In this document: one piece after another, positions 1 through 64,000 of the stretch | How the letters are laid out: each line of letters starts with the position of its first letter | Numbering within the stretch: the first letter of the stretch is position 1 | From: a virus | Lineage: Duplodnaviria; Heunggongvirae; Uroviricota; Caudoviricetes | Virus record (IMG/VR): IMGVR_UViG_3300032167_000073 | DNA length: 64,000 nucleotides | Strand: one strand, 5' to 3' | Made by a program: the position numbers and the translations under genes | Notes under the pieces: generated by a model | What the model saw: only the letters and a program-made list of their open reading frames with translations | What the model was told of the DNA's origin: nothing | The model's database searches: none

Positions 1-1
1 C

Positions 2-205
2 ATGACGCAAATGGAAAAGATCAGGCATACAGTGGTTGCCAGCGGAATTATTGGGCAATACAGGCACGAATGGGAAGTGCATGAACTCTGCGACGTGAAG
101 AGCGAAAGTGTATGCTACGTTCTTTATATCAATAAAGAGAATGTAGGCCATGCCTTTTCCATTTCAAAAGCGCTTGCCATGCTGGTGGAGCAGTTTGACG
201 AATAA
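2..205 (+). CDS. hypothetical protein (5' partial at window edge)
   Basis: ORF running from window start on the common coding strand. Confidence 0.3.
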   Translation: MTQMEKIRHTVVASGIIGQYRHEWEVHELCDVKSESVCYVLYINKENVGHAFSISKALAMLVEQFDE

Positions 206-227
206 CCACATAAAAGGAGTATGAACG

Positions 228-467
228 ATGAAGATACCCGATATCCTGTGGGATTATCTTGATTCCACCGAGCAAGACCCGGACGCGATGAGCAAGGCCG
301 AATTGCTTGAAGAAGCGAAGCACGTTGCATCGCCCGACGGGAACTGGATTCGTATGATCGACGAGCGAGGCGTTGTAATTGAGGACTATGAGTATACGCC
401 GCAGCAGATCGGCGCTTTGACGAGGTTCATTAACCGTCTGAGCAGAGAAGTGGCAAGCGGAGGATAA
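228..467 (+). CDS. hypothetical small protein (79 aa)
   Basis: ORF preceded by AAGGAG RBS; acidic protein. Confidence 0.5.
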   Translation: MKIPDILWDYLDSTEQDPDAMSKAELLEEAKHVASPDGNWIRMIDERGVVIEDYEYTPQQIGALTRFINRLSREVASGG

Positions 468-472
468 ACGCT

Positions 473-880
473 GTGGATATGTGGAAAAGCCAGTATCTTG
501 GCAAGTGGATTTGTCATGATCAGGAGTATGCTGCAAAGAAGTATCTCGATCTGTACGGTATGCCCGTCAAGAGAAACCCGATTGATTACCCGTATTCCTA
601 TGATGAGTACGTGCTGTATAAGGCCAAAGGCTTTAACGAGCTTAGAGTGCATGGTATGTATTCTGACAGGATGCTCAGTTGGAACCGGGACGGCTTTGAT
701 GAGGCTTGTCAAAAGGTTTGGGGCAATCATGCACAGTCCTTTGCAAATCGCAAACCGGAGGATGTTGAACGCTTCCTGTGCCTTTATTTGGGCAAGCCCG
801 TCAAGCTGATGGCGATCTTGCAGGGCTGCAATGCATCCAATGGTTTCCCGTATTGGGCGTTCTTGTTTGAGGGAGGTTAA
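473..880 (+). CDS. hypothetical protein (135 aa)
   Basis: ORF on + strand tightly packed with neighbours. Confidence 0.5.
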   Translation: MDMWKSQYLGKWICHDQEYAAKKYLDLYGMPVKRNPIDYPYSYDEYVLYKAKGFNELRVHGMYSDRMLSWNRDGFDEACQKVWGNHAQSFANRKPEDVERFLCLYLGKPVKLMAILQGCNASNGFPYWAFLFEGG

Positions 881-885
881 GCAGC

Positions 886-1149
886 ATGGCAAGGTGGGGC
901 TATCTGAGGCGTGCATACGCGATCAAGGAGTACGCTTATTACAGGTCGATTCAGGATTATACGCAGGAGGGTGGCAAGTACGCTTCTCAGCAGGAGATGG
1001 ACGCAGAGCTTGATAAACTGCCCTGTGTCGTCGCAGATGTCAAGGACATACTGGAAATGGCAACAGAGCAGCTTGACGATTCTACGGAGCATGCCGCCGC
1101 CTACCGCACGGTCAGGCAGTGCAAGAAGTTCCTTGCCGATTTTGAATAA
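886..1149 (+). CDS. hypothetical protein (87 aa)
   Basis: ORF on + strand, followed by hairpin terminator. Confidence 0.5.
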   Translation: MARWGYLRRAYAIKEYAYYRSIQDYTQEGGKYASQQEMDAELDKLPCVVADVKDILEMATEQLDDSTEHAAAYRTVRQCKKFLADFE

Positions 1150-1157
1150 GCCATTAT

Positions 1158-1185
1158 GCCCGCATCATCGCGGGCTTTAAAAATC
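1158..1185 (+). terminator. rho-independent terminator (GCCCGC-loop-GCGGGC + T-run)
   Basis: inverted repeat gcccgcatcatcgcgggc followed by tttaaaaatcctttt. Confidence 0.5.
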
Positions 1186-1196
1186 CTTTTAAAAAT

Positions 1197-1240
1197 AAAT
1201 CAGAAAAAGTATTGACAAATAAAGCGTCTGGAGTTATACT
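1197..1240 (+). promoter_or_regulatory. conserved phage promoter module, class 1 (AAATCAGAAAAAGTATTGACA-N17-TATACT)
   Basis: TTGACA at 1212-1217, TATACT at 1235-1240, followed by conserved CTAACCaTAGTCAA element. Confidence 0.7.
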
Positions 1241-1284
1241 CTAACCATAGTCAACGAGTTACAAGGCTGTGAGGAGGAAACACC

Positions 1285-2424
1285 ATGAAGAGCACGTACA
1301 TCATCCCGGAATGCGAGCGCGAGACGATCAGCCGCGAGTTTGCCCGCTATCAGCGCAAGGCAGATGCCTACGGCCAGAAGGTCAGCATTTCCCTTGGCGA
1401 TCCCTACGCAAAGCGCATCAGCGTCTACGTGGCGGATGAGATCAACCACTGCAAGCGCAAGGTTGATGATCGCCTGATGGAAGTGTTCGACGTTCAGTTG
1501 GATGCCGAAGTGATCCGAAAGAACGGCTATACTGTCGTCGCCAAGATCGAGCATTCGCCGGATGGCAATGTGGTGTACGCGCTCACAGACGAGCAAAGTC
1601 CGGCATGGCGCACGATGGTTGCCCGCTGCGAGCATTGCGGCGGCAATCACAACCAGCTCACAACCTTCATCGTCCGCGATGAGCAGGGGAACGATAAGCA
1701 GGTTGGCCGTACTTGCCTGAAGGATTATACGGGCATCGACCCCAGCGCGATCCTGAGCCTCAAGCAGCTTTGTGATATCCTTCTCAGAAGCGACGTGTAC
1801 AGCCGGGATTTTTCTAAAGCTCCGGCAAGCCGCCTGTATGAGACCGTCCGCGTGCTGGCTCTGGCGATCAGGGTGCAGAAAGCCTATGGCTATAAGGCCG
1901 CTTCAAAGGTGGGCAGCAACAAGGAAAAGCTGGAAGACTTGATCATCAAGGGCGAAGAGCCAACGGTCAGCGAAATGAACGAGGCCGATCAGATTGCCGA
2001 AGAGATCAAGGCGATGACGCTGGAAACCGCTGCAAAGCATCTTCTTGACAGCGTGCAGACGCTTTTAAAGCGCGGTTACTGCAAGACCTCTCATCTTGGC
2101 TTTATGGCGTATGCACCGCTTGCCTACATGCGCTATAACGAGGCAAGGCTGAAGGCAGAGGCTGAGGCGAGCACGTCCGAGCATGTCGGCGAAATCGGTC
2201 AGCGCCTCACCATTGAACTGTCCGATATGAAGCTCCTGACTTTTTGGCTCAGTGACTACGGCCACACCTACATGTATAAGTTCACGGACAAGGCCGGATG
2301 CGTGTATATCTGGTATGGTTCCAAGCTCATGGAGCAGACAGACAAAATCAAAGCCACCGTCAAGGGGCACAACGAGCGAGACGGTGTCAAACAGACGATC
2401 ATCACCCGCTGCAAAGCAGCTTGA
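1285..2424 (+). CDS. hypothetical protein (379 aa), Cys-His cluster
   Basis: long ORF with GAGGAGG RBS; CEHCGGNH motif; no family recognised. Confidence 0.6.
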   Translation: MKSTYIIPECERETISREFARYQRKADAYGQKVSISLGDPYAKRISVYVADEINHCKRKVDDRLMEVFDVQLDAEVIRKNGYTVVAKIEHSPDGNVVYALTDEQSPAWRTMVARCEHCGGNHNQLTTFIVRDEQGNDKQVGRTCLKDYTGIDPSAILSLKQLCDILLRSDVYSRDFSKAPASRLYETVRVLALAIRVQKAYGYKAASKVGSNKEKLEDLIIKGEEPTVSEMNEADQIAEEIKAMTLETAAKHLLDSVQTLLKRGYCKTSHLGFMAYAPLAYMRYNEARLKAEAEASTSEHVGEIGQRLTIELSDMKLLTFWLSDYGHTYMYKFTDKAGCVYIWYGSKLMEQTDKIKATVKGHNERDGVKQTIITRCKAA

Positions 2425-2438
2425 AAGGAGAAATACCA

Positions 2439-4435
2439 TGGAAAACAGACATCATGACAAGTACATTATGGCCGAGCTGATTTGCACGCGCACGGGCGAT
2501 AAGGGCGGCTTGATCAAGCATTATTTGTGCAGTCTCTCCGGCGAGGATGTCGGAGAGATCATGTGGCGGGAGATCCGCCCATACGCTTGGCAAAAGCCAT
2601 ATACCGTCTATGTGAATTATGTGGATGAAAGGACGTTCGGCCATAGCAAGTTCCAGAGAAGGTCTGAAATCGGCAATTATGATACACTCATTGAGTGCAA
2701 GCGTGCGCTACTTGATCCTGCCAAGGCATATCTTGAAGCAAAGCGGGAGGCAGAGGCGAAGAAGAACAGACAGAACACCTTCACGCCCGCTGCCTATCTG
2801 CCCGCAGGCGAAACGCAGTTCTATCCTACGCCGTCCGATGTGGCAGGCAAGCTCCTGTCCGGCGTGGATTGGCGCAAGGTGCGCACAATCTTGGAACCCA
2901 GCGCAGGCCGTGGCGACCTTCTTGAATTCGCCATGAAGCGCAATGAGAACGGCTTCCGTGGGTATAGCTATCACGATCTGGATGATATCGACTGTATCGA
3001 AATCGATCCCAATTTGCAGGCTATGCTCATCGGCAAGGGGTTCCGTGTCGTGCATGACGATTTCCTCAGTTACTATACCCGCAAGCGTTATGACCTTATT
3101 CTCATGAACCCGCCCTTTGCAGACGGCGATGCACATTTGCTCAAGGCGCTTGAACTGTGCGAAAATGGCGGTCAGATTGCCTGTATCCTCAATGCGGAAA
3201 CCATTCGTAACCCGTATACCAATAGCCGCAAAGCGCTCATCAAGGAGCTGCGCCGCCGTGGTGCGTCTATCCGCTATTTGTCAAACGCCTTTGCCCATGC
3301 TGCGCGTCGTGCGCGTGTGGATGTCGCCCTCATCAATATCAATATCCCGAAGTCCTTACAGGATGATACCCTGTGGGAAGGGCTGAAAAAGGCGAGGGAA
3401 GAGCGCTTTGAATACTTTGGCATGCAGGAAGTTGCTCCGGCCAATCAGGTGGAGCGCCTGATCCGCGAGTATGATATCCTCTGTGAAGCCGGAATCGACC
3501 TCATGAAAAAGTATAACGGCGTAAAGCCGCATATCCATAACGGCAAAGGGGAGTATTCTGCGCCCATTATCAAGCTGAAGATTGGAGATCATGATTTCAG
3601 CGGCAGTAGCGAGGATGTCAATCGTTTCCTGCGCATTGCGCGTGGCCGTTATTGGCGCGAGCTGTTCGATTTGCCGGAACTGCGAGAGCGCATGACTTCG
3701 CAGATGCGCAAGGATTACAGCTCTATCATTGAAGACATGCGGGATTATGAATTCTCCATGTTCAATGTGCAGCAGGTGCTTGAGAAGATCCGCGCCCAGC
3801 TTTGCAGCGGCGTGGAGGAGGCTATCGTCAAGTGCTTTGACAAGCTCTCCAATGAGCATGCCTATCATAAGGATATCGCAAACGATAATATCCATTACTA
3901 TAACGGCTGGAAGACCAACAAGGCGCATTGCGTCAATCAGAAGTGTATCATTCCGACGTGGGGCTGCTTTGCAAAGAGCTTCAAGCCCGACAAGCACGGT
4001 CATTACCGCGATGTGCTGGAGGATATTGATGCGCGTGGCTGCTTCTCTGTGCTGGATGATCTGGAAAAGGCACTCAACTATCTGGACAAGGGCGAAACGG
4101 GCAGCGTCGATCTGTTTTCCAGTCTGCAAAGCGCTGCGACGTGCGGCAGATCCAGCAACATCGTCTGCAAGTATTTCTCTGTTACCTTCTATAAGAAGGG
4201 AACCTGTCATATCAAGTTCCATGATCAGAAGATCGTAGACAGGCTCAATATCTACGTGGGCAGGCAGCGTTCTTGGCTTCCGCCGTCCTATGGTTCCGTC
4301 AGCTATCAGGAGATGGACGAGGAAAGCAGGCGCGTCGTCGATGAATTCCAAGGCCGTGAGAAGTACGAGGAAATCATGCATTGCCCGAATGACTATATGA
4401 TTGAAACCAATGCGATGCCGCTTCTGACGGCTTAA
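2439..4435 (+). CDS. N6-adenine DNA methyltransferase, gamma-class, with large C-terminal domain (665 aa)
   Basis: AdoMet motif I LEPSAGRGDLL followed by catalytic motif IV LILMNPPFADGD; start chosen at ATG after AGGAG RBS (ORF-track start at 2252 overlaps upstream gene). Confidence 0.7.
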
Positions 4436-4450
4436 AGGGAGGGAAACAAC

Positions 4451-4774
4451 ATGGCACGCCGTAGGTCTGAAATCTATATGAATTGCGATGATTGGGACAA
4501 CCTGTGCAAGACCTTTGCAAAGAATCACATTCAGGATATCTTGAAGGAGCGCCGCAGGATGGATATGTATTTCCGCAGGCAGCGCTTCTATGGCGGCGTA
4601 GCCTTTGTTGTGGGCGCGATCCTCATCATTGTCGGGTATTGCCTGAATATGCCCATGCTGCGCGGGCTTGGCCTTGCTGCTGGTCTGGTTGGCCTGTATC
4701 TGTTCATCACGAAAGCCATGGTCATTACGGACGAGTATTATTTTGAGTGCCAATCGCGTTTAATGATTCTTTGA
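4451..4774 (+). CDS. small membrane protein (107 aa)
   Basis: two hydrophobic helices VAFVVGAILIIVGY / GLAAGLVGLYLFI. Confidence 0.5.
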   Translation: MARRRSEIYMNCDDWDNLCKTFAKNHIQDILKERRRMDMYFRRQRFYGGVAFVVGAILIIVGYCLNMPMLRGLGLAAGLVGLYLFITKAMVITDEYYFECQSRLMIL

Positions 4775-4775
4775 A

Positions 4776-4823
4776 AAATAAAGCAGAAAAAGTATTGACA
4801 AAGCATGGAGCTGGAGTTACAAT
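4776..4823 (+). promoter_or_regulatory. conserved phage promoter module, class 1
   Basis: AAAGCAGAAAAAGTATTGACA (TTGACA 4795-4800), N17, TACAAT; downstream ACCTTAGTCAAAG element. Confidence 0.7.
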
Positions 4824-4877
4824 TACCTTAGTCAAAGGAAACAACACCTAAAACGAGATTAACAGGAGATAAAAGAG

Positions 4878-5330
4878 ATGTTTTATTTCAGCACAGAAAG
4901 ACCGATCACACCCGGCTCTCTGCCCAACCATTTAAAGCCGCTTTCCGTCGAGAACTTCCCGGAAAAGACATACTGCCCGGAGATCGACGGCGAGGCGTGG
5001 GGTAAGGTGGAGTTTGAGAATCCGCTTTCCGGCTATGAAGCCATGCTTTCCGAGCTTGTCCCGCAGGGCAGCAGGCATTACTTCGGCGTGCGCTATGTAC
5101 GCCATGGCAGGCAGTACGTTTCCCCTTGCCCTCTGGATGTTGGCCGGGATGGACTTCCTAAGATGCGCAAGATGAGCGCATACGGCATTGAAAAGCCGTC
5201 TAACAAAATCGAGATCCGTACAAAGCCAGAAGAAAAGAATTTCTATGACGTATGGTTCAATACAGAAGCCGAGCGCGATCAGTTTATGGACAAATTGAAG
5301 GAGGAAGCAGCACATGAAGATCAGCATTGA
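4878..5330 (+). CDS. hypothetical protein (150 aa)
   Basis: ORF downstream of promoter module. Confidence 0.5.
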   Translation: MFYFSTERPITPGSLPNHLKPLSVENFPEKTYCPEIDGEAWGKVEFENPLSGYEAMLSELVPQGSRHYFGVRYVRHGRQYVSPCPLDVGRDGLPKMRKMSAYGIEKPSNKIEIRTKPEEKNFYDVWFNTEAERDQFMDKLKEEAAHEDQH

Positions 5331-6537
5331 TGGCAAGCAGTTTAAGGAGGCTGTAGATAGGGCAATGACGCTCATCAAAGGTCGTCCGGTGATTTATCTT
5401 ATGGAGTGCATCAAGCTTATCGCTGATGATTCCGGTGCGTATCTTTTCGCCACCAATGGCCTTTATGCGCTGAAAATCAAGCTGGATGCGCATGTTGTCG
5501 AGCAGGGTGAAGCGTATGTTAATGCCGACGACATGAAGAAGGTATACGCAATGCCCGGTTTCCTCTCCATCGAGGCGGGAAAGGCGTTTGTCGTGCGCAA
5601 TGGCAAGAAGCGCAGCGAGGTTGTCACCCGTGCAGCAGATATGGATCTGGAATGCATGTTCGTCGGTAATGTGAAGGATGCCAAGGATGGTGGGCAGCTC
5701 TTTGCCGTAGGCGCTGATGTGCTTATGTCCATGCTTCGCGCTACGGATTGCGCCAGAAGTCAGGCTGAGGAAAGCGGTGGTCGTGAAGTGCTTAACGGCT
5801 TCAATTTCAATGGCGGTCTGATGAAGCTGGTTGCGCTGGATGGTTATCGCCTGCATGCGGTTAAGCTGGCGGTTGATGAGGTTGATTCTGTCAAGATGAA
5901 CGGCTTTAATAAGGCCGTGCATGGCGATATGTATGCTCATCTGAAGAAGATCGTCAAGGGCAAGAGTGCCAAGGGCGTGCTGCATGTGCATGACTTTGGT
6001 AAGTATATGAAGGTCATCGGCGGCGATTTTGAATACAGCATTTGCTATATTCCCGGCGATCCGCTCAAGGTTGAAAAGATCATCCCTGCGCAGTTTGATT
6101 TTTCCTATCGTCTGAGCGTCAAGGAGCTGTCTGAGATCGTCAAGGGATATAAAGCGAATTGCATTTGCACCGATGAAGTCGGCGCAAAATCGATGCATAT
6201 GCACATTGTAAACGGCCAGCTTCGCACGGGTATGATGCATTCTGAGATTCATACCATGGATGAGCTTGAAGGTTATAGCCCGGATTATGGCATGAACGAC
6301 AAATACTTCCATAGCTTTAATGTCCGCTATGTATATGACGCGCTCACCGCGATCAAGGAGTATGACGATGACGACGTTGTTATCGCTTCCGGCACCAATA
6401 GCTATAATATGATGACAAGTATCAATGTGCATCCGCTGCTTTTGACGCATGGCGATATGCTTTGTCTGGTTCTCCCTGTACGAATTGCAGAAGAGTATAT
6501 TCCGGCCATCAAGAGCTTCATGCAGTCCGCTATGTAA
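5314..6537 (+). CDS. DNA polymerase sliding clamp (DnaN/beta-clamp-like), 407 aa
   Basis: LFATNGLYALKI and VALDGYRLHAV resemble the conserved ATDGHRLA segments of beta clamps; size fits three-domain clamp. Confidence 0.5.
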   Translation: MKISIDGKQFKEAVDRAMTLIKGRPVIYLMECIKLIADDSGAYLFATNGLYALKIKLDAHVVEQGEAYVNADDMKKVYAMPGFLSIEAGKAFVVRNGKKRSEVVTRAADMDLECMFVGNVKDAKDGGQLFAVGADVLMSMLRATDCARSQAEESGGREVLNGFNFNGGLMKLVALDGYRLHAVKLAVDEVDSVKMNGFNKAVHGDMYAHLKKIVKGKSAKGVLHVHDFGKYMKVIGGDFEYSICYIPGDPLKVEKIIPAQFDFSYRLSVKELSEIVKGYKANCICTDEVGAKSMHMHIVNGQLRTGMMHSEIHTMDELEGYSPDYGMNDKYFHSFNVRYVYDALTAIKEYDDDDVVIASGTNSYNMMTSINVHPLLLTHGDMLCLVLPVRIAEEYIPAIKSFMQSAM

Positions 6538-6568
6538 ATATGTGTACATAAAGAAAGGAAAGTAAACT

Positions 6569-7933
6569 ATGAGCAATGTTTCAATGCAGAGAAAAATTGA
6601 ACTTCTCGAACAGGTTAAGCCAATTCGTACTTTACCGAAACTGGATGTTCTGACAACGGATATGGCGGATATGTACTTCGGCATGAGCAAGGGGCGATGT
6701 TCAAATGCAATCTGTACCGGAAAGGCGTTCCGGGGGGGGGTTGATGGATCTCCTTGCCTAATCCATATCACCAAAGATATGCTGATTCAGAGTGGATACC
6801 GTGCAACAGTGGTTTGTAATGGCGTAAAGGAATATGCGCTAGATGATACGCGAATTCTCTATGGAAATTTGACGCGCATTGGTCTGACAAAAGAAGCAAT
6901 GGTTTATCTTGCTGAAATGTTTAAAAAAGCGCCCGTAGCTATTGAATATCGCAAACTGCTGCAAAAGGAAATGGAATGTAGTGAATCTGGCAATAAGCTT
7001 GAAAGCGAAACGCCCATTGCACCTGAAGCCATTGCTGTGCAGAAATCCGAATCTGCTATTGTTGTCGAACCAATCATTGCAGAAGATTCTGAATCTGTCC
7101 TGACCGTCTCCGAAATGAACCGCATGGAATCCGAAAAGCAAATCTCCCATGCCATTCGTTCCTTTGTCAGCGATCAGTTCGGCGAAATCCGAACGGTCAT
7201 GAAAGATGGTGAACCGTGGTTTGTCGCGGCGGACGTGTGCAGGGCGTTGAAGATTAATAACAGTCGTGATGTGATTAAGAGGCTTGACGACGATGAAAAG
7301 AATACCGTCGCTTTAACCGACGGAAATCGCGGCAACCCAAATAAGACTATTATCAACGAACCCGGTCTGTACGCGCTCGTCCTCGGAAGCCGCAAGCCGG
7401 AGGCGAAAGCCTTTAAGCGCTGGATTACCCATGAAGTCATTCCGACGATCCGCAAACACGGCGCGTATATGACCCCGGAGAAGCTGGAGGAAGCGCTGCT
7501 CAATCCGGATGTGATGATCAGGCTGATGAAGGACTTGAAGCAGGAAAGAAAGCTGCGCCAGCAGGCAGAATGGCGCGAGCGTCTTGCAGTTGCAAAAAGT
7601 AAGATTCTGATGGTTGAAGCTCAGGAGTGGGATTACATTGAAATCATCAATGCGCTTATGCGCAAATGTGCGGCTTCGCATTTTGCTGGTCAGTTTCAGC
7701 TTGCTTATGATGAGTTGCATCGTCAAATCCGGTATAAGCATGGTATTGCGTTGAAGAATCGAAAGAAAGCGAAAAACGCGAGTTGGCTATCTACCGCAAA
7801 GCCGGAAGAACTGCCTAAGATTGCGCAAGTTGCTGCAACAATTTGTGAAAGTCGTGGCACGGATATTTCCGATGTAATCAATGATGTTAATGCGAAAATT
7901 ATGTCGCGTGCAAATCGTCGCGGCGTTGCTTGA
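6569..7933 (+). CDS. BRO-N domain protein (phage antirepressor/KilAC-type), 454 aa
   Basis: central region FGEIRTVMKDGEPWFVAADVCRALKI...EPGLYALVLGSRKPEAKAFKRWITHEVIPTIRKHGAY matches Bro-N consensus. Confidence 0.7.
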   Translation: MSNVSMQRKIELLEQVKPIRTLPKLDVLTTDMADMYFGMSKGRCSNAICTGKAFRGGVDGSPCLIHITKDMLIQSGYRATVVCNGVKEYALDDTRILYGNLTRIGLTKEAMVYLAEMFKKAPVAIEYRKLLQKEMECSESGNKLESETPIAPEAIAVQKSESAIVVEPIIAEDSESVLTVSEMNRMESEKQISHAIRSFVSDQFGEIRTVMKDGEPWFVAADVCRALKINNSRDVIKRLDDDEKNTVALTDGNRGNPNKTIINEPGLYALVLGSRKPEAKAFKRWITHEVIPTIRKHGAYMTPEKLEEALLNPDVMIRLMKDLKQERKLRQQAEWRERLAVAKSKILMVEAQEWDYIEIINALMRKCAASHFAGQFQLAYDELHRQIRYKHGIALKNRKKAKNASWLSTAKPEELPKIAQVAATICESRGTDISDVINDVNAKIMSRANRRGVA

Positions 7934-7994
7934 AATACAGCAGCGCTTATGATACAATAATTTGTAATAGGAAACGTTGGAGGAAGAAAGCTAT

Positions 7995-8375
7995 ATGGCA
8001 ATGACAGCAAGAGAATGTCTTGAATTGCATGCGCTTTATGAAAGTACGCCCAAGGAAGTCGTTGCGTCCAATATCAACCGTATTTTCGGTTATTATGATA
8101 TTGAGCGCACGACTAGCCGCTTTAATCCCGGCAACAAGAGAACCAGAGTGCTCTGCAAGATCACCGATACATGCCGATACACCGTCCTTGGCTGGATGAA
8201 TCTGTCGCGTCAAGACGTGAGAATCCCGCTTTTAAAGCTGTGCGTGATTGCGGAAACCTTTGGCGTAAATATTACCGATCTTCTGAGCAGCGATCCAAGC
8301 TGGTATCTGGATAATGAGCAGCTTAGAAAGCGCCTAGATATTCTTGTTGAACATATGACGGAGGAAATAAAGTGA
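7995..8375 (+). CDS. hypothetical protein
   Basis: ORF on + strand; start uncertain (7977 or 7995). Confidence 0.4.
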   Translation: MAMTARECLELHALYESTPKEVVASNINRIFGYYDIERTTSRFNPGNKRTRVLCKITDTCRYTVLGWMNLSRQDVRIPLLKLCVIAETFGVNITDLLSSDPSWYLDNEQLRKRLDILVEHMTEEIK

Positions 8376-8581
8376 AAAAGTTTGGTATTGAGATCACCAA
8401 GGGCAACGACGAACATCTTGTCAAGACCTTTGACGGCAAGGATGAGGCGATGTCTTTTGGCGCGGATTATTTTAAAACCATGAAGCGCGAGGATGGCGTG
8501 CTCACCTGTTTTGAAGGTGAGTTTGACGAGCTTGGAAATCGCGTGGGCGATGAAGAGCGCGTTTGCCATGTGTGGTATTGA
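8372..8581 (+). CDS. hypothetical small protein (69 aa)
   Basis: overlapping start ATGA with upstream gene. Confidence 0.4.
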   Translation: MKKFGIEITKGNDEHLVKTFDGKDEAMSFGADYFKTMKREDGVLTCFEGEFDELGNRVGDEERVCHVWY

Positions 8582-8610
8582 CACATGGCTTTAAAAATTC
8601 TTTTAAAGAA

Positions 8611-8653
8611 AATGCAGAAAAAGTATTGACTTTTGAATCGTCTGGAGTTAAAC
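8611..8653 (+). promoter_or_regulatory. conserved phage promoter module, class 1
   Basis: AATGCAGAAAAAGTATTGACT-N16-TAAACT then CTAACCTTAGTCAAG. Confidence 0.65.
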
Positions 8654-8704
8654 TAACCTTAGTCAAGAAACAACACAACTTAGCAATAGATGGAGGTTAG
8701 CGAT

Positions 8705-10603
8705 ATGTGTAAGGTCACGATGAACGAGGAAAAGAACGGTATTGAGATCCGCTTTGATGAGAAGCCGGACAAGGCTGTGCTGGAAATGCTCAAGGATGGC
8801 GGTTTCCGTTGGAGCCAGAAGCAGAAGATGTGGTACGCCAAGAAGAACGATGAGCGTATGTCGCTGGTCGCTAATCTGGATTCTGTTTCCGTTGAAACCA
8901 AAGCAGAAAAAGTAAATACGCAAGATAATGCGTATGATCTCTTTGAGATGACCAGAACCGATACCATCGGTAACAACGTGGATAAGAGCCTCTCCGCCAA
9001 GGAGATTGCCGCGATCATCCGCAAGCATATGCGCAGCCGTTTCCCGTTCTGCAAGTTCTCCGTGACCACGGATGGAAGCGCCTATAACGCTTCGATCAAT
9101 CTGGATATCCTCAGAACGCCGTTTGAAAAGGGCAGCGAAGAGTTTGAGGCCATCCGCGAGTATTTCAATAAGTACACCGCAAGCTTCAATTATACGGAAG
9201 ACCGTGATCCGTACAGCGATTATCCCGGCACCACCAATTTTTACGGTGGGCATTGCAGCGGCTGCTATCGCTACGTGCAGGGTGAATTCACCGAGGAGAT
9301 GAAGCAGATGTCCGAGCGCTTTATGGCATCCAAGCTGGCGCATAAAATCAGCGAAGACGAGCGCTCGAAGCGCGAATACGAAATGCTTATGGCGCAGGAG
9401 GAAGAGAAGCGCCGCGAGAGCGAGCGCCGCGAAGAGATCCGCCGCGCCAATCATGATCTTGTTGAATCCGGCGCTGTGGTCAAGAATCTGGATACGCCGT
9501 ACTTCCTTGAGAATGTCATCGAGCTTAAACATGGCAAGAATGACGATATTGCCGAATATGAGAGCGAGCATGCCGATAATCCCGGCTCCCGTGTCGCTTG
9601 TCAGGTGACGCGCGAAGTGCATCTGTGCGCCGACCTGTATAAGCTCTTTGCCTCTCAGCTTCTGGATGATTGGAGCTTCATTTCTGGCACGGGTGGTAGC
9701 CGCACAGAGGATATGCGTATCAGCTCTTTCCTTGATTACGAGATGATGACCAAGGACGTGCAGGATACCGTGCATTGGTTCTCCCGCAATTGCGTCGCCA
9801 TCTTCTGTGAGGGCAAGATGATGTGCGTTGTCGATGCGCAGGGTTATACGTATTGCCGCTATGTCTTCTTGGTCGATGGCGCGACTTATATGGCGGATAG
9901 CCACGAAACCAAGCAGGCCATCACCAAGGAAGAGTATGAAGCGTATGCGCAGCAGGCCGACCGCCTTGAGGATGCAAGCGCCGAAATCATCCTTGTTAAT
10001 CATTGGGAAGAGGCGGGCAACAAGTGGAATGTTGAGCGTTTTGAGGAGTATAAGCAAGCGATGATCGCTTGGATGGAGCATAACAAGTTCCCCATGAGTG
10101 TCCATGTCGTCCGCGCAATCCCCTCTTCAGTTGGCGATGAATTCAAGACGGCCATGTATCGCATCTTGCAGTTTACGCAGGGTATCCGTTATCAGATGGC
10201 AAAGGCGGATATTCATCCCGGCCAGAAAATCACCATCGTCAAGATGGATGAATGGCTTGGCGGCGTGCGCCCGATTCGTTGCACGTTTGAGGAGTATGTG
10301 GAATGCCGCTATGCGCAGCATGAAGACAATGTGCGCGTTACCTTCAAGCAGGAGCGTAAGCACAATCTGTCCGCTATGCATATCCATGGCGATGTGCTCA
10401 TCTATGACGGCTATATCCCGGATATCCCGGAAGAACTGATGTGGGATGTGAAGGTGAGGCCGAATGGCGTAGTCACCAAGCTTTCCCGCTTTATGTCCTT
10501 TGACCATAAGCAGTATGACGTGATCATGGAGCATTATAAGAAGCTTGGCTGTAATCTCTTGGTCAATACGATCAATAACGAATTTGCCGACAAGGAGGAG
10601 TAA
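8705..10603 (+). CDS. large hypothetical protein (~633 aa)
   Basis: long ORF after GGAGG RBS; N-terminal GIEIRFDEKP...GFRWSQKQKMWY module, central charged/coiled region; no family assigned. Confidence 0.6.
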   Translation: MCKVTMNEEKNGIEIRFDEKPDKAVLEMLKDGGFRWSQKQKMWYAKKNDERMSLVANLDSVSVETKAEKVNTQDNAYDLFEMTRTDTIGNNVDKSLSAKEIAAIIRKHMRSRFPFCKFSVTTDGSAYNASINLDILRTPFEKGSEEFEAIREYFNKYTASFNYTEDRDPYSDYPGTTNFYGGHCSGCYRYVQGEFTEEMKQMSERFMASKLAHKISEDERSKREYEMLMAQEEEKRRESERREEIRRANHDLVESGAVVKNLDTPYFLENVIELKHGKNDDIAEYESEHADNPGSRVACQVTREVHLCADLYKLFASQLLDDWSFISGTGGSRTEDMRISSFLDYEMMTKDVQDTVHWFSRNCVAIFCEGKMMCVVDAQGYTYCRYVFLVDGATYMADSHETKQAITKEEYEAYAQQADRLEDASAEIILVNHWEEAGNKWNVERFEEYKQAMIAWMEHNKFPMSVHVVRAIPSSVGDEFKTAMYRILQFTQGIRYQMAKADIHPGQKITIVKMDEWLGGVRPIRCTFEEYVECRYAQHEDNVRVTFKQERKHNLSAMHIHGDVLIYDGYIPDIPEELMWDVKVRPNGVVTKLSRFMSFDHKQYDVIMEHYKKLGCNLLVNTINNEFADKEE

Positions 10604-10753
10604 GCACGATGCTGAAGCTGATTCCGAATTGGTTTGATCTGAATTTGACGTGCGCTACTTGTCATATGACAAAGAGCGTCAAATATAAGGTTCGATGCCC
10701 GAAGACCGAAAAGGTCATGACCGTATGCAATCGGTGCGCGGCCATGATGATAG

Positions 10754-10975
10754 GTGATAGCGATGATGCATGAATATCTGATGGAAGTCAGGCACTTCTT
10801 TCTTGGCTATGAGCGCTTTACCGTCAAGGCGCGTAATAAGCCGGAAGCGCTTGCGGCGGCACGGCTTTATGTCTTGCAGGAACCGCGCTTTTCGTGGGGC
10901 GGGAATTATGATACAAACGACGTGCGGCTTGTCATGAAGCTGAAGCCGAAAAAAGGAAAACGAGCACAAAAGTGA
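10754..10975 (+). CDS. hypothetical small protein
   Basis: ORF on + strand. Confidence 0.35.
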   Translation: MIAMMHEYLMEVRHFFLGYERFTVKARNKPEALAAARLYVLQEPRFSWGGNYDTNDVRLVMKLKPKKGKRAQK

Positions 10976-11343
10976 GGAATGAAGCTATGTCCTATGCACT
11001 AAAGTCCCCGTATTATACGCAGGAACAGGTGGAGGCCATCTTGGGCGAATACGCCAAGTCCTGCGTTGCCCATATCGTTGTAAGTCCAAAGAATGTTCAG
11101 GTCGTTCTGCCCAAGGTCAACCGGATTCCCGTTCAGCGTCGTTTTGCGTCCCTGTTTGATCTCATGGAGATTGAGTACGAATGCGACAAAGCGCCGGATG
11201 GAACACAGCGCATGGTGATTGAGGGCGCATCTCCGATGATGGCCGAATTTTTAAAACGGTTTATCCAGCATGGCTATGTGCTCAGGATGGATCTAATGGA
11301 GGAAAGGAGAGGCAAAAATGGATTCTCAGGAAATGAATCTTAA
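10972..11343 (+). CDS. hypothetical protein (123 aa)
   Basis: ORF on + strand. Confidence 0.45.
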   Translation: MRNEAMSYALKSPYYTQEQVEAILGEYAKSCVAHIVVSPKNVQVVLPKVNRIPVQRRFASLFDLMEIEYECDKAPDGTQRMVIEGASPMMAEFLKRFIQHGYVLRMDLMEERRGKNGFSGNES

Positions 11344-12073
11344 TCCGCAGGAATATTTCGATGAGGTCAAGGAGCGTCGTCATAAGGTGGATGACGCGCA
11401 GCTCAAGGCCGTTTATGACAATTGCTTGGAGCTTTTGGCAAAGTATAAGGTTACAGGTCAGAAGTCCGGCATGCGCAAGCTGATGTTCCATCTCAAGTGT
11501 ATCGAGAAGGAGCGCGAGATCGTCGCCATGGGCATTGATACCTTTGTTTATCGTGACGATATTGAGTTCTATATTGACAAGGTGGCGCAAGATGTCGTCA
11601 AGATCATCGACATCGAAAGCTATGAGCGTGAGATCCCGGATGAAATCGTGGATATCATCGCCCGTGTGAAGGATAAGTTTGATCAGCTCTATATCGTCTT
11701 CACTGATTATACAGGTAAGGTTGAGCGTCAGGTCGAAAAGGAACGCCAGAAGAAAGATCCGATTCTCTTTGGCGCATTCCTCTCTGAGCGCGAGGGTGTT
11801 GTCGATGACAGGTTCTATTACCTTGGCGATTGGGAAGACGAGTATTGCGATCTCACGCTGGATAAGATGGTCAATGAAACCAAGAATGTTGGCAATCGCA
11901 ATATTGCTCATCGCATTTCTACGCCCAAGGATATCGAAGAGCTGAAGGAGCAGCTTGGCAGTCTGTCCGCATTGGAAAATTCAAGCAGATTCATGATTAC
12001 GACGAATGCCCAGCCGGAGAAGAAGGGCTTCTTTGCCAAAGTGAAAACCTTCCTCATGGGGTCTAAGTCGTGA
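11318..12073 (+). CDS. hypothetical protein (251 aa)
   Basis: ORF on + strand, acidic, coiled-coil-like. Confidence 0.5.
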   Translation: MDSQEMNLNPQEYFDEVKERRHKVDDAQLKAVYDNCLELLAKYKVTGQKSGMRKLMFHLKCIEKEREIVAMGIDTFVYRDDIEFYIDKVAQDVVKIIDIESYEREIPDEIVDIIARVKDKFDQLYIVFTDYTGKVERQVEKERQKKDPILFGAFLSEREGVVDDRFYYLGDWEDEYCDLTLDKMVNETKNVGNRNIAHRISTPKDIEELKEQLGSLSALENSSRFMITTNAQPEKKGFFAKVKTFLMGSKS

Positions 12074-12456
12074 AGCCCAATGTCGATCTGACGGCTAACC
12101 GGACGTTTTCATCCATGCGCGTTCGTCCGTGGAGCGTGCTTTCGCATGTTCGCACACATATGCATACGAGGATTTTTGTGTCGTCGGATGAGGAACTTAG
12201 TAGGGAGCAACATCTTGTTTTAACAGGAGACAAGAAGGAACGGAGTATGAAGCGGCTCACCAATGATGAATTGTCCCGCTTTTACTGTGATCGATGCGGC
12301 GCATATCTGAAACGAATTCCTTGGAACCGGAGTATTGGCTTGTGTGCCGCATGCTATAAAGAATTGAATGCGGAGCTTGGGCATCATGATATCGCGTTTA
12401 AGCGTATTGACCAGCGCATGAAGCCGAATGAAAGGAAAAACCCATTCAGAATTTAA
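12070..12456 (+). CDS. hypothetical protein with C-terminal zinc ribbon
   Basis: CDRCGAYL...CAACYKEL motif; true start may be 12247. Confidence 0.4.
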   Translation: MKPNVDLTANRTFSSMRVRPWSVLSHVRTHMHTRIFVSSDEELSREQHLVLTGDKKERSMKRLTNDELSRFYCDRCGAYLKRIPWNRSIGLCAACYKELNAELGHHDIAFKRIDQRMKPNERKNPFRI

Positions 12457-12505
12457 AAAATAATCCCGAAAAAGTATTGACAAATGATTTTGCTGGAGTT
12501 ATACT
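12455..12505 (+). promoter_or_regulatory. conserved phage promoter module, class 1
   Basis: CCCGAAAAAGTATTGACA (12477-12482), N17, TATACT, then AACCTTAGTCAAGAG. Confidence 0.7.
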
Positions 12506-12546
12506 AACCTTAGTCAAGAGAAACAATAACTTTGGAGGGGAAACAG

Positions 12547-13506
12547 ATGGCAGAACCGATGAAGCTTCATCCGTCTCAGGATGTTCCGGTCAGGGATAAC
12601 GTGCTGTATCTCCTGCCCAAGCAGGAAGAAAAGCCTGACAAGCTCCGCAAGGATGGAATGCCCAAAAAGATCTGCCAGAATAAGCAGAAGGGCAGGAAGT
12701 CCGAGGTTTACGCCTTTGAAGCGGAGGATATGAGGCACATGCTTCGTTTCTTCGCAGAGAAAGAGCAATGGATTCATTACTTACTCATGGTGCTGGGCTG
12801 CAATATGGCGCGTCGCGTTGGCGATACGCTCTCCCTGTCTTGGCTTCACTTCTTCAATCCGAAAACGGGCGAGTTGAGAAGCGACCTTCTGGAAATCGAA
12901 GAGGATAAGACGGATAAGCTTGCCAATCCAAGAATCAATTCTGCCTGCCGTGCAGCGATTGAATTGTATCTTGAAAAAACAGGCTGTGATCCCTCTGAGG
13001 ATGGGTATAAAAAGCCCGTCTTCCTGCAGCTCTCCGGCACGCATAAGGGAACCATCCTGACCGACGACGGCCACCGCAAGGCGATTAAAAAGGCTGCGCA
13101 GGCGCTTGGCATCACCTATAACGTAGGCACGCACAGCGCACGCAAAACATTCGGCATGACATCCAGAATGCTCCATCCCGGCGATTATGATTCCATGGAG
13201 CTTCTGCAAACGATCTATAATCACTCAGATACCAAAACGACTAAGCATTACATCGGCCTCACCAAGCAGAAGGTGAACGCATACTATGATGATATGGGCA
13301 GTTTCTTTGATGAGTATATCGTCGGAGATGGGCAGTACCAGATTGGCACGCAGTCGCCCATTGTCAGCCTCAATTCCTGCGATTTGAGGGATATCCTCAA
13401 AGCCGCTTATGAGGCGGGAAGACAGAACGCAGGTGAAGCGGATGCGATGGTGCATGTGGATGCAATCAATACGCTCCTTGATATGGTGGAGCAGTTATCA
13501 AAGTGA
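12547..13506 (+). CDS. tyrosine recombinase / phage integrase family protein
   Basis: box I ARRVGDTLSLSW, HSARKTFG (H-x-x-R) and C-terminal TKHYIG tyrosine motif; start after GGAGGGG RBS. Confidence 0.65.
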   Translation: MAEPMKLHPSQDVPVRDNVLYLLPKQEEKPDKLRKDGMPKKICQNKQKGRKSEVYAFEAEDMRHMLRFFAEKEQWIHYLLMVLGCNMARRVGDTLSLSWLHFFNPKTGELRSDLLEIEEDKTDKLANPRINSACRAAIELYLEKTGCDPSEDGYKKPVFLQLSGTHKGTILTDDGHRKAIKKAAQALGITYNVGTHSARKTFGMTSRMLHPGDYDSMELLQTIYNHSDTKTTKHYIGLTKQKVNAYYDDMGSFFDEYIVGDGQYQIGTQSPIVSLNSCDLRDILKAAYEAGRQNAGEADAMVHVDAINTLLDMVEQLSK

Positions 13507-13727
13507 TCAAGCAAAAGAATGGAGTGTGTACAATGGCAAAATTCAGAACGGAACCATGTGTAAACTATGTGTGCGAGGGCGAGTGCAAGCAGGGTAAAAA
13601 GGCCGTGTTTGGTGGTCTTTGCCAGAAGTGCAGCCTGTATCAGCCACGAGCTGTGGTGAAGCGGCCAAATCGAAAGCGCGAGAAGATGGATAAACTTGAC
13701 CGCGATATCGATTCCCAGCAGGATTAA
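13503..13727 (+). CDS. small Cys-rich protein (74 aa)
   Basis: CVNYVCEGEC...CQKCS metal-binding pattern. Confidence 0.4.
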   Translation: MIKQKNGVCTMAKFRTEPCVNYVCEGECKQGKKAVFGGLCQKCSLYQPRAVVKRPNRKREKMDKLDRDIDSQQD

Positions 13728-13730
13728 GGG

Positions 13731-14036
13731 GTGATACCAATGATATCGTGGAAGGATTACCATATTGGAATCAGACATCAGCATTCAACGCTCTTTATCG
13801 GGAAGAAAAGGATTGACCCTAAGACCGGAAAAGAAGAGTGGAGCAGCATGTCAGGCAATCGGACGGATGAGATCATCGGCGCTGTGATCGACAAGTTCAG
13901 CCGGGATCTCAAGAAGAAAAACGATCCGAACAAGCCGTATGTTGGCCGCTACATCCCCGGCATCGGAAAACTCGTCTTTATCAGAGAGGGGTTCGATTTC
14001 AGCGTGAAGCCATCTCCAAGAAAGAAAGCGCAGTAG
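13731..14036 (+). CDS. hypothetical protein (101 aa)
   Basis: ORF on + strand. Confidence 0.4.
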   Translation: MIPMISWKDYHIGIRHQHSTLFIGKKRIDPKTGKEEWSSMSGNRTDEIIGAVIDKFSRDLKKKNDPNKPYVGRYIPGIGKLVFIREGFDFSVKPSPRKKAQ

Positions 14037-14084
14037 AGTAACCCGTCTTGATAACCCCGATAAGATGCTGGTTTTTAAAAATAA

Positions 14085-14126
14085 TACAGTAAAATACTTG
14101 ACTAGGGTTTTATCGGGTGTTATAAT
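14085..14126 (+). promoter_or_regulatory. sigma70-like promoter (degenerate class-1 module)
   Basis: ACAGTAAAATACTTGACT (14098-14103), N17, TATAAT (14121-14126). Confidence 0.6.
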
Positions 14127-14153
14127 GTGTAAAGAAATGGAGGGTGAAACACT

Positions 14154-15152
14154 GTGGCAAAAATCAGTACGAAGGAGCTGTTCGACCAGTATTATAAGGA
14201 CTGGGAGCCTGTTAAGGCGAAAAAGGTCAGGCCGCAGATCGATAGACCGGAAGTGTATGCTTTTGAGCAGAAGATCGGCAAGCAGCTTGTCGAAATGAAC
14301 GTGGATGAGCTGTTTGAGATGGTGTTGTCGTTCAATAACAACAACCACCCAGAAGATCCGAACTACGTAATCAACTACAATTCTTTCAACCAGATCGCCA
14401 GCGGTTATCGTGACCTGTTTAACTTCTATATTTCTCATTACGAAGTTATCGTCAATCCTTGGTACGATAAGCGTATGCGCGGTGCGCAGGCCACGCAGCG
14501 TCTTGCACAGGATAAGCCAGCCTTTACCTATAAGAACGTAGAAGAAGCCATTCAGCGGGTACAGGGTCATTATGAGCCTGAGCGTGCAAAGTATATCGAG
14601 TGCATCCTTCTCCTGTTCTATTGCGGTTTTGCCAAGTCTGAGGAAATTGTAAACCTTGAAGGGTCGATGATCGATGCGGAGACCAAGACCATCAATCTTC
14701 GCGGAAGGACGATTCGCTTAACAGATCGCTGCTTTGAACTCTTGCAGTATGTGCATAACATGGATTCTCTGCCGGGATGGAGAGGCGATTACACCATGGC
14801 CTCTTGGCGCGGGAAGTATTTCAAATACAATATCCGGCCAAAGCAGGTAGATACGTTTGATGATCGGACGGAAACTGAGGTTGCTGCGCTGATCAATCGC
14901 ACAATCATCGTCTGCGTCAAAAATGAGTTTGGCATGGAAATCAATTATCGCCTGCTGTATCTGTGCGGCTTCTATGATTCTCTTGTCAGAGAGTATGGCG
15001 AAGAACGTGCGCAGGAATTGATTCTCTCTGTCAGGAATCCTGTAGATACGGAAGACCTGATGATCCATGCGGAGTATTACGGTATTGAAGTCAGCAATGT
15101 TTCGCAATTTAAGCGCTCTTTAAGGCCGCTGATCAATATCAAACATGAGTAA
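14154..15152 (+). CDS. hypothetical protein (332 aa), possible degenerate integrase-like DNA-binding protein
   Basis: LLLFYCGFAKSEEIVNLEG resembles recombinase box I but catalytic HxxR/Y not evident. Confidence 0.45.
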   Translation: MAKISTKELFDQYYKDWEPVKAKKVRPQIDRPEVYAFEQKIGKQLVEMNVDELFEMVLSFNNNNHPEDPNYVINYNSFNQIASGYRDLFNFYISHYEVIVNPWYDKRMRGAQATQRLAQDKPAFTYKNVEEAIQRVQGHYEPERAKYIECILLLFYCGFAKSEEIVNLEGSMIDAETKTINLRGRTIRLTDRCFELLQYVHNMDSLPGWRGDYTMASWRGKYFKYNIRPKQVDTFDDRTETEVAALINRTIIVCVKNEFGMEINYRLLYLCGFYDSLVREYGEERAQELILSVRNPVDTEDLMIHAEYYGIEVSNVSQFKRSLRPLINIKHE

Positions 15153-15159
15153 TTGCATA

Positions 15160-15188
15160 CCGAATTCCCTGAAAAGGGAATTTCGGAT
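15160..15188 (+). terminator. rho-independent terminator
   Basis: ccgaattccctgaaaagggaatttcgg hairpin after stop. Confidence 0.5.
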
Positions 15189-15196
15189 TGACTTAA

Positions 15197-15279
15197 AACC
15201 AATGCAGAAAAAGTAATACTTGGTAATCTATGGCAATGTTGGTTAATTGCTTGACGATTTGGATATTTAAGGGTATAAT
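15197..15279 (+). promoter_or_regulatory. class-2 upstream module (AAAACCAATGCAGAAAAAGTAATA) plus TTGACG-N17-TATAAT promoter
   Basis: TTGACG 15251-15256, TATAAT 15274-15279. Confidence 0.55.
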
Positions 15280-15339
15280 GATTACAGATAGGAACGAGCG
15301 TTCGCATTTGTTCGTAAGATAGTGAAAGAGGGGATACAT

Positions 15340-15570
15340 ATGTTTAACATGATGATGAGCAAGGTTAGGCACTTAAAGGGTCACACGCAGGAATGCTACA
15401 CCGCAACGGCTACCTGTGGCGAAAAGTCTGTACACGTCGTTTTTAACTGTATCACAAGGAAGCTGATGATTCATAAGTGGTATAAGCTTACAAGCGACGA
15501 GTGTGATGCAGTCGAAAAATACGCCACGGATTATTTTCTCGCTATGATGCCGGGCGAGGCAATCGCTTGA
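15340..15570 (+). CDS. hypothetical small protein
   Basis: ATG after AGAGGGG RBS. Confidence 0.45.
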   Translation: MFNMMMSKVRHLKGHTQECYTATATCGEKSVHVVFNCITRKLMIHKWYKLTSDECDAVEKYATDYFLAMMPGEAIA

Positions 15571-15592
15571 TCTTACGAACGATAAAGGATTT

Positions 15593-15612
15593 GCGCCGAC
15601 GGCGCATTTTCA
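15593..15612 (+). terminator. rho-independent terminator
   Basis: gcgccgacggcgc hairpin + atttt. Confidence 0.45.
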
Positions 15613-15620
15613 AAAGTTGT

Positions 15621-15660
15621 AAAACCAAAGCAGAAAAAGTATAGAAAGTGAGTAATGGTG
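15621..15660 (+). promoter_or_regulatory. conserved promoter module, class 2 (AAAACCAAAGCAGAAAAAGTATAG)
   Basis: variant lacking TTGACA; gene start 20 bp downstream. Confidence 0.5.
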
Positions 15661-15664
15661 TACA

Positions 15665-16297
15665 ATGAGCGGATATATGATCACGGACGGAAACGGATGC
15701 TATATCCGTCATGATGCACACTCCAAGCGCTATGTTCCCGTCAGAGGCGAAAAGTACGGCGATGTGTGGGAGAAGAGAGAAAAGGCAAGCAACATTTGCG
15801 GCTCTCTTCCAAGAAGACTCAGGCAATTCTATTTTGTCATGCAGGTTGAGCGTGAAGCGGCTGCTGAAAGCGTAAAAACCGAAGCGCCGTCCGTTGTGCA
15901 TACCGATCCCGTATTGGAGCAGGACGATGTGCTCAAGGTGTGGCAAAGCCGAATCAACGCAGCAATCCATTTTGCGGAAGATATCGTGAGGCGAAGTGAA
16001 GAGCTGAACAATTTGCTCTCCGCTTTGGATAGCGAGCTGACCGATCTGGATCATTATCTGGAATTCAACTTTAAGCACCTCAATGCTTATCAGGGATTCA
16101 TGATGACGAAGATGCGTTATAACGTTCTGGAAAAGCGACGTAAAATCAAGGATGAGATGAGCGTCATCAAGGATGTAAGAGGGTGCCTGCCCACGGGAGA
16201 AGGGCTTGATCAGGCGCTCAAGACCATTGACGGCATGGATGCCCGCAGCTATAAGCCGAGGGTTTTGAAATCACTATTTGAGGAGGGCATCTCGTGA
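15665..16297 (+). CDS. hypothetical protein (210 aa)
   Basis: ORF on + strand. Confidence 0.5.
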   Translation: MSGYMITDGNGCYIRHDAHSKRYVPVRGEKYGDVWEKREKASNICGSLPRRLRQFYFVMQVEREAAAESVKTEAPSVVHTDPVLEQDDVLKVWQSRINAAIHFAEDIVRRSEELNNLLSALDSELTDLDHYLEFNFKHLNAYQGFMMTKMRYNVLEKRRKIKDEMSVIKDVRGCLPTGEGLDQALKTIDGMDARSYKPRVLKSLFEEGIS

Positions 16298-16773
16298 AAC
16301 TGAGCAGCATTATGATTCCACAGCACTTTATTGCGCATCCGCCTGCGCAGTGGAAGAAGGAAAAGTGTCTTGCCTATTACGACAAGCATAAAAAGCTTGA
16401 TAGAGAGCTTGTGATTGATCATTCCGGCGTATTGCAGGATGGATACGTGGGCTATATCGTCCTGATGGAAAACGGCATCGCCGAGTATGATGTCCGCATT
16501 GTCAACCATTACACAAAGCCCAAACGACGATTTGAACCGTATAAAAACAGGCCGACAACCTATATCGTAGGTTGCCACGGCAACAATCCAAACGAATACG
16601 TATGGCGGATTACAAATCATACGAAGCAAAAGGAATCCATTATCCCCGGTTCGCACGTGCTTGTCCAGACAAGGAACGGCAATAAGGTTGTCACAGTCGT
16701 CAACGTACTCACGCAGGATCATCCCCCTGTTCCCGGTGTCGTAAAGAAGGTGCTCAGATGTTTGATCAGCTAA
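16294..16773 (+). CDS. hypothetical protein (159 aa)
   Basis: start overlaps upstream stop (GTGA). Confidence 0.5.
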   Translation: MKLSSIMIPQHFIAHPPAQWKKEKCLAYYDKHKKLDRELVIDHSGVLQDGYVGYIVLMENGIAEYDVRIVNHYTKPKRRFEPYKNRPTTYIVGCHGNNPNEYVWRITNHTKQKESIIPGSHVLVQTRNGNKVVTVVNVLTQDHPPVPGVVKKVLRCLIS

Positions 16774-16876
16774 AGAAGAAGATTCGCATCTTTACCAGCT
16801 ATGTGGTTCCGCGCGTGTATAATCTGCGCGATATCTACATGATCATGTGGCTGGGTCAGGAATTCTATATTGAGAA

Positions 16877-17131
16877 GTGGAGAGGAAATACATGGAGAAG
16901 TTGAAGCTTGCAGTATTCTCTGTATTGGAAAGTCTTACGTATATGACTGTTGCGCTTCTGACCGCCTTTGCAGCTAACTTTATGTGGCAGGAAGTGGAAT
17001 GGTGGATGGCTGCTGCATTTTGCATCCTGATTGCGATCATGATGGCCTATATGCTCTATGCCAATAAGACACAGGGCTTTGGCTTTATGGATGATGAGGA
17101 AGACGGAGAAGAAGAGGAAGACGATCAATGA
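16877..17131 (+). CDS. small membrane protein with poly-acidic C-terminal tail
   Basis: two TM helices then DDEEDGEEEEDDQ. Confidence 0.45.
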   Translation: MERKYMEKLKLAVFSVLESLTYMTVALLTAFAANFMWQEVEWWMAAAFCILIAIMMAYMLYANKTQGFGFMDDEEDGEEEEDDQ

Positions 17132-17346
17132 GCAGGCGATCAATCAAGCTGTATCTGAAAAATCAGGAGACTGGGGAGCTTGAAGTCAGGTTTGTCTGTC
17201 ATCGATGCGGCATGGAGATGGAAGAGCGTCCTCCCAATTGGCTGTGCAGAACGGCGAAAAACAGCGCCGTCATGGACTTGTTTACGTTTAGATGCTGGTG
17301 CTCAAAGACGTGCAAGCAGCTAGATCCTGATAAGTACAAATGGTAA
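17128..17346 (+). CDS. small zinc-ribbon protein (72 aa)
   Basis: CHRCG...CWCSKTC. Confidence 0.4.
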   Translation: MSRRSIKLYLKNQETGELEVRFVCHRCGMEMEERPPNWLCRTAKNSAVMDLFTFRCWCSKTCKQLDPDKYKW

Positions 17347-17357
17347 GGAGAAACAGT

Positions 17358-17705
17358 ATGAACATGATGATGATCGTAGACCACGTATTTGGAACGGAAA
17401 GGCCGTACTTCTATGCGCTCATTGCAATCGGCGCAATCTCGTTGACTGTGCTTTTGCTGTATGCTTTCATGTGGAAACGCTGTGCATATAAGTCCGTTCG
17501 TGCTGCGCTCGTCGCGTGTTCTGCCGTCGTCGTTCTCCTCAATGGCATGCTTTGGTCGTGCTTCAAGCCGTCTCCTGTGAGCGCTGATATGACAAGAAGA
17601 GAGCTTGTTGAGCATATCGGTTCCATGACGTGCAGTGAGTTTAGTGCAAAGTATGATGTGGTCACTTACGATGGCGAATACTACCATCTTGTCGAAAGGA
17701 AGTAA
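17358..17705 (+). CDS. small membrane protein
   Basis: hydrophobic segments IAIGAISLTVLLLYAF / VACSAVVVLLNGML. Confidence 0.4.
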   Translation: MNMMMIVDHVFGTERPYFYALIAIGAISLTVLLLYAFMWKRCAYKSVRAALVACSAVVVLLNGMLWSCFKPSPVSADMTRRELVEHIGSMTCSEFSAKYDVVTYDGEYYHLVERK

Positions 17706-17709
17706 GCGT

Positions 17710-18024
17710 ATGGGCATGAAGATTTGGATAGATGATGTTCGTCCGGCTCCCGGCGATTGCTTTCATGAATGGCTCTGGTGCAGAAGCGTAGATACCGCTA
17801 AATGCGCTATCGAGGCAGCAGAAAAGAATGGAAAGGAAATCGATCTCATCGATCTTGACCACGACGCAGGCGATTACGCAGATCGCGGCGGCGATTACAT
17901 CAAACTCTTGGATTGGATGGTAGAAACCGAGCGCTTCTATCCGGTCAAGCTTCATACGATGAACCCTGTTGGCCGGGAGAGTATGCAGCGGATGATTGAC
18001 AGGTATTGGGGAGGCAAGAAATGA
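17710..18024 (+). CDS. receiver-fold (REC-like) small protein
   Basis: MKIWIDDVRP...IDLIDLDHDAG...HTMNPVG pattern typical of CheY-like/cyclic-phosphate-processing receiver domains. Confidence 0.4.
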   Translation: MGMKIWIDDVRPAPGDCFHEWLWCRSVDTAKCAIEAAEKNGKEIDLIDLDHDAGDYADRGGDYIKLLDWMVETERFYPVKLHTMNPVGRESMQRMIDRYWGGKK

Positions 18025-18452
18025 GTTCTGCTTTTAGCTTTGGAAAGCTTGCTGCAAAAATCCTGTCTCTTCCAGATGTGAAGCCATATTCAGGCTTTGA
18101 TGCATCCAGCGCACGCGCTATGGTAGACGAAGCCAAGCAAAGGCGAGACGAAAAAGAACTGAAAGATTTCCGTGCTGTAAAGGAAGATATCTATCAGCAG
18201 GTGTATCAGGCGATTTATCTTGCCGCACAAGCGGAGAGAACATATATCCGTATCTCCTCAAATTACGCATTCTATTATCATAAGCATGAAAGCAGTGATT
18301 TGGTATGGGATATAACGACCATGAGGATTTTCGTCAAGGAATGCCAAAAACATTTTGAGGATCAGGGATATAGCTTTACGTATAATCTGATTAACACCTC
18401 TGAAGATTGCGCACATATTTACATCGAATGGACATATCCAAGGGAAGGATGA
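18021..18452 (+). CDS. hypothetical protein
   Basis: ORF on + strand. Confidence 0.45.
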   Translation: MSSAFSFGKLAAKILSLPDVKPYSGFDASSARAMVDEAKQRRDEKELKDFRAVKEDIYQQVYQAIYLAAQAERTYIRISSNYAFYYHKHESSDLVWDITTMRIFVKECQKHFEDQGYSFTYNLINTSEDCAHIYIEWTYPREG

Positions 18453-18456
18453 AACA

Positions 18457-19341
18457 ATGGAAATCATGGATTGTAAGGCTGTAAGAGCCGAAATACTGGA
18501 AGAGGTAAAGAGCGCTGTTGCTTCTTCCTCTGGCAAAATGTCGCTGGTTATCGTTCAGGTGGTTGGCGATGATGCGAGCGAAGTGTATGTAAAGAACAAG
18601 GAGAAGACGTGTAAGGATGTCGGCATTCAGCCCATCATTGTCCGTCTTCCGCAGGCTGTTTCCTATGATGATCTTGCAAGCGTCATCCGCTTGTATAACG
18701 GGATGGATAGCGTTACTGGCCTCATGCTGCAGCTCCCTCTGCCGGATCATTTGAAGCCTCATCAGCGCGAACTGCTGGATCTGATCGATTACAAGAAGGA
18801 TGTGGACGGCCTATGTTCTGCAAGTATTGGCAGGCTTTGGGCGGGTCTTGATTGCATCACGCCTGCAACGCCCACGGGTATCATGTATATGCTGCCGGAT
18901 AGTCTGGCCGGAAAGAATGTCACCATCATTGGCCGCAGCGATCTTGTGGGAAAGCCGCTTGCAAAGCTCATGATGGATAGGCATGCAACTGTTACTCTGT
19001 GTCATAGCAGGACGGTGCGCCTTGAAGAACATTTGAAGAATGCGGATATTGTGGTGTCTGCCGTTGGCAAGCCGATGTTCCTGTGCAATGAAGATCACGA
19101 TATCGCGTCTTCCTGTGCGCAGATGTGGTTTGACGTGGGCATGAATCGTGATGAAGCCGGAAAGCTTTGCGGCGATATCAAGGCGGACGATCTGAAGGAT
19201 ACGGAGGCGCTTGTTTCGTCCGTTCCGGGCGGAGTTGGCTTGCTGACGACGGCGCAGCTCATGCGCAATGTCGTTAAGGCGTATCAGCTTCAAAGCGGCG
19301 AAGGTCAGCATGTCCGCCGTTATCGGAGGGTACGCCCATGA
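18457..19341 (+). CDS. folD: bifunctional methylenetetrahydrofolate dehydrogenase/cyclohydrolase FolD
   Basis: full-length collinear match to FolD hallmarks: YVKNKEK, LQLPLPDHL, DVDGL, PCTPTGIMYML, TIIGRSDLVGKPLAKLMM...ATVTLCHSRT, ADIVVSAVGKP. Confidence 0.85.
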   Translation: MEIMDCKAVRAEILEEVKSAVASSSGKMSLVIVQVVGDDASEVYVKNKEKTCKDVGIQPIIVRLPQAVSYDDLASVIRLYNGMDSVTGLMLQLPLPDHLKPHQRELLDLIDYKKDVDGLCSASIGRLWAGLDCITPATPTGIMYMLPDSLAGKNVTIIGRSDLVGKPLAKLMMDRHATVTLCHSRTVRLEEHLKNADIVVSAVGKPMFLCNEDHDIASSCAQMWFDVGMNRDEAGKLCGDIKADDLKDTEALVSSVPGGVGLLTTAQLMRNVVKAYQLQSGEGQHVRRYRRVRP

Positions 19342-19443
19342 TGATGAATGCCTTGCATCTTCTCTGGATTCTTCCGGTGACGATTGTTCTGTCTGTTCTC
19401 TTTACGGCGCTGTTTGTGTCCGGTAAAGGAAACTGATAATCGT

Positions 19444-19470
19444 AAACCCTACTGAGTAGGGTTTCAAAAT
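19444..19470 (+). terminator. rho-independent terminator
   Basis: aaaccctactgagtagggttt perfect 9-bp stem followed by caaaat. Confidence 0.6.
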
Positions 19471-19597
19471 CGCAGAAATGCGTTCGGCCTACTTGAGAGG
19501 CCGCAACGTGAGGGACGCGACTGAATCACAAAGCATTCGACGGCGATCCACTCACGAAAAACTGTGTTACAACGGTTGCTGGGTAACTGGATTTGAG

Positions 19598-19880
19598 GTT
19601 TGACTAGTCTATTAGGTAACACAGTTACCAAGCAAGAGGAAGTCTTTGATTGCCACTCTCAGCGTTTGACTAGTCTATTAGGTAACACAGTTACCAAGCT
19701 TACTATGGCAGTTCTGGCCGTGCTTTGCGTTTGACTAGTCTATAAGGTAACACAGTTACCAAGCTGCTGATCAGTGATAATACCCTTGTTTCTTGTTTGA
19801 CTAGTCTACAAGGTTACACAGTTACCAAGCACTTTTGTGGATAGACTTTTGTGTCGAGGCGTTTGACTGGTCTATGAAAG
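19598..19880 (+). CRISPR. CRISPR array: 4 full 36-bp repeats + degenerate terminal repeat, 4 unique spacers (30, 29, 30, 30 bp)
   Basis: repeat GTTTGACTAGTCTATTAGGTAACACAGTTACCAAGC at 19598, 19664, 19729, 19795 (R4 variant); truncated GTTTGACTGGTCTATGAAAG at 19861; repeat carries hairpin GGTAAC-ACA-GTTACC near its 3' end. Confidence 0.85.
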
Positions 19881-19896
19881 ATAAATAAAGGAATAT

Positions 19897-21339
19897 ATGA
19901 AAAAGAACGAATTTGAAAATCAGAGTATTATTGTAAAGAAATTGACACTTTATCCGAAGGATGAAGTGGACAGGACATTTAAATATATCGATGATGCAAT
20001 GTGGTCGCAGAATCGCGCATATAATTACGCTGCATCTGTCGTCTATTCGGCTATTCAAAGTCGAAAAACAAAAGAAGAAATTAAGAGAATTTATGACCGT
20101 ATACAAAGAACTCCAAAGGAAGATGATCCTGAGTATAGTATCTTCCCGTATGATGAATTTAAATTTCCGGTTGGATTGGTTGTTCCAAGTACGGTTTGCC
20201 AAAGGCTTAAAAAGGATATGGCCGCAGCCATCAAAGCAGGTCTTCTAAAAGGCGAGCGTTCTTTGCAGAATCGCAAGCGCAATGCGCCGCTCTTGGTGGA
20301 AAGTCGATTCATGCAGTTTTCCCATAACTTTTCTTCTCATGAGGAGTTTAAGCAAAATCTTTTCACCAGCAAGTGCAAGATCGAAATGAAGTTTGTCAAT
20401 GGCATCGTATTTAATTGCGATATCGGTACGCCGGGAGCGAATTCCAGCGATCTGCGCATGACGTTTGAGCGTATTTTCGATGGAACTTATAAGGTGGTGC
20501 AGTCCTCTATCGGGTTCAGGGAAACCAAGCAGGCGCGTGATCCATCCGGCAAGGATAAGGATGCAAAGAAGAAGCGAGAAATCGTGCTCAATCTCACCTT
20601 GAAGATTCCAAAGCGCTCCTATGAGCTGGATGAGGAAACTGTTGTCGGCGTGGATCTTGGCGAGGCTGTACCCGCTGCTGTTGCGCTGAATAATAGCATA
20701 TACATGGGTAAAAAGAATCTGATTGGTGAAGACGATGACTTCCTCGATAAGCGCAAAGAGATTAAGGATAGGCACAAGCGTCTGCAAAAGCGCATGACGC
20801 TTGCCAAGGGCGGTCATGGCCGAAAGCGCAAGCTGGAGGGTTTGGATAGGCTGAAGGAGTACGAAAAACACTTTGCTGAAACGTATAATCACCATGTCAG
20901 CCGCGAGGTTATCCGCTTTGCGCTTGCCAATCGCGCCAAGTATATCCATATGGAGGATTTGTCAAGCTTCTCTGATGAGGATAAGAAGCGCCATATCCTG
21001 AAGGGCTGGTCGATCTACCAGTTGCAGCAGTTCATTTCCTATAAAGCGGAACAGGTCGGCATCACTGTCAGGTATGTCAATCCGGCCTATACTTCTCAAA
21101 ATTGCTCCTTCTGTGGTAGCGATAAACCCGGCCAGCGTATTTCTCAGGCGGAATTTGTTTGCAAGAATCCTCTGTGTCCGTCTCATGATTTTAAGCATGG
21201 CGTGAATGCAGACTTTAATGCCGCAAGAAATATTGCTCTGTCCGATAAGTTTATTGATCAAGAAGAGAAAAAGGCGAAGAAGCGCAAGAAGGGCAAGTCT
21301 CCTGAAAAGGTGGAAGAGGCAAATGATATGCCTTTCTAA
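19897..21339 (+). CDS. compact TnpB/Cas12-like RNA-guided nuclease (480 aa) adjacent to CRISPR array
   Basis: RuvC-I VVGVDLGEAVPAAVAL, RuvC-II IHMEDLSSF, zinc finger CSFCGS...CKNPLCPSHD, RuvC-III HGVNADFNAARNIA; lysine-rich C-terminus. Confidence 0.75.
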   Translation: MKKNEFENQSIIVKKLTLYPKDEVDRTFKYIDDAMWSQNRAYNYAASVVYSAIQSRKTKEEIKRIYDRIQRTPKEDDPEYSIFPYDEFKFPVGLVVPSTVCQRLKKDMAAAIKAGLLKGERSLQNRKRNAPLLVESRFMQFSHNFSSHEEFKQNLFTSKCKIEMKFVNGIVFNCDIGTPGANSSDLRMTFERIFDGTYKVVQSSIGFRETKQARDPSGKDKDAKKKREIVLNLTLKIPKRSYELDEETVVGVDLGEAVPAAVALNNSIYMGKKNLIGEDDDFLDKRKEIKDRHKRLQKRMTLAKGGHGRKRKLEGLDRLKEYEKHFAETYNHHVSREVIRFALANRAKYIHMEDLSSFSDEDKKRHILKGWSIYQLQQFISYKAEQVGITVRYVNPAYTSQNCSFCGSDKPGQRISQAEFVCKNPLCPSHDFKHGVNADFNAARNIALSDKFIDQEEKKAKKRKKGKSPEKVEEANDMPF

Positions 21340-21344
21340 ATATT

Positions 21345-21396
21345 TTAAAAATAAAGCAGAAAAAGTATTGACAAGAATGGCAAAATGCTATATACT
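21345..21396 (+). promoter_or_regulatory. conserved phage promoter module, class 1
   Basis: AAATAAAGCAGAAAAAGTATTGACA (21368-21373), N17, TATACT (21391-21396). Confidence 0.7.
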
Positions 21397-21442
21397 GTTC
21401 TTACAACAACAAAGCACCCACAACACAAGAAAGGATAAAGAG

Positions 21443-22063
21443 ATGAACGAAATCAATGTGATCAACAACGTCCCCGGCATCAGCGTAACCGTCAATAAGA
21501 ACGAGGACGGCAGCTTCGCCATCATGCTTGTCGAAAAGCAGAAGGGCAAGCAGCTTGGCTCCTTTGCGCGTGGCAGCGTCGTGAAGATTGGCAACCGCGA
21601 GTATATCATTCTCGATCATTCTCTTGAGACGACTGCCGTGATCGCCAAGGACTTCGTGAAGCAGATGGAATTCGGTTCTGACGGTAATTGGATTACCAGC
21701 AAGGTTCGCGCATATCTAGACACCACCTTCTATGATGAGCTTTGCAAGGCCGTTGGCAAGGAAAACATCATCACGCATACCGTGAAGCTGGAGGCGGACG
21801 ATGGTACGGGTAAGAGTGTAAAGTCTCAGGACAAGGTATCTCTGCTGACTACGGAGCAGTATCGCCGCTATCGTGAGTATCTTCCGGCCTATGGCAAGTG
21901 GTGGTGGCTGGCTACCCGTGTGAGCTATGATGTGAAGGATTATGCCCGCAGCGTCTGCTGCGTGGGCTCCTTCGGTGTTCTGGGCTGGGACGGCTGCGAC
22001 GGTGTGAGTGGCGGCGTGCGCCCGTTTTGCATCCTGAATTCTTCCGTCTTGGTATCTGAGTAA
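21443..22063 (+). CDS. DGR target protein (206 aa) with C-terminal variable region
   Basis: C-terminus ...WWWLATRVSYDV...CCVGSFGVLGWDGCDGVSGGVRPFCIL encoded by VR; start after AAAGGATAAAGAG RBS (ORF-track start 21206 reads through promoter). Confidence 0.65.
   Translation: MNEINVINNVPGISVTVNKNEDGSFAIMLVEKQKGKQLGSFARGSVVKIGNREYIILDHSLETTAVIAKDFVKQMEFGSDGNWITSKVRAYLDTTFYDELCKAVGKENIITHTVKLEADDGTGKSVKSQDKVSLLTTEQYRRYREYLPAYGKWWWLATRVSYDVKDYARSVCCVGSFGVLGWDGCDGVSGGVRPFCILNSSVLVSE
21946..22031 (+). repeat. DGR variable repeat (VR)
   Basis: aligns with TR at 22462-22549; ~15 mismatches at TR adenines, 1 elsewhere; identical GC-rich 3' end GGCGGCGTGCGCCCGTT (IMH-like). Confidence 0.75.
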
Positions 22064-22067
22064 AATC

Positions 22068-22433
22068 ATGGATGACGAACTCCGGTTTCATCTTGGAGAT
22101 AAGGCAGAAAAACTATACTTCTCTGTATTTGATGAAACCAACAACAGGAATCATTTCCCTGTAAAATTCAGGCGCTTGGCCGACCGTATGCAGGAATACG
22201 CACTTGATATTCATAGCGATCTTTTAGATGCAAATGCGTATCGAACCGATATTTCGTATCAGAAGGTCAAGCGTAACGAATTGCTCACCAGCGCAATAAC
22301 CAAGTGCAATAAGTTGATGAGCCTTGTAAAATACTGCGTCTATGCGCAACGGATTAGCTTTGCCCGCAGCGAAGAGTGGACAAAGCTGGTCAATGAAATC
22401 AAGTATATGTCCCTGTCTCTTCGCAGCAAATGA
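22068..22433 (+). CDS. avd: DGR accessory variability determinant (Avd-like, 121 aa)
   Basis: size, position between target and TR, helical bundle-like sequence with Avd/23S-IVS family pattern. Confidence 0.6.
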   Translation: MDDELRFHLGDKAEKLYFSVFDETNNRNHFPVKFRRLADRMQEYALDIHSDLLDANAYRTDISYQKVKRNELLTSAITKCNKLMSLVKYCVYAQRISFARSEEWTKLVNEIKYMSLSLRSK

Positions 22434-22461
22434 GAATTATTCCTTGGGCTATGCGCTGATG

Positions 22462-22549
22462 CGCCCGCAACGTCTGCAACGTGAACTCCAACGGTGTTCT
22501 GAACTGGAACTACTGCGACAATGAGAATGGCGGCGTGCGCCCGTTCTGG
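22462..22549 (+). repeat. DGR template repeat (TR)
   Basis: non-coding copy of VR located between avd and RT. Confidence 0.75.
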
Positions 22550-22653
22550 TGGATAAGCGAGGTCTGTAAATTGCTTGTGCAATTACGAGGAGTGCTCCAC
22601 ATCAAAAGAGCGCATAACCCTTCTCACGGCAACGTGGGATAAATACAAATGTT

Positions 22654-23748
22654 TTGATGACTGACTTTGAAAAGCTGACGGATTTTGAAAACCTGTATCG
22701 CGCCTATCGCTCGTCCATGAAGGGTAAGGGTAAGCGGAATAGCGCGGTAAAGTTCAGTGTCATGGCGCTGGAATACCTCTATGTCATGAAGCGCCAATTG
22801 ATTGCTCATACATATAAGGTCTCGCCTTATCAGGAGTTTATCATCTCTGAGCCGAAACGCAGAGTTGTCAAGTCCGGCGCTTTCAAAGATAAGGTTTTGC
22901 AGCATTGTCTTTGCGATCAAGTCCTGCTGCCTAAGATGAAGAATGTCTTCATCCTAGACAATTATGCGGGGCAGATTGGCAAAGGCACGCTGTTCGGCCT
23001 AGATCGGTTGTCGCAGAACATGCTTTCCTTTTATGGTGAGCATGGAACCAAAGGATATATTCTCAAATGTGATATCACGAAGTTCTTTTATAGCATCAAC
23101 CATGATGTGATGAAGCGCTGCGTCCGGCAGTATTTCGACGATCCGGGCATCCAGTGGATATGTGATTTGTTCATAGACAGCGTGGAGGGCGACGGCTTGC
23201 CGCTTGGCAATCAATCCAGTCAGGTCTTTGCGCTTATGTATCTGGATGGGATGGATCATTTCATCACCGAAGGGCTTGGCTGTAAATACTATGGAAGGTA
23301 TATGGATGATTTCTACCTGATATCGGATGATAGGGAGTATCTGAAAGAGTGCCTGAAAAGGATAAAGGTATATCTGGACGGTTTAAAGCTTTCTCTCAAT
23401 AATAAGACAGAAATCGTTCCAATGTCCAAAGGTATTCGCTTTCTTGGTTTCCATACGTATGTGACAACCGATGGCAAGGTGATCAGAAAACTCACAGGGG
23501 AAAATAAGCGTCAGATCAAAAAGCGCCTGAAAAAGTATGCCAAACTTGTCATCGATGGCCGGATGACCATGGAGAAGTTTGAAGAAACCTATCAGAGCTG
23601 GAAAAACCATGCTTCGCATGGAAACTGCTATCGTCTTCTGTGCAGCATGGATGAGTATGTGTCATCACTGTTTTCAGAAGTAAAAAAAGAATTTAAAAAT
23701 AAAGCGGAAAAAGTATTGACAGATCATTCTAAAGGTGGTAAAATATAG
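22654..23748 (+). CDS. DGR reverse transcriptase (364 aa)
   Basis: RT motifs incl. LGNQSSQVFALMYLDGMDH (DGR-specific SQ motif) and YGRYMDDFYLISDD (YxDD catalytic box). Confidence 0.85.
   Translation: MMTDFEKLTDFENLYRAYRSSMKGKGKRNSAVKFSVMALEYLYVMKRQLIAHTYKVSPYQEFIISEPKRRVVKSGAFKDKVLQHCLCDQVLLPKMKNVFILDNYAGQIGKGTLFGLDRLSQNMLSFYGEHGTKGYILKCDITKFFYSINHDVMKRCVRQYFDDPGIQWICDLFIDSVEGDGLPLGNQSSQVFALMYLDGMDHFITEGLGCKYYGRYMDDFYLISDDREYLKECLKRIKVYLDGLKLSLNNKTEIVPMSKGIRFLGFHTYVTTDGKVIRKLTGENKRQIKKRLKKYAKLVIDGRMTMEKFEETYQSWKNHASHGNCYRLLCSMDEYVSSLFSEVKKEFKNKAEKVLTDHSKGGKI
23696..23744 (+). promoter_or_regulatory. conserved phage promoter module, class 1 (embedded in 3' end of RT gene)
   Basis: AAAGCGGAAAAAGTATTGACA (23716-23721), N17, TAAAAT. 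Confidence 0.6.
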
Positions 23749-23794
23749 GAAAGTTGAGCGCAGCGTAGTTTGGGCTGGCGCTTCATAAAAACCT

Positions 23795-23835
23795 ATAAAA
23801 CCAAAGCAGATAAAGTATTGAGTAGTGAGTATAGA
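23795..23835 (+). promoter_or_regulatory. conserved promoter module, class 2 variant
   Basis: AAAACCAAAGCAGATAAAGTATTGAG. Confidence 0.45.
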
Positions 23836-24137
23836 GCCACAGACGTTGAGCCGCGATTGTACAAGCCGGAGCATTGTAGCCCGTACAGCACATGCTCAGG
23901 TGCGGCAGGATGCCGGGGTTGGCGTATGCAAGGTGTAGCGCGGCGTTAAGCAGGAAGTGGTGGTGCAAATCCCCCTACCTCTTAGGCACCTTAAAATCAA
24001 CGGACGTGAAAAAGCGATGAACAAACATAGAAATTAGCAATTAAGCAACTGCGGGTGCGAGAGTGCGCATATCGCATCGGCCATCGCTCGGACGGGTGAA
24101 AGTCCCGCCCCTCAATATCATCTGTACGGAGGAAATC

Positions 24138-24347
24138 ATGACAAGCAATCAGATCATCCGCATTATGGAACATCTTGGGTATAGGCATGAGACCCATCCT
24201 AGATATAAGGTTTTTCATGGAGAATTTGATATCAAGGCATTTACTTCGTGGTCAGATTGCGAAGCATGGATGAAAAATCACCGCGATTATAAGAATGCCA
24301 GATATCGCGCTATGAGAGCGGCTAAAGAAATGAGAAAGAAAAAGTAA
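24138..24347 (+). CDS. hypothetical small basic protein
   Basis: ORF ending just before tRNA-Gln. Confidence 0.4.
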   Translation: MTSNQIIRIMEHLGYRHETHPRYKVFHGEFDIKAFTSWSDCEAWMKNHRDYKNARYRAMRAAKEMRKKK

Positions 24348-24354
24348 TTTACAC

Positions 24355-24429
24355 TGAGGGTTCGCCAAGCGGTAAGGCACGGGACTTTGACTCCCGTATC
24401 GTTAGGTTCGATTCCTACACCCTCAGCCA
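24355..24429 (+). tRNA. tRNA-Gln(TTG)
   Basis: cloverleaf: acceptor tgagggt/accctca, anticodon loop cTTTGac, T-loop ttcgatt, encoded CCA. Confidence 0.75.
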
Positions 24430-24721
24430 TTTGAAGCAAAGGACAATCGGGGAATGGCGTGATGTGGAGCACTCATGCATGCAGGTGTTCAGTCGATAAA
24501 GCATCTATCCGAATCTTGATATACGTTTGCTTCGATTTTCTGGCGATGGAGTATGCTGGTTCGATTCCAGCCTGACGGACTCAGGAGCTGCGGCAAGGAT
24601 GCAGCAACATCGCCGTTTTTTATACTGCGTTGGACAAAAGGTTAAGTCGCCGCTTATTTCTAGGCGGAGCTGCGGGTTCGATCCCCGTGCGCGGTTCAAT
24701 GTCAAATGAAACGAGGAACGT

Positions 24722-25102
24722 ATGAGGCATTTAGAAGCAGAGGATGTTGTCTGGTTTGTCAATCACAAGTGTGGCGAAATCGCCTACATGATCGACGAGG
24801 GAGATATCATCAGGATCTTCACCAAGGACAGCAAATGGATGATCTATAAGGATATCAATAGATGTTCGCAGGAGTACACGCTGTATCATAGCAGCTCGTC
24901 GAGCAATCACAAGCACTATCATGTGCAGATGACATCATTGCGTATGGATTATCTGATCTGGCGTGCATGCATCCATGATTACCCGGAAGCGCAGAAGAAG
25001 TTCGCTTCTTGGCCTCAGTTCCTTGCTTCGTTTGAGCTTTATCTTCTAGGCCGCGAGATCGCGGAGCGTGCATCGCTTTGGGATTTCGTTGTGGCGGATT
25101 GA
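24722..25102 (+). CDS. hypothetical protein (126 aa)
   Basis: ORF between tRNA genes. Confidence 0.45.
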   Translation: MRHLEAEDVVWFVNHKCGEIAYMIDEGDIIRIFTKDSKWMIYKDINRCSQEYTLYHSSSSSNHKHYHVQMTSLRMDYLIWRACIHDYPEAQKKFASWPQFLASFELYLLGREIAERASLWDFVVAD

Positions 25103-25106
25103 GCTT

Positions 25107-25183
25107 GCGCCATTAGCTCAGTCGGTACGAGCACGTGACTTTTAATCACGGAGTCCGGGGTTCGATCCCCCGATGGCGCACCA
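25107..25183 (+). tRNA. tRNA-Lys(TTT)
   Basis: acceptor gcgccat/atggcgc, anticodon loop cTTTTaa, T-arm cgggg-ttcgatc-ccccg, CCA. Confidence 0.8.
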
Positions 25184-25317
25184 AAGGCAGGTTACTGGTA
25201 AGATAGCCCTGTTCTCAACAAAAAGCCATCTTACAGGACGACAACCTTGCAGCGGCATCCACGATGGTGAGTAGTGGGTATTTGAAAGCTGAAACGATAT
25301 GCCGCAAAATAGTCTCT

Positions 25318-25392
25318 GCATCGATTAGCATAATGGCAGTGCCGATCCCTCCAAAGGATACGATTCTGGTTCGACTCCAGAGTGGATGCAGA
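25318..25392 (+). tRNA. tRNA-like element, possible tRNA-Trp(CCA), non-canonical
   Basis: T-loop ttcgact, anticodon-like loop ctCCAaa, imperfect acceptor/D arms; no encoded CCA. Confidence 0.3.
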
Positions 25393-25399
25393 TTTTCAT

Positions 25400-25476
25400 G
25401 GGGCTGTAGCTCAGATGGCTAGAGCGCCTGCCTTGCAAGCAGGAGGTCGAGGGTTCGATTCCCTTCAGCTCCACCA
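25400..25476 (+). tRNA. tRNA-Ala(TGC)
   Basis: acceptor ggggctg/cagctcc with G3:U70 Ala identity pair, anticodon loop cTTGCaa, CCA. Confidence 0.85.
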
Positions 25477-25587
25477 TCTATGCATTTATGCGTATAATAT
25501 ACGATCCATAATGCGCAAATATAGGCATGTATGGATAATATATGCGCTATTTATACACAATAAAACGAGCATTTTATGGGGTGATCA

Positions 25588-25828
25588 AGTGTCGAAAATC
25601 AAATCTTTTCTTCAAAGCATTCCGCCGGATATCCTTGGCAGTGCGATTGCCTTAATCATTCTGTTCTTTCTGACGTTTGGCATCAACATGGTCAACGAAG
25701 GAAAGTGGAACGAGGGTGTTTGCCCGGATTGCTATACAGGCTATATGCTGCGTGGCGTGAGGAAGGGTTACAGCCATTACGTTTGCAGCGAGTGTGGCGA
25801 TGAGATTATCCGCTACATGGAGTGGTGA
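25588..25828 (+). CDS. small membrane/zinc-ribbon protein
   Basis: TM segment then CPDCY...CSECGD; GTG start chosen because ORF-track ATG (25382) lies inside tRNA-Ala. Confidence 0.4.
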
Positions 25829-25830
25829 TC

Positions 25831-26106
25831 ATGGCGCACAGATGGAACAGTGAAAACTTGAAGCGCCAGTACGAATGGGTAAAAGAGACGGCCATCAAGC
25901 AGGGGTTTAATGCGGAGGATCTTGATCCGCCTTATCTGGATAAGCTCAGTCACAAAACCAAGTCAAAGCGTATTTTCAGCTTCATCAAGCTTGCTTACTT
26001 CCTTGGCTGGCTCCGTGGCATTGCCTATGTGGATGGTGGGCTTACGCCTGTGACGCTGGATAAATGGGAGAAATGTGTATGGGAGAAAAGAAGTTCAGCA
26101 AATTGA
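25831..26106 (+). CDS. hypothetical protein
   Basis: ORF on + strand. Confidence 0.4.
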   Translation: MAHRWNSENLKRQYEWVKETAIKQGFNAEDLDPPYLDKLSHKTKSKRIFSFIKLAYFLGWLRGIAYVDGGLTPVTLDKWEKCVWEKRSSAN

Positions 26107-26354
26107 TCGTGAAGATTCACACCAAAGTATTTGATGCGGATTCGATCATGAAGACGGCACAGCCAGTCATTGATTTTGCCAATCAGCATGATATCGCTCT
26201 AAGGCTTGAGCGGGATGCAGCAGGTCAAGTCCTTGCCACCAGTATGGCGGAAGGATATACGAGCGCTTATTGCAAGGGTGCCGTTCAGGAGATCAAGGAA
26301 ATGCTCAAGCGTGCGTTTTCTTGCAAGGTCGAGGTACTTTTGTACGCATATTGA
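26079..26354 (+). CDS. hypothetical protein
   Basis: ORF on + strand. Confidence 0.4.
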   Translation: MGEKKFSKLIVKIHTKVFDADSIMKTAQPVIDFANQHDIALRLERDAAGQVLATSMAEGYTSAYCKGAVQEIKEMLKRAFSCKVEVLLYAY

Positions 26355-26375
26355 TGAAAAAAGGAGAAAAAGAAA

Positions 26376-26663
26376 ATGGGTATGATGAATAAGAAGAAGA
26401 CAACCGAGCAAGTCATTTCTGCGGCCACTACCAAGATTTCAGATGACGTCGCTCATCTGAACCTGATGCGCGAGAATGCCGTCAGGACGTTTAGACAGAC
26501 TGCGCAGAGCTTGCAGGCCAATAACGAGGAGCTTCAGGCTTCCGTTGAGCGCTTTACCATTCTGGAAAACTTCGCAAAGGGTAAGCGAGAAGAGTGTGTC
26601 CGCGCAATCGAGGACAATAACAAGGTTCGTGAAAAGATTCTGGAGATTATCGGCGAGGAGTAA
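26376..26663 (+). CDS. hypothetical coiled-coil protein (95 aa)
   Basis: AAAGGAG RBS; heptad-like charged sequence. Confidence 0.5.
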   Translation: MGMMNKKKTTEQVISAATTKISDDVAHLNLMRENAVRTFRQTAQSLQANNEELQASVERFTILENFAKGKREECVRAIEDNNKVREKILEIIGEE

Positions 26664-26700
26664 AATCCTGCCTATACAAATAGGAAGGAACAGGTGAAGT

Positions 26701-27006
26701 ATGGAAAACACCGTTAAGGGAACTCGACTGAAAACGGAGCTGTGCGCCCATCTTCTGTCTGTGCGCAGCGTTGCAAACGATGAGCAAAAGCATGCTCTTG
26801 ATGTTGCAGTTCGCGTAATCGACGAGATTGATAAGTACGCTTCTAAGCACGATCTTGCGTTGAGCTGCGGCGGAGAGTGGATGTATCAAAGCGACATGGG
26901 TCAGGTTGATGCGCTTGCGCTGGTATCCAAGATTCTTGATCGCCTGTCTGAGTACGCCGAAGATGATGAAGACGATGAAGAGTGGAGTGAAGACGATGAT
27001 GAGTAA
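26701..27006 (+). CDS. small protein with poly-acidic C-terminus (DNA-mimic candidate)
   Basis: C-terminus EYAEDDEDDEEWSEDDDE. Confidence 0.5.
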   Translation: MENTVKGTRLKTELCAHLLSVRSVANDEQKHALDVAVRVIDEIDKYASKHDLALSCGGEWMYQSDMGQVDALALVSKILDRLSEYAEDDEDDEEWSEDDDE

Positions 27007-29263
27007 TCCGGCCATTGTGATTAACGAAATTGTTCTGCGCCGAAGAAATAAGCTCACCATTCCTGAGCGCCACGCTGGGTTCTACAATCCAGACCGTGCC
27101 AATCTAGTGCTTGCCATGGCGAAGAATGTGGAGTCGTTAGGTTTTGCATTCTCCATGGATACGGCGACTCGTCTGCTGTATTACAACGACAAAGAGCTGG
27201 AAGACTTCTATAAGCAGCTCATTCCAATGCTCAAGAAGTTGGTCGGCGCGGATGTGGAGTATCATCCGATGTATCCGAACTTCCCACAGCAGGTTATCGA
27301 TGCGCCTCTGATCGAGCTGTTCTTCAATGCGCTCATGCATTACGTGACGGATGGCGAGTATCTGCCGGAATACGTTAAGGAAGAGCGTCTTCCTATGCTT
27401 GATACGTGCAAGGCGAAAATTCTGACGCTTGCCGATGAAAACGGTGCAGACCTGATGGATATCTTCTCCAATCTTCTTAGAAGCAAGACTTCTCTGTCTG
27501 AGCAGGATAAAGCAGATGTGGAATGGATTGTTTTAAACAATGTCAGCCATGTCAAGCATATGCCGGAAGAGATTCCGCTCAAGGAGAATGTGGCGTTCAT
27601 TTCAAAGCTCATTATCGAAAAGTCGCCGCTAAAGTCGTCCAAGTGCATCGAGCGGTATTTCTCCACGGCGACGGATGTTCTTCGACTCATCGTTTCCATG
27701 TCTGATGGCGATATCAGCTTGGCTGATAAAACGAAGTTCAGGTCGCTCAAGAGATCGGAGCGCCGGATGATTCTGGATCTCCTTGCGCATTGCGGGGATA
27801 TTTACGAAGACCTCTTCCGCTATCGTGATGAGTGGATTCGCGTTGCAGAAATCCTGCATGTCGGAGAATATGTCGGTAAACCGAAATATCGCGGCGTATG
27901 CGATTATTTCAGGTCGCTTAGAAACGATAAAAAGCCGCTTCTCTATCCGGGCTATGTGGAAACCATGATCGCCAAGGGCGATATGGTCGGGGCAGCTAAT
28001 CTCCTGATGGAGCGTCCCGGCGAGTTTGCACGCAGGCTCGATAAGCTCATCCGCGATACGGATTGGCAAAAGGATATTGTGGACATGTTTGAAAAGGTTG
28101 CAGATCGTGTGGCCGTCCCGGTTCTTTTGCAGGTTCGTCAGCATTTCCTTGCTCGTCATAAGAACGATGCGCCCATTCGTGTCTTCTTCCCGAAGGGCAG
28201 CGTAGCGCATGCCATCGTTGAGCCAAATGAACTCAAACCCATCGACTACGAAATTTGCAGGCGCGTTGTCATGATCTGCAATAATGCAATCATCGCGCAG
28301 TTTAAAAAGGATAAGCCGGAGATGGGCAGGGTTTATGTCGATCCTGAGCTGGAAAACTTCATGGTTCCGTTCAGCCAGCGCAGCGCGTCCAGCGGCAGCA
28401 AGATCATGGTTCGTGGTAGCTCAATCCCGATCAGCAAGGATGCAAAGTTTGTCCGTGCGTTCATCTGGTGGACAAATACGGATAAGCAGATCAAGGATGA
28501 AGATTTGAATTATTGGCGCGGTGATGAAAACCGCGTAGATATCGATCTTTCTGCCTGTATTCTCGATGAGGATTTCAAGTATGTATCCCATGTATCCTAT
28601 ACCAATCTGCGTTCCGGCTGTATGGCCGTTCATTCCGGCGATATTGTCGATGGCGGAAGCGTAAAGGGTAAGGGCGTAGCAGAATTTCTCGACATCAATA
28701 TTGATGAGGCTGCAAAGCATGGCCGTTATGTCTGCTTCCAAGTGTATAGCTTCACGCAGCAGCCGTTCTCGTCTATGCCAAATAGCCGATTCGGTTGGAT
28801 GGAGAGGGAGAGCCAGAATTCCGGCGAAATCTTTGAGCCGCGCACGGTAGAGATGTGTATGAATGTGTCCTCTGACAGCAAGGTTTCCATTCCAGTCATC
28901 TTTGACTGCAAGGAGAAGCGATTTGTCTGGTTGGATATGTGCCTGTCTATCGACAGCTTTGCTTCCAGCAGAGGCAATAACATTGAAAACAACTTCTCTC
29001 AGGTTCAGGCCATCTGTTATGCCATGATGCATCTCAACAAGCCCAATCTGTATGATCTGATTGCGCTCAATGCAAAAGCAAGAGGAACAATCACGGACAA
29101 CCGCAACGAAGCGGATATCATTTTCAGCAATGACACGACCAAGCCCATCGAATGTGTGATGGTGGAAGGTTCTGAGCATCAGCTTGAAATGGTGAACCGT
29201 GAAAAGGACACACCAATCATTACGGCCTTTGACATGGATTACATCATGGGTAATCTGCTGTAA
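26996..29263 (+). CDS. large protein (755 aa) with C-terminal TerD-like domain
   Basis: VDIDLSACILDEDFKYVSHVSYTNLRSGCMAVHSGDIVDGGSVKGKGVAEFLDINIDE...YVCFQVYSF matches TerD/TelA calcium-binding beta-sandwich consensus (DLDLSA..fD......v.f.nl.....hsGDn.tG.g.gdDE.I..dL). Confidence 0.55.
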   Translation: MMSNPAIVINEIVLRRRNKLTIPERHAGFYNPDRANLVLAMAKNVESLGFAFSMDTATRLLYYNDKELEDFYKQLIPMLKKLVGADVEYHPMYPNFPQQVIDAPLIELFFNALMHYVTDGEYLPEYVKEERLPMLDTCKAKILTLADENGADLMDIFSNLLRSKTSLSEQDKADVEWIVLNNVSHVKHMPEEIPLKENVAFISKLIIEKSPLKSSKCIERYFSTATDVLRLIVSMSDGDISLADKTKFRSLKRSERRMILDLLAHCGDIYEDLFRYRDEWIRVAEILHVGEYVGKPKYRGVCDYFRSLRNDKKPLLYPGYVETMIAKGDMVGAANLLMERPGEFARRLDKLIRDTDWQKDIVDMFEKVADRVAVPVLLQVRQHFLARHKNDAPIRVFFPKGSVAHAIVEPNELKPIDYEICRRVVMICNNAIIAQFKKDKPEMGRVYVDPELENFMVPFSQRSASSGSKIMVRGSSIPISKDAKFVRAFIWWTNTDKQIKDEDLNYWRGDENRVDIDLSACILDEDFKYVSHVSYTNLRSGCMAVHSGDIVDGGSVKGKGVAEFLDINIDEAAKHGRYVCFQVYSFTQQPFSSMPNSRFGWMERESQNSGEIFEPRTVEMCMNVSSDSKVSIPVIFDCKEKRFVWLDMCLSIDSFASSRGNNIENNFSQVQAICYAMMHLNKPNLYDLIALNAKARGTITDNRNEADIIFSNDTTKPIECVMVEGSEHQLEMVNREKDTPIITAFDMDYIMGNLL

Positions 29264-29432
29264 GGTTGTGTGTCAGCCTCCGGGCGTTCGCCCTTCATAT
29301 AGACGGGGATTTCCCCAAATTTCGGCTGTGTCGTCCATCCTTCTTTCTAATTCTATACAGTGAGTGCTTTGCAGCTAAAAGCTGCGAAGTGTTCATAACA
29401 ACAAGACCGGGTGACAGATTTCCGAAATTTCT

Positions 29433-29482
29433 AAAAATAAATCAGAAAAAGTATTGACAGATACAATCTGATGATGTATAAT
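29433..29482 (+). promoter_or_regulatory. conserved phage promoter module, class 1, driving the tRNA cluster
   Basis: AAATAAATCAGAAAAAGTATTGACA (29454-29459), N17, TATAAT (29477-29482). Confidence 0.7.
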
Positions 29483-29544
29483 GTAAGAGCAGTGAGGCCA
29501 AAGGAATAAAGCCGGAGGATAATCTGCAATGTTGGCTGGATGCT

Positions 29545-29660
29545 TCATCCTTCTTCGCTTTGGGAGCTGCGTGTCGCAGGTTCGAGTCCTGCACCGCTGG
29601 CGTGTGCTGGCGGTTAGCTCAGTCGGTAGAGCAACAGATAGAAACGAGGCAGCGATTTCC
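29545..29660 (+). pseudogene. tRNA fragments (isolated T-arm/acceptor half and 5' half with D-arm)
   Basis: gcaggttcgagtcctgcaccgctggcg and gctggcggttagctcagtcggtagagcaac lack partner halves. Confidence 0.3.
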
Positions 29661-29780
29661 AACATTTACATATAAGATTCGCATGATTCGGCTGAAAGGT
29701 TCATCCTTCTAACTAGGTATATTTTGAAGATTTCTAAGCAGAGCCTTTGATTTCCGATGATTGCGAATCTACTTCCCTAA

Positions 29781-29810
29781 AAAACCAAAGCAGAAAAAGT
29801 ATAAACACAT
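29781..29810 (+). promoter_or_regulatory. conserved promoter module, class 2, immediately upstream of tRNA-Leu
   Basis: AAAAACCAAAGCAGAAAAAGTATAAACAC. Confidence 0.5.
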
Positions 29811-29813
29811 CTT

Positions 29814-29896
29814 GCGGGTGTGGCGGAATGGCAGACGCGGCAGATTTAGGATCTGTTGCCAAAAGCGTATGGGTTCAAATCCCTTCACCCGCACCA
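29814..29896 (+). tRNA. tRNA-Leu(TAG)
   Basis: acceptor gcgggtg/cacccgc, anticodon loop tTTAGga, long variable arm, CCA. Confidence 0.75.
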
Positions 29897-29899
29897 AAC

Positions 29900-29987
29900 G
29901 GCGAGTTGTCCGAGTGGTTTATGGTGATGGTTTGCTAAACCATTGGCGGGAAACCGCCCACAGGTTCAAATCCTGTACTCGCCGCCA
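29900..29987 (+). tRNA. tRNA-Ser(GCT)
   Basis: acceptor ggcgagt/actcgcc, anticodon loop tGCTaaa, long variable arm, CCA. Confidence 0.8.
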
Positions 29988-29996
29988 TTTTCCCAA

Positions 29997-30073
29997 TGAT
30001 CTTTAGCTCAGTTGGTCAGAGCAAGTGACTCATAATCACTAAGTCTAGGGTTCAAGCCCCTAAAGATCAACCA
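29997..30073 (+). tRNA. tRNA-Met(CAT)
   Basis: acceptor tgatctt/aagatca, anticodon loop ctCATaa, T-loop ttcaagc, CCA. Confidence 0.75.
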
Positions 30074-30077
30074 TCTC

Positions 30078-30162
30078 GCCGACGTGACGGAATTGGCAAA
30101 CGGAGCGGACTTAAAATCCGCTGCTATCAAGCTTGTGGGTTCAAGTCCCATCGTCGGCACCA
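30078..30162 (+). tRNA. tRNA-Leu(TAA)
   Basis: acceptor gccgacg/cgtcggc, anticodon loop cTTAAaa, long variable arm, CCA. Confidence 0.8.
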
Positions 30163-30169
30163 TTTATAT

Positions 30170-30246
30170 TGCGGAGTAGAGAAGTGGTCATCTCGTCAGC
30201 CTCATGAGCTGAAGATCGCTGGTTCGAATCCAGCCTCTCGCAACCA
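30170..30246 (+). tRNA. tRNA with CAT anticodon (second Met, fMet or Ile2-lysidine type)
   Basis: anticodon arm tcagc-ctCATga-gctga, T-loop ttcgaat, CCA; acceptor with one mismatch. Confidence 0.6.
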
Positions 30247-30251
30247 TCTAT

Positions 30252-30328
30252 CTGGGTGTAGCTCAGTTTGGTAGAGCGCGTGCTTTGGGAGCATGAAGTC
30301 GGGGGTTCGAATCCCTTCACTCAGACCA
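30252..30328 (+). tRNA. tRNA-Pro(TGG)
   Basis: acceptor ctgggtg/cactcag, anticodon loop tTTGGga, CCA. Confidence 0.75.
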
Positions 30329-30331
30329 TTT

Positions 30332-30405
30332 GCAGCAGTAGTTTACTGGTAAAATAGGAGACTTCCACTCTTCGGAAACGGGTTCGATTCCCGCCTGCTG
30401 CACCA
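30332..30405 (+). tRNA. tRNA-Gly(TCC)
   Basis: acceptor gcagcag/ctgctgc, anticodon loop cTTCCac, CCA. Confidence 0.75.
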
Positions 30406-30987
30406 ACGCGCCCTGTCTGCCGCTCAGTGGCGCATGAATAAGTAAGATCAAGCGGCGGTGTCCAGACATCACAATAATCCGAAAGAGATGCCGGGCTCAG
30501 GGAACCGGAGTGGCGGGATGGAGCCGATAAACCCATTCCAGTGCTGGGACGTATGACCTCAGATAGTTGGCGGACAACGAAAAAATCTGGAATTTGCTCG
30601 ATCTGGCTGCGAGTAAGATCAGCGTCTGATTGGCGATTTATGCCGACGGACAGCAGATTGAGGCTTGCAGAGAATTGCGGATGCTGCTGCATGTGTGTCT
30701 GCGAGGGCGAAAGCTTCAATATATGATGCGATACAGGACTAACCAGATCATGACACCGTATCGAATCCACCACAGGATCTTAATGGATGAATCGGATACG
30801 ACGCATGCAGGGCGTTGTGGTGAAAAGTTCCGAGGGTAAACATGGATTGCCTCTTGTCGTGTGGCAGAGGAGGGCAAAGAACGAGGCGTGGGCGAAGTCG
30901 ATCTCTGATCATCATGTCGAAGCTTCGCGTGTATGCGGCAGGCCAAGTTGCAATCCTTGTTTACTTGTAAATCAGTTTTGTTTATTT

Positions 30988-31063
30988 GCTGGCGTAGCTC
31001 AATTGGCAGAGCAGCGGATTTGTAATCCGCAGGTTGTGGGTTCGACTCCCTTCGCCAGCTCCA
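30988..31063 (+). tRNA. tRNA-Thr(TGT)
   Basis: acceptor gctggcg/cgccagc, anticodon loop tTTGTaa, CCA. Confidence 0.8.
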
Positions 31064-31356
31064 GAAATAAATAACATCGGAGGTACACATTATGGCATTC
31101 ATCGAATCAGTCAAGGCGCGAATCAATCTGCTTGAGCAGCGCGATCCCGTTGTCAATGCGCGAATCATTGGCAAGCTGAAGCGAAAGCTGAGGAAGCTTG
31201 AAGCTCTGGAAGCGGTGACGTGCGAATGAACGATTTTGCAATCGCATGCGCAATGGTTACCGGAGTGGTTGCCCTTGCGTGCATGGTCAATCGATTCTTT
31301 CCATCTGATTATCACAAGCAGATCGAAGAAAAGTACAAAGGAGAGTAAGTAGTCAT

Positions 31357-31542
31357 ATGCCTGTGTTCTGGTTTCTGGCATTTCTTGGGCTGATTGTCCT
31401 ATGGTTCCTTCTCGCATTTGCGTATAAGGCAATCGGCAGATTCTTTAAGCGGATATTCAAGGATTCCTACGATGCTATGACGTCGGAAGATCCAAAGGAT
31501 ATATCAATCACAAACGAAAATGACGGAGGTAAAGAAGAATGA
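31357..31542 (+). CDS. small membrane protein (61 aa)
   Basis: hydrophobic N-terminus MPVFWFLAFLGLIVLWFLLAF. Confidence 0.45.
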   Translation: MPVFWFLAFLGLIVLWFLLAFAYKAIGRFFKRIFKDSYDAMTSEDPKDISITNENDGGKEE

Positions 31543-32471
31543 ATAGTGGAAAAATTGGCGGCATCCTGCTTGCTGTGATTCTTGTGATCATTGCTGGCGT
31601 GCTTATCGGCTGTGCAGTACGCATTCCTGCTGGATACGTCGGTATTGTCTATGACATGAACGGCGGCGTTGGCGATGAAGTTCTCACGCAGGGCTGGAAG
31701 CTGGTCGCTCCGACGAAGAAGGTAACGACGTACACCATCGGCCTTGAGCAGTCTGGTCTCACGGCGGAGTCTACACAGGATTCCTCTGGCGATGAGTCGT
31801 TTAACATTCCGACCAGCGATGGTAAGACGGTGAATGTCAGCCTTGAGTTCTCGTACTATTTTGATAGCGAGCGGATTGCCGACACATTTAAGCTCTTCAA
31901 GGGACAGTCTGGCGAGTCGATCAAGACCACGTTTATTAAGCCGAAGATCAAGGCATGGACACAGGAAGTTTCTGCCAATCATCCGGTTGCCGATATCTTC
32001 GGCGATCAGCGAACGGTGATTAACAATGAGCTGGATATTCACCTGAAGGAGAAGTTTGACCAGTACGGCATCATTATCGATACGGTGAACTTCACAGATA
32101 TCCGCGTGGATGAAGAGACTGCAAAGGCTATTCAGCAGAAGGTCAACGCACAGCAGGAACAGGAACTTGCGCGTATTCAGTCTGAGACTGCAAGGATTCA
32201 GGCAGAGAAGGATAAGCAGGTTGCTCTAATTGCGGCGGAAAAGGAAAAAGATGTGGCCTCTGTGAATGCAGAGCGTCAGATCATCGCTGCGCAGGCCGAG
32301 GCAGATGCGCTGATGATTCAGGCAGGAGCCGAAGCGGATGCGAACAAGCTGATTGCCGCATCTCTCACGCCGGAGCTGATCGAGAAGATTAAGTACGAGC
32401 GATGGGATGGCGCAATGCCGAAGGTGTCTGGCGGCATGCCGATTATCGATATCGGCGACGTGGGAGAGTAA
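31539..32471 (+). CDS. SPFH/band-7 (prohibitin/HflK-like) membrane protein
   Basis: N-terminal TM helix, SPFH core GYVGIVYDMNGG...QGWKLVAPTKKVTTY, long Ala/Gln/Glu coiled coil. Confidence 0.7.
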   Translation: MNSGKIGGILLAVILVIIAGVLIGCAVRIPAGYVGIVYDMNGGVGDEVLTQGWKLVAPTKKVTTYTIGLEQSGLTAESTQDSSGDESFNIPTSDGKTVNVSLEFSYYFDSERIADTFKLFKGQSGESIKTTFIKPKIKAWTQEVSANHPVADIFGDQRTVINNELDIHLKEKFDQYGIIIDTVNFTDIRVDEETAKAIQQKVNAQQEQELARIQSETARIQAEKDKQVALIAAEKEKDVASVNAERQIIAAQAEADALMIQAGAEADANKLIAASLTPELIEKIKYERWDGAMPKVSGGMPIIDIGDVGE

Positions 32472-32490
32472 TCTTCCACATAGACACTTG

Positions 32491-32512
32491 CCCGCTTCCC
32501 CTGCGGGCATTT
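32491..32512 (+). terminator. rho-independent terminator
   Basis: gcccgcttcccctgcgggc hairpin + atttc. Confidence 0.4.
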
Positions 32513-32516
32513 CACG

Positions 32517-32606
32517 GGGAGTTACCCAAGCGGCTGAAGGGGGCGGTCTTGAAAACCGCTAGGCGGCAACCCCGCGCAAGGGTTCAAATCCCTTACTCCC
32601 CGCCAT
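32517..32606 (+). tRNA. tRNA-Ser(TGA)
   Basis: acceptor ggggagt/actcccc, anticodon loop cTTGAaa, long variable arm, CCA. Confidence 0.8.
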
Positions 32607-32613
32607 TTTCTTG

Positions 32614-32698
32614 CCGGACTGGTCGGAACTGGCAGACGCGGCGGATTCAAAATCCGTTGTCTTATGACGTGTGGGTTCAAGTCCCACGTCCGGCACCA
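32614..32698 (+). tRNA. tRNA-Leu(CAA)
   Basis: acceptor gccggac/gtccggc, anticodon loop ttCAAaa, long variable arm, CCA. Confidence 0.75.
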
Positions 32699-32818
32699 TA
32701 TATAGAGAAGCTACGAAAACATTGGATGGATAAGCGCATGAAAGACTTGGCGGCTCAGACAGACCAGCCTCGCATAGTGTCTGTCGATTCCGATGATTGC
32801 GCAGCTTCTCTTTTGTTT

Positions 32819-32892
32819 GCAGACATGGTGTAGTGGAAACATATCTGATTCCCATTCAGAGGATGCGGGTTCGATTCCCGTTGTTTGCACCA
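32819..32892 (+). tRNA. tRNA-Gly(CCC)
   Basis: acceptor gcagaca/tgtttgc (with G-U pair), anticodon loop ttCCCat, T-arm gcggg-ttcgatt-cccgt, CCA. Confidence 0.6.
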
Positions 32893-32934
32893 TTGTGCGT
32901 GGCACAAAAAAGATAAGAAAAGAGGAAATAAACT

Positions 32935-33642
32935 ATGTATATGGATAAGAAAAGGCTCCCGTTTAATGAATCCGCTATCTCTTGTACAAATGCGGAATCT
33001 GTCTCCAATGCGGTTGCTATTTCAAGGTCTGATTCCGCGATGAGTTGCGCATCAGAAAGCTCCTATTCAAATCTTCTTGAACGTCATAATCGTGAAGTGG
33101 AAAGCGCGGCAACGAAGCATTACGAAAATGGCATGCAGTCGGATACCAAGTGCAAGATCGTCTATGAGGATGGCAAGATTAGCGTGCTCAAGCACCTTAG
33201 CACTCATATTACAAGGCATATTTGCATCATGTCTGACATCAAATCGATCAAGGTGTATAACGACAAGCACGGCAATCAGAAGTCGATGACTATGGCCTTT
33301 AACAATGGCGTAAGTGTTACTGCCTCCGTGGATGATATGGATGTATTCTCCATGGATCAGGGCATCACCATTTGCTTGCTGAAGTATATGCTGAACAGAG
33401 CTTCGGAAGGCTGCGAAACCTCTATCTATAATAAGCTTGTGAAGCACGCCAATCGCGTCTATGAAAATGGCGTGCGTGAAGAGGAAGCGGCGAAGGAAGA
33501 AGCCAAGCGCCTTGAGGCAAAGCATAAGAAGCTTGCCGCAAAGAAACAGCGCCGTAAGGCCAAGAAGCGCGAATACGAGATTGAACTTCGTAAGGAAGCA
33601 TATATTCGCGCAATGAACGAAATGCAGAACAAGCCGCTATGA
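32935..33642 (+). CDS. hypothetical protein (235 aa) with basic coiled-coil C-terminus
   Basis: C-terminus EEAAKEEAKRLEAKHKKLAAKKQRRKAKKRE. Confidence 0.5.
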   Translation: MYMDKKRLPFNESAISCTNAESVSNAVAISRSDSAMSCASESSYSNLLERHNREVESAATKHYENGMQSDTKCKIVYEDGKISVLKHLSTHITRHICIMSDIKSIKVYNDKHGNQKSMTMAFNNGVSVTASVDDMDVFSMDQGITICLLKYMLNRASEGCETSIYNKLVKHANRVYENGVREEEAAKEEAKRLEAKHKKLAAKKQRRKAKKREYEIELRKEAYIRAMNEMQNKPL

Positions 33643-34400
33643 TCTATGTAACGGGCGATTGCCACGGCGATTTTACAAGGTTCAATACCAGATTCTTCCC
33701 AGACCAAAAAGAAATGACCAAGGATGATTTTGTGATCGTCCTTGGCGACTTTGGTTTGTGGCATCCATGCAAGAGCGAATCTTATTGGCTGAAGTGGCTT
33801 AGTAACAAGCCGTTTACCACACTGTTTGTCGATGGCAACCATGAGAATTTCGATAGGCTATATAGCGATGAGTTCCCGATTGTTGATTTTCATGGCGGTA
33901 AAGCGCATAAGATCGCGGATAGCGTATATCACCTGATGCGTGGTTATGTGTTTACCTTGCAGGGCAAGACATTTTTTGCCTTTGGCGGAGCCAGCAGCCA
34001 TGATATTGACGATGGTATTCTGGATGAAAAGGATTTCCCAAGTAGACGAGCCTTTATCAAGACGTGCGCAAAGATGAACGATCTGAACAAGAAATTCAGA
34101 GTCAATCATATGGATTGGTGGGAGCAGGAGCTTCCAAGTGCTAAGGAAATAAATCGTAGTCTAATTTCCTTAAAGCAACATGATAACCGCGTTGATTTTG
34201 TCATTACGCATTGTCTTCCGCAGGATATTGCATCACTTATTTCAGGTGGGCAGTATAAGTCGGATCGTCTAACGTCATATTTTCTTTCCATTTCGCGTAA
34301 ATTGCAGTTTGATCAGTGGTATTGCGGACATTATCATAAGGATTTGCGCATTTTCTGTACATATAATGTTTTGTATCGCCGGATTATGCGTATCGTATAG
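33639..34400 (+). CDS. calcineurin-like metallophosphoesterase
   Basis: motifs GDCHGD, VLGDFG, DGNHE in canonical order. Confidence 0.7.
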   Translation: MIYVTGDCHGDFTRFNTRFFPDQKEMTKDDFVIVLGDFGLWHPCKSESYWLKWLSNKPFTTLFVDGNHENFDRLYSDEFPIVDFHGGKAHKIADSVYHLMRGYVFTLQGKTFFAFGGASSHDIDDGILDEKDFPSRRAFIKTCAKMNDLNKKFRVNHMDWWEQELPSAKEINRSLISLKQHDNRVDFVITHCLPQDIASLISGGQYKSDRLTSYFLSISRKLQFDQWYCGHYHKDLRIFCTYNVLYRRIMRIV

Positions 34401-34411
34401 GAGTAATTTCT

Positions 34412-34912
34412 ATGGATGAAAAACGTGTTCCATGTTGCCCATTTTGCGGCGGCAAGTTCAGAATTGTTGTCTGCGATTATATAGGGAATATCAAAGAAGA
34501 CCCAGATAAATACCTGAAAAATCCTTGGTCTGGACTGTCATTCGCAATTCAGCACGAAGAGCAGGATGTGCCGGATGATGTGAAATGCCCTATCGCATCG
34601 CATGAAGGTGACAACTCTACACAGGGGATTTGGCTATATGATACGCAGGATGACGCGATTGATGCACTGATGGTGCGCCCGCCGCAAAAACCTCTGACGC
34701 TTGAACAGGCGCTTGCATCCGATCATGTCTATCTGCAAAATTTGGACAAGCCTTTTATGGATGAGGAATATCCTGTTCTCCTTGAGGATCAGCCAGAAAC
34801 TGAATTCGTCGCATATTGGCGGTATGGAATTGGCGTGCTCAATCGGTTCGTGCGGCGTAGCGAATATGGAAGAAAATGGATCTGCTGGGCAAATAAACCA
34901 GAGAAGAATTGA
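34412..34912 (+). CDS. hypothetical protein (166 aa)
   Basis: CCPFCGG zinc-ribbon start. Confidence 0.45.
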   Translation: MDEKRVPCCPFCGGKFRIVVCDYIGNIKEDPDKYLKNPWSGLSFAIQHEEQDVPDDVKCPIASHEGDNSTQGIWLYDTQDDAIDALMVRPPQKPLTLEQALASDHVYLQNLDKPFMDEEYPVLLEDQPETEFVAYWRYGIGVLNRFVRRSEYGRKWICWANKPEKN

Positions 34913-34930
34913 CGATGAGGGAGGCAGCTT

Positions 34931-35311
34931 ATGGGTACGTTCAGAGTGATCATTGCAGGAACACGGACGTTCAACGACTATGAATTGCTGAAAGCGTATT
35001 GCGATAAGAAGCTTTCAAGAATGTGTATCGACCATAAGATTGTCATTGTCAGTGGTCATGCGAGGGGCGCTGATATGCTGGGCGAGCGATATGCGCAGGA
35101 AAGCGGTTATGAGGCAAGATTATATCCCGCTTATTGGGATATCTATGGTAAATCCGCTGGTATCCGCCGCAATGTCAAGATGGCCGAGAATGCAGATGCA
35201 CTCATTGCTTTCTGGGATGAAAAGTCTACTGGCACAAAGCACATGATTGCTGAGGCAAAGCGGCGCGGCCTGATGGTTGCCGTCAAGCTTTATGGAAAGG
35301 GTTCAGAGTAA
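34931..35311 (+). CDS. SLOG-family (DprA/LOG-like, DUF2493-type) nucleotide-binding protein
   Basis: IIAGTR...VSGHARGADMLGERYA...AGIRRNVKMAENADALIAFWDEKSTGTKHMI pattern. Confidence 0.5.
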   Translation: MGTFRVIIAGTRTFNDYELLKAYCDKKLSRMCIDHKIVIVSGHARGADMLGERYAQESGYEARLYPAYWDIYGKSAGIRRNVKMAENADALIAFWDEKSTGTKHMIAEAKRRGLMVAVKLYGKGSE

Positions 35312-35459
35312 TGGAAGAAATCTATTGGATTGAAGATAAAGTACCGTTTTGCAATGTATGCCCAAGGTGCAAAGCGGTTGTGGATAGAGGCAGCGTCAGG
35401 AGAAGGGGAACGCTGAATTTCTGCCCGAATTGCGGCATTCCGCTGAAAAGGAGCGATGA

Positions 35460-35651
35460 ATGATGAGAAAAATTGTTGTGGAGATCCCGGATAATGTGGG
35501 ATGCATCTTTGTTAATTCTGTTTACTTGGATGAAGAAGGGTTTAAGATGCGTAGTGATGGCTATGGCACAACGGATATTGAGAGGATGACGGATGAGTAT
35601 GTACAATTGTCCAAGGTGCGGGACGCTTCTGACTATGCATCTGAGCTATAA
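35460..35651 (+). CDS. hypothetical small protein
   Basis: ORF; flanked by two unlisted ~50-aa zinc-ribbon ORFs (35312-35464, 35598-35765). Confidence 0.35.
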   Translation: MMRKIVVEIPDNVGCIFVNSVYLDEEGFKMRSDGYGTTDIERMTDEYVQLSKVRDASDYASEL

Positions 35652-35777
35652 CATTCCCGTGTGGAAGTGCAGCCATTGCGGATATGTACCTGAAATCGTG
35701 TATACGTCAAATACAAGGGTAAACTATTACCCGTCTTACAATCAGGGAAGTACAAGCGCTATGTAGGAGATACGATC

Positions 35778-36557
35778 ATGATTAAACCCATTTTGTTCAA
35801 TACGCAGATGGTCGCCGCCATTGTAGATGGTAAGAAAACGGTGACGCGAAGAATCGCAAAAGAGCTGTGTGATGATGAGATCGTCAAGGTCATCCCGCCG
35901 GATGGCACACCGGGCAAACATGGTATCAATGTGTATCGTGGTATTCTGCCGGATAGGGGAGACGGTAATACTTATTGTGTCGAAGCGCCGCCTCCGTTTG
36001 CCGTGGGCGATATTCTCTATGTGCGCGAAACGTTTGCCCGTGGCCGTATCGAAATGACTGATGAGCCGGATGGTTATCCCGGTCAGTATTACATTTCTCA
36101 GTGCCTTGGCGAGAATGATATCATCTTTAAAGAAGCGGCAATCCGGCATGATTTCGGCATGGATGATGTTGTCTGGACTCCATCCATTCATATGCCCAAG
36201 TGGGCGGCTCGCCTTTTCCTTCGCGTGAAAAGCGTCAAATTGTATCATTTAAATGATATGACCGAAGAAGATGCAATCGCGGAAGGGTTTGAAGATCGTA
36301 AAGCAGGAGAAGATTCTCCGCTTGAGCGCTTCTCCGAGCTTTGGGATACGACGATTAAACCCGTCGAAATCGACAGGTTTGGCTGGTATGCAAATCCGTG
36401 GGTGTGGGCTGTGGAGTTTGAGCGCACGGAAGAACCCGATGGTTGGTGCGATTTGGCTCCGACGAATGGCAAGCCGTCAGATGTAATCGTAACACCGGAC
36501 TGGCTTTTGAATCCCGAAGAGGAGGTGTTGATCAGTGGAAACGTCCAATCGGAATGA
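35778..36557 (+). CDS. ASCH (PUA-like) domain protein
   Basis: N-terminus MIKPILFNTQMVAAIVDGKKTVTRR is the typical ASCH start. Confidence 0.55.
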   Translation: MIKPILFNTQMVAAIVDGKKTVTRRIAKELCDDEIVKVIPPDGTPGKHGINVYRGILPDRGDGNTYCVEAPPPFAVGDILYVRETFARGRIEMTDEPDGYPGQYYISQCLGENDIIFKEAAIRHDFGMDDVVWTPSIHMPKWAARLFLRVKSVKLYHLNDMTEEDAIAEGFEDRKAGEDSPLERFSELWDTTIKPVEIDRFGWYANPWVWAVEFERTEEPDGWCDLAPTNGKPSDVIVTPDWLLNPEEEVLISGNVQSE

Positions 36558-36990
36558 TGTACAAGAGCAACTTGACCGGGTTGGCATGTCTGTAAAGGAT
36601 CTTCCAACAGGAATGCAAATCCTGTGCAATACGGAATCCTTTAATGCACTGTGTAAGCGGATTACAGATATGATGGAAGCAAGCGATATGGGCAATATCT
36701 TTGTGTTTGCCTGTCATCAGACGCAGGCCATCGATCTTCTGACACAGGCGCTCAAGTATGCATGCGATCAGAGAGATGCTTTGGTAAGCATGATGTCTAA
36801 GAGCCGTGGTCGATGTGAATTCTGCGCTTGGAATGAGGGCGTTCAGACATGGGATGTATGCCCGTATGAATATTCTCATGCATGCCATATTGGTATTGCT
36901 GATTATTGGGAAATGAACAAAGCGCTTAGAAAGATTATGCTCAGAAAGGATATGCAGCCATGCTCTACACAACCTATTTTGCAAATGTGA
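36535..36990 (+). CDS. hypothetical Cys-rich protein (151 aa)
   Basis: ORF on + strand. Confidence 0.45.
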   Translation: METSNRNDVQEQLDRVGMSVKDLPTGMQILCNTESFNALCKRITDMMEASDMGNIFVFACHQTQAIDLLTQALKYACDQRDALVSMMSKSRGRCEFCAWNEGVQTWDVCPYEYSHACHIGIADYWEMNKALRKIMLRKDMQPCSTQPILQM

Positions 36991-37325
36991 AAAAGCTCCC
37001 GCCGGATATTATCCCCATCAGTATTTGCGGGAAAGCGCCGGGTGGATACAAGGGTTTGCAGTATAAGACGCTCGCGCCTATGTATGCGTTCTTCCAGAAA
37101 TGGAAGGAAACCAGAGACAACCATTACTACGTGCAATGCTATAACGAGCAGGTGCTGCTGATGCTTGATGCAAACCGCGTTCTTGAAGAACTGAAAGCTT
37201 TGTCTGGCGGCGCTGAGAATATCGCGCTTGTCTGCTACGAGAAGCCGGAGGATTTCTGTCATCGTCATTTGGTCGCTAACTGGTTTAGAGAGAATGGCAT
37301 TCAGATTAAAGAGTGGGGTACGTAA
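36960..37325 (+). CDS. hypothetical protein (121 aa)
   Basis: MLYTTYFANVKKLP... ; ORF on + strand. Confidence 0.45.
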   Translation: MLYTTYFANVKKLPPDIIPISICGKAPGGYKGLQYKTLAPMYAFFQKWKETRDNHYYVQCYNEQVLLMLDANRVLEELKALSGGAENIALVCYEKPEDFCHRHLVANWFRENGIQIKEWGT

Positions 37326-37338
37326 GAAGGAGGATTAT

Positions 37339-37506
37339 ATGCTTGCAGTTCTTGAATTCATTTTTCAGGATTTCTGGCATTGGGCGGGTGCGCTGGTGCT
37401 GGTGTCCGTAATCGTATCGCCGCTTGGCGGTGCGCTGATTAGCTGCAATATCAATAGCAGCAAGAACACACAGAAGGAAGAAATAAGCAATGATTGTAAG
37501 AGCTAA
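37339..37506 (+). CDS. small membrane protein
   Basis: hydrophobic helix AGALVLVSVIVSPLGGALI. Confidence 0.4.
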   Translation: MLAVLEFIFQDFWHWAGALVLVSVIVSPLGGALISCNINSSKNTQKEEISNDCKS

Positions 37507-37903
37507 ATTGCTGCCCATGCCGAACAATGGGCGAATATCTCAGTGCTCCTGCTGTGGTGGCGGAGTGGACACATCAACGCAGCCAATCAGTTGCCCATGG
37601 TGTAATGCTTGGCTGAGTAAGGTTAGTAAGGAGGATAAGATGTCTATGGATATTGGCGGCGCAGTAAAGGCGCTGAAGGATGGTAAGCGTGTAACTCGTT
37701 CGGCTTGGCATGCTGGCATGTTTGTGTATTATGTGCCTGCCTCGCGGTATGATGCGTATACCGATGCTGGAAAATCGATTGCCGGAGATGATGGAAAGGT
37801 CGCTTATAATGCTTATCTTGCAGCAAAATCTAACCATAGCGCTGTGAATGTGTGGTTCCCGGCCTTGGCGGATATTCTTGCCGACGATTGGCATATTGTG
37901 TAA
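37490..37903 (+). CDS. DUF2829-family protein (Tad2-like fold), N-terminal zinc ribbon
   Basis: GGAVKALKDGKRVTRSAWHAGMFVYY...NHSAVNVWFPALADILADDWHIV matches DUF2829 W/DW signature; alternative start 37640. Confidence 0.55.
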   Translation: MIVRAKLLPMPNNGRISQCSCCGGGVDTSTQPISCPWCNAWLSKVSKEDKMSMDIGGAVKALKDGKRVTRSAWHAGMFVYYVPASRYDAYTDAGKSIAGDDGKVAYNAYLAAKSNHSAVNVWFPALADILADDWHIV

Positions 37904-37930
37904 GGGGAAATGCATAATTTCCCCTTTTAA
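37904..37930 (+). terminator. rho-independent terminator
   Basis: ggggaaatgcataatttcccc + ttttaaaataa. Confidence 0.6.
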
Positions 37931-37979
37931 AATAATGCAGAAAAAGTATTGACAGAATATAATGTCTGGAGTTATACTT
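37931..37979 (+). promoter_or_regulatory. conserved phage promoter module, class 1
   Basis: AATGCAGAAAAAGTATTGACA (37949-37954), N18 incl. GTCTGGAGT, TATACT. Confidence 0.7.
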
Positions 37980-38061
37980 TTATCAGTTGAAAGCCCCAAA
38001 GTTTGGGACGTACAAACTGAAATATCGTAGATAAAAACACTGTTTTATCGTCAAAAGAAGG

Positions 38062-38289
38062 GTGGAGCCTATGGAATGGACTGAAAAGCGTTTTGTGCCG
38101 GATCTAAATCATACGAAGGTGGCAGACGGTTATGAAAACGTGTGCGAATCCTGTGCCGATTGGGGAAGGGCGTGTGAAACATGCGGCGCTTGTGTTCCTC
38201 TGATCAATGGACGATATAAAACAGAAGAACAGAAGTTTGTCCAGCATACACTTTGCGGCATTCCGGTTGGCGTGCCGTGTGCAATCTGA
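38062..38289 (+). CDS. small Cys-rich protein
   Basis: CESCADWGRACETCGACVP. Confidence 0.4.
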   Translation: MEPMEWTEKRFVPDLNHTKVADGYENVCESCADWGRACETCGACVPLINGRYKTEEQKFVQHTLCGIPVGVPCAI

Positions 38290-38309
38290 TAAAGGAGAGA
38301 AAAGCGTTT

Positions 38310-38492
38310 ATGAATCATGTAATGGCATATGTTCTTATGGCATGTGGATGTTGGAATATTTTTTTCGGCTTGTCTTGTAATACAGCCGATATGAAAACAG
38401 CGGTATATGGTAAAGTGATTCCATTTTTTACAGGTTGCGCCGTTTGCCTGTGTGCGATGAATATTCTTGGATGGGTGAATATCTTCGCCTGA
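38310..38492 (+). CDS. small membrane protein
   Basis: two hydrophobic helices. Confidence 0.4.
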   Translation: MNHVMAYVLMACGCWNIFFGLSCNTADMKTAVYGKVIPFFTGCAVCLCAMNILGWVNIFA

Positions 38493-38511
38493 TGAAAGGA
38501 GAAACAACATA

Positions 38512-38961
38512 ATGACGCTTGAAGTTTTGCAAAAAGAAATGATCGCCGCCATGAAGTCCGGCGAAAAGTTCCGTAAGTCCGTACTTTCCGATATCATTGC
38601 GTCCGTCAAGAAGGTTGCGCTTGATAAGGGATGCCGTGATGACGTTTCAGAATCTCTTGTCGATGAAGTGCTCATCAAATACAAGAAGACTGTTCAGGAG
38701 ATGATCGACACCTGCCCCGGTGAGCGTGTTGAAACCATGGCGGAGTATGTTCGTCAGTTCGATATTGTCGATGAGTTTGCGCCCAAGCTGATTGACGACG
38801 AAGAGAAGATCCGTCAGCTTATCGTTGGCATTGCCTTGCAGCTCAATATCCAGCTTGAGAAGAAGAATCGTGGGCTGCTGATGAAATCGCTGTCCGCCGA
38901 GCTGAAGGGGAAAGCGGATATGGCTGTTGTCAGCAAGGTTGCCTCTCAGCTTTTGCAGTGA
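38512..38961 (+). CDS. GatB/YqeY domain protein
   Basis: MTLEVLQKEMIAAMKSGEKFRKSVLSDIIASVKK... collinear with YqeY family. Confidence 0.6.
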   Translation: MTLEVLQKEMIAAMKSGEKFRKSVLSDIIASVKKVALDKGCRDDVSESLVDEVLIKYKKTVQEMIDTCPGERVETMAEYVRQFDIVDEFAPKLIDDEEKIRQLIVGIALQLNIQLEKKNRGLLMKSLSAELKGKADMAVVSKVASQLLQ

Positions 38962-38970
38962 GGTGGCCTG

Positions 38971-39273
38971 ATGGGTATCGTGTACATCAATGCTCCGCAG
39001 TTTCTTGTAGATGGAAATGCGAAGTTTAGAAAGCTCATGTTCATCAAGAAGGGCGGGAGAGCCGTCCATCAAGGAACCGGGATGGATATTTCGCGCGACT
39101 ATTTTGATGCCGAGCTCATCTGCATATCCAATGAGGATGAGGAAAACTGGATTGGTAATTATGCAGAAGGTCTAGGCTTTTTCAACATCCGTTTCGCAAA
39201 GGCAGACTGCCGCGAGGCTACGGATGAAGAAGTGCGCATGTGGCGAAAAGATCATGAGTCAATCAAGTTTTAA
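38971..39273 (+). CDS. hypothetical protein (100 aa)
   Basis: ORF on + strand. Confidence 0.45.
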   Translation: MGIVYINAPQFLVDGNAKFRKLMFIKKGGRAVHQGTGMDISRDYFDAELICISNEDEENWIGNYAEGLGFFNIRFAKADCREATDEEVRMWRKDHESIKF

Positions 39274-39487
39274 TGAGTTAATAAATATGGGTAAAATCAT
39301 TGGAATAAAGGCGATTGATATTCTGGTTGAGGATGGAGAAAGGATAAGAACGGTTCGCCTTTCCGATTTTGCAGATCAGGATTTTACGATATCTGGCGAG
39401 CAAGACCTGTCGGATAAAAAACGACCATTGAAATGCAGGCTTACAGTAAACATCGATTGTGATGGTTTCATTGCTCGCATTTTATAA
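39224..39487 (+). CDS. hypothetical protein (87 aa)
   Basis: ORF on + strand. Confidence 0.4.
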   Translation: MKKCACGEKIMSQSSFNELINMGKIIGIKAIDILVEDGERIRTVRLSDFADQDFTISGEQDLSDKKRPLKCRLTVNIDCDGFIARIL

Positions 39488-39497
39488 TTCGCCAAAT

Positions 39498-39540
39498 AAT
39501 AAAGCAGAAAAAATATATTGGGTGATTATAATGACGATAC
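39498..39540 (+). promoter_or_regulatory. conserved promoter module (degenerate: AATAAAGCAGAAAAAATATATTGGGT...TATAAT)
   Basis: upstream element intact, -35 degenerate, TATAAT at 39534-39539. Confidence 0.4.
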
Positions 39541-39773
39541 ATGAATTTCAACATTGCGACGGCATGATGGGCGATGTTAAAACCCTCAATATGTACTTGG
39601 TAAGCTTCGAGGTAGATACCGGGGTTTTGTAAGCATGAATTTGAGATGATCGACGATAAAGTGCTAACGAATAAATCTGGCAATCCGTGTGATCATCTCA
39701 GGGTTTATCGCTGTAAGAAATGCGGGTATGTGCAGCGTGTGTATTCTAGGTCAATTTTTGAGGGATAAGAAAA

Positions 39774-40093
39774 TGACAAGAGAGCAATTAGAAAAGGCAA
39801 ACCTGATCAAAAAAGAGCTTGACGAGATGAAGCAGACGTTAGCTTCTATCGAAAGCTCCGTGTGGCATCGTAAGCGTGATTTGGATAGAAACAAGTCCGG
39901 TCATCGCCATGAGTGGCTAAATAGCTTGTATGCATCGTTTAAGTTCAGATCAAAGAATAGGGCAGCGTTGACCGTTCATTATGAATTCTCATCCCCTATC
40001 GAGTTTGATGTTGATGAGGAATTTGTGGACATGGTTCATGCGTACTTCAAAAGGAAGATTGCAGAGAAGGAAGAGGAGTTAAAAGCAATATAA
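39774..40093 (+). CDS. hypothetical coiled-coil protein
   Basis: ORF; start ambiguous (39689/39774). Confidence 0.4.
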
Positions 40094-40341
40094 TGATGGA
40101 CGAAAAATATATCCTCATCATGGTAACGGATAGGTTTGCGCTAATTCATCCGCCTGAAATCCATGATACATTTGAAGGTGCATATGCGAGCCTTACAGCT
40201 CACGCCAAGGATGTCACAGCGTTGGAAAAGCACGAATACGATTTAAAGCGGTTCAATTACGCTATGTATCGCGTGGATAAGGATTTGAATGTCAAAAGAA
40301 TCATGAACATACCCTATGTGAACATGAAAGCCGGAGGATGA
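40093..40341 (+). CDS. hypothetical protein
   Basis: ATGATGG overlap with upstream stop. Confidence 0.4.
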   Translation: MMDEKYILIMVTDRFALIHPPEIHDTFEGAYASLTAHAKDVTALEKHEYDLKRFNYAMYRVDKDLNVKRIMNIPYVNMKAGG

Positions 40342-40529
40342 AAATGGAACTTTGCATACCTGTCAATCTGCTGATGCAGAAGCTTGATAAGGAGATTGAG
40401 TTATCTTATCAGGAGAGAGAAATTGCGCATAAGGATGTAGAGCGTGCGCATAACAATGGCGAGATTCAAGAGGCAAACAGAATTAAGAGTTTCATCATGT
40501 CGTATGTTGCGTCAGAGCAGAAGAAATGA
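40338..40529 (+). CDS. hypothetical small protein
   Basis: ATGA overlap coupling. Confidence 0.35.
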   Translation: MKMELCIPVNLLMQKLDKEIELSYQEREIAHKDVERAHNNGEIQEANRIKSFIMSYVASEQKK

Positions 40530-40535
40530 GGGTGT

Positions 40536-40916
40536 GTGCGGATGATGAAAAGAACAGCCGATATTGTCCGGTGCTGTAAGAAACACCTGTATCCCGAAGT
40601 CCAAGAAGCGCCGGATAGGATTAGGATGTATATGTCGAAAGAGTGCGCCTGCCCCGTTGAGTATTACACGGATGCCATTCTCAGTCGGATTCTGCTTGAT
40701 GCAATGTGCGACTATCTTGATTCTTGTGATCGCCCTAGCGCGTTTATCAGGCAGATGGCCGACGTAGTTGCCGTTCCGCAGGATCGTGAGCTTACATTTA
40801 TGGACAGGGTTTGCACAAGTTTTCTGCTTGTCCGAGTGATGAAAGATGGAGAATACATTAACGGATTCAAACCGGAATTCTTTGATGATGCGGAGGTAAG
40901 CAATGAGAAAGTTTAG
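40536..40916 (+). CDS. hypothetical protein (126 aa)
   Basis: ORF on + strand. Confidence 0.45.
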   Translation: MRMMKRTADIVRCCKKHLYPEVQEAPDRIRMYMSKECACPVEYYTDAILSRILLDAMCDYLDSCDRPSAFIRQMADVVAVPQDRELTFMDRVCTSFLLVRVMKDGEYINGFKPEFFDDAEVSNEKV

Positions 40917-41544
40917 TATTCACAGAAACTATTATGGCGAATGCGATATCTATGAGCGCGATGAAATTGAGATCAAGCCCGGTGTTACGGTGCTTGTCGG
41001 CTGCAATGGAGCCGGGAAGACGACGCTTATCACGCAAATGATGGAATCGCTAAAAGAGCGCAAAATCATGGCTATCATGTATGATAACCTCCAAGATGGC
41101 GGCGATAGAGCGCTTAGTGCTGCAGGATATAATGAAAACTTTAAGCTCATGGCGAAGCTGATGCAGTCCAGCGAGGGCGAAAACATCGTCAATAACATCG
41201 GCGAATTTGCAGGGCGTTTGGGCAAAATGATTCGTCAGCAGCCGAATGATTCTGAAATCTGGATTTTCTTTGATGCTGTAGATTCTGGCATGAGCATTGA
41301 CAATATTGTCGATGTAAAGAATTTCTTCAATCTGGTTTTGAAGGAAAAAGGGAAGACGGTCTATATCGTCGCTTCTGCCAATGAATACGAGCTTGCCCGT
41401 GGTGAGCAGTGCTTCGATGTTCATAGCGGAAAGTACGTAACCTTTTCAGACTATGAAGATTTCCGTTCGTTCATCCTGAAGTCAAGAGAGATCAAGAAGG
41501 AAAGAAAGTATATTCCTATTGGAAGAAGGAAGAGAAATGAATAG
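40903..41544 (+). CDS. P-loop ATPase (AAA/ABC-like, 213 aa)
   Basis: Walker A VGCNGAGKTTL, Walker B-like IWIFFDAVDSGMS. Confidence 0.6.
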   Translation: MRKFSIHRNYYGECDIYERDEIEIKPGVTVLVGCNGAGKTTLITQMMESLKERKIMAIMYDNLQDGGDRALSAAGYNENFKLMAKLMQSSEGENIVNNIGEFAGRLGKMIRQQPNDSEIWIFFDAVDSGMSIDNIVDVKNFFNLVLKEKGKTVYIVASANEYELARGEQCFDVHSGKYVTFSDYEDFRSFILKSREIKKERKYIPIGRRKRNE

Positions 41545-41758
41545 AGAGTATATGCAGGCTGGCATGGAGCGTATGCTGACCTATCATAACCAGATCCACA
41601 AGGACGAAAGATTGAAGCAGGCGTGCGGACATTGTGATCATTTCTTGGGTAAGGAACATGACTATCATGAATGCAAGCGATGCGCTGTATTCCAGATGTA
41701 TTGCGAATTGCAGCAGTATCATTTTGTTGATACATTCCGCTATGGAGGTTACTACTGA
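41519..41758 (+). CDS. small Cys/His-rich protein
   Basis: CGHCDHF...CKRCAVFQMYC. Confidence 0.4.
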   Translation: MEEGREMNREYMQAGMERMLTYHNQIHKDERLKQACGHCDHFLGKEHDYHECKRCAVFQMYCELQQYHFVDTFRYGGYY

Positions 41759-41763
41759 TATTA

Positions 41764-41846
41764 TAAAAACAAATCAGTAAAAGTATTGACAAACTGAATG
41801 TCTGGAGATATATTATAACCAAGACAGAAAAAGTATATTGCTTTCG
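41764..41846 (+). promoter_or_regulatory. tandem conserved promoter modules (class 1 then class 2-like)
   Basis: AAATCAGTAAAAGTATTGACA-N17-TATATT, then AAGACAGAAAAAGTATATTG. Confidence 0.55.
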
Positions 41847-42167
41847 AGAAAAAATATGAGTATGAATGCACATCACTGCAACGCAGTGCTTACAGAAGAC
41901 AGAGAAAAGGCTGAATGGGCGTTTTCTGCAATTGAAGAAGTGTTTACAGAGGTGTGGGGCAAGGTTGTAAACAGGCGAATGACAAAGAACGATATGCGTC
42001 TCACGTTTGAAAGCGGAGAGCTATTGGTTTGGCTAAAGCCCAGCCAAGAATTGCGCGGGTATCGTTTTCACAGGCTGTTTGCCGATCATGAGCTGACCGT
42101 AGAATATATTCGCGCTTATGTCTTGCCATATATCCGCTGTTCTGTGGACGATATTGTTTGGATCTAA
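41838..42167 (+). CDS. hypothetical protein
   Basis: ORF on + strand. Confidence 0.4.
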   Translation: MLSRKNMSMNAHHCNAVLTEDREKAEWAFSAIEEVFTEVWGKVVNRRMTKNDMRLTFESGELLVWLKPSQELRGYRFHRLFADHELTVEYIRAYVLPYIRCSVDDIVWI

Positions 42168-42466
42168 AAGGAGATGAATGTGATATGGGCAGTTTATACA
42201 ACATGGTTTTCGGCAAGAACCCTGATACAAAGGATATTCTTGCGTTGATTGGTCTTACAGAGGGTGACGTTGAGCGTTTCCGGGATTGCTTTATCGAAGA
42301 TGGCGAGATTGTCATCCTGACGCGCACAGGCGGTCTGAATCGTGAAGACTTTAAGAATAAGGCGCTGATCAGCAATCCGCATTATCTGTATGACAGGGAC
42401 GATGATTTTGATAACACCTATGCGTATTATCATTTCAGCATCCCGGCGGAGCATAAAGAAGGATAA
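42158..42466 (+). CDS. hypothetical protein
   Basis: ORF on + strand. Confidence 0.4.
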   Translation: MDLKGDECDMGSLYNMVFGKNPDTKDILALIGLTEGDVERFRDCFIEDGEIVILTRTGGLNREDFKNKALISNPHYLYDRDDDFDNTYAYYHFSIPAEHKEG

Positions 42467-42584
42467 AATATTTCTTTTATCCTGATGCCCAAAGTATCGG
42501 GGTTTTCAGGACTTGAAAGAAACCGTCAGCGCATCTTATTTGTGATGCGCTTTCAGAAATACAGCAAACTTAGGTGATTATTCG

Positions 42585-43292
42585 ATGAGTGATAAAAGAA
42601 ATACTTTAGCTCCTGCGCAGCCGCTCAATATCTTGGTGGCCTGCGAGGAGTCTCAGGTAGTTACGATAGAACTACGCAGGCGCGGTCATCGCGCATTCTC
42701 CTGTGACATTCTGGATTGTTCAGGCGATCATCCGCAGTGGCATATCAAGCAGGATGTAATTCCTTTGCTTGGCGGTAATTGTGAATTTACAACGTGTGAT
42801 GGGAAGCGGCATGCTGTGCATGGCCGTTGGGATATGATCATTGCTTTTCCGCCGTGTACGTATTTGACCAATGCTGGTGCGCGTCATCTTTGGAAAGGGC
42901 ATGTGCTCAATCAGGAGCGCTATCAGAAAGGGCTTGAAGCCAAGGCATTCTTTATGCAGTTCTATCATGCGCCATGCGATAGGATTGTAATTGAGAATCC
43001 AACGCCGAGCCGTATCTATGATCTGCCAAAGCCATCTCAGACAATTCAGCCTTGGCAGTTTGGGCATCCATTCACGAAGCGAACAAATCTGTGGGAGATA
43101 GGCGTTCCGCCTCTTACTCCTACGGACATTGTTGAACCAACAAGAACATGGTGTCCTTCTGGCTCATATTCAAAGCGTCACGGAGAGCAGCATCGCGGTA
43201 TGTTTACAACAGATAGAGCCAGAAATAGGAGCAAAACATTCCCCGGTATTGCAGCGGCCATGGCCGAGCAATGGACAGAAAGAGTGATTTGA
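42585..43292 (+). CDS. hypothetical protein with C5-cytosine-MTase-like PPC and ENP motifs (possible divergent DNA-modification enzyme)
   Basis: AFPPCTYLTNAGARH resembles MTase motif IV (PCQ), VIENPTPS resembles motif VI (ENV); motif I not clear, protein short (235 aa). Confidence 0.3.
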   Translation: MSDKRNTLAPAQPLNILVACEESQVVTIELRRRGHRAFSCDILDCSGDHPQWHIKQDVIPLLGGNCEFTTCDGKRHAVHGRWDMIIAFPPCTYLTNAGARHLWKGHVLNQERYQKGLEAKAFFMQFYHAPCDRIVIENPTPSRIYDLPKPSQTIQPWQFGHPFTKRTNLWEIGVPPLTPTDIVEPTRTWCPSGSYSKRHGEQHRGMFTTDRARNRSKTFPGIAAAMAEQWTERVI

Positions 43293-43481
43293 ATGGATTT
43301 AACAGTGCAGTTTAATGAGCTGAATAGGTTTATGGAAATCTTCGGAAGCCATAGATTTGCGCTCGTTTTTGAAACGTTTTCAGAGAGATTGATTGCAATT
43401 GCAAGGGAATCCAACATTACTCCCGGTGAATTGTTTGACTTGTGGATGAAAGATAGGGAGCAGACACATGAGAATGACTGA
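43293..43481 (+). CDS. hypothetical small protein
   Basis: ATG overlapping upstream stop (TGAATGG). Confidence 0.35.
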   Translation: MDLTVQFNELNRFMEIFGSHRFALVFETFSERLIAIARESNITPGELFDLWMKDREQTHEND

Positions 43482-44031
43482 GGCAGAACTGAAACAAGCC
43501 ATTCCATTTATGTACCGATCTGATAAAGATATGGTTGCCGTTGAGTATGGCGATATCCCGTCCTATACATATACATATGAGAATTACCAGTATTGGCAGG
43601 GACATAAGGGTACGATTTCAAATGTTTCGGCTGTAGAAGCTTATATGTATGCCGTCAACGGAGGCTATCATGTGTATAGCACACTGATTGGCACCGTTCA
43701 GATATCCGTAAAGGGTGATGTTCTTTGCGGCAGCATAAACGTAAAGTATCGTGGAATGACATATTCCATTTGGCTGAATCTCATGTATGGTCTGAAATCT
43801 CTGTCCATCATGCATATTAGCGCAAGCTCAGTGACTGGATTTACCAATTCAGATGGGCAGAGCAGCCCAACAAGGAAAGCAAATACCAAGGAGATTGACA
43901 AAGACGTTCTTGAGAAGATCCTGAACGATCCTCTTGAAGATTACGGCGTGGGTATCCAGCTCTTTATGGAAGCTGTGCGCAAGACATATGAGCTTGGCAA
44001 GACAAACTGTATTATGGAGAAACACTTATAA
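43468..44031 (+). CDS. hypothetical protein (187 aa)
   Basis: ORF on + strand. Confidence 0.5.
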   Translation: MRMTEAELKQAIPFMYRSDKDMVAVEYGDIPSYTYTYENYQYWQGHKGTISNVSAVEAYMYAVNGGYHVYSTLIGTVQISVKGDVLCGSINVKYRGMTYSIWLNLMYGLKSLSIMHISASSVTGFTNSDGQSSPTRKANTKEIDKDVLEKILNDPLEDYGVGIQLFMEAVRKTYELGKTNCIMEKHL

Positions 44032-44052
44032 ATGGAATAGAGGTAAAAGGAT

Positions 44053-44469
44053 ATGGACAATAGCAGGTATATGTACAACATGACCATTGGCGATTGGTCT
44101 GACGATGGTCATAGCGAGTCTGTGAACTTTGTCTTTTTCAGCAACAAGCCGATTGAAGACGTTCGTGAAGCGCATTATCGGATTAAGGAAGTGACCGGAA
44201 TTGATATCGAAAGTATCTGTTCCGATTACGATGAGGACTGGATTGATGACGATATCTTTGAGCAGATCGTCGCTCTGGGTTTTGAGTTTGACGACGATTC
44301 CATGATGCCGTCCGAACACGAGCTTGCAAAGCTTTGGGCATTTCTTCTCAATCAGGTCGATCCCGATTTGAGTATTCGCGTCTTGACGGATCTGGAAAGA
44401 ATTCATTTCCATGGTCTTGATGAAAAGCGCAGGCATATTGGTTCTGTTGGATATGGCCTTTTCTGTTGA
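44053..44469 (+). CDS. hypothetical acidic protein
   Basis: ORF on + strand. Confidence 0.45.
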   Translation: MDNSRYMYNMTIGDWSDDGHSESVNFVFFSNKPIEDVREAHYRIKEVTGIDIESICSDYDEDWIDDDIFEQIVALGFEFDDDSMMPSEHELAKLWAFLLNQVDPDLSIRVLTDLERIHFHGLDEKRRHIGSVGYGLFC

Positions 44470-44478
44470 GGTATATAA

Positions 44479-44775
44479 ATGAGTTACAATTGGGCGGTCA
44501 TATCTGACAATGCAGAAAAGATAGAAAAGGTATTTTCTATTGTCAAAGACGAGCTTGGCAAGGAAAACATTATCTATGATAAGGCGCAGCCTTATGGAAG
44601 AAGGGTTCTCTTTGCAGATGGGCATACATTTTCTTCAATCAAGCCATCTCCCTATATGCGAGGCGTGAGAATTGAGCGCGTGTGGATTGATGAAGATTTG
44701 AAGCAAAATGAAGATGTTCGATGTCTGGTATATCCGACGCTACTCTGCAAACTGAGCGACATCGTTTGGATTTAA
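44479..44775 (+). CDS. hypothetical protein
   Basis: ORF on + strand. Confidence 0.4.
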   Translation: MSYNWAVISDNAEKIEKVFSIVKDELGKENIIYDKAQPYGRRVLFADGHTFSSIKPSPYMRGVRIERVWIDEDLKQNEDVRCLVYPTLLCKLSDIVWI

Positions 44776-44942
44776 TGAACAGATCAAATTGACTTTTTAT
44801 CGTCGATTTGCATTGCTGTAACCTCCATAGTTTGAGCTTTTGTATTCTGCTGTCATTTTCAAGAATTGTTAATGGTGGCAGAATAGCTCAATGTTTGAGC
44901 TTTATAAGTTCATTGTGATATAAAAAGTCAAGTTCATACGAT

Positions 44943-45878
44943 GTGACATATACATCGGAGGACTTGAAAATCATGCAGGCATGGCCGCTTGAACGCAAGA
45001 TTCAGGTAACACAAACCAGAATTATGGAGTGGTACAATCACTATAACGGTAAGGTTTATGTAAGCTTTAGCGGTGGCAAGGATTCAACCGTTCTTCTTGA
45101 CCTTGTGCGAAGGATATATCCAGATGTCCCGGCAGTGTTTATTGATACGGGACTGGAATTTCCAGAACTCAGGGAATTTGTAAAATCCATCCCAAACGTA
45201 GTATGGTTAAAGCCAGCAATGAATTTCCGCAAAGTAATAGAAGAGTTCGGATACCCAATGATCAGCAAAAGGGTTGCTGGATATGTTGCAACAGCGAGGC
45301 GTAATCCTGATTCAATGCGTGCGAAATACTTACGTGGCGAAATGGATAGCAAATTGTTTGGCTTCTCAAATGGTAAATATGCATATCTTGTCGATGCGCC
45401 ATTTCGTATTTCAGATTATTGCTGCGAGGTTATGAAAAAGCGACCAAACAAGAAATTTGCAAAAGAGACGGGAAGAGTGCCAATGTTTGCAACGATGGCA
45501 TGTGAATCTGTACACCGCAGGAATGATTGGCTGGTTAATGGCTGCAATGCATTCTCTGACAGAGAGCCCAGATCGAAACCTATGTCTTTTTGGACAGAGA
45601 ATGATATTCTGGATTATTTACATAGGTTTCAGATTCCTTACGCATCCGTATATGGCGATATTATTACGGACAAAAAAGGAAAGTTTAAGACAACCAAATG
45701 TAAGAGGACAGGATGTGTATTTTGTGGCTTTGGGTGTCATTTGGATGGAGAGCCGAATCGATTTCAACAACTAAAGGACACGCATCCAAATCTATGGGAT
45801 TACTGCATGCGCCCATGGGAAAATGGGGGTCTGGGGATGAAAGACGTTCTTGAGTATATTCATGTTCCAATTGAGTAA
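44943..45878 (+). CDS. PAPS reductase-family PP-loop protein (DndC/phage PAPS-reductase-like)
   Basis: PP-loop VSFSGGKDSTVLLDL; C-terminal Cys cluster CKRTGCVFCGFGCH. Confidence 0.65.
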   Translation: MTYTSEDLKIMQAWPLERKIQVTQTRIMEWYNHYNGKVYVSFSGGKDSTVLLDLVRRIYPDVPAVFIDTGLEFPELREFVKSIPNVVWLKPAMNFRKVIEEFGYPMISKRVAGYVATARRNPDSMRAKYLRGEMDSKLFGFSNGKYAYLVDAPFRISDYCCEVMKKRPNKKFAKETGRVPMFATMACESVHRRNDWLVNGCNAFSDREPRSKPMSFWTENDILDYLHRFQIPYASVYGDIITDKKGKFKTTKCKRTGCVFCGFGCHLDGEPNRFQQLKDTHPNLWDYCMRPWENGGLGMKDVLEYIHVPIE

Positions 45879-45938
45879 TTGAAATAGGCGCAGCATTACA
45901 CTATAATGAATACATAGATGAAATGGCAGGAGATACCA

Positions 45939-46529
45939 ATGTCTTACTTTAAGAAAATGGCCGATATCCTCAAACCGATTAAGGTTGGCAGCGTTGAGGT
46001 TGATATCATGGATTATACCCAAAGGGAGATTGGGTTTCGTGAAGCGATTTCCGGTTTGCAGAATGAGCGCTATGCAAGGCTTCGTATCGACGGTGAAACC
46101 ATGATGTCTGAAACGCCTATGGAGCATAGGACGAATCTTGTTTTTGTTCGTGATGCGCATGGCGATGTGCTCATTGGCGGTCTTGGCCTTGGCATGATCA
46201 TCATGGCGATTCAGGATGTAGAAGACGTTCGCTCTGTAACCGTCATTGAAAAGTCTCAAGATGTCATTGATGCCATCCAGCATCAGCTTCCTTTGAATGA
46301 TAAGGTGAAGATCATTTGCGCCGATGTATTTGATTGGAAGCCGGATAAGAAGTATGATTGTATCTACATGGACATCTGGTATTATCCTAGCCATGAAATC
46401 TACGACGAGATGAAGAAGCTAAAACGAAAGTTTGGGCATTATCTGAAATCAAAAGAAGAAAGCCCGTATCGCTTTAATATGTGCTGGTGCGAATGGTACG
46501 CAAAAACAGGACACCGACTTTTGTGGTAA
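45939..46529 (+). CDS. SAM-dependent methyltransferase-like protein (Rossmann fold)
   Basis: motif I VLIGGLGLGMI, acidic beta2 end VIEKS, motif IV-like IICADVFDW. Confidence 0.5.
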   Translation: MSYFKKMADILKPIKVGSVEVDIMDYTQREIGFREAISGLQNERYARLRIDGETMMSETPMEHRTNLVFVRDAHGDVLIGGLGLGMIIMAIQDVEDVRSVTVIEKSQDVIDAIQHQLPLNDKVKIICADVFDWKPDKKYDCIYMDIWYYPSHEIYDEMKKLKRKFGHYLKSKEESPYRFNMCWCEWYAKTGHRLLW

Positions 46530-46550
46530 AAGCTTTGATGAGGTGAAATT

Positions 46551-46862
46551 ATGATCGATTATACGGGTCTTGACAGGGAGATTTCTTGTACGTTTATTGA
46601 TCAGACTAATCATGGCCGTGCCTATTCGGAGAAAATTGCGATGACTCCAATGGGCGTAGGATTCGTTATTCTGTTCCGGTGTCTTGATGATCAGGAGAGT
46701 AGATGGGGTATGTATGGCGTTGGCGATCTGAGGCTTACGTTTGATTCGTTCGAAAAAGCGGAGGCAATGTGGTATCGGACGCTGCTGCGCAGGCTGGGTT
46801 CAAACCGTATTTCTGATTTGAAGTGGGATTATAAGGTGAACGGGAACGATGGATTGTTCTGA
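46551..46862 (+). CDS. hypothetical protein
   Basis: ORF on + strand. Confidence 0.4.
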   Translation: MIDYTGLDREISCTFIDQTNHGRAYSEKIAMTPMGVGFVILFRCLDDQESRWGMYGVGDLRLTFDSFEKAEAMWYRTLLRRLGSNRISDLKWDYKVNGNDGLF

Positions 46863-47040
46863 TAATACGACAAATTGTTCTGATAAGCGGTATTATTCGG
46901 AACAATACGATGTTTTCTCCAACAATATTCGGAATAAAAGGCAGTGCAATTGTTGATTTGCAGCGTCGTATTGTTGGAATACAGCTTCTATTGTTGGGAG
47001 ACGAAGGTATATTGTTGGGAAAGCGGAAGTGATCTAGATC
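46862..47040. repeat. cluster of direct/inverted TATTGTTGG(G/A)A motifs in an intergenic region
   Basis: tattgttggaat, tattgttgggag, tattgttgggaa direct copies plus ccaacaatattc and ggaacaatacg inverted copies. Confidence 0.5.
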
Positions 47041-47041
47041 C

Positions 47042-47275
47042 ATGAATTTTGAGTTGACTAAGTTGGAATTAAATCGGATTAAATTCTGGAAAGAAAACCC
47101 GGATATTTTTCTTGAGGAATATTTTTGCATTAAATTGCTTCCATATCAAAAACGGATGCTTCGTCTGCTTCGGCATACGCCTATATATTTGCGTATGCCG
47201 TATAAATTAGGACTTTTAAAAAAGAATCTTGAAATGAAGGTTTACGAAGACGCTTATTGCGAGAATTCCAATTGA
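47042..47275 (+). CDS. hypothetical protein
   Basis: ORF on + strand. Confidence 0.35.
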   Translation: MNFELTKLELNRIKFWKENPDIFLEEYFCIKLLPYQKRMLRLLRHTPIYLRMPYKLGLLKKNLEMKVYEDAYCENSN

Positions 47276-47281
47276 TAAAGG

Positions 47282-47482
47282 ATGAGAAATATGGAAAACG
47301 AAGAGCGCTCTGTAGTTCTGCTGCGAGCTTGTCTTGATCTGCTGAATAAGCAGAAAGAATCATATTGCGTGCTGAATTTGCTTGAGCAAACCGTGTACTA
47401 CGATGGAACAGATTGCGATGGGTATTGCTTGTCTGAAGATATCGAGCTGTATCTTGATAGCATCAAGCAATCTAACATCTGA
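47282..47482 (+). CDS. hypothetical small protein
   Basis: ORF on + strand. Confidence 0.35.
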   Translation: MRNMENEERSVVLLRACLDLLNKQKESYCVLNLLEQTVYYDGTDCDGYCLSEDIELYLDSIKQSNI

Positions 47483-47513
47483 TTTGTTACATGAAAATCG
47501 GAGTGTTACATTC

Positions 47514-48095
47514 ATGTGGAAATTTGTACATAATGGGCAGGCTTGGTGGCTGCGCATTGAAAGCGGCGATCAGCTCCTTGATTATCTGCGAGCAACTGAC
47601 GAGGAGAGATACGGGAGAAGCACTCTTCGTGTGGCGAAGCGGGTAAGAGACGGCTTAGATGATCGGGATAAGCATGGTTGCTATCCGATGGCCGATGCGA
47701 TTGAAATTCTTTGGAAGAATTCTGACATGAATCTGTTTGAAATGGCCGGACAACTCATGATGATGGGGTATAACACGTATTTTAAACTGCTGGATCAGCA
47801 TGGGTTTATCAATATCAATCATGTTGGTGGCTGCAATTCTTTTTCTTGGGAACCAGTTGCTACGGAATTCAGAGAAAAGCTTGTTTTCCCGCATTACACC
47901 ATGGACGACATCAGGGTAAAAACATGGGAGCTGGAGGAGAAAAAGCGCGGGATTAAGCGCCCATATGATTATCGGTATCACTGGTATGCGTATCTTGGAG
48001 ATGTTCAACTCAAAAATGGCGATGTAGAAAAATGGGATACGAGGAATGAGGCATATGAGTTCGCGCGAAGCCTTGTAGAAAGGAAGATATCATGA
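47514..48095 (+). CDS. hypothetical protein
   Basis: ATG after upstream stop; ORF-track start 47382 overlaps preceding gene. Confidence 0.45.
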   Translation: MWKFVHNGQAWWLRIESGDQLLDYLRATDEERYGRSTLRVAKRVRDGLDDRDKHGCYPMADAIEILWKNSDMNLFEMAGQLMMMGYNTYFKLLDQHGFININHVGGCNSFSWEPVATEFREKLVFPHYTMDDIRVKTWELEEKKRGIKRPYDYRYHWYAYLGDVQLKNGDVEKWDTRNEAYEFARSLVERKIS

Positions 48096-48301
48096 CAATC
48101 AAGCAGTACAATCGAGAATTTTTTCCGAAGTATCTCAGCGCCCATTGTCTGATTCGTCAGCTTGATACCATACTCGATTATCTTGGTGATGACGCGAGAT
48201 CGCAGTTTATTCCGTTTGGATGGAATGAAGAGATGAAACAGTTTCTGCTTGATGCGCTGGAAAGCCATAGAGAGCATGCCCATGTTGACATCAATCCGTG
48301 A
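48092..48301 (+). CDS. hypothetical small protein
   Basis: ATGA overlap. Confidence 0.35.
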   Translation: MTIKQYNREFFPKYLSAHCLIRQLDTILDYLGDDARSQFIPFGWNEEMKQFLLDALESHREHAHVDINP

Positions 48302-48320
48302 TTTGTCAAAAACATTAAGA

Positions 48321-48367
48321 AATAAAGCAGATAAAGTATTGACAACAAGCGAGAGAAAGAATATAAT
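48321..48367 (+). promoter_or_regulatory. conserved phage promoter module, class 1
   Basis: AAATAAAGCAGATAAAGTATTGACA (48339-48344), N17, TATAAT (48362-48367). Confidence 0.7.
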
Positions 48368-48371
48368 TGAA

Positions 48372-48731
48372 TCAGTTGATATGAAAGCGGTGGTGCAAGA
48401 AGTGTTGTACGCATGTAAAAAGTGCAATTCTGAAAACATCGAAGTGAGGCAGGCCAATAAAAGGACGGGGCTGTATTGCCGTGATTGTGGAGCGTGGATT
48501 CAATGGCTTACGTATCGTGAAACACTTCGTATGTATGATCATATGAATAAAAAGGGGCTGCTTCCATCCGATCGGGCATTTAAAAGGGTTGGCCGATTTG
48601 GAATTCATACCATTGTAAAATGCTCTAATTGTAAATGTCAGCTTTACAATTCGGGTGCGCCAAACCCAATTGGTCAGTTCAATCTGATTGATGCTTTGTT
48701 TTGCCCGAAATGCGGATTGAAATTTATATAA
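48372..48731 (+). CDS. multi-zinc-ribbon protein (~119 aa)
   Basis: CKKCNS...CRDCGAW, CSNCKCQ...CPKCG; start placed just after promoter. Confidence 0.5.
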   Translation, partial: SVDMKAVVQEVLYACKKCNSENIEVRQANKRTGLYCRDCGAWIQWLTYRETLRMYDHMNKKGLLPSDRAFKRVGRFGIHTIVKCSNCKCQLYNSGAPNPIGQFNLIDALFCPKCGLKFI

Positions 48732-48740
48732 ATCATCAAC

Positions 48741-48765
48741 AACCAAAGCAGAAAAAGTATGGAGG
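48741..48765 (+). promoter_or_regulatory. conserved promoter module, class 2
   Basis: CAACCAAAGCAGAAAAAGTATGGAGG. Confidence 0.45.
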
Positions 48766-48773
48766 ATATTACG

Positions 48774-48965
48774 ATGAAAGTAAAACTGAAACCCGGCGAT
48801 CTCGTAACGATGAACGATAACTACCGTGTTTTGCCCGCTAACAAGGGGAAGGTGTGGAAGGTTGTCAGCGATCCATGGATGGTCTGCGGCTCATGGGTTG
48901 TAAAACTGGAAGGAAGAACCAGCGGCTACGCTGTAGATGGTTTGGATTTGGTTGGCAGTGAATAA
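48774..48965 (+). CDS. hypothetical small protein
   Basis: ORF after class-2 module (alt start 48759). Confidence 0.4.
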   Translation: MKVKLKPGDLVTMNDNYRVLPANKGKVWKVVSDPWMVCGSWVVKLEGRTSGYAVDGLDLVGSE

Positions 48966-49260
48966 GTCTGTTCGCAAAATCGCCGCCATGCATGAATTGT
49001 ATGGCGAGCTGCCGGATAAGAAATGCGCCGATTGCCAGCATTTGTGCGGGTACAGACAGAGCCGGATTTGGTATAAGTGTTTGGCATATGGCAATAGCAG
49101 TTCGGAAGCAACGGATTGGGCAAAGAGCTGGACGGCCTGCGGTCTGTATAATCGGCCGATTCCGCAAAACCAAAGGCCGATCATTGACATCCTGAAGTCC
49201 AGCTCAAAGAAGAGAGAGCAAACGAAGATTTATGGGCAGGTGAGTTTATTTGGAGAATGA
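48937..49260 (+). CDS. hypothetical protein
   Basis: ORF; start ambiguous (48937/48988). Confidence 0.35.
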   Translation: MVWIWLAVNKSVRKIAAMHELYGELPDKKCADCQHLCGYRQSRIWYKCLAYGNSSSEATDWAKSWTACGLYNRPIPQNQRPIIDILKSSSKKREQTKIYGQVSLFGE

Positions 49261-49690
49261 AAAGAAACCAACTCCAACGTGCCGATATTGCGGCGCAGAA
49301 ATGGAAGATGATTCCTACTGTTGGCGCTGTCCGGAATGCTACAGCAGTTCGCCTATTGTGATATGGGATGAAAGCTGTGACACCATGACCGAAGCAGATA
49401 AAAGGCAATATGCTTATGAAGCAGCCATGAAATATCCTCCACTTAAACCGATGTCGCTTGATGAAGTTAAGAAACACATCGGGGAGGAAGATCCATCTCC
49501 ATTATGGATTGAAGACTGCGCGTATCCTGAAAACAGCGGATGGGATGACAATGGCTCCGTAAAGTATTGGCTTGAAGATGATGAAAACACAGAAAAATAT
49601 GGTATCGAATGGCGATGCTGGTTGTCAAAGCCAACTGAAGAAAGAATGCGGCGGTTTGAATTTGAAAAGAAAAGAGTAAGGAGATATTAA
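49250..49690 (+). CDS. hypothetical protein with N-terminal zinc ribbon
   Basis: CRYCGAEM...CWRCPEC. Confidence 0.45.
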   Translation: MENEKKPTPTCRYCGAEMEDDSYCWRCPECYSSSPIVIWDESCDTMTEADKRQYAYEAAMKYPPLKPMSLDEVKKHIGEEDPSPLWIEDCAYPENSGWDDNGSVKYWLEDDENTEKYGIEWRCWLSKPTEERMRRFEFEKKRVRRY

Positions 49691-49691
49691 G

Positions 49692-50207
49692 ATGAACAAG
49701 GTTCTTATTGTTGTCGATTATCAGAACGATTTTGTGTTTGGTGCGCTTGGCAGTGCTAATGCGCAGTCGATCTATAACGGCGTAAAAGCGAAGATTGAGC
49801 AGGCGCAGAATGAAGGTACGCATGTGATTTTCACGCTTGATACGCACGATGCGGATTACATGATGACGCAGGAGGGCAAGAAGCTTCCGGTGCAGCATTG
49901 TATTGCCGGGGCACATGGATGGATGGTTGTCCAGAATCTGAATAACCTGAATGGAAATGCACATCAGTGCATCACAAAGCCAACTTTCGGCTATCTTGGC
50001 TGGGATCTTGGCGACTTTGATCAGATTGAAATGATTGGCGTATGCACGGACATCTGCGTTGTGTCCAATGCATTGATTCTCAAGGCGATGTACCCGGAAG
50101 TTGAGATTACTGTTGATGCTTCCTGTTGTGCTGGAACCTCTGTTGAAGCACATAATGCTGCGCTCACCGTCATGAAGTCCTGTCAGATCAATGTGATTGG
50201 AGAGTAA
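49692..50207 (+). CDS. isochorismatase-family hydrolase (nicotinamidase PncA-like)
   Basis: VLIVVDYQNDF start, catalytic-Cys segment IGVCTDICV. Confidence 0.7.
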   Translation: MNKVLIVVDYQNDFVFGALGSANAQSIYNGVKAKIEQAQNEGTHVIFTLDTHDADYMMTQEGKKLPVQHCIAGAHGWMVVQNLNNLNGNAHQCITKPTFGYLGWDLGDFDQIEMIGVCTDICVVSNALILKAMYPEVEITVDASCCAGTSVEAHNAALTVMKSCQINVIGE

Positions 50208-50218
50208 GGAGATTTGCC

Positions 50219-51007
50219 ATGATTAAGTATAATGGCGAAATCGTTAAGCCCGGATATTTCCCGGATGGTACGATTCATTTTAACGCCTCATGTTCAGGCA
50301 AGTCTCATCACACAATCAAGTGGCTGTTTGAGAGCAATGAAGAGTTGTTTACGCTGATTTGCTTAACCAAGCATATCAAGGAGCGTAGTAATAAGGATAT
50401 TCATTTGATTATGCCCTACGTGCCAAATGCACGTATGGATCGCATCAAGAATAGCGACGAGGTGTTCACGCTCAAATACTTTGCCGAAGTGATCAACGAT
50501 CTTGGATTCAATGAAGTTGTTGTCCTTGATCCGCATTCTCATGTTTCCGAAGCGCTCATTGATCGCGCAGTTATTGTATCGGCGAGCGATCTTATTGCTC
50601 ACGTAGCAAGCAGAATCGGCGCACCGCTATTCTTCTATCCCGATGAGGGAGCAATGAAGCGATATTCGGAAGAGGTAAAGGCCAAGTATGTTTTCGGTAT
50701 CAAAAAGCGCGATTGGAAAACCGGAAAGATCCTTGGGCTGGATGTCGTTGGAGATGCCGATGAGATTAGGGGAAAAGATATTCTGATTGTCGATGATATC
50801 TGTTCCCGTGGAGGAACGTTCTATCATAGCGCAAAGAAGCTCAAAGAGCTTGGCGCAGGCAAGATTTATCTGTGCGTTACCCATTGTGAGAATACCATTC
50901 TCGATGGTGAACTTCTTGAATCTGGCCTGATTGAAAAGGTATTTACCACAGGCTCCATCTTCACCGCTTCACATCCAAAGATCGAGGTAATTCAGTATGA
51001 GATGTAA
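50219..51007 (+). CDS. ribose-phosphate pyrophosphokinase (Prs)-family protein; candidate ADPR-pyrophosphate synthetase (Adps-like)
   Basis: LIMPYVPNARMDR (cf. Prs YFGYARQDR), VVLDPHS (cf. DLHA), PRPP-type loop DILIVDDICSRGGT, CVTH; shorter (262 aa) than housekeeping Prs. Confidence 0.65.
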   Translation: MIKYNGEIVKPGYFPDGTIHFNASCSGKSHHTIKWLFESNEELFTLICLTKHIKERSNKDIHLIMPYVPNARMDRIKNSDEVFTLKYFAEVINDLGFNEVVVLDPHSHVSEALIDRAVIVSASDLIAHVASRIGAPLFFYPDEGAMKRYSEEVKAKYVFGIKKRDWKTGKILGLDVVGDADEIRGKDILIVDDICSRGGTFYHSAKKLKELGAGKIYLCVTHCENTILDGELLESGLIEKVFTTGSIFTASHPKIEVIQYEM

Positions 51008-52514
51008 TACGAATCCAATGCTCCTTATCGATTTTTATAAGGCTGTCCATGCGGAAATGCTTCCCAAGGGCATTACCAAATCCGTTTCCTATTTCACGCC
51101 ACGTATGAGCCGTGTGAAGATGTGGGATAGCGTTGTCATGTTTGGCTTGCAGGCGTTTATCAAGACGTATCTGATTGACTATTTCAATCAGGAATTCTTT
51201 AATAAGCCGTATGAAGAGGCTGTCGGCGAGTATAAGCGCGTTATGGACGCTGCACTTGGCAAGGGCGTTTACGGCATTGAGAAGATCGAAAAGCTTCATG
51301 CTCTTGGATATCTGCCTATCAAGATCATTGCACTGCCGGAAGGAACCAAGGTTCCTATGCATGTGCCGATGTTCGGTATTACCAATACGCATGATGATTT
51401 TGCTTGGCTCCCGCAGGCGCTGGAAAGCCTTATTTCCGCTGAAATGTGGCATCCGATGATTGCAGCAACGGTTGGTCACACCTATCGTCAGATTGTCAAT
51501 AAGTATTACGACGAGACGTGTGACGACAATATTTCTCGTTCAAAGGCGCTTGGCGCGTTTGATTTCCGTGGAGAAGAGTGCTTACAGTCTGCTGTCAAGG
51601 CTGGCGCTGGCTGGTGCCTGTCCTTCCTCAATACTGCAACCGTGCCGACAATCCCATATCTTGAGCAGATGTATGATTGTGATTGCACAAAGGAAGCTGT
51701 TGCCTTTGGCAGTGCAAGCACGGAGCATTCTGTTATGTGTTCAAACTTTGCCGTCGATGGCGATGAAGTGACGCTGCTAAAGCGCTTGCTCACGGAGATT
51801 TATCCAAATACAAGCTTCTCCTGCGTGCTGGATAGTTACGATTACTGGAATGTCATCGACAATATCCTTCCGCAGATTAAGGAGGAGATTCTTGCACACA
51901 ACGGCTGTATGCTCATGCGCGGCGATTCTGGCGATTGCGTCGAAGTTGTAACTGAGACTGTCTTTAAGCTTTGGGACATGTTTGGCGGCAAGATCAACTC
52001 CAAGGGTTATAAGGTGCTCGATCCGCATGTCAAGGCGATTTATGGGGATTCCATTACCATTCAGCGTTGCGAGAAGATTTATGAGATTCTTAAAGAGAAT
52101 GGTTTTGCGGCCTGTAATGTGGCGCTCGGCGTTGGCTCGTTCTCTATGCAGTGCATCGAAGAGTATGAGTTCATCGAGGATAGGATTGAGGGTGGCGGTA
52201 TGTATGCCAATGTGCTCAAGCCGTTTACGCGCGACACCTTCTCTTCCTGTATCAAGGCGACATATTGCGAGATCGACGGTAAGCCCGTCCCGATCTTCAA
52301 GAATCCCAAGGACGGCGGCTTTAAGAAGTCTCAGAAGGGATGCTGTATCGTCAGGCGCGATGAAAGCGGAAAGCTCGTCTATACAGATGGTCATACGTGG
52401 AATGAATCTTGTACGAGCACCAATCTTCTTCGTCCGGTCTTCTGTAATGGCGGCATGCTCAGAACACAGAAGCTCAGTGAAGTGCGAGATATCCTGAATG
52501 GAGGAAATTTCTAA
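50997..52514 (+). CDS. nicotinamide phosphoribosyltransferase (Nampt/NadV)-family protein; candidate nicotinamide-ADPR transferase (Namat-like)
   Basis: ~500 aa; N-terminal NPMLLIDFYKAVH (cf. NadV DSYKxxH); overall type II PRTase length/layout. Confidence 0.65.
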   Translation: MRCNTNPMLLIDFYKAVHAEMLPKGITKSVSYFTPRMSRVKMWDSVVMFGLQAFIKTYLIDYFNQEFFNKPYEEAVGEYKRVMDAALGKGVYGIEKIEKLHALGYLPIKIIALPEGTKVPMHVPMFGITNTHDDFAWLPQALESLISAEMWHPMIAATVGHTYRQIVNKYYDETCDDNISRSKALGAFDFRGEECLQSAVKAGAGWCLSFLNTATVPTIPYLEQMYDCDCTKEAVAFGSASTEHSVMCSNFAVDGDEVTLLKRLLTEIYPNTSFSCVLDSYDYWNVIDNILPQIKEEILAHNGCMLMRGDSGDCVEVVTETVFKLWDMFGGKINSKGYKVLDPHVKAIYGDSITIQRCEKIYEILKENGFAACNVALGVGSFSMQCIEEYEFIEDRIEGGGMYANVLKPFTRDTFSSCIKATYCEIDGKPVPIFKNPKDGGFKKSQKGCCIVRRDESGKLVYTDGHTWNESCTSTNLLRPVFCNGGMLRTQKLSEVRDILNGGNF

Positions 52515-52978
52515 TGATCCAGCATGTAAAGTGCAACATTTTTGACTCTGGTGCAGACGTTGTTCTACATCAGGTCAATTGTCAGGGCGCTATGGGCAGC
52601 GGTGTTGCCCTGCAAGTTCGCAAGCGTTTCCCGCGAGTCTACTATGCCTATAAAAAGGCATGCGATGCAAAGGCTGGCGCTCGACGTGATCTGCTTGGCA
52701 TCGCCCAGATCGTCATGGCTGATTCCAATATGTTTATTGCAAACCTGTTTGCTCAGGAGAACTTTGGCTATGACGGCGCATGTTATACCGACTATGACGC
52801 TCTTCGCAAGTGTCTTGAAACTGTAAAAACCAATTGTGTTGGCAAGCGTATTGCCATTCCGTATCTGATGGGTTGTCATCGTGGAGGCGGCGATTGGTCT
52901 ATCGTGTATCAGATGATCGAGGAAGTCTTCTGCGACGATTCAGATGATGTCATTGTCTGCGAATATAACGGAGGCTGA
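52514..52978 (+). CDS. macro domain (ADP-ribose-binding/processing) protein
   Basis: NIFDSGADVVLHQVNCQGAMGSGVA and IAIPYLMGCHRGGGDW match macrodomain glycine-rich loops. Confidence 0.7.
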   Translation: MIQHVKCNIFDSGADVVLHQVNCQGAMGSGVALQVRKRFPRVYYAYKKACDAKAGARRDLLGIAQIVMADSNMFIANLFAQENFGYDGACYTDYDALRKCLETVKTNCVGKRIAIPYLMGCHRGGGDWSIVYQMIEEVFCDDSDDVIVCEYNGG

Positions 52979-52981
52979 TAA

Positions 52982-53780
52982 GATGGACGCTATGAAACTT
53001 AAAGACCAGTGCGTAGAATGGATTCGCAATTGGTTTGAAGAAAACGGCAGCGGATGCAAAGCTGTAATTGGTATTTCAGGCGGCAAGGATTCCACCGTCG
53101 TTGCGGCGCTTTGTGTAGAAGCTCTTGGCCGTGATCGTGTGTTTGGTGTGCTGATGCCCAATGGTGAACAGCCGGATATCGATGATGCGGCAGATGTTGT
53201 GAACCATCTTGGTATTGATTTTGTTCAGATCAACATTGAAGATGCATGTAACGATATTGCAACCGAAATCTGTATGCCATATAGCTTATATCGTTGCCAA
53301 GCAGACTATTCTTATACGTCTGGAGCGATCAGTATGACTGAGCAGGCGATGATCAATCTTCCTCCGCGTATTCGCATGGCAACCTTGTATGCAATCAGCC
53401 AGAGCATCGGTGGTCGCGTAGCCAATACATGCAATCTTTCCGAGGATTGGATTGGTTATTCTACCCGATATGGAGATGGCGCAGGCGATTTTGCTCCGCT
53501 TGGTGGACTGACTTGCAGCGAAGTGGTACAGATTGGGCTTGCGCTTGGTTTGCCGGAAGAGATGGTCAGGAAGGTTCCCAGCGATGGTCTGTGTGGCAAG
53601 ACGGACGAAGACAGCTTTGGCTTCTCTTATGCGGTTCTTGATCATTACATCAGGACGGGAGAGTGCAAAGATATTGCAATCAAGGCAAAGATTGACTATC
53701 TCCACAAAAAGAACGAGTTTAAGCTGAAGCCCATTCCGGTATTTCGCATTCCAATTGAATTCACTTTACGAAGAGGGTGA
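52982..53780 (+). CDS. nadE: NH3-dependent NAD+ synthetase NadE
   Basis: PP-loop VIGISGGKDSTVVAAL, ~266 aa, NadE-like layout. Confidence 0.75.
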
Positions 53781-53784
53781 TTAA

Positions 53785-54621
53785 ATGCCGGAAGAGCTAA
53801 GAAAAGACATGATCATTGAGTCAAGGCTGAGAGAGCACTTGAATCATTACCTGAAAACATATCCAAACGATTGGATTGGCATTTTCCTTCAGGGATCTCA
53901 GAACTACGGTCTGGATTATGAAACCAGCGATATCGACACAAAGATCATTGTTCTTCCATCTCTTGAGGATATTGCGCTTAATAAGCAGCCAATATCGACT
54001 ACGCTTGTCATGCCCAACGATGAACATGTGGATGTCAAGGATATCCGATTGATGTTTGATTGCTTTAAGAAGCAAAACATCAACTTCCTTGAGATCCTGT
54101 TTACAAAATGGAACATCGTCAATCCAAAGTATGACGAGCAGATGAGCGATGTGTTCATTAGACGTGAAGAGATTGCGCATTACAGCAATTATGCAGCTCT
54201 CCATTGCATGCTTGGTATGGTTAATCAGAAACGCAGCATGCTCATGAAGCCGCATCCGTCCGCAGCGGAGGTTGTGAAGAAATATGGTTATGATGGCAAA
54301 CAGCTTCATCATATGGAGCGCATCTTGGAATTCTTCTATCGGTATACAAACGGCGTTCCGTATGAAGAGTGTTTGATCAGTCAGAACCGTGATTATCTGA
54401 TTTCTCTGAAAAAGCAAGAACTTCCACTTCACGATGCGGTGCGTAGAGCAGATGAGATCGTCGATGTGATGACGGACGCTGTAGAGGCGTATAAGGTCGT
54501 CCATGATAGATACGTCAATCATGCTGTAGAAGAATTGCTGAACAAAACGCTTGTTGAAGTTATGAAGTGTGCAATTGAATCCGAGGTAAAAGATGGACTG
54601 GATGAAAGATATGAGCCCTGA
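53785..54621 (+). CDS. minimal nucleotidyltransferase (Pol-beta-like NTase fold)
   Basis: GIFLQGSQNYGLDYETSDIDTKIIV = GS-x9-13-DxD NTase signature. Confidence 0.6.
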   Translation: MPEELRKDMIIESRLREHLNHYLKTYPNDWIGIFLQGSQNYGLDYETSDIDTKIIVLPSLEDIALNKQPISTTLVMPNDEHVDVKDIRLMFDCFKKQNINFLEILFTKWNIVNPKYDEQMSDVFIRREEIAHYSNYAALHCMLGMVNQKRSMLMKPHPSAAEVVKKYGYDGKQLHHMERILEFFYRYTNGVPYEECLISQNRDYLISLKKQELPLHDAVRRADEIVDVMTDAVEAYKVVHDRYVNHAVEELLNKTLVEVMKCAIESEVKDGLDERYEP

Positions 54622-54796
54622 TGAATACAGGCAGAAACATAGGAGATGTTCTACGTGTAAGCATTGCTCACCATTGATCATCAATCATTACTGCAATGTA
54701 AAGGGTAAACCCATTACTTTGTATTCTCTCACAGGCATGTTTTGCAGGTGTTACGACCCGAAGCCCTACGTTTTAATGCACAACGAAATGAGGTAA
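54593..54796 (+). CDS. small zinc-ribbon protein
   Basis: CSTCKHC...CNVKG. Confidence 0.35.
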   Translation: MDWMKDMSPDEYRQKHRRCSTCKHCSPLIINHYCNVKGKPITLYSLTGMFCRCYDPKPYVLMHNEMR

Positions 54797-54800
54797 ATCT

Positions 54801-55067
54801 ATGGAACAGACTCAAAAGAAGTACGGCAAAGAGATGACCGGATACGGAGAAAACAAGCACGATTATATCAGTCAGGATGAAATCACGGTGACGATTACGC
54901 TGGCCGAGTATCGTGAGCTTGTTGAAAAGAACGCAACAAGGCATCAGGAGATCGAGAAGATCAATGCCAAGATGAACGAAAAGGATAGAGAGATCCAGCG
55001 TCTCAAAGATAAGATCGAGCGCATGCTTGTGCTTGATGTGAAGACAGATGAGGAGGAACCCTTCTAA
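54801..55067 (+). CDS. hypothetical coiled-coil protein
   Basis: ORF on + strand. Confidence 0.45.
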   Translation: MEQTQKKYGKEMTGYGENKHDYISQDEITVTITLAEYRELVEKNATRHQEIEKINAKMNEKDREIQRLKDKIERMLVLDVKTDEEEPF

Positions 55068-55612
55068 TGGCTAATGTGAATGTTGATAATAACAAGATGT
55101 GGTTTATCGAGCCGGGTTGCGCCGTGATTTCCCATGGCAGATATGGCGATAAGGACAACAACTATTACGCGATTTCCATTCATGCGTCTCCCAAGTGCAG
55201 GAATGTTGGCGCGATTGAAGAGATGACCGAGGAAGAGGCCAAAGAGTGCGTGCATGTAACTGGACTCGTGTTTAAGAATGCCGAACATATGCGCGGCTAT
55301 CTGGAGTCTATGCAGAAGCTCTATGATCTCATCTTGGAAGATGAGAAGACGAAGGATATGCGTCATCCGCTTTCAATCGACTTTATCCTGAATGAAGTGG
55401 ATGACCTTGGAAGTCCTGTCTGGGTCGAGTTCTTCAGCGGCGCTCTTGTCCCAATGGTGATTACAAATTGTAACCACCAGTATGGCGAGCAGATTCTGGA
55501 TGGCAATGTGTACAAGCTCGCAGACTATGGCCGCACTTGGCGCGTATGGAAGGACAAGCCGACCAAGGAAGAGCGCGATGCGCACGCTTGGAGACAGAAA
55601 GCAGAATCTTGA
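55067..55612 (+). CDS. hypothetical protein (181 aa)
   Basis: ATGG overlap with upstream stop. Confidence 0.5.
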   Translation: MANVNVDNNKMWFIEPGCAVISHGRYGDKDNNYYAISIHASPKCRNVGAIEEMTEEEAKECVHVTGLVFKNAEHMRGYLESMQKLYDLILEDEKTKDMRHPLSIDFILNEVDDLGSPVWVEFFSGALVPMVITNCNHQYGEQILDGNVYKLADYGRTWRVWKDKPTKEERDAHAWRQKAES

Positions 55613-55700
55613 TCTGTGGAGAGCAATTTCTGCAAATCACACGAAAATACTATCATAGTGGGGTATATATCCCATAATTATATAGAAAAGAGGGATAAAT

Positions 55701-55952
55701 ATGGATCTTAAAGACACGATTGATATGATGACCAGCGTTGACCATCAGCAGCGTTTTAAGGCAGAATACGATCAAACCAAGATCAGGCGCGATAGGCTTT
55801 ATAGGATGGTTGAATCCTATGCAAGCGACGCACTTGGTTTCACGCCAAAGTGTCCGATGGAGCTGCTTATGGATCAGATCAAGGCGATGGACAAGTATCT
55901 GTTCATTTTGCTTGAACGAGCGAAGATCGAGGGAATCGATCTGACAACCTGA
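55701..55952 (+). CDS. hypothetical protein
   Basis: ORF on + strand. Confidence 0.4.
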   Translation: MDLKDTIDMMTSVDHQQRFKAEYDQTKIRRDRLYRMVESYASDALGFTPKCPMELLMDQIKAMDKYLFILLERAKIEGIDLTT

Positions 55953-55953
55953 C

Positions 55954-56703
55954 ATGACGGATAGGGTTACATTGCATCAAGGAGACTGCCTTGAGCTGAT
56001 GAAGGAGATCCCAAGTCACAGCATCGATATGGTTTTGTGCGATCTTCCATATGGCGGAGTAACCAAGAACAAATGGGACTCCGCGCTTCCTCTGGATGAG
56101 CTGTGGAGGCAATACAAGCGAATCATCAAGCCTAATGCTGCGATTGTGCTGTTTTCAGACGGCATGTTTGAAGCAAATCTGATGCTCTCCAATCCGAAAA
56201 TGTGGCGGTACAATCTCGTTTGGGATAAGGTGCTTGTCACTGGATTTCTGAATGCAAACCGTATGCCACTCAGATCCCATGAAGAAATCTGCGTCTTCTA
56301 TGATAAACAGCCAGTATATCATCCGCAGAAGACGATAGGGGAGAAGAATCATAGCAGCGGTGCAAAGAAGGATAGAGCAAACCATAATTATGGCTCATTC
56401 GATTTTGTTGATAATTCAGAATCGCTTGGCTGTATGAAGCATCCAAGAAGTATCGTTCGTTTTCAAAAGCCGCACGCTTCTAAGACGGTTCATCCAACTC
56501 AAAAACCTGTTGAGCTGTGTGAATACCTGATCAAAACCTATACTGATGAAAACCATATCGTGCTGGATAACTGTATGGGTTCTGGCACAACGGGCATTGC
56601 CTGCGTCAATACAGGCAGGCGTTTTATCGGTATAGAAAAGGATGAAGGGTATTTCAGTATAGCAGAACGTCGAATTCGTGATGCAATTCATGACAACAAA
56701 TAA
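55954..56703 (+). CDS. DNA methyltransferase, beta-class N6-adenine/N4-cytosine (DPPY family)
   Basis: motif IV CDLPYGG precedes AdoMet motif I DNCMGSGTTGIA; HPTQKPVEL. Confidence 0.8.
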   Translation: MTDRVTLHQGDCLELMKEIPSHSIDMVLCDLPYGGVTKNKWDSALPLDELWRQYKRIIKPNAAIVLFSDGMFEANLMLSNPKMWRYNLVWDKVLVTGFLNANRMPLRSHEEICVFYDKQPVYHPQKTIGEKNHSSGAKKDRANHNYGSFDFVDNSESLGCMKHPRSIVRFQKPHASKTVHPTQKPVELCEYLIKTYTDENHIVLDNCMGSGTTGIACVNTGRRFIGIEKDEGYFSIAERRIRDAIHDNK

Positions 56704-56744
56704 TCCAGAAAAAGTATTGACTGAAACGTGGATTAGATGTATAA
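56701..56744 (+). promoter_or_regulatory. conserved phage promoter module, class 1
   Basis: AATCCAGAAAAAGTATTGACT (56715-56720), N18, TATAAT (56739-56744). Confidence 0.65.
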
Positions 56745-56768
56745 TAATGTCAATCAATACTTATAGGA

Positions 56769-56900
56769 GTGATCGGTATGTTATGTAAGAAATGTTTTAA
56801 GCCGATGAAAGTGGTTGTCCAGTTTACCAAGGAAAAGGCGGTGACATTCAATCGCTGCCCGATCTGCTGGTTTGAAACGAGAAAGACACCTTTTCAATTC
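56769..56900 (+). CDS. small zinc-ribbon protein
   Basis: CKKCFKPM...CPICWF; C-terminal extent uncertain (ORF reads through next promoter module). Confidence 0.35.
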
Positions 56901-56935
56901 CCTAGTTTAAAACCAAAGCAGACAAAGTATAAACA
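56901..56935 (+). promoter_or_regulatory. conserved promoter module, class 2
   Basis: AAAACCAAAGCAGACAAAGTATAAACAG. Confidence 0.45.
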
Positions 56936-56979
56936 GAACAATGCGATTGCTCCACCGGAAAAGAAAAAGGAGCAAGGAA

Positions 56980-58293
56980 ATGTACAACGCATACATTACA
57001 ACAATCCGGGATCTAAGAAAGCACAGCAACGCAGATCGTCTGCAGTGCGCAACAATCTTCGGAAATAACGTCATTGTCGATCTGAGCTATCAGGTCGGTC
57101 AGCGCGTAATCTATTTCCCGGTCGATGGTCAGCTCAGTGAAGAGTTTGCCAAGGCTAATAACCTTGTCCGAATCAAGGATGAAAACGGAAACAACACAGG
57201 CGGATATCTTGACCCGGATAAGCGGAATATCACAGCACTCAAGTTGCGCGGCGAAAAGTCTGATGGTCTGGTTCTTCCGATTAAGGTACTTGAGCCGTAT
57301 GTGGACATCAATACCCTTGTCGATGGCCAGCAGATCAGCGAGCTCAACGGGCATCTGATTTGCCGTAAGTATATTCCACGCAGACAGGCGGCGAAGACGA
57401 CTGGCGGTAACGGAAAGTATAAGGATAAGCGCAAGCCGGAGGATAAGGTTAATTATCCATTCTTCAAGGAGCATATCGACACGGCGCAGCTCGCCTATAA
57501 TCAGGGCGCGTTCAGGCCGGGTGATACATGCTACATCACCTTGAAGATGCATGGAACTTCCGCAAGAACGGCCAACACCATTGAGGTTCGCCGCAAGCCG
57601 ACTCGTTTCTATCATCATCTTTTCCGCACAAAGCCCAAGGAAACCCGTCATTATTCCTGCGTAAGCGGTACGCGCCGTACCACGCTCAGGAATTACGACG
57701 GCGGATACTATGGCAGCAATGCGTTCAGAGAGCAGTATCATGCGATGCTGCGAGATCGTCTGCCCAAGGGTATGTGCGTGTTCTACGAGATCGTTGGCTG
57801 GATTGATGAGAGCAAGACCATTATGGGACGTTGCTCCAATAAGCTGGTTAAGGATAAGGAGTTCACAAAGCAGTATGGTGATGAGACTGTCTTCTCCTAT
57901 GGCTGCGATATCGGCAAGAGCGATATCTATGTCTATCGCATGACTATGAGCAATGAGGATGGTTACGAAGTTGAAATCCCGTGGGAGCAGGTCAAGATCG
58001 AATGTGAAAAGATGGGTGTGAAGTGTGTTCCTGAATTTGAAAAGTTCATTTTCACCACTTGGGAAGACCTCATGGAGCGCGTTGAAAAGTATTACGACGG
58101 CGCAGATCCCATCGGTAAGACGCATGTACGAGAGGGCGTAGTTGTGCGAATTGATAACCGCGAGCACTTTACAGCCTATAAGCACAAGAATTTCAGCTTT
58201 AAGGTGCTTGAAGGAATCATCAAGGATACAGCGGATGCCCCGGATATTGAAGAAGCTGAGGAGCAGATGACAAATGATGTTCAAGACGAATGA
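56980..58293 (+). CDS. ATP-dependent RNA ligase (Rnl2-like nucleotidyltransferase) with N-terminal extension
   Basis: motif I KMHGTS (cf. T4 Rnl2 KIHGTN), motif IV/V REGVVVRIDN...K; start after AAGGAG RBS. Confidence 0.6.
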   Translation: MYNAYITTIRDLRKHSNADRLQCATIFGNNVIVDLSYQVGQRVIYFPVDGQLSEEFAKANNLVRIKDENGNNTGGYLDPDKRNITALKLRGEKSDGLVLPIKVLEPYVDINTLVDGQQISELNGHLICRKYIPRRQAAKTTGGNGKYKDKRKPEDKVNYPFFKEHIDTAQLAYNQGAFRPGDTCYITLKMHGTSARTANTIEVRRKPTRFYHHLFRTKPKETRHYSCVSGTRRTTLRNYDGGYYGSNAFREQYHAMLRDRLPKGMCVFYEIVGWIDESKTIMGRCSNKLVKDKEFTKQYGDETVFSYGCDIGKSDIYVYRMTMSNEDGYEVEIPWEQVKIECEKMGVKCVPEFEKFIFTTWEDLMERVEKYYDGADPIGKTHVREGVVVRIDNREHFTAYKHKNFSFKVLEGIIKDTADAPDIEEAEEQMTNDVQDE

Positions 58294-59302
58294 ACACTCT
58301 CTTGAAACTCCGCAAACTTTGGGCGTTTCAGAATGCAATTCTGACGATAAAACACCCGTTTTATTCATGATGATCGGTCTTCCGGGCAGCGGCAAGTCTA
58401 CTTACGCCAAGGAGATTGCTGCTGACCCTGAAGGTCTCCATCCGGTCATTCTCTCCTCCGATGAGCTCCGCAAGGAGCTCTTTGGAGACGATGAAGATCA
58501 GAGCCATAATGCGCAGGTTTTCGATGAGCTTCACAAGCGCATCAAGGAGAATCTGCAAAATGGCGTGAGCGTCATCTATGATGCGACCAACATCGATAAG
58601 AAGCGCCGCGTCGATTTCTTGCAGTCCATCAAGAAGATTGATTGCATTAAGACCGCTATTGCTGTGATGACTCCGTATGACGTTTGCCTTGAGCGCTGTA
58701 AGAAGCGTGACCGCAAGGTGCCGGAATACGTCATTCGCAGAATGCTCATGAACTACGCGCCGCCTCATATCCATGAGGGATTCGATTATGTCCACTTCGA
58801 CTTTGAGCATGCCGATTTGGACTGCGACGCTCCTATGAAGTATTCTCTGTGCAATCTCTCTCAGCATCCGGGCGGTTTCTTCGATCTGGATCATGAGAAT
58901 AAGCATCATCGTGATACGGTTGGCGTGCATTGCTTCAATGCTATGATGTATCTGTATTTTGCAAAGCCGAACCATAAGCTTTTGCAGCTTGCAGCCCTTC
59001 TTCATGACATTGGTAAGCCGTTTACGAAAACCAAGATGAATAAGCGCAGAGAGTTTGACGGCGACTATCATTATTATCAGCATCACTGTGTTGGCGCATA
59101 TGAATCTCTTTTCTATCTGATTTATCTTGCACTAACCAATAATGAACGCGCATATATCGCCAATCTGATCTATTACCACATGCATCCTTATATGAGCTGG
59201 AAGCAGTCTGAAAAGGCGAAGCTCAGGGATATGCGCCTGATTGGTGAGGACATGTTTGCCGATGTTATGACGCTTCATGAAGCCGACATTGCTGCACATT
59301 GA
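58274..59302 (+). CDS. polynucleotide kinase / HD phosphohydrolase (Pnkp-like end-healing enzyme)
   Basis: Walker A MMIGLPGSGKSTYAKEI, DATNIDKKRR kinase lid; C-terminal HD domain LLHDIGKP ... HH. Confidence 0.65.
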   Translation: MMFKTNEHSLETPQTLGVSECNSDDKTPVLFMMIGLPGSGKSTYAKEIAADPEGLHPVILSSDELRKELFGDDEDQSHNAQVFDELHKRIKENLQNGVSVIYDATNIDKKRRVDFLQSIKKIDCIKTAIAVMTPYDVCLERCKKRDRKVPEYVIRRMLMNYAPPHIHEGFDYVHFDFEHADLDCDAPMKYSLCNLSQHPGGFFDLDHENKHHRDTVGVHCFNAMMYLYFAKPNHKLLQLAALLHDIGKPFTKTKMNKRREFDGDYHYYQHHCVGAYESLFYLIYLALTNNERAYIANLIYYHMHPYMSWKQSEKAKLRDMRLIGEDMFADVMTLHEADIAAH

Positions 59303-59313
59303 GGTGAAATAGA

Positions 59314-59547
59314 ATGAAGAGCAAGAAGAACATGAAAGCTGCGCATGAGATCATGGATAAGATGCAGAAGACGGCAACCGCCTCCGGCATTCTGATGACC
59401 ATCAGAATCATCAAGTCTATTTACAGCGACGAGACAAAGAGCGACAAGGAGAAGCTTGATGCCATTATCGCTTTTGTCGATAGTTCCTATGAAAAGTTTG
59501 AATCCGGGCGCAAGCAGGCAGCAGAAAAGGCGGCGGCTTCTAAGTGA
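59314..59547 (+). CDS. hypothetical small protein
   Basis: ORF on + strand. Confidence 0.4.
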   Translation: MKSKKNMKAAHEIMDKMQKTATASGILMTIRIIKSIYSDETKSDKEKLDAIIAFVDSSYEKFESGRKQAAEKAAASK

Positions 59548-60005
59548 CATATAATAAGGAAGAAATTGCCTCCGTTGCTGATAGCCTGAAATGCGCAGCA
59601 CAGGCTTCTTATATCCCGTTTAACTGCGGCGCAAAATGCCCAGCTTACAATTGGTGCAAAAGCGGTACTGACGGGTTTGACAAGGATAAAGATTGCATCT
59701 TTGATCAAGCCGCTGTGATGCTTGAAGATTACATGAAGATCCTGCCAGAGCCTCTAAAGCCTCTCACAGTGGATGAGATGATTGCCTATGTGCAGGATAA
59801 GAACAGCGTCCCCGTTCTGTATTGGCTTTCACGCGATCCAAAGCGTAAATCTGGATGGGAGCATGTCGTTTCAATCACTTATGGCATTAATTTCAACGAT
59901 CAGAATCAAATGGATTTTGTGCGTGAAGGATACGGAAAAAGATATGTTGTCTTTACGAAAAAGCCATCTGATGATGAAATCGCTGCTGTCCAGTGGAGGG
60001 ATTAG
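59544..60005 (+). CDS. hypothetical protein (153 aa)
   Basis: ORF on + strand. Confidence 0.45.
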   Translation: MTYNKEEIASVADSLKCAAQASYIPFNCGAKCPAYNWCKSGTDGFDKDKDCIFDQAAVMLEDYMKILPEPLKPLTVDEMIAYVQDKNSVPVLYWLSRDPKRKSGWEHVVSITYGINFNDQNQMDFVREGYGKRYVVFTKKPSDDEIAAVQWRD

Positions 60006-60008
60006 CCG

Positions 60009-60255
60009 TATGCAATCAGGCGAAACAAGATCAAACGGGTGCTTTGTTGCACAGCTTGCAGATTATCTTCCGCATATGGTGTCAAAGGTAATCTGCCTCA
60101 AATGCTATAAGCGATGGATAGCAGTCCGTCCAACACATACATTGCTTGAATCGCTGGAATGTCCAAACTGCGGTGCCGGATACGTTATTGAAACGGGACA
60201 GGTATTGAAAAACAGCGATTCTTACAACGAAGAGGAAGTAACACATTATGAATAG
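60009..60255 (+). CDS. small zinc-ribbon protein
   Basis: CLKCYKRW...CPNCGAGY. Confidence 0.4.
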
Positions 60256-61162
60256 AGACGCACTTGGCGACCGAATGAAAGCATATCAAAATGTGCATCG
60301 CATTTATCTGACTAGGCGCATGCCTCTGATTATCCGTATTGATGGCAAGGCGTTCCGTAGTTATACCCGCAATTTTACGCAGCCATATGACAACGTTCTC
60401 ATTTCTTCGATGCAGCAGACAGCGAAGTATCTGTGCGAAAACATCGAGGGGTGCAAGCTTGCTTATACGCAGTCGGACGAGATTTCACTTCTTCTGACGG
60501 ATTATAAGACGTTCAATACGCAGCCATGGTTTAGCAAGAATTTGCAGAAGATGGTGTCCGTCGCAGCAAGTATGGCGACTATGGCGTTCAACCAAGCATT
60601 TACCGATGCAACTTTTGATGCAGCAAATTATGCTTACAACGATGAATTGCATAACACTACGGAAGATCGTCAAAAGGCATATGCCGAAGTAATGAACAGG
60701 TATAAAGCAAAATGTGGCATGGCAATGTTCGATGCCCGTGCATTCCTTCTCCCCAAAGAAGAGGTGTGCAATTACTTCATCTGGCGGCAGCAGGACGCAT
60801 CTAGGAATTCCATCAATATGCTTGGCAGAGCATATTTCTCTCATAAAGAGATGAACGACAAGAATACCAGCCAGATTCAGGACATGCTCATTGAAAAGTA
60901 TGGTATCAACTGGAACGACATTGAAACGCATAAGAAGCGCGGTTCCTGTGTGATCAAGGAGACCTACGAAACGAAGGTTCCAATGACAAAGGTTCGTCCA
61001 AAGAAGGATTCTCCTGAAAACTGGCAGGACATTGAATTCATTCCTATCGCACCAGAACTCGATGTTCCAACCATTCAGCGATCCAGATGGATTGTTGATA
61101 TGGAGATCCCAATTTTTACAAAAGACCGTGAGTATATCGATAAGTATGTACGAGGAGGCTGA
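60248..61162 (+). CDS. Thg1-like protein (tRNA-His guanylyltransferase family 3'-5' polymerase)
   Basis: YLTRRMPLIIRIDGKAFRSYTRNFTQPYD and AYTQSDEISLLL match Thg1/TLP catalytic core. Confidence 0.7.
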   Translation: MNRDALGDRMKAYQNVHRIYLTRRMPLIIRIDGKAFRSYTRNFTQPYDNVLISSMQQTAKYLCENIEGCKLAYTQSDEISLLLTDYKTFNTQPWFSKNLQKMVSVAASMATMAFNQAFTDATFDAANYAYNDELHNTTEDRQKAYAEVMNRYKAKCGMAMFDARAFLLPKEEVCNYFIWRQQDASRNSINMLGRAYFSHKEMNDKNTSQIQDMLIEKYGINWNDIETHKKRGSCVIKETYETKVPMTKVRPKKDSPENWQDIEFIPIAPELDVPTIQRSRWIVDMEIPIFTKDREYIDKYVRGG

Positions 61163-61167
61163 TTCCC

Positions 61168-61413
61168 TTGGAGAAGATCAATACGATTTGCGAAGCCATT
61201 CTTTGCATTACCGATGAAGACTTTGCAGAAATGGAAGAAATCATTGAGCAGCAGCTCAACTACATCAATCCCCTGAGAATGGCTACAACCGGATACAAGA
61301 ACCAGCTTGGCAGGCATAACCGCGATGTCGTGAATAAGCTGCGTGAGCTGAAAGAGATTCTTGAGGTCGGAGCAAATATTATGCCGCCGAATTCGGCAGG
61401 AAAGGAAGACTAA
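61168..61413 (+). CDS. hypothetical small protein
   Basis: ORF on + strand. Confidence 0.4.
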   Translation: MEKINTICEAILCITDEDFAEMEEIIEQQLNYINPLRMATTGYKNQLGRHNRDVVNKLRELKEILEVGANIMPPNSAGKED

Positions 61414-61416
61414 GAT

Positions 61417-62055
61417 ATGACGGAAGAAAAAAAGAGCACGTTTGCCGTGCTCAGTAACGTTGATGTCAGCGAAAAGATTAAAGAAAAGAATAACCTGAGA
61501 TACATTTCTTGGGCATCTGCATGGGCAGAGGTGAAGAAGCGCTACCCTGATGCAAAGTTTCATGTGTATAAGCAGATCATGGATGATGGTGGCAATACCC
61601 GCCCGTGGCATACGGATGATAAGTCTGGTTGGGTTGAGGTCGGCGTAACCATCGATGGCGAAGAGATCATTGAAACGCTTGCCATCATGAATCATGCGAA
61701 CAAGGCGATTCCGGCAGCGGATATTACGTCCGTCGATGCAAATAAATCCATTAAGCGTTGCCTTGTCAAGTGTATCGCCCTCCATGGTCTTGGCCTGTAT
61801 ATCTATGAATCTGAGGATCTGCCGGAAGAGCTTACCAAGATCATTGAGCTGCAGGAAAAGATCGCAGAACTGGTCAAGAAGAAGTGCGCATTGTCTGATG
61901 CTGCAAAGGCAAAGGTTAAGGAATACTGCGTAGCCGCAGAAAAATCCGCCAATCCGCAGATGGAAGACGATGAGATTACTGGCAACTATAAGAACATTGA
62001 CGACATGGGTGTTCTTGAAAAACTGGAACGTCAGCTTCTGGCTGTAAGAAAGTGA
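61417..62055 (+). CDS. Rad52/Sak-type single-strand annealing protein
   Basis: NKSIKRCLVKCIALHGLGLYIY resembles the Rad52-family ...ALKRAL..FGLG..LY signature; sits next to SSB. Confidence 0.55.
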   Translation: MTEEKKSTFAVLSNVDVSEKIKEKNNLRYISWASAWAEVKKRYPDAKFHVYKQIMDDGGNTRPWHTDDKSGWVEVGVTIDGEEIIETLAIMNHANKAIPAADITSVDANKSIKRCLVKCIALHGLGLYIYESEDLPEELTKIIELQEKIAELVKKKCALSDAAKAKVKEYCVAAEKSANPQMEDDEITGNYKNIDDMGVLEKLERQLLAVRK

Positions 62056-62065
62056 GGAATAAACT

Positions 62066-62482
62066 ATGGGTTTTAGACAGGATGCATTTGCGCGAGTATG
62101 GAGCGTAACCGCGCACGAAAACTATTCCACTGCAAATATTACGGTAAGCCGTAAGTCTAGGGAAGATGAATCAAAGTACGAGGTTGTCTTCAAGGATGGA
62201 TACACTCGATTTGTTGGCGAAGCGCACAAGAAGATTTCTGGCGTTACCGTTGGCGACGGCGGTATTTCCATCAAGATTCTCTCCTGCGATGTAGAGAACC
62301 GATACGATGCGGATAAGAAGAAGCTGTATACCAATTACATGGTGTTTGATTTCGAATTCCCGGATTCAAACGGTGGCGGCAAGACTGGTGGAAAGTCCAG
62401 CAGTGCAGCAAAGTCTTCTCCAAAGGCTTCAAAGCCAGCTCCTGCAGCAACCGAAGCTGACGAAGAAGAGCTTCCGTTCTAA
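62066..62482 (+). CDS. ssb: single-stranded DNA-binding protein
   Basis: OB-fold-sized N-domain, Gly/Ser-rich linker, acidic tail ending DEEELPF. Confidence 0.7.
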   Translation: MGFRQDAFARVWSVTAHENYSTANITVSRKSREDESKYEVVFKDGYTRFVGEAHKKISGVTVGDGGISIKILSCDVENRYDADKKKLYTNYMVFDFEFPDSNGGGKTGGKSSSAAKSSPKASKPAPAATEADEEELPF

Positions 62483-62486
62483 CAAA

Positions 62487-62515
62487 TAACCAAAGCAGAA
62501 AAAGTATATCGAGGT
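62487..62515 (+). promoter_or_regulatory. conserved promoter module, class 2
   Basis: AACCAAAGCAGAAAAAGTATATCGAGG. Confidence 0.45.
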
Positions 62516-62521
62516 AATAAT

Positions 62522-63139
62522 ATGGATAACCAGATGAACATTGATCGCTTTGAAAATCTGCTTTCCAACGTCAAGCGTGAAGGAATGCCTGCGCTGATGG
62601 CTTTTATTAAGAAGTCCGATTTTTATACGGCTCCTGCAAGCACGCGCTATCATTCCTGTCACGAGGGCGGACTGCTTGAGCACAGCCTCAACGTTTACGA
62701 TTGCCTAATGGCAAAGCTTGAAAACCCCACTTGGGCAGAAGCGCTTTCTCAAGTTGAGCCGGAGAGCATCGTTATTGCCGCTCTGCTTCATGATCTCTGC
62801 AAGTGTTATTACTATGCGGTAGAAATGAAGAACAAGAAGGTGTACAGCGAAACGGGCAGCAAGGTCGATAATGGTGGTCGCTATGATTGGCAGCTCGTTC
62901 CCGGCTATACGACGGATGACAAAATTCCGTATGGTCATGGCGAAAAGTCCGTCATGATGATCGAAGAGTATATCAGGCTCAAGCCCGTTGAGCGTTACGC
63001 GATCCGTTGGCATATGGGATTCACTGAGCCAAAGGAAAGCTGGAATACGCTCGGTCTTGCCATGAAAAAGCATCCATTGATTCTTGCCATTCATGAGGCG
63101 GACGTTGAAGCAACCTATCTGCTTGAAAAAGAGGAATAA
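62522..63139 (+). CDS. HD-domain phosphohydrolase
   Basis: H...HEGGLLEHSL and AALLHDLCK (HD motif). Confidence 0.65.
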   Translation: MDNQMNIDRFENLLSNVKREGMPALMAFIKKSDFYTAPASTRYHSCHEGGLLEHSLNVYDCLMAKLENPTWAEALSQVEPESIVIAALLHDLCKCYYYAVEMKNKKVYSETGSKVDNGGRYDWQLVPGYTTDDKIPYGHGEKSVMMIEEYIRLKPVERYAIRWHMGFTEPKESWNTLGLAMKKHPLILAIHEADVEATYLLEKEE

Positions 63140-63142
63140 ACA

Positions 63143-63628
63143 ATGAGCGCTAAATCAGGTGAGAAGACAAGGGTTTGTAAGAATAAGCGCTGCAAACATG
63201 GCGGCAAGATTCTGATTGATTCAGAGCCGTTCGTCAAAGAAAAGAATGGCTATTATCATGAGTCCTGTTTTCAGGAGAAAAAGGATATGATGCTCATTCG
63301 TGACCTATGGATGAAGCATGTCAGCGCAACCGTTGTCATTTCTCAGCTTAATAAGGTGCTGTCTGAACTACTGGATATTCCCGGAGTAACATCCGGGTAT
63401 CTGGTGTTCGTTATGCAGTACGTCATCGATAATCACTGCAAACTCAGATATCCAATGGGTTTTAAATACTACGTTGATAACCAGAACATTCGGGATGCTT
63501 ACACAAAGAAAACAAAACCAGTGGTCAAGCAGGCTCAGTTCGTTGTCAAGCAGGACATCGATAATGTTCCGGTGTTTTCAGCACCTAAGAAACCTTCTGG
63601 ATTTGCCAGTATTCTAGGAGGTAAATGA
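63143..63628 (+). CDS. hypothetical protein (possible helicase-loading partner)
   Basis: N-terminal CKNKRCKHGG zinc motif; immediately upstream of, and overlapping, the dnaB-like gene. Confidence 0.4.
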   Translation: MSAKSGEKTRVCKNKRCKHGGKILIDSEPFVKEKNGYYHESCFQEKKDMMLIRDLWMKHVSATVVISQLNKVLSELLDIPGVTSGYLVFVMQYVIDNHCKLRYPMGFKYYVDNQNIRDAYTKKTKPVVKQAQFVVKQDIDNVPVFSAPKKPSGFASILGGK

Positions 63629-64000
63629 GCATGAGAGAGATTTCTGAACTATCCGATATCCAGTCAGAAAGCGGAATCATCGGAACGTTGATCTATCATC
63701 CAGATTTCATTCTGCATACAGAGTATCTCCAGCCCGGTTATTTTTACAGCGTTGAAAACGGCTGCATCTATTGGGCGATTCAGGCACTGTATAACGATGG
63801 AATTACGAACATTGACGCTTATAACATCTCCAATAAGTTGCAAAGTCATAGCGGCGTACAAAAAACAATCGACAAATACAATCTGCCGTCCGTACAGGAA
63901 TTTGTCGATCTGTATAAGGAGACTGCGAGACATACGATTGAAGAGTATAAAATGCTCGCTAACAATGTCGTTACGCTCGCATTTAAGCGGGATCTCAATA
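63625..64000 (+). CDS. dnaB: replicative DNA helicase DnaB-like (N-terminal fragment, continues beyond window)
   Basis: ESGIIGTLIYHPDFI...FYSVENGCIYWAIQALYNDGITNIDAYNISNKL matches DnaB N-terminal domain. Confidence 0.6.
   Translation, partial: MSMREISELSDIQSESGIIGTLIYHPDFILHTEYLQPGYFYSVENGCIYWAIQALYNDGITNIDAYNISNKLQSHSGVQKTIDKYNLPSVQEFVDLYKETARHTIEEYKMLANNVVTLAFKRDLN

Follow-up and report, generated by a model that had tools for sequence, protein, structure and literature searches.

A repeated A-rich box in a large uncultured phage as a candidate operator for a distant homologue of the SPbeta repressor MrpR

Among Bacillus phages, SPbeta and phi3T have a master repressor, MrpR/SroF, whose monomer recognises a long, A/T-rich and asymmetric box of 15-26 bp in about 10 widely separated early promoter regions (PMC10516654; bioRxiv 10.1101/2025.11.27.690993). 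Individual SPbeta boxes abut the -35 hexamer, sit in the promoter spacer or lie directly 5′ of a Shine-Dalgarno (SD) sequence. We analysed a 64,000-nt stretch (the window) of the viral record IMGVR_UViG_3300032167_000073 together with two flanking loci, L020 and L019, that both overlap it, about 84 kb of DNA in total. This DNA carries a 16-24 bp A-rich repeat in ~30 copies, all on the coding strand, with the shared core CAGAAAAAGTAT in a conserved block that extends to about 24 bp. In this large phage of the gut or rumen, which is uncultured, the boxes mark operon starts as well as strong early promoters. We propose, at a probability of roughly 0.55, that the core is the box of a phage-encoded global regulator, most likely the product of the ORF at 14154-15152, and that the repeat is a repeated repressor operator.

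A sequence-only reading of the window had described about 20 sites with a common A-rich sequence, and the counts bore this out. With up to two mismatches allowed, AAAKCAGAAAAAGTAT gave 21 matches, 21/21 on the + (coding) strand, where shuffled sequences predicted 0.10, and the core was the top over-represented 12-mer of the window. A PWM scan found 22 sites on the + strand of the window and 0 on the - strand; in the flanking loci it found 14 and 0, respectively (7/14 beyond the window ends). Non-genic DNA makes up 10.6% of the window, yet it holds 20/23 sites (binomial P = 4e-17). The positions assigned in the earlier reading were right to within a few bases. One copy, at 22101, is doubtful, as it has two mismatches, lies within an ORF and has unconserved flanks. 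Class 1 comprises 12 sites in the window and six in the flanks, and class 2 comprises ten and one. The dinucleotide CC stands just 5′ of the core at 9/11 class 2 sites vs 0/18 class 1 sites (P = 5e-6).

In class 1, the core is fused to a near-consensus TTGACA-N17-TATAAT promoter. At the 12 window sites it abuts TTGAC(A/T), which is followed by a 17-bp spacer (18 bp once) and TAnAnT, in agreement with the earlier assignment of these sites to sigma-70/sigma-A-type promoters; the core occupies positions -36 to -51. Thirteen sigma-70-type sites scored at least 11/12, all on the + strand, and 11 of them carried the module. The inter-hexamer block GTCTGGAGT and the downstream (C)TAACCWTAGTCAA box, both previously noticed, were found in four window copies and in five copies upstream of the window. 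Class 1a modules lie, like every feature described below, on the + strand: at 1188-1255 (TTTAAAAAT, core 1197-1212, -35 TTGACA at 1212-1217, GTCTGGAGT, -10 TATACT at 1235-1240, downstream box CTAACCATAGTCAA; hairpin upstream at 1158-1175), 4771-4836 (core 4780-4795, -35 at 4795, -10 TACAAT at 4818-4823, box TACCTTAGTCAA), 8602-8667 (core 8611-8626, -35 TTGACT, -10 TAAACT at 8649-8654, box AACCTTAGTCAAG; hairpin upstream at 8566-8588) and 12453-12518 (core 12462-12477, AATCCCGAAAAAGTAT; -35 at 12477, -10 at 12500-12505, box AACCTTAGTCAAG). The last of these promoters drives the ORF at 12547-13506, which encodes a tyrosine-recombinase-family protein of 319 aa. Further class 1 modules are located at 21344-21396 (core 21353-21368; hairpin 21317-21333 upstream), 23692-23744 (core 23701-23716), 29430-29482 (core 29439-29454; perfect TTGACA-N17-TATAAT), 37925-37978 (core 37934-37949, with GTCTGGAGT and the 18-bp spacer; hairpin 37904-37924 upstream), 48315-48367 (core 48324-48339; both hexamers perfect) and 56693-56745 (core 56702-56717). 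The module at 23692 overlaps the final 17 codons of an RT ORF, and the C-terminus of that protein (...FKNKAEKVLTDHSKGGKI*) is indeed the translated module.

The conservation of class 1 extends well beyond the needs of the host polymerase, as had been argued before. The core could nevertheless be a mere host UP element, contacted by alpha-CTD through phased A-tracts near -41 and -53, with class 2 representing decayed or truncated promoters that have no function of their own. Strong phage early promoters commonly have A-rich upstream regions, and A-rich DNA at -40 to -60 is shared with UP elements and PeSL cassettes; the class 1 core lies at the appropriate position, with A-tracts roughly one helical turn apart. 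When compared with the general UP-element consensus, however, the core contains invariant C, G and GTAT positions that an UP element does not need. Class 2 boxes also have a conserved prefix of their own, and they are orthologous over long distances, even in promoterless and in-ORF settings, while tracking genome-specific variants. We therefore consider this explanation improbable.

The class 2 consensus is a 24-bp block, tAaAACC-AAAGCAGAAAAAGTAT-a, with window cores at 8900, 15201, 15627, 23803, 29787, 39501, 41821, 48745, 56915 and 62492. Six of these sites had been listed, and those at 8900, 15201, 39501 and 41821 had been missed. No usable -35 was found in class 2, and no -10 at any fixed distance. 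The boxes stand in front of operons, in front of a tRNA array or within an ORF, and most have a class 1 promoter 50-420 bp upstream; the sites at 39501, 62492 and 19287 of L019 are >1.5 kb from every class 1 promoter. The next gene had been said to start within about 25 bp, which holds for 5/10 window sites (11-22 nt), whereas at the rest the distance is 49-319 nt or the box is inside an ORF. The box at 8893-8916 (tgaaaccAAAGCAGAAAAAGTAAa) lies within an LPD29-domain ORF, 289 nt past its class 1 partner at 8611, and the box at 15194-15217 (taaaaccAATGCAGAAAAAGTAAt) precedes by 34 nt a sigma-A-type promoter at 15251-15279. The box at 15620-15643 has a hairpin upstream (15592-15606) and is followed after 22 nt by the ATG (15665) of gene 1 of a 12-gene operon, and that at 23796-23819 also follows a hairpin (23756-23783), 102 nt past a class 1 core. 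As previously reported, one copy (29780-29803) sits directly before tRNA-Leu(TAG), the first gene of the tRNA array, with a gap of 11 nt. A class-2-like variant at 39494-39517 (aaataatAAAGCAGAAAAAATATa) has AAT in place of ACC. A tandem at 41762-41837 combines a class 1 core (41771-41786) and -10 (41809-41814) with a class 2 box (41814-41837), and an ATG follows after 19 nt (41856). At 48738-48761, the box abuts the SD sequence (GTAT|GGAGGatattacgATG); because the SD begins at the first base past the core, no room is left there for sigma-type elements. The ATG of the RNA ligase gene follows the box at 56908-56931 after 49 nt, and a lone box at 62485-62508, with an ATG 14 nt on (62522), heads the replication gene block.

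Strict co-orientation with transcription, frequent placement just 5′ of an SD sequence and the copy 11 nt before a tRNA could also suggest that the element works in RNA, either as a processing site or as a signal for the translation or stability of polycistronic early transcripts. We judge this highly improbable. Class 1 copies sit upstream of their own start sites, four class 2 copies have no adjoining ribosome-binding site, and the SPbeta box, a proven DNA operator, shows equal co-orientation and SD adjacency. A search for conserved RNA structure at the boxes found none, and an Rfam search returned no family matching the element.

Comparison with related phages showed that each genome has its own core variant in both classes: AAAGCAGAAAAAGTAT in the window phage, ATAAGACAAAAAAGTA in the ERZ3810914 phage (four class 1 copies, three class 2 copies and one in-ORF copy) and AAAGCAAAACAAGTAT in the SRR15046823 phage. 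Because each variant recurs in both classes, a single factor probably serves both flavours. A generic within-genome co-occurrence test on 85 loci from relatives was not significant. The LPD29-ORF box lies 289, 284 and 289 nt past its class 1 partner in three genomes, each with its own variant. The box upstream of the RNA ligase has orthologues in five relatives (L035, L036, L043, L159 and L170), the class 2 box after the putative repressor gene is kept in two, with the arrangement of box 15194-15217 and its promoter repeated in L160 and L198, the tandem at 41762-41837 recurs in L030, and the box at 62485-62508 has a degenerate orthologue in L035. The ACC prefix is not shared by all relatives. 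Because orthologous boxes persist where their flanks diverge, class 2 is, as judged from these alignments, under selection as DNA.

Alternatively, the copies may be alike through recombinational spread or homogenisation of mobile promoter cassettes rather than through recognition by a factor. Such spread has been proposed for PeSL cassettes, which in T4-type phages place a hairpin and a promoter between small early genes. Many small ORFs here are likewise flanked by hairpin-plus-promoter units, and promoter 15251, one gene and a terminator are bracketed by two class 2 boxes. However, conservation is position-specific, with the core and CTGGAGT fixed against variable spacers, and orthologous boxes are kept even between phages that share only 46-75% protein identity. 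Unlike PeSL cassettes, the repeat has invariant non-A positions, promoterless and in-ORF copies, and genome-specific variants. This explanation has, in our estimate, a very slight chance of being the right one. Cassette spread is compatible with a repressor operator. A grouping of the copies by position (orthology) rather than by genome, which would speak against cassette spread, is already seen in part.

The candidate trans-acting factor is encoded at 14154-15152, a 332-aa ORF whose product resembles the integrase-fold proteins MrpR, YopR and SroF. Its family aligned with the MrpR family over 274 columns (hhalign probability 94.5%, E = 8e-8), and weak MrpR_N_CB matches occurred in 20/41 family members, with a precomputed MrpR_C_cat match in several. 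The AF2 model (pLDDT 90.8) matched phi3T SroF-DNA best (TM about 0.6), together with SroF-Sar and YopR/MrpR, and true recombinases ranked lower. The window protein itself had no match among Pfam models, a profile search against PDB sequences did not retrieve MrpR, and identity to MrpR is ~13%, which corresponds to remote homology. Profile and model together point to a distant homologue of the SPbeta master repressor. The promoter of this gene (14074-14126; -35 TTGACT, -10 TATAAT) has a degenerate core at 14083-14098 (AATACAGTAAAATACT, without the 3′ GTAT), and the same 3′ half is degenerate in three genomes. A terminator-like hairpin (15162-15182, GAATTCCCTGAAAAGGGAATT) follows the gene, and the order MrpR-like gene, hairpin, class 2 box and sigma-A promoter is conserved. 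The earlier suggestion of a phage-encoded factor or sigma that reads the module is thus plausible as to a factor, but the candidate is of the repressor type and not a sigma.

Class 2 had been taken for a second temporal class of promoters. This is unsupported, given the lack of a -35 and of a -10 at a fixed distance, and the ~84 kb yielded no gene for a sigma or an RNA polymerase; the two flavours instead match two contexts of the SPbeta repressor box, promoters and sites just 5′ of ribosome-binding sites. In a related proposal, class 2 is the promoter of a phage-specific transcription machine, either a YonO-like/T7-like single-polypeptide RNA polymerase or a phage sigma or appropriator, with transcripts of the middle genes (tRNAs, RNA repair, NAD salvage and replication) starting at or beside the A that follows GTAT. 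Class 1 would then be a host promoter preceded by this recognition block. Class 2 shares with T7-type promoters, and with the late promoter that YonO uses in SPbeta, an uninterrupted and strongly conserved stretch of about 23 bp that ends where the leader must start, with a purine next (11-22 nt before the ATG or tRNA at five sites; SD-abutting at 48745). Terminator-like hairpins lie directly 5′ of the boxes at 15201, 15627 and 23803, the replication and NrdD blocks are each headed by a lone site, the restriction of CC to class 2 is significant, and YonO-like polymerases occur in some phages of Clostridia with a pol III alpha similar to that of this phage. On the other hand, no RNA polymerase or sigma was detected in the relatives' fragments either, and tblastn found none in any phage of the PBC2/Kirov/FADO group. 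The YonO promoter, of unknown sequence, is used once per genome, as the single late promoter of SPbeta (PMC5467207), whereas the block here also lies upstream of host-type promoters. The proposal leaves unexplained its presence at -36 to -51 of 18 such promoters, the in-ORF box with its constant 289-nt distance to a class 1 site and the core broken at the promoter of the MrpR-like gene alone. T4 middle promoters (MotA box plus sigma-70 -10, with sigma appropriation) are similar in having a phage-specific box in place of the -35, in serving DNA-metabolism genes and in often lying downstream of early promoters, but there the box is accompanied by a -10 that lies 11-13 bp away, whereas class 2 has none at a fixed distance and most copies lack the last -10 position T. 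No MotA or AsiA homologue was seen. We regard a dedicated transcription machine as unlikely, though still the main rival.

In the repressor-operator reading, the protein encoded at 14154-15152 would bind the box and repress. At class 1, where the box abuts the -35, it would obstruct the polymerase together with its upstream contacts and thereby silence some twenty consensus promoters at a stroke, for example in a lysogen or carrier state of a presumably temperate phage. Class 2 boxes may act as second locks against read-through, as roadblocks or partner sites at the heads of long operons, and the regulator's own promoter would stay on because its box is crippled. In the relatives, genes for integrases or recombinases occur along with a CI/ImmA module, and Lachnospiraceae genome assemblies contain homologues, which suggests that a global repressor may be needed. 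The 84 kb themselves showed neither an integrase site nor a CI-like gene, none of their genes was on the minus strand, and all copies of this phage recovered from metagenomes were identical. It counts against this reading that the class 2 sites >1.5 kb from class 1 differ from reported SPbeta sites and that class 2 boxes after hairpins at three sites also have the layout of a terminator-promoter junction. The class 2 ACC (9/11 sites) and the usual A after the core are left unaccounted for.

If correct, this would extend a known type of switch to a new phage family. Shared with SPbeta/phi3T are an integrase-fold protein of about 330 aa, homologous by profile and fold, a long asymmetric A/T-rich box co-oriented with genes at many distant early-gene regions, and a box sequence that changes with the repressor between related phages. 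As in SPbeta, the candidate repressor gene has a tyrosine-recombinase-family gene a short way upstream (12547-13506; L198 7842-8783; yopP-yopQ-yopR), and the class 1-class 2 tandem also occurs at SPbeta yopV and yonX. In contrast, the SPbeta box (SPBRE) and the phi3T box (Phi3TRE) have no convincing resemblance to the core, SPbeta has about 10 ChAP-seq peaks vs about 30 copies in 84 kb here, and most class 1 boxes here are fused to the -35 in a single fixed register. The class-2-specific ACC prefix and the in-ORF partner at fixed spacing are further differences, arbitrium genes, the Sar antirepressor and the LexA box were not identified in this phage, and its host belongs to Clostridia (Lachnospiraceae-type) rather than Bacillus.

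The nearest cultured relatives include FADO (pol III alpha 44% identical), and the RNA ligase is about 55-57% identical in PBC2, Kirov and vB_BcoS-136. The FADO group consists of PBC2/Kirov/Tsamsa-type siphoviruses of 160-170 kb that encode YopR homologues, FADO included. We know of no publication on the FADO repeat, which likewise occurs in two flavours, promoter-embedded and RBS-fused. Whereas the core described here lies upstream of the -35, the FADO repeat fills the spacer and -10, and in sequence it resembles SPBRE (ATACAAATAAT), unlike the core.

The conserved A-rich core proposed in the sequence-only reading as a genome-wide module is real. The 16-mer AAAKCAGAAAAAGTAT, allowing up to two mismatches, was found 21 times in the window compared with an expectation of 0.1, all on the + strand, and the top repeated 12-mer of the window was derived from the same core. 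A PWM scan gave 22 sites on the + strand and none on the - strand; in the two flanking loci that overlap the window (L020 upstream and L019 downstream) the numbers were 14 and 0, with seven sites lying beyond the window ends. In all, ~84 kb contained 29 co-oriented copies of the box. Of the 23 window sites, 20 were located in non-genic DNA, which makes up only 10.6% of the window (P = 4e-17). Two details of the sequence-only reading, the class 2 copy at tRNA-Leu(TAG) and the translation of the module as the C-terminus of the reverse transcriptase (RT), were likewise confirmed in the sequence. At 22657-24350, the RT gene (363 aa, RVT_1) carries a class 1 module as its last 17 codons. Next comes a stretch of ~390 nt in which no gene was called but which has a hairpin and a class 2 box, and then tRNA-Gln. 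Rfam recognised no retron, group II intron or DGR RNA in this region, and the general Rfam search returned tRNAs only.

Class 1 sites, in which the core is fused to a -35/-10 promoter, numbered 12 in the window, five upstream and one downstream, with the consensus tTTtAAAAAT-AAAnCAGAAAAAGTAT-TGACA-N17-TAtAaT. All 12 window sites had the sigma-70/sigma-A arrangement (TTGACA and TATAAT, a spacer of 17 +/- 1 bp and a same-strand gene downstream), most of them scoring at least 11/12. When sigma-70-type sites scoring at least 11/12 were collected, 13 were found, all on the + strand, and the module was present at 11 of them. Class 1 sites are host-type early promoters. Three good sigma-A-type promoters on the + strand lacked the module (7930-7958, 15251-15279 and 45879-45907), and the one at 15251 starts 34 nt past a class 2 box.

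Nine class 1 copies, which we refer to as subclass 1a, were all situated in the leftmost ~21 kb among tiny genes (163-8200 of L020 and 1188-12520 of the window). They have two additional elements, CTGGAGT beside the -10, and a downstream box, (C)TAACCWTAGTCAA, separated from the -10 by 0-2 nt. CTGGAGT was also present in the modules at 37934 (37960-37972) and 41771 (41796-41808), and at 20831 in the relative L198. RNAalifold detected no conserved RNA structure in the leaders with the downstream box, and compensatory pairs noticed there by eye were not upheld. Within the downstream box of subclass 1a there is a -35-like TTGACT in inverted orientation, and the box bears a loose resemblance to the first part of class 2 (AACC..AG.CA); it may represent a second operator or an immediate-early mark.

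Class 2 sites (10 in the window and one downstream) share the consensus tAaAACC-AAAGCAGAAAAAGTAT-a, with nothing conserved beyond this block of ~24 bp. Among class 2 sites, 9 of 11 had the dinucleotide CC immediately before the core, compared with 0 of 18 among class 1 sites (P = 5e-6). Class 2 lacks the sigma-70/sigma-A arrangement, having neither a -35 nor a -10 at constant spacing. At 48745, the Shine-Dalgarno sequence (SD) starts at the first base past the core (GTAT followed directly by GGAGG...ATG); therefore, transcription could start no further downstream than the end of the block, and neither a sigma-70-type nor a MotA-type layout is possible for class 2. We also considered a T4 MotA middle promoter, with a box near -30 and a -10 at 11-13 bp, and rejected it: a hexamer taken from the TA of GTA keeps the TA, its final T is unconserved, and a start 7 nt further on would fall inside or after the SD. 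By inspection, no consistent spacing emerged for -10 hexamers downstream of class 2, or when GTATA and AAC were read as sporulation-sigma or ECF-type elements. The sequence-only reading had taken both flavours as promoters of two temporal classes; the sequence alone is not enough to call class 2 boxes promoters.

The layout of class 2 would suit a contiguous T7-like promoter, and a phage-specific promoter is the chief rival explanation for these boxes. In the window, a class 1 site precedes seven of the 10 class 2 sites by 50-1118 nt, and six of these by 50-421 nt. The sites that stand alone speak for this rival, as do the junctions at which a hairpin is followed by a box; three class 2 boxes come after terminator-like hairpins. 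Our custom hairpin scan found clear stems at seven sites, but the mean folding energy did not differ from that of controls; the hairpins had gone undetected in the built-in terminator scan owing to their short T-runs. A dedicated polymerase or sigma factor would be expected under this explanation, but searches with Pfam, PHROGs and phmmer using SPbeta YonO revealed neither in ~84 kb of this genome, which spans at least ~110 kb, or in the relatives' fragments. YonO-like genes were undetectable in any phage of the PBC2/FADO group, and the YonO promoter itself is undefined (PMC5467207). We regard a phage-specific promoter as unlikely, and give it some weight because of the lone sites, the hairpin-box junctions and the unexplained ACC prefix. 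The 785/755-aa ORF was examined as a hidden polymerase and rejected, since it had no match to an RNA polymerase family or to Pfam and belongs to a PHROG family of unknown function. In the window, this 755-aa ORF (26996-29263; no Pfam match, PHROG 33734) looks TerD-like by eye in its C-terminal part.

Boxes were kept at orthologous positions in relatives while the flanks diverged. A class 2 box was found 5' of the RNA ligase gene in five relatives (L035, L036, L043, L159 and L170), where the pair spacing in L043 was 209 nt compared with 213 nt in the window; after the orthologue of ORF 14154-15152 in L160 and L198; and before the HD gene in L035. Each genome used its own variant of the core in both contexts, class 1 and class 2. 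For example, the phage ERZ3810914 has ATAAGACAAAAAAGTA in four class 1 promoters, in three class 2 sites and once inside the LPD29 ORF. The distance between this in-ORF box and its class 1 partner is exactly 289 nt, as in the window (8611/8900), and 284 nt in L167. The occurrence of the genome-specific variant even inside coding sequence points to one trans-acting factor reading both flavours, and counts against a plain UP element or decayed promoters. When 85 loci were tested for recurrence of the 14-mer upstream of the -35 without a -35, the result was not significant because the promoter calls were noisy.

A comparable arrangement has been described in SPbeta, where a 15-bp repressor box (SPBRE) in ~10 early promoter regions serves as the operator of the master repressor MrpR (YopR) (PMC10516654). 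SroF of phi3T binds as a monomer to a 26-bp A/T-rich non-palindromic box, of which it reads 24 bp, at multiple sites across distant genome regions (bioRxiv 10.1101/2025.11.27.690993). The box described here is also long and non-palindromic and is found in many distant early-gene regions, and its class 2 form is conserved over ~24 bp. In the SPbeta sequence, the box abuts the -35 (aimR and yonX), lies within the spacer (yonP) or occupies the position immediately 5' of the SD, downstream of a promoter (yopV, yopM and the second copy at yonX); these are the contexts of class 1, of class 2 and of the 41771/41821 tandem in the window. Any resemblance to SPBRE (ACAAATACAAAwAATATGTATA) or to the phi3T box is loose, with AATACAAAAAA..GTAT in SPbeta compared with AATACAAAAAAAGTAT in the relative L030 and AATACAGAA.AAGTAT in the L020 copies, all low-complexity sequences.

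ORF 14154-15152 (332 aa) is a candidate for the factor that reads the core. It had no Pfam or PHROG match of its own, and neither phmmer nor HMMs built from two or seven MrpR sequences gave a significant match among all ORFs. The link was made only by a profile of 41 homologues, several of which carry MrpR_C_cat and 20 of which give weak MrpR_N_CB matches. When aligned by hhalign with the seven-sequence MrpR profile, it matched over nearly full length (274 columns, probability 94.5%, E = 8e-8). The AF2 model (pLDDT 90.8) had as its top Foldseek matches 9rgl and 9rd5 (SroF) and 8bj6 and 8a0a (YopR/MrpR), ahead of recombinases. It was closest to DNA-bound SroF (TM ~0.6), SroF-Sar and YopR/MrpR, with Tn1549 Int, XerA, lambda Int and Cre ranking below. 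The profile and the model thus indicate that the candidate is an integrase/tyrosine-recombinase-fold homologue of MrpR/YopR/SroF.

The gene of this ORF forms its own unit. The core at its promoter is more degenerate than any other in the window and has lost the 3' GTAT; a 3' degeneration of this kind was also seen at the orthologue's promoter in L160 and L198. A hairpin, a full class 2 box and a sigma-A-type promoter come after the gene in each of the three genomes. A PF00589 gene is located upstream at a distance of two small ORFs, as it is in L198, which recalls yopP-yopQ-yopR of SPbeta. This 319-aa ORF was rejected as the MrpR-like factor itself (BLASTP E = 0.9; hhalign probability 0.1). 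Located at 12547-13506 in the early region under a class 1a promoter, it belongs to the tyrosine-recombinase family and appears to have intact HxxR, H and Y motifs; its synteny is kept in L198.

Taken together, we favour, with a probability of roughly 0.55, the reading that the shared core is the box of an MrpR/SroF-like global regulator and that class 2 sites are promoter-less copies at operon heads. Binding, repression and lysogeny in this phage are all inferred. Such a repressor would explain how a phage with ~20 consensus-strength promoters could stay silent. A quite improbable variant is that the box has two functions, and that in lytic growth class 2 sites are true initiation sites used by the MrpR-like protein or by another phage factor, which might, for example, recruit the host core polymerase or a phage polymerase. 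The same box would then act in lysogeny as an operator and during infection as a middle promoter independent of -35 and -10, the flavour being set by the ACC prefix; if true, integrase-fold proteins would have a new means of programming transcription.

The regulator reading can be compared with FADO, which encodes a YopR homologue (E = 6e-17), as does every PBC2-type phage. Within its first 50 kb, FADO carries an SPBRE-like repeat in at least 11 copies, six embedded in TTGACA-N17-TATAAT promoters and four fused to a ribosome-binding site, and we have not come across a published description of this homologue and repeat. The homologue is gp051 (27012-28037 in NC_073050.1; L029 and L192), annotated as hypothetical.

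Overlapping metagenome contigs indicate that the window is part of a phage genome of at least ~110 kb; Ga0257091_10001918 and Ga0257089_10001184 reach ~25-36 kb past the window. All convincing genes of the window are on the + strand, including those for a pol III beta-like clamp, a Bro-N protein, a TnpB/Cas12f-like protein, the RT, an NAD-salvage cluster and an RNA-repair cluster, together with 16 tRNAs. At 24624-24697, ARAGORN called a tRNA of undetermined identity with a two-base anticodon (tt), which the Rfam tRNA model did not report. Upstream, L020 contributes 8.7 kb occupied by a run of tiny genes; downstream, L019 contributes ~9.6 kb with DnaB, DnaG, pol III alpha, ThyX and anaerobic NrdD. 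The same phage was present at ~100% identity in several JGI and Logan metagenome assemblies, and because every copy retrieved was ~100% identical, there was no population signal of strain variation. Exact-motif scans of IMG/VR and JGI metagenomes gave mostly single chance matches, the phage being absent from those two collections, and the bacterial genome scan gave one short rumen MAG contig only; the relatives were instead retrieved by way of their proteins.

Among cultured phages, the closest to it are Clostridioides phage pCD1602_4 and a set of Bacillus siphoviruses of 160-170 kb (PBC2, Kirov, Thrax, vB_BcoS-136 and FADO). The phage belongs to a large uncultured family, represented by 429 RNA-ligase relatives in IMG/VR on contigs of 130-170 kb. 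As regards the lifestyle expected of an SPbeta-type system, the last genes of the + strand block in relatives are NrdD-NrdG-dUTPase and either an integrase or a serine recombinase; in L030, lysis genes follow this block on the opposite strand. A CI/ImmA pair was present in one relative, and some homologues occur in Lachnospiraceae assemblies. A phmmer search with proteins of the SPbeta yonJ-yoqW region, AimR/yopK included, yielded no homologue, whether in the window, in its flanks or among the fragments of the relatives. If the regulator reading is correct, integrase-fold master repressors with many long monomer boxes would not be confined to Bacillus SPbeta-like phages and would extend to this large uncultured family of 130-170 kb phages in gut and rumen Clostridia, repressors of the ORF 14154 type being too diverged for current domain models. 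The related genomes provide natural box variants for studying the evolution of specificity.

In several relatives (L030, L031 and L033), inteins or LAGLIDADG/HNH homing-endonuclease genes split or interrupt the genes for pol III alpha, NrdD, ThyX and a DNA methylase, an arrangement not seen in this phage. A CRISPR-like array (19598-19890) of four 36-nt repeats (GTTTGACTAGTCTAttAGGTAACACAGTTACCAAGC) with a period of ~66 nt and a degenerate fifth lies directly upstream of a 480-aa TnpB/Cas12f1-like ORF with a TNB domain (19897-21339), and the two may form a miniature type V system carried by the phage, or else a TnpB whose guide array is unusual. Genes that are likely cargo for counter-defence and repair were located at 49692-54621, 56980-61162, 37640-37903 and 4878-5330, and include an NAD-salvage set (nicotinamidase-like protein, PRPP synthase, NAMPT and NAD synthase), an RNA ligase with a kinase/HD protein and Thg1, a Tad2-like protein and a DarA_C protein.

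Follow-up and report, generated by a model that had tools for sequence, protein, structure and literature searches.

A putative self-contained type V-F1 CRISPR-Cas12f1 cassette with an upstream tracrRNA-like scaffold in a large uncultivated phage

An array-bearing locus for a miniature Cas12f1 effector

The locus analysed here (Table 1) is very probably a self-contained type V-F1 (V-U3 branch) CRISPR-Cas12f1 cassette of a large uncultivated phage, with the cutting of rival phage DNA as its probable use. It lies within the window, the whole 64,000-nucleotide stretch of the IMG/VR virus record IMGVR_UViG_3300032167_000073, and consists of a predicted tracrRNA-like scaffold, a CRISPR array with four spacers and a gene for a 480-aa effector. 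A preliminary description of this DNA had recognised a type V CRISPR-Cas system with a miniature TnpB-like effector, and this is borne out by the Cas12u3 profile of PADLOC (E=1e-99) and the four-repeat array. The tracr-independent mode of action and the new subtype proposed at the same time did not hold up, as described below.

Table 1. Features of the cas12f1 locus (positions within the window unless given as residues)
Feature	Position	Strand	Remark
Hairpin AAACCCTAC-TGA-GTAGGGTTT	19444..19464	+	After folD and small ORF; read from sequence
tracrRNA-like scaffold (predicted)	19485..19570	+	Complementarity, fold, covariation
Scaffold stem 1	19485-19490 with 19498-19503	+	
Scaffold stem-1 loop CUUG	19492-19495	+	Pseudoknot with CAAG, repeat nt 32-35
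Scaffold stem 2	GUGAGGGA 19508-19515 with UCCACUCAC 19547-19555	+	
Anti-repeat AACUGUGUUAC	19560-19570	+	Pairs with repeat nt 19-29, 11-bp duplex
Variable linker	19571..19597	+	Ends in TTTGAG, 19592-19597
CRISPR repeat 1	19598..19633	+	GTTTGACTAGTCTATTAGGTAACACAGTTACCAAGC
Spacer 1, 30 nt	19634..19663	+	No match in target search
CRISPR repeat 2	19664..19699	+	
Spacer 2, 29 nt	19700..19728	+	No match in target search
CRISPR repeat 3	19729..19764	+	1 substitution
Spacer 3, 30 nt	19765..19794	+	No match in target search
CRISPR repeat 4	19795..19830	+	3 substitutions
Spacer 4, 30 nt	19831..19860	+	No match in target search
Truncated fifth (terminal) repeat GTTTGACTGGTCTAT	19861..19875	+	5' half only
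Shine-Dalgarno-like AAAGGA for cas12f	19887..19892	+	Read from sequence
cas12f1 (V-F1/V-U3 branch), 480 aa	19897..21339	+	
RuvC D253 (GVDLG)	20653-20655	+	Kept in at least 90% of 23 homologues
RuvC E353 (HMEDL)	20953-20955	+	Kept in at least 90% of 23 homologues
RuvC D439 (NADFNAARN)	21211-21213	+	Kept in 23/23 homologues
TNB zinc finger	C403/C406 with C422/C427		Cys ligands conserved among homologues

Identification of the 480-aa effector

Among the PADLOC profiles, Cas12u3 (residues 15-458) and Cas12f (2e-95) matched the 480-aa protein, in which the Pfam domain Cas12f1-like_TNB was also detected. The phmmer search returned CnCas12f1 of Clostridium novyi (8HR5, 497 aa; E=3e-70, covering residues 36-462) and RhCas12f of Ruminiclostridium herbifermentans (9NZP, 415 aa; 5e-68, residues 12-458), both of type V-F1 (former V-U3), followed by Al3Cas12f of the MG119 family from Alistipes sp. 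(9NZO/9NZR), for which the match (1e-56) covers the C-terminal 280 residues and the N-terminal half is divergent. After Foldseek search with the AF2 model (pLDDT 80.4), the top 23 matches were all Cas12f, with the best TM at 0.66/0.68, while CasLambda (8DC2) gave TM 0.34/0.26 and Cas12j was absent from the top 50; the Cas12j profile of PADLOC reached only E=0.014. Membership in the Cas12p ('hacker', V-P) group was rejected, since the match to 9JFS (E=3.8e-5) extends over 80 residues only and the Foldseek TM is 0.43/0.39.

The catalytic residues D253, E353 and D439 are present as described earlier, but the second zinc-finger pair is C422-x4-C427 and not the CxxC that had been read. The effector thus classifies, by profile, sequence and modelled fold, as a catalytically intact Cas12f1 of the V-F1/V-U3 branch, and the proposal of a new miniature Cas12 subtype or a TnpB-to-Cas12 transitional form is left unsupported: the comparison of profiles and structures recommended in the preliminary description leads by PADLOC, phmmer and Foldseek alike to Cas12f1, not to a new clade. 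Nor is its size, once noted as smaller than almost all crRNA-only effectors, out of the ordinary, as the characterised Cas12f1 proteins of the V-U3 branch range from 415 to 497 aa; type V-F1 effectors in general have about 400-700 aa, a tri-split RuvC and a TNB zinc finger. The Cas12f1 family is tracrRNA-dependent, and by analogy with its solved members we assume that the 480-aa protein would act as an asymmetric homodimer on one guide RNA. Its gene is present in a single copy within the window.

Organization of the CRISPR array

The array, spanning 19598-19875 in total, includes four full 36-nt repeats with start-to-start distances of 66, 65 and 66, and the four unique spacers are exactly those quoted before. 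It is the only tandem array that TRF detected in the window, and the 3' half of the repeat occurs in four copies against zero expected from 100 shuffles. The last full repeat had been called slightly variant, which is correct for repeat 4, but repeat 3 is altered as well; among the substitutions of repeat 4, one breaks the GGTAAC/GTTACC hairpin and one lies within the segment for anti-repeat pairing. The truncated fifth repeat, already noticed beside the 480-aa ORF, lacks the tracrRNA-pairing part and ends 21 nt upstream of the effector ATG, and the same design of the terminal repeat was found in three relatives (L001, L005 and L006). As judged from its length, the gap between array and gene is too short for a separate promoter, and the promoter scan indicated no promoter-like site between the array and the cas12f1 ATG.

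At the position of spacer 4, a different spacer is present in L006, a relative of 97% identity. Within the phage population of the window the four-spacer array is identical across contigs and thus gives no sign of ongoing adaptation in that population.

The upstream tracrRNA-like scaffold

The segment of 130 nt described previously as a leader contains the tracrRNA-like scaffold. By its predicted pairing, this scaffold matches the 18 nt at the 3' end of each repeat, in an 11-bp duplex and a 4-bp pseudoknot adjacent to the spacer. This architecture, as read from the sequence, is that of the solved Cas12f guide RNAs, of which the sgRNA is defined by a pseudoknot formed with the repeat beside the guide (R:AR-1) and a second repeat:anti-repeat stem (R:AR-2) (PMC10097598). 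The chimeric fold of scaffold and repeat is predicted at -48.8 kcal/mol (z=-7.0). Folding in cis gave z=-2.5 for the + strand and -1.4 for the - strand, and the G-U pairs, which are frequent, are compatible with a + orientation alone. The window has a single copy of the scaffold motif, and the search downstream of cas12f1 detected none.

The leader is conserved among relatives, and this allowed covariation to be analysed for 27 non-redundant modules, which are phylogenetically related to each other and were aligned with MAFFT by sequence only. Paired positions amounted to 91.1%, compared with 73.7% after shuffling (0/500) and 31-44% when the helices were slid, the contrast with the slid controls being inflated because the helices were first drawn from those same sequences. 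Compensatory pairs were found at 20 of the 30 pairs across all scaffold helices. The covarying helices are four in number, stem 1, the GUGAGGG/CCACUCAC stem, the pseudoknot with the repeat 3' end (96.3% paired, 3 of 5 pairs compensatory) and the 11-bp repeat:anti-repeat duplex (8 of 11 compensatory). Modules with another subtype of scaffold ('...TGCCAAAAGTGAG...') were excluded here, since neither stem 1 nor the partner of the pseudoknot was assignable in them. The complementarity between leader and repeat was higher for cognate than for permuted pairs (0/200). In 91 unique related modules, a TTTGAG-like junction is present ahead of the first repeat but not of internal repeats, a universality that is partly by construction because the modules were collected with that junction motif.

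When the phage scaffolds were aligned by MAFFT with the guides published for Rh and MG119, the variable stem 2 aligned poorly and only the 5' module was informative; in this 5' module, the related phage module L009 and the guide RNA validated for RhCas12f agree at 25 of 27 positions, and the Rh guide follows the same rule for loop and repeat end as the phage modules.

It had been proposed instead that the system represents a new tracr-independent miniature Cas12 subtype, in which the hairpin GGTAAC-ACA-GTTACC within the repeat is the crRNA handle, processed and used as in Cas12a or Cas12j. Such a hairpin is indeed present in repeats 1-3 at 4 nt from the spacer (-6.0 kcal/mol), and phage-borne tracr-independent effectors, Cas12j and CasLambda, are known from the literature. 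Even for the repeat of the window, however, its stability does not exceed that of shuffled sequences (z=-0.86), and the pairing is broken not only in repeat 4 but also in the repeats of the closest relatives (AATAAC..GTTACC and AATAAC..GTCACC). Moreover, its nucleotides belong to the 3' half of the repeat that covaries with the upstream anti-repeat, and all comparisons place the protein in Cas12f1, Cas12j reaching E=0.014 and CasLambda TM 0.34. A handle of the Cas12a/Cas12j type is therefore highly improbable, and we keep to the reading of a scaffold-dependent Cas12f1.

The hairpin upstream of this scaffold is terminator-like but without a T-run, and the terminator scan made no call; from its position it is likely to be the upstream boundary of the cassette, and L001 has an analogous hairpin ahead of its second copy of the scaffold. 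In the sigma-70 scan, no promoter was assigned to either the tracrRNA or the array, and the Rfam scan of the locus gave sub-threshold chance matches only.

Genome context

The window is phage-like: its genes all lie on the same strand, and it has 16 tRNAs, PHROG matches and a DGR. The flanks were correctly described before: upstream of the cassette is folD (Pfam THF_DHG_CYH), and downstream of cas12f1 is a bona fide DGR, in which every VR/TR mismatch is at a TR adenine. The label of a virulent phage is not established, given the Phage_integrase-family ORF at 12532-13503. As for adaptation genes, the flanking genes (folD, small ORFs and DGR genes) include no cas1, cas2 or cas4, no Cas1 was found among the 90 + strand ORFs of the window, and neither Cas2 nor Cas4 was among the matches listed for these ORFs. 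The claim of their absence thus stands near the locus, but not as a remarkable feature, since V-U3 systems lack adaptation genes by definition (PMC7229846; PMC10691335). The PADLOC call 'Cas1_IIIb' was rejected as Cas1, since it is the DGR reverse transcriptase, which matches an RT-Cas1 profile in its RT part.

The annotation of the effector raises another explanation, a mobile TnpB element of IS200/IS605 or IS607 type inserted in the phage, for which the repeats would be IS- or omega-RNA-related and not CRISPR. The 480-aa protein scores 156 bits with the NCBIfam model guided_TnpB, above its cutoff of 100, the PHROGs label of the family is 'transposase', many homologues are annotated as IS605 OrfB, and one more ORF with the PHROG label 'transposase' exists at 11318-12070. 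That ORF, however, is 7.8 kb off from cas12f1 and carries no Pfam transposase domain, and no TnpA is adjacent to the effector, the neighbours being folD, a 32-aa ORF and DGR genes. The place of an omega-RNA downstream of the gene is without the scaffold motif and is occupied, by the promoter scan, with a strong promoter for the next gene; the scaffold is located upstream. The single-copy gene has the same surroundings in the three instances inspected, those of the window, L214 and L215; the remaining contigs were collapsed as having mostly the same neighbouring genes. Together with the regular spacing, the unique spacers and the polarised turnover in relatives, these observations make a TnpB element the least probable of the explanations considered, and the cassette is better described as CRISPR-Cas12f1.

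Relatives in viral contigs

Relatives of the effector were found on more than 125 IMG/VR viral contigs, often with several modules of a tracr plus a mini-array, and the related loci mostly carry arrays too. As many as five differently coded cassettes accompany one Cas12f gene in L053, and single-spacer cassettes are common in its clade. In L001 and L002, which have identical effectors, the leader-distal spacer is common while the leader-proximal spacers differ. The close relatives of the array came solely from protein look-ups: comparison of the 8-kb neighbourhood and the array DNA with INPHARED phages gave nothing relevant, tblastn against GenBank phages detected only a distant TnpB-like gene of a Bacillus phage, and the scan of one metagenome with the repeat 3' half yielded 57 single chance matches and zero arrays.

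These loci suggest, as a tentative idea that we consider possible rather than probable, portable 'scaffold + array' cassettes, in which a tracrRNA would be fused to the leader of every mini-array and its pseudoknot and anti-repeat would co-evolve with its own repeat. Such cassettes might be intermediates between CRISPR and omega-RNA arrays, might form single guides in cis, and might gain leader-proximal spacers without a phage Cas1-Cas2.

Spacer targets

The search of the four window spacers against phage data, as advised in the preliminary description, gave no match. Self-targets were absent from the window, with up to 7 mismatches allowed, and from the fetched related loci; INPHARED phages contained no match, and IMG/VR no exact 22-nt seed match. 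In one relative, L046, a spacer matched six phages of the Lachnospiraceae group at 29 of 29 positions, and two more with one mismatch. The 5' flank of this protospacer is TTTTT, a single case from a relative of about 40% identity and within an AT-rich intergenic region. Type V-F1 effectors cleave double-stranded DNA in dependence on a 5' PAM rich in T or C. The only target identified here for the effector family is thus a phage, of the human-gut Lachnospiraceae phage group.

The same Cas12f1 machinery might be aimed not at rival phages but at plasmids or at the chromosome or defence loci of the host, for host takeover or counter-defence, or might serve gene regulation. The four window spacers are without a phage target in the above searches, phage CRISPR systems directed against host defence are documented (PMC11656645), and V-F spacers generally match both phages and plasmids (PMC10691335). 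On the other side, the sole family target is a phage, and a purely regulatory binding role is disfavoured because the catalytic residues of the nuclease are intact. We regard these other uses as unlikely, though less so than the two explanations discussed before, and retain rival phages as the probable targets.

Comparison with known systems

CnCas12f1 and RhCas12f are the closest matches in sequence and fold (about 31-35% identity in structure-based alignments, TM 0.66-0.68). They share with the phage locus the layout of RuvC and TNB zinc finger and the lack of adaptation genes, and their tracrRNA is likewise composed of stem 1, a GAGGG...CCACUC stem, the pseudoknot and the anti-repeat. The two are encoded on chromosomes of Clostridia, whereas the window system is on a phage; its array has 4 spacers against 8-22 repeats in the Clostridium loci, and its effector is set apart by a lysine-rich insertion at about residues 205-225, modelled with low pLDDT. 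In addition, the array and the tracrRNA abut the effector on its upstream side, whereas Cas12 arrays are almost always downstream (PMC10691335). The 'stem 4' hairpin present in the Rh guide is missing from the window scaffold, as it is from the guide of Al3Cas12f, which shares the CKNPxC variant of the zinc finger and a compact guide in which CCACUC and a short A-rich linker lead directly to the anti-repeat; Al3Cas12f derives from a metagenomic contig with proteins classified as Alistipes sp., while the window is a phage-like contig.

Cas12j/CasPhi, CasLambda, the Cas12p 'hacker' and viral V-F1/V-U3-proximal effectors are also phage-borne, with small arrays and no adaptation module, and a role in conflict between mobile genetic elements is presumed for them as for the window system. 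Cas12j and CasLambda differ in their size of 700-800 aa, the use of crRNA only and their structural distance from the window effector, and Cas12p in its size of 500-700 aa, TrxA dependence and GTN PAM. The viral V-F1/V-U3-like effectors have been mentioned at the level of surveys only, without guide-RNA analysis. ISDra2 TnpB has the same core fold (Foldseek E=5e-12) and the same guide logic, its omega-RNA placing scaffold and pseudoknot directly 5' of the guide. When the window scaffold is folded in cis with repeat 1 and spacer 1, the predicted structure is similar to a natural single guide. In contrast to the window system, with guides in a repeat-spacer array, a separate upstream scaffold and no transposase, ISDra2 TnpB is a monomer encoded by a transposon, with one guide fixed by the transposon end.

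Proposed mode of action and implications

Scaffold, array and cas12f1, all on the + strand, probably form one transcription unit. As in the Cas12f family, processing of the pre-crRNA would leave the spacer with about 18 nt of repeat, the tracrRNA:crRNA duplex would be bound by a Cas12f homodimer, and the complex would find double-stranded DNA with a 5' T-rich PAM, which the single RuvC site would cut. In cis, pairing between the scaffold and repeat 1 may also give a natural single guide for spacer 1. The cassette would cut competing phages or other mobile DNA that share its host, which is probably a Clostridia/Lachnospiraceae-type bacterium of the gut or rumen. Spacer gain would be rare and would depend on recombination or on adaptation proteins supplied in trans by the host.

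The cassette thus adds a member to the already known miniature Cas12f1 family and is no new CRISPR subtype. A design that relies on crRNA alone, with the repeat hairpin as its handle, is very likely to fail, and use of the 480-aa nuclease would need the upstream scaffold. About 90 natural pairs of scaffold and repeat with matched pseudoknot 'codes' may serve as an input to guide-RNA engineering. At the level of guide RNA, the modules give evidence that Cas12f1 (V-U3) systems are common among large uncultivated phages and take the form of compact tracr-array(-effector) cassettes, which would offer a tractable system for phage-versus-phage CRISPR warfare and for spacer acquisition without adaptation genes.

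Classification of the effector

All the comparisons employed agree in placing the 480-aa effector within Cas12f1, and there in the branch once known as V-U3. A PADLOC search gave Cas12u3 (E=1e-99) and Cas12f (E=2e-95) with almost the entire protein covered, the Pfam match was Cas12f1-like_TNB, and the score against NCBIfam guided_TnpB was above the cutoff. By phmmer against PDB, the effector matched 8HR5 (E=3e-70), 9NZP (5e-68) and 9NZO/9NZR (1e-56), identified by a 2026 NSMB paper as CnCas12f1, RhCas12f and Al3Cas12f, respectively, followed by AsCas12f, OsCas12f, SpCas12f1 and Un1Cas12f1. After Foldseek search with an AlphaFold2 model (pLDDT 80.4), the top 23 matches were all Cas12f (CnCas12f1, E=6e-32, TM 0.66/0.68), TnpB, Cas12k, Cas12p, CasX, Cas12m, CasLambda and CasPi were far below, and Cas12j was absent from the top 50. 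Cas12p, the tested defining features of which the locus does not show, was rejected. A TnpB transposon was also rejected, because there was neither TnpA nor downstream omega-RNA, and the gene was single-copy with unchanged context on the copies examined. Of 23 homologues, at least 90% retain D253 and E353, and all 23 retain D439 and the zinc ligands C403, C406 and C422; the zinc finger proposed beforehand is present, with the second Cys pair being Cx4C rather than CxxC. A new subtype or a TnpB-to-Cas12 transitional form, as proposed in the preliminary description, is not supported, since profile, sequence and fold comparison put the protein inside Cas12f1.

Karvelis et al. 2020 (PMC7229846) describe Cas12f1 as Cas14a combined with V-U3. 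The five V-U3 members characterised in that paper are 422-497 aa in size, and the family, mainly of Clostridia and Bacilli origin, lacks adaptation proteins, has loci with a putative tracrRNA-encoding region and cuts dsDNA adjoining a 5' T- or C-rich PAM. The small size and the missing adaptation genes, formerly taken as novelties, are thus family traits. According to survey-level reports, compact type V effectors are enriched in phages, viral effectors occur close to V-F1/V-U3, and phages that carry CRISPR generally lack adaptation genes (PMC12607003, PMC11656645); tracrRNA/half-repeat fusions and omega-RNA arrays are already known in the Cas12f1 neighbourhood (PMC10691335), so that the locus adds to a known family and is not a new CRISPR type.

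Organisation of the cassette

The array and the 480-aa ORF were confirmed from the sequence as first described (see Table), except that repeat 3 is substituted in addition to the variant last repeat. The spacers (30, 29, 30 and 30 nt) are all unique; the repeat 3' half occurs 4 times in the 64-kb window (0 expected), and no other tandem array was detected therein. The terminal repeat retains only the 5' half, by analogy the portion absent from mature crRNA, and runs directly into the cas12f ribosome-binding site, as also in the relatives L001, L005 and L006. A sigma-70-type promoter scan gave no promoter-like site between the array and cas12f, suggesting that scaffold, array and cas12f lie on a single transcript. 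An array upstream of its effector gene is unusual: where Cas12-associated arrays are conserved, they nearly always follow the gene (PMC10691335).

Features of the window (coordinates in nt)
Feature	Position	Strand	Remarks
PHROG 'transposase' ORF	11318-12070		E=1e-97; no Pfam domain
Tyrosine recombinase	12532-13503		Phage_integrase family, Pfam E=7e-10
cREC_REC domain ORF	17635-18021		cyclic-phosphate processing receiver; two genes upstream of folD
Stem 1 (predicted)	19485-19490 with 19498-19503	+	
Pseudoknot (predicted)	19492-19495 with repeat nt 32-35	+	CUUG with CAAG
Stem 2 (predicted)	19508-19515 with 19547-19555	+	
Anti-repeat (predicted)	19560-19570 with repeat nt 19-29	+	
CRISPR repeat 1	19598-19633	+	36-nt direct repeat
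CRISPR repeat 2	19664-19699	+	36-nt direct repeat
CRISPR repeat 3	19729-19764	+	36 nt, with substitution
CRISPR repeat 4	19795-19830	+	36 nt, with substitutions, one breaking the repeat hairpin
Truncated fifth repeat	19861-19875	+	precedes Shine-Dalgarno-like AAAGGA, then the 480-aa ORF
cas12f ORF	19897-21339	+	480 aa
Sigma-70-type promoter	21368-21396		near-consensus TTGACA-17-TATACT, 11/12 matches; directly downstream of cas12f, before DGR target gene
DGR	21443-23748		complete: DUF6273 target gene with C-terminal VR, 121-aa accessory ORF, TR, reverse transcriptase
DGR parts	VR about 21944-22028; TR about 22463-22547; RT 22654-23748		
16 tRNA genes	24355-32892	+	block with interspersed small ORFs; one odd two-base anticodon call
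PAPS reductase-like ORF	44943-45878		
NAMPT	50997-52514		
NAD synthetase	52944-53780		
RNA ligase	56941-58293		
PNK-like kinase	58274-59302		
tRNA-His guanylyltransferase-like ORF	60248-61162		

Prediction of the guide RNA

The hairpin inside the repeat (GGTAAC-ACA-GTTACC), proposed earlier as a Cas12a/Cas12j-like crRNA handle, is not more stable than shuffled sequence (z=-0.86) and is lost in the repeats of the closest relatives (AATAAC...GTTACC in L001, AATAAC...GTCACC in L004). The handle was rejected, as were tracr-independent Cas12 subtypes, the tested defining features of which the locus lacks. The region 5' of the array is conserved among relatives: the 130-nt segment described as a leader indeed precedes the array, but appears to contain a tracrRNA-like scaffold. 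In loci fetched by looking up contigs, by scanning IMG/VR (125 stretches encoding relatives) and from species-representative genomes, we searched for arrays behind a TTTGAG-like junction and obtained 91 unique modules of leader plus first repeat, with the common order stem-1 hairpin, GUGAG(G)...CACUCAC, A-rich linker, anti-repeat, variable stretch, TTTGAG and first repeat. Complementarity between cognate leader and repeat was 5.10 nt on average for the pseudoknot segment (4.09 +/- 0.14 permuted) and 8.04 nt for the anti-repeat (6.08 +/- 0.14 permuted), levels reached by none of 200 permutations.

The hexamer TTTGAG is located at 19592-19597, directly 5' of repeat 1, and at the equivalent position in the 91 related modules, a universality that is partly by construction because the modules were collected via this junction. 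The variants TTGAG and TTCGAG are rare. No internal repeat is preceded by the hexamer, which could mark the leader-repeat junction for processing or spacer integration.

Covariation was analysed for 27 non-redundant chimeras (scaffold, GAAA and the last 20 nt of the repeat) after sequence-only MAFFT alignment, which supports all four proposed helices: stem 1 (93.8% paired, compensatory changes at 5 of 6 pairs), the pseudoknot of the stem-1 loop with the final repeat nucleotides (96.3%, 3 of 5), stem 2 (94.4%, 4 of 8) and the repeat:anti-repeat duplex (84.8%, 8 of 11). Three '...AAAGG' modules, with the pseudoknot register off by one base, were kept and counted against the model. The combined pairing was 91.1% versus 73.7% for shuffled sequences (0/500) and 31-44% with the 3' partners slid, and the covariation score was 0.506 versus 0.184, the controls overstating significance somewhat because the helices were drawn from the same sequences and the modules are mutually related. 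The chimeric scaffold-GAAA-repeat RNA is predicted to fold at -48.8 kcal/mol (z=-7.0), and the natural + strand transcript with the same stems, the anti-repeat pairing in cis with repeat 1 (z=-2.5 versus -1.4 for the - strand); since G-U pairs are many, only + strand transcription is compatible. Exactly one such scaffold is present in the window. We conclude that a tracrRNA-like scaffold is probably encoded at 19485-19570, and that, like its characterised relatives, the system would depend on a tracrRNA. The validated guide of RhCas12f begins CGGCUGAUUUAGCAGCCGAAGUCUGAG, identical at 25 of 27 positions to CGGCUGAUUUGGCAGCCGAAGUGUGAG of a phage module (L009), and carries the loop AUUUA, to which the UAAAU ending its own repeat is complementary; Cas12f sgRNA contains a pseudoknot (R:AR-1) adjoining the guide and a second repeat:anti-repeat stem (PMC10097598). 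In the effector, the array, the predicted tracrRNA architecture and the absence of adaptation genes, the locus fits the definition of V-F1/V-U3 Cas12f1.

A second scaffold subtype, '...TGCCAAAAGTGAG...' (L052:4513, L054:4504, L076:4507, L082:4507 and similar), is without compact stem 1. Its GTTTTG, complementary to the repeat end, is located downstream of the anti-repeat, and thus the pseudoknot partner may have been relocated.

Between one and five spacers, mostly of 30 nt, are present in each of the 117 arrays across the family; 55 arrays are single-spacer, and so these mini-array modules resemble omega-RNA units. Up to five separate tracr-plus-mini-array modules surround one cas12f (L053:2608-5484; also L068, L054, L056 and L081), the five loop/repeat-end pairs in L053 being ATTTTG/CAAAAC, ATTTCG/CGAAAC, ACTTTG/CAAAGC, ATTTCG/CGAAAC and ATTTCA/TGAAAC. 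Such organisation, several cassettes of different 'code' per effector, each mini-array with its own co-evolving scaffold, is perhaps under-described.

Array dynamics and genome context

At least 24 contigs, most of them 50-200 kb, are on record with the exact effector protein; two of these, from two different samples, were examined. Over 5.4 kb, one matches the window with 100% identity. The other contig with a copy of the locus, L215, is 99.6% identical with the four spacers unchanged, all 16 differences being inside the DGR VR (21950-22008), which indicates that the DGR is diversifying actively and the array static in this population. Arrays do vary at greater divergence: in L006 (97% identical), the last spacer differs. 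L001 and L002, with identical effectors, share the leader-distal spacer and differ in the leader-proximal ones, a pattern that reads as the usual signature of polarised acquisition. In two related phages, the spacers at L029:2766 and L030:2811 / L028:2847 derive from one sequence but from either strand of it, with a shift of 4 nt and 26 nt shared, suggesting independent acquisitions from one target region.

The genome context is phage-like: the large ORFs are all on one strand, and PHROG matches include a clamp-like processivity factor, Bro-N/Ant, NAMPT, NAD synthetase, RNA ligase, PNK and a Sak-like annealing protein. The cassette lies between folD upstream and the DGR downstream, of which the VR/TR mismatches are all at TR adenines. 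The assignment as 'virulent' is not established, given the integrase-family ORF; the phage may be temperate, or the recombinase may serve another purpose. In L001, too, there is an integrase, located some 5 kb upstream of the arrays. The auxiliary metabolism and RNA-repair genes at about 45000-61200, with a ribose-phosphate pyrophosphokinase match among them, hint at salvage of NAD+ and repair of tRNA, which may act as counter-defence.

Spacer targets in the family

The four spacers of the window gave no match in the window, the fetched loci, INPHARED or IMG/VR seeds. When the 168 family spacers were pooled for BLAST against INPHARED, one spacer (L046:2533) gave a match, 29/29 in six 'Ca. Heliusvirales' phages and with one mismatch in two more, these phages being of Lachnospiraceae, Agathobacter, Coprococcus and Dorea from human faeces. 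The protospacer (PV036410.1 48529-48557 and seven related records) lies between genes, the site (GTGCAGACTTTTTGCAC) being partly palindromic and conserved in the matched phages. On the spacer-sense strand it is preceded by ...AATAATTTTT, the 5' flank being TTTTT, consistent with a 5' T-rich PAM and with the predicted crRNA polarity. The 7.3-kb locus of L046 itself gave no DNA-level match to deposited phages, the targets included. This single protospacer, of an approximately 40%-identical relative, points to inter-phage conflict.

The locus is best explained as a tracrRNA-dependent Cas12f1 cassette that the phage would use against other mobile DNA, with good confidence in the molecular identity and less in the biological target. 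It is useful to guide-RNA design and to the biology of phage-phage conflict.

Follow-up and report, generated by a model that had tools for sequence, protein, structure and literature searches.

A complete and very probably active diversity-generating retroelement with a small C-type-lectin-fold target in a large phage

The window, by which we mean the whole 64-kb stretch of phage DNA that was analysed, carries a diversity-generating retroelement (DGR) in which target gene, avd accessory gene, non-coding repeat copy (TR) and reverse transcriptase (RT) gene follow one another on the + strand. We are highly confident that this element is complete and currently active, and that it forms one cassette, running from promoter to promoter, in a large phage. 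The features of the cassette are as follows.

21353-21396, + strand: candidate cassette promoter with the phage-specific upstream motif AAAGCAGAAAAAGTATTGACA (promoter scan 11/12)
21443-22063, + strand: target gene, 206 aa, DUF6273 with C-type-lectin fold, VR near the C-terminus
21944-22026, + strand: VR, with varying positions 21950-22008
22009-22026, + strand: GC-rich, IMH-like 3' end of VR, the same as in the TR copy; homology stops at 22026
22068-22433, + strand: avd accessory gene, 121 aa, four-helix bundle (from PHROG match, fold, size and position)
22446-22457, + strand: 5' arm (GGGCUAUGCGCU) of the predicted duplex that brackets TR, pairing with 22609-22620
22463-22545, + strand: TR, non-coding, 19 adenines, with an IMH*-like GC-rich 3' end at 22528-22545
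22546-22656, + strand: spacer (Sp) RNA, the gap between TR and RT (RNAalifold and pair counts)
22547-22555/22591-22599, + strand: predicted Sp helix
22563-22590, + strand: predicted Sp stem-loop just 3' of TR, in which 5/5 core pairs covary
22600-22610, + strand: invariant Sp segment CAUCAAAAGAG
22609-22620, + strand: 3' arm of the flanking duplex
22622-22639, + strand: predicted Sp hairpin
22657-23748, + strand: DGR RT, Pfam RVT_1, 363 aa from ATG (364 aa from a TTG at 22654)
23701-23744, + strand: next copy of the promoter motif, 3' limit of the cassette

A repeat search within the window identified VR and TR as an ungapped repeat pair at an offset of 519 nt, the match extending over 86 nt (21944-22029 versus 22463-22548) with 80% identity and no gaps. 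The repeat had been described as 88 bp long in an earlier note made from the sequence alone; it is real, but its coordinates had to be corrected by 1-2 nt. Mismatches were counted over 84 columns (21944-22027). Altogether 17 were found, and 15 of these were at TR adenines, so that the adenine-specific bias claimed earlier (about 15 of 16 mismatches) stands with a larger total. Expressed per base, 15 of the 19 TR adenines but only 2 of the 65 other bases were altered in VR (Fisher p=3.2e-11), the concentration at adenines of the non-coding copy that characterizes a DGR. The altered adenines occupy codon positions 1 and 2 of AAC, AAT, GAC, GAG and TAC codons. Eleven codons of the target are recoded in this way, namely eight AAY, one TAC, one GAC and one GAG (codons 170, 173, 175, 177, 181, 183, 184 and 186-189), which gives a capacity of about 1.6e11 peptides and makes stop codons impossible.

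The first of the two mismatches at other bases is T22511 in TR versus G21992 in VR. The second, C22546 versus T22027, lies directly beyond the common GC-rich block, marks the end of homology, and is present in 13/13 of the closest relatives. As had been noticed before, both copies close with the same GC-rich end: the 17-mer GGCGGCGTGCGCCCGTT is shared exactly between VR (22010-22026) and TR (22529-22545), and divergence starts directly after it, which fits an IMH. A search of the window for further IMH copies and remote targets, proposed in the earlier note, returned an orphan but no second VR. The best non-self match to the non-adenine positions of TR reached 34/67, which is background. The orphan, at 10258-10273 within an unrelated 637-aa gene, matches the IMH core exactly; as a minor possibility, it could be a cryptic homing or nicking site. 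An adenine-masked VR/TR pattern matched the window and the related loci L071-L079, and had no match in the scanned IMG/VR and JGI metagenome contigs, collections without this lineage.

The RT was assigned by its closest relatives. Its nearest solved structure is the Bordetella RT, bRT (PDB 8ub7, E 4.4e-37), with group II intron RTs following at 5e-10, and it matches phrog_1423 at 8e-111. The NQSSQ and YMDD motifs on which the original assignment had been based could be verified, LGNQSSQ and YMDD aligning with IGSLTSQ and YMDD of bRT and conforming to the [ILV]GxxxSQ pattern. Equivalents of bRT K29, F66, R74, D138, I181 (here L), Q187 and D215/D216 have been retained, among them the catalytic residues, those involved in adenine mutagenesis and those in contact with template and dNTP in bRT (roles from bioRxiv 10.1101/2023.10.23.563531; PMC7826257). 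RT homologues adjoin adenine-biased TR/VR pairs, in the same VR-avd-TR-RT layout, in 59 of 70 related IMG/VR loci. Structure match, motifs and the TR/VR pairs of relatives all place the enzyme, as judged from sequence, in the DGR clade. Group II intron, retron and defence-associated RTs were considered and rejected, since the NCBIfam group II, Drt and retron models scored far under their cut-offs. Consistently, Rfam returned only tRNA family matches over 22400-24720, even at E<=1, and thus no intron or retron RNA. Gene callers start the RT at the ATG. In an exact protein look-up, neither the 364-aa version with TTG start nor P0134 was on record.

DGRs use an accessory protein that is either Avd, a four-helix bundle, or HRDC. 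The 121-aa protein encoded between target and RT, earlier suspected to be Avd-like, matches phrog_3206 (“Avd protein of DGR”, E 7.9e-12) and, under the cut-off of the model, NCBIfam DivGenRetAVD (2.7e-4). Sequence searches of the PDB failed to reach Avd, a single sequence giving noise and a 35-sequence profile nothing meaningful, so that confirmation came from the fold. The AF2 model has four helices (pLDDT 94.7) and resembles the pentamers of Avd and IVS proteins in fold; Foldseek aligned it with 2rld and 2gsc (TM ~0.8) and with Bordetella Avd (4dwl, probability 1.0, TM 0.75). PHROG match, modelled fold, size and position together support the assignment as Avd.

The RNA around TR was analyzed by comparison. 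A single-sequence fold of the TR-Sp RNA was not significant (z=-1.08), and structure emerged only from the comparative analysis. Among 13 relatives, 94.7% of the cells were paired by pair counts, compared with 38-50% in slid controls, and 13 pairs had changes on both sides, a number reached in 0 of 500 shuffles. In the 12-bp duplex that flanks TR, 95.5% of the cells were paired (13 sequences) and 5 of the 12 pairs showed compensatory changes. A “cPRT Stop duplex” and an “Avd-binding stem-loop” have been published for 207 of 278 DGRs. The duplex bracketing TR and the stem-loop 3' of TR match these two elements, which supports, at the level of the sequence comparison, that the RNA is of DGR type. 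Rfam has no match for the DGR RNA, nor for the GC-rich non-coding stretch 23830-24060.

Together, these parts suggest the following course of events. The cassette would be transcribed from the promoter at 21368-21396, and the RNA comprising the 3' flank of avd, TR and spacer would fold so that the 12-bp duplex brackets TR, with the stem-loop just 3' of it. A complex of RT and Avd may bind the folded RNA and reverse-transcribe TR, misincorporating opposite its 19 adenines. The cDNA would be cis-primed from the spacer, by analogy with Bordetella phage BPP-1, which also guides the presumed order of the biochemical steps. If a spacer adenosine acts as primer, as Bordetella Sp A56 suggests, a candidate is A22599, whose pairing with U22547 is present in 13/13 sequences. 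The mutagenised cDNA would then replace VR at the 3' end of the target gene, with the GC-rich block common to TR and VR serving as the 3' boundary of replacement.

The BPP-1 DGR (mtd-avd-TR-brt) is the closest mechanistic model. It shares with our locus the order of target, avd, TR and RT, the adenine-specific TR-to-VR differences, the GC-rich 3' element common to both copies, a VR at the C-terminus of a C-type-lectin-fold domain, the four-helix Avd, the RNA duplex around TR with a stem-loop just 3', and the RT, including the equivalents of R74, I181 and Q187. However, TR is 83 nt long here and 134 nt in BPP-1, the target lacks the BPP-1-type beta-prism or beta-sandwich for tail-fibre attachment, and the cassette is not beside tail genes. 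No hairpin or cruciform was found 3' of VR (DNA fold z=0.33), unlike in BPP-1, and homology ends where the predicted TR:Sp helix begins, whereas in BPP-1 it continues across an IMH* with a few differences from IMH.

The closest annotated phages are the gut phages nd4 and nd12. The nd12 RT is 52.5% identical to ours, and the tgt2 proteins, about 30% identical to our target, likewise contain no domain other than the C-type-lectin domain DUF6273, with a C-terminal VR (Baykov et al. 2023, PMC10743442). These phages have two targets, a tentaclin with N-terminal VR and tgt2, the latter far from the RT (PMC10743442), whereas our locus has a single target, immediately preceding avd, and the 64 kb of the window contain no further VR. 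The phage is also much larger than nd4/nd12 (contigs 129-163 kb) and has many tRNAs. The DGRs of Faecalibacterium phages (Lelie, CP11, Roos, Pioen; Toutatis/Brigit) have RTs that are 39-40% identical to ours and DUF6273 targets with VR mapping to the C-terminus, as here. However, these phages are temperate, with genomes of about 50-60 kb; several targets exceed ours in size or have Ig-like domains, and identity to our target is less than 30%. DGRs with small DUF6273 targets have thus been published before, and the family is already described in gut phages. C-type-lectin folds also occur in the bacterial surface proteins Treponema denticola TvpA and Legionella Lcl (C-terminal domain, DUF1566), to which our target has no detectable sequence similarity. 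In INPHARED, megablast found nothing that matches 19400-24000, indicating that the lineage is absent from annotated phage genomes. In more distant relatives, conservation does not extend to the sequences flanking the DGR cassette.

The putative cassette promoter consists of a -35 box TTGACA (21368-21373), a 17-nt spacer and a -10 box TATACT ending at 21396, downstream of motif AAAGCAGAAAAAGTATTGACA. This motif has 18 matches in the window at up to 4 mismatches, about a dozen with a TTGAC -35 box on the + strand, and probably has a promoter role. The last ~16 codons of the RT overlap the next copy. The cassette and auxiliary transcription units use the same motif. Twenty large ORFs of the window were scanned, and only non-structural families (for example sliding clamp, methyltransferases, NAD salvage and tRNA repair) or families of unknown function were matched. 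The location of the cassette in a 64-kb stretch that contains 16 tRNAs but no recognised structural gene is a mild oddity.

This context matters for the role of the target. Its C-terminus had been expected to adopt a C-type-lectin-like fold, and the target, a DUF6273 protein, does display VR on such a fold, which, with the Ig fold, is typical of DGR targets. By analogy with BPP-1, the protein is probably a ligand- or receptor-binding protein. A receptor-binding role is unproven, because the 206-aa protein has no recognisable virion- or tail-fibre-attachment domain and the stretch no recognised structural gene. A single-sequence search of the PDB gave only noise. By structure, the target comes closest to the N-terminal domain of an IgA peptidase from a bacterium, and phrog_10993 “Hoc-like head decoration” is matched weakly (6.6e-5). 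These findings, together with the promoter motif shared with auxiliary units and the gene content of the window, would be compatible with an active DGR whose target is not the receptor-binding protein of the virion, but a Hoc- or “tentaclin”-type capsid or tail adhesin, or a non-structural, free-standing diversified binder. We regard this as unlikely, yet worth keeping in mind. Against it, one BFVD structural neighbour of the target is annotated as a receptor-binding protein, and for the small DUF6273-only targets of nd4/nd12 and the Faecalibacterium phages, an interpretation as Mtd-like receptor binders has been published (PMC10743442; bioRxiv 2024.10.15.618418). The more specific proposal of a free-standing binder made with auxiliary non-structural genes, soluble or cell-associated and recognising variable host or environmental ligands, fits the missing structural genes, the promoter type of this arm and the missing tail-attachment domain, but appears rather improbable to us.

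Activity of the element, claimed in the earlier note on the understanding that a lack of VR heterogeneity would speak against it, is supported by comparison between samples and assemblies. The phage occurs in the samples JGI 3300018475 and 3300022661 and in SRR7031456 and SRR7032251. Over 4812 and 4050 nt, two contigs from other samples (L071 and L072) have no difference from the window apart from 16 substitutions. All 16 fall within 21950-22008, a 59-nt stretch of VR, and 15 of them are at TR-adenine positions. Recombination between strains as the source of the VR variants would give linked flanking polymorphisms, and none were seen between the window and these contigs. Six VR alleles show 71 differences from TR in total, of which 66 affect adenines and 5 other bases; 19/19 adenines vary. 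At the protein level, 24 distinct VR peptides occur among 26 near-identical proteins. In 23 proteins (two clusters of at least 90% identity), the mean number of distinct residues was 7.1 at the 11 TR-adenine codons compared with 1.13 elsewhere. TR, in contrast to VR, is constant: it is 100% conserved in five contigs, and Sp has no differences in the four that cover it (L075, L076, L078 and L079), despite strain divergence of 2.2-2.8% over this segment. A relic, in which the adenine-biased divergence is historical and homing has ceased, might be suspected since one genome cannot tell past from present activity, and because VR is not followed by a cruciform. With 16 substitutions in 59 nt of VR and none in flanks of 4-4.8 kb between different samples, with the diversity of VR peptides, and with TR, Sp, avd and RT all intact and conserved, we consider a relic very improbable.

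Directly upstream of the target gene lies a mini-CRISPR cassette with a Cas12f-like effector.

19598-19830: four copies of a 36-nt repeat, with a degenerate fifth copy at ~19861 (read by eye)
19897-21339: 480-aa TnpB/Cas12f-like gene, directly upstream of the target gene

The adjacency pointed out in the earlier note is real, the effector gene ending (21339) 14 nt ahead of the DGR promoter motif, but it carries no functional weight. Array and effector belong to a 1.87-kb insertion (19462-21327) that is missing in the 96-97.5% identical loci L075-L079; four of these (L075, L076, L078 and L079) have an intact DGR with diversified VRs, while L077 ends just beyond TR. A functional connection of DGR and cassette, be it with the RT serving spacer acquisition or as a co-regulated host-range/defence module, is hardly credible and largely refuted by this insertion/deletion polymorphism: apart from the adjacency, only one relative (L004) speaks for it, in which the RT is followed at a distance of 3.4 kb by a Cas12-like gene (32% identity), whereas none of the 69 other related DGR loci has this effector within 4 kb, the RT is of the DGR and not the CRISPR-associated clade, and the inserted segment is bracketed by a terminator-like hairpin and separate promoters. 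The CRISPR-like cassette is best seen as an independently mobile, strain-variable insertion, to be judged separately from the DGR, and the impression of a linkage between the two is corrected accordingly.

The locus introduces no new principle, but it is a clean natural example of a DGR, in which genomes identical over kilobases differ solely at the TR-adenine positions of VR. It is also a compact natural diversification cassette, with 2.4 kb, an 83-nt TR and a target of ~200 aa sufficing for ~1.6e11 variants. RNA elements recently defined by structure in the Bordetella DGR are supported here by covariation in a distant phage lineage of gut or rumen type, which favours a general mechanism of reverse transcription.

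An ungapped direct repeat of 86 nt (21944-22029 and 22463-22548, offset 519 nt) was found by a repeat search of the window. Its upstream copy, the variable region (VR), lies in frame at the 3' end of a target gene, and its downstream copy, the template region (TR), is non-coding and lies between an Avd-like ORF and the reverse transcriptase (RT) ORF of a diversity-generating retroelement (DGR). The earlier note had described this layout with coordinates that were correct to 1-2 nt. The refined features are:

21443-22063, + strand: target ORF, 206 aa
21944-22026, + strand: VR
22068-22433, + strand: Avd-like ORF, 121 aa
22463-22545, + strand: TR
22654/22657-23748, + strand: RT ORF, 363/364 aa

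TR and VR mismatch at 17 of 84 columns. Fifteen of the 17 mismatches fall on TR adenines, so that 15 of 19 adenines are changed versus 2 of 65 other bases (Fisher p=3.2e-11), and the proposed adenine specificity of the divergence was thus upheld. Every changed adenine occupies codon position 1 or 2 of AAC, AAT, GAC, GAG or TAC. One of the non-adenine mismatches is T22511 in TR against G21992 in VR. The other, C22546 against T22027, is located 1 base beyond the common GC-rich 17-mer GGCGGCGTGCGCCCGTT; since it is present in 13/13 closest relatives, it marks the homology endpoint and is not a mutation.

The earlier note had also raised the possibility of additional copies of the putative IMH, the GC-rich 3' element shared by VR and TR. 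The 16-nt core of this element, TGGCGGCGTGCGCCCG, does recur without a mismatch at 10258-10273, within an unrelated 637-aa ORF (8690-10603), where it keeps the VR/TR reading frame (GGVRP); about 0.01 such matches per window are expected by chance. TR/VR similarity is absent on both sides of this copy.

The RT matches Pfam RVT_1 and phrog_1423 (8e-111). Among solved structures, the RT of the Bordetella phage DGR (bRT; 8ub7, E 4.4e-37) is the closest, with group II intron RTs far behind at 5e-10. Residues K29, F66, R74, D138, I181, Q187 and D215/D216 of bRT make contact with template and incoming dNTP, and two of them, R74 and I181, favour mutagenesis at adenines (bioRxiv 10.1101/2023.10.23.563531; PMC7826257). 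According to the 8ub7 alignment, the equivalents of K29, F66, R74, D138, Q187 and D215/D216 (YMDD) are conserved in the window RT, and the equivalent of I181 is Leu, within LGNQSSQ, in agreement with the predicted DGR type of the enzyme. Assignment to the group II, retron or Drt types was rejected because every such NCBIfam model scored far under its cut-off.

Searches with the 121-aa protein gave a match to phrog_3206, "Avd protein of DGR" (7.9e-12), and a weak one to the NCBIfam Avd model (2.7e-4); PDB sequence searches with it found nothing. AlphaFold models it (42 homologues, pLDDT 94.7) as a four-helix bundle, best matched by the pentameric IVS/"S23" family proteins 2rld and 2gsc (TM ~0.8) and also by Bordetella Avd (4dwl; probability 1.0, TM 0.75), which supports its earlier designation as Avd-like. 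For the target, structural matches (scores in brackets) were obtained to the DUF6273 N-terminal domain of the Thomasclavelia IgA peptidase 9qa6 (14.4), the Legionella Lcl C-terminal domain (9.4), the DGR target TvpA (7.2), many C-type lectins (~6) and Mtd (5.3). At the level of structure comparison, these matches confirm the C-type-lectin fold predicted for the 206-aa protein. Phages nd4/nd12 and Faecalibacterium phages are already known to have small DGR targets that consist of DUF6273 alone, carry VR at the C-terminus and adopt a C-type-lectin-like fold (PMC10743442; PMC11792537; bioRxiv 2024.10.15.618418).

The DGR RNA was analyzed in an alignment of the window with the 12 IMG/VR loci closest to it (RT identity 64-76%), running from 25 nt before TR up to the start of the RT. 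The following elements were identified:

22446-22457 (just upstream of TR) with 22609-22620 (spacer), + strand: 12-bp duplex, 5 pairs with compensatory changes
22547-22555 with 22591-22599, + strand: helix
22563-22590, + strand: stem-loop just 3' of TR, core pairs covarying 5/5
22600-22610, + strand: invariant CAUCAAAAGAG
22622-22639, + strand: hairpin

Paired cells made up 94.7% overall versus 38-50% with partners slid 1-3 columns, and 0 of 500 shuffles reached the observed covariation. By eye, the 22563-22590 loops of several relatives look like UNCG tetraloops. With its TR-bracketing duplex and TR-proximal stem-loop, the RNA of the window DGR has the architecture reported for the Bordetella ribonucleoprotein, in which TR-flanking sequences form a "cPRT Stop" duplex and a stem-loop that closely follows TR binds Avd; this architecture is also predicted for 207 of 278 Avd-type DGRs. 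By analogy, the helix 22547-22555/22591-22599 might be a candidate template:primer duplex; as the U22547-A22599 pair is invariant in the alignment, initiation would then occur at C22546, the TR/VR homology endpoint.

A putative phage-specific promoter motif, consisting of AAAGCAGAAAAAGTATTGACA, a 17-nt spacer and TATAnT, has 18 matches; about a dozen of them have a TTGAC -35 element, and these all lie on the + strand; CTGGAGTTATACT around the -10 element is common to many copies.

Copies from the motif scan, + strand: 1197, 4780, 8611, 12462, 21353, 23701, 23803, 29439, 37934, 41771, 48324, 56702 and others

The target gene has a copy in front of it (21353-21396), and the following copy (23701-23744) lies across the RT gene end, so the DGR would form a promoter-to-promoter cassette of ~2.4 kb. 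Read in frame, the motif gives a "KNKAEKVL" peptide at the RT ORF C-terminus and likewise at that of the over-extended target ORF calls of 246/285 aa. After a third, weaker copy in 23803-24060 come ~230 nt that are GC-rich, contain no convincing ORF, have no Rfam match and do not exceed shuffles in folding energy (z=0.95).

The window is phage DNA with all genes on one strand and 16 tRNAs; the related contigs in IMG/VR reach lengths of up to 163 kb. PHROG matches include a sliding clamp, an anti-repressor, methyltransferases, NAD-salvage enzymes, RNA ligase, PNK and a Thg1-like enzyme; structural families gave 0 matches among the 20 large ORFs scanned. The tRNA cluster (16 genes, 24355-32892) starts 600 nt past the RT gene and includes one gene that ARAGORN calls with a 2-nt anticodon (24624-24697) and that is missing from the Rfam results. 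Auxiliary genes are dense at 44943-61162 (PAPS reductase-like, PRPP synthetase, NAMPT, NAD synthetase, RNA ligase, polynucleotide kinase and Thg1-like tRNA-His guanylyltransferase) and amount to NAD-salvage and tRNA-repair modules.

Upstream of the DGR lies a CRISPR-like cassette:

19598-19896: mini CRISPR-like array, four 36-nt repeats GTTTGACTAGTCTATTAGGTAACACAGTTACCAAGC at 19598-19830, spacers of 29-30 nt, and a degenerate fifth repeat copy read at ~19861
19897-21339, directly downstream of the array: TnpB-family/Cas12f-like gene, 480 aa

The 480-aa protein passes the NCBIfam TnpB-family cut-off (1.4e-45); Cas12f2 (1.5e-30) stays below cut-off. The 1.87-kb segment 19462-21327 is present in contigs L071-L074 from other samples and is wholly missing from the 96-97.5% identical contigs L075-L079 from further samples, where the FolD operon terminator-like hairpin is followed by ~40 nt and then the DGR promoter. 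The insertion point is between this hairpin and the promoter. Among the other related loci, just L004 has a Cas12-like gene nearby (8435-9043, TnpB-like, 32% identical to that of the window), ~3.4 kb downstream of its RT. The adjacency is therefore a strain-level insertion into an intergenic site; the physical proximity pointed out earlier is real but is no evidence for functional coupling, which we consider very unlikely.

The target-avd-TR-RT module with A-biased TR/VR pairs was found in 59 of 70 related loci, with no conserved flanks. Many distant relatives (L015-L069, RT ~55% identical) carry two tandem small target genes, each with a separate VR that corresponds to the one TR and has A-specific mismatches to it (for example L017, 2786-2853 and 3317-3386). 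The closest annotated phages are nd12 (RT 52.5% identical) and nd4, then the Faecalibacterium phages Brigit, Toutatis and Lelie. The window element departs from the DGR of Bordetella phage BPP-1 in that its TR is shorter (83 nt), its target is much smaller and has no recognisable tail-attachment domains, no cruciform follows VR, and it is located away from recognised structural genes.

The closest database relatives of the target are clusters of near-identical proteins. They vary only at residues 170, 173, 175, 177, 181, 183, 184 and 186-189, exactly the 11 codons having A in TR (on average 7.1 distinct residues per position versus 1.13 elsewhere), and 26 target sequences comprise 24 distinct VR peptides. 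Contigs L073 (JGI 3300018475) and L074 (SRR7031456) match the window without a single difference (100% identity) over 8741 and 4050 nt, respectively. L071 (JGI 3300022661, 4812 nt) and L072 (SRR7032251, 4050 nt, covering avd, TR and the greater part of the RT) show 16 substitutions relative to the window, which are confined to 21950-22008 and of which 15 are at TR-adenine positions; at the sixteenth, 21992, L071 has the TR base T. The earlier claim of activity is supported by this VR heterogeneity, as the two contigs differ from the window in VR only. L075-L079 have 12-20 substitutions in VR and none in TR (5/5 contigs), nor any in the spacer RNA (22546-22656) in the four contigs spanning it. 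When six VR alleles are compared with TR, adenines account for 66 of the 71 differences (38 A>G, 23 A>T, 5 A>C), and all 19 TR adenines vary. The other five changes include three G>T beside A-site changes in the L075 allele and one T>G in the window VR.

The theoretical VR repertoire is 15^8 x 4^3 = ~1.6e11 peptides, with stop codons impossible. We conclude with high confidence that the element is a complete, active DGR, showing every DGR property open to in silico testing. In the contigs compared, its VR has been rewritten faster than one substitution arises elsewhere in 4-5 kb.
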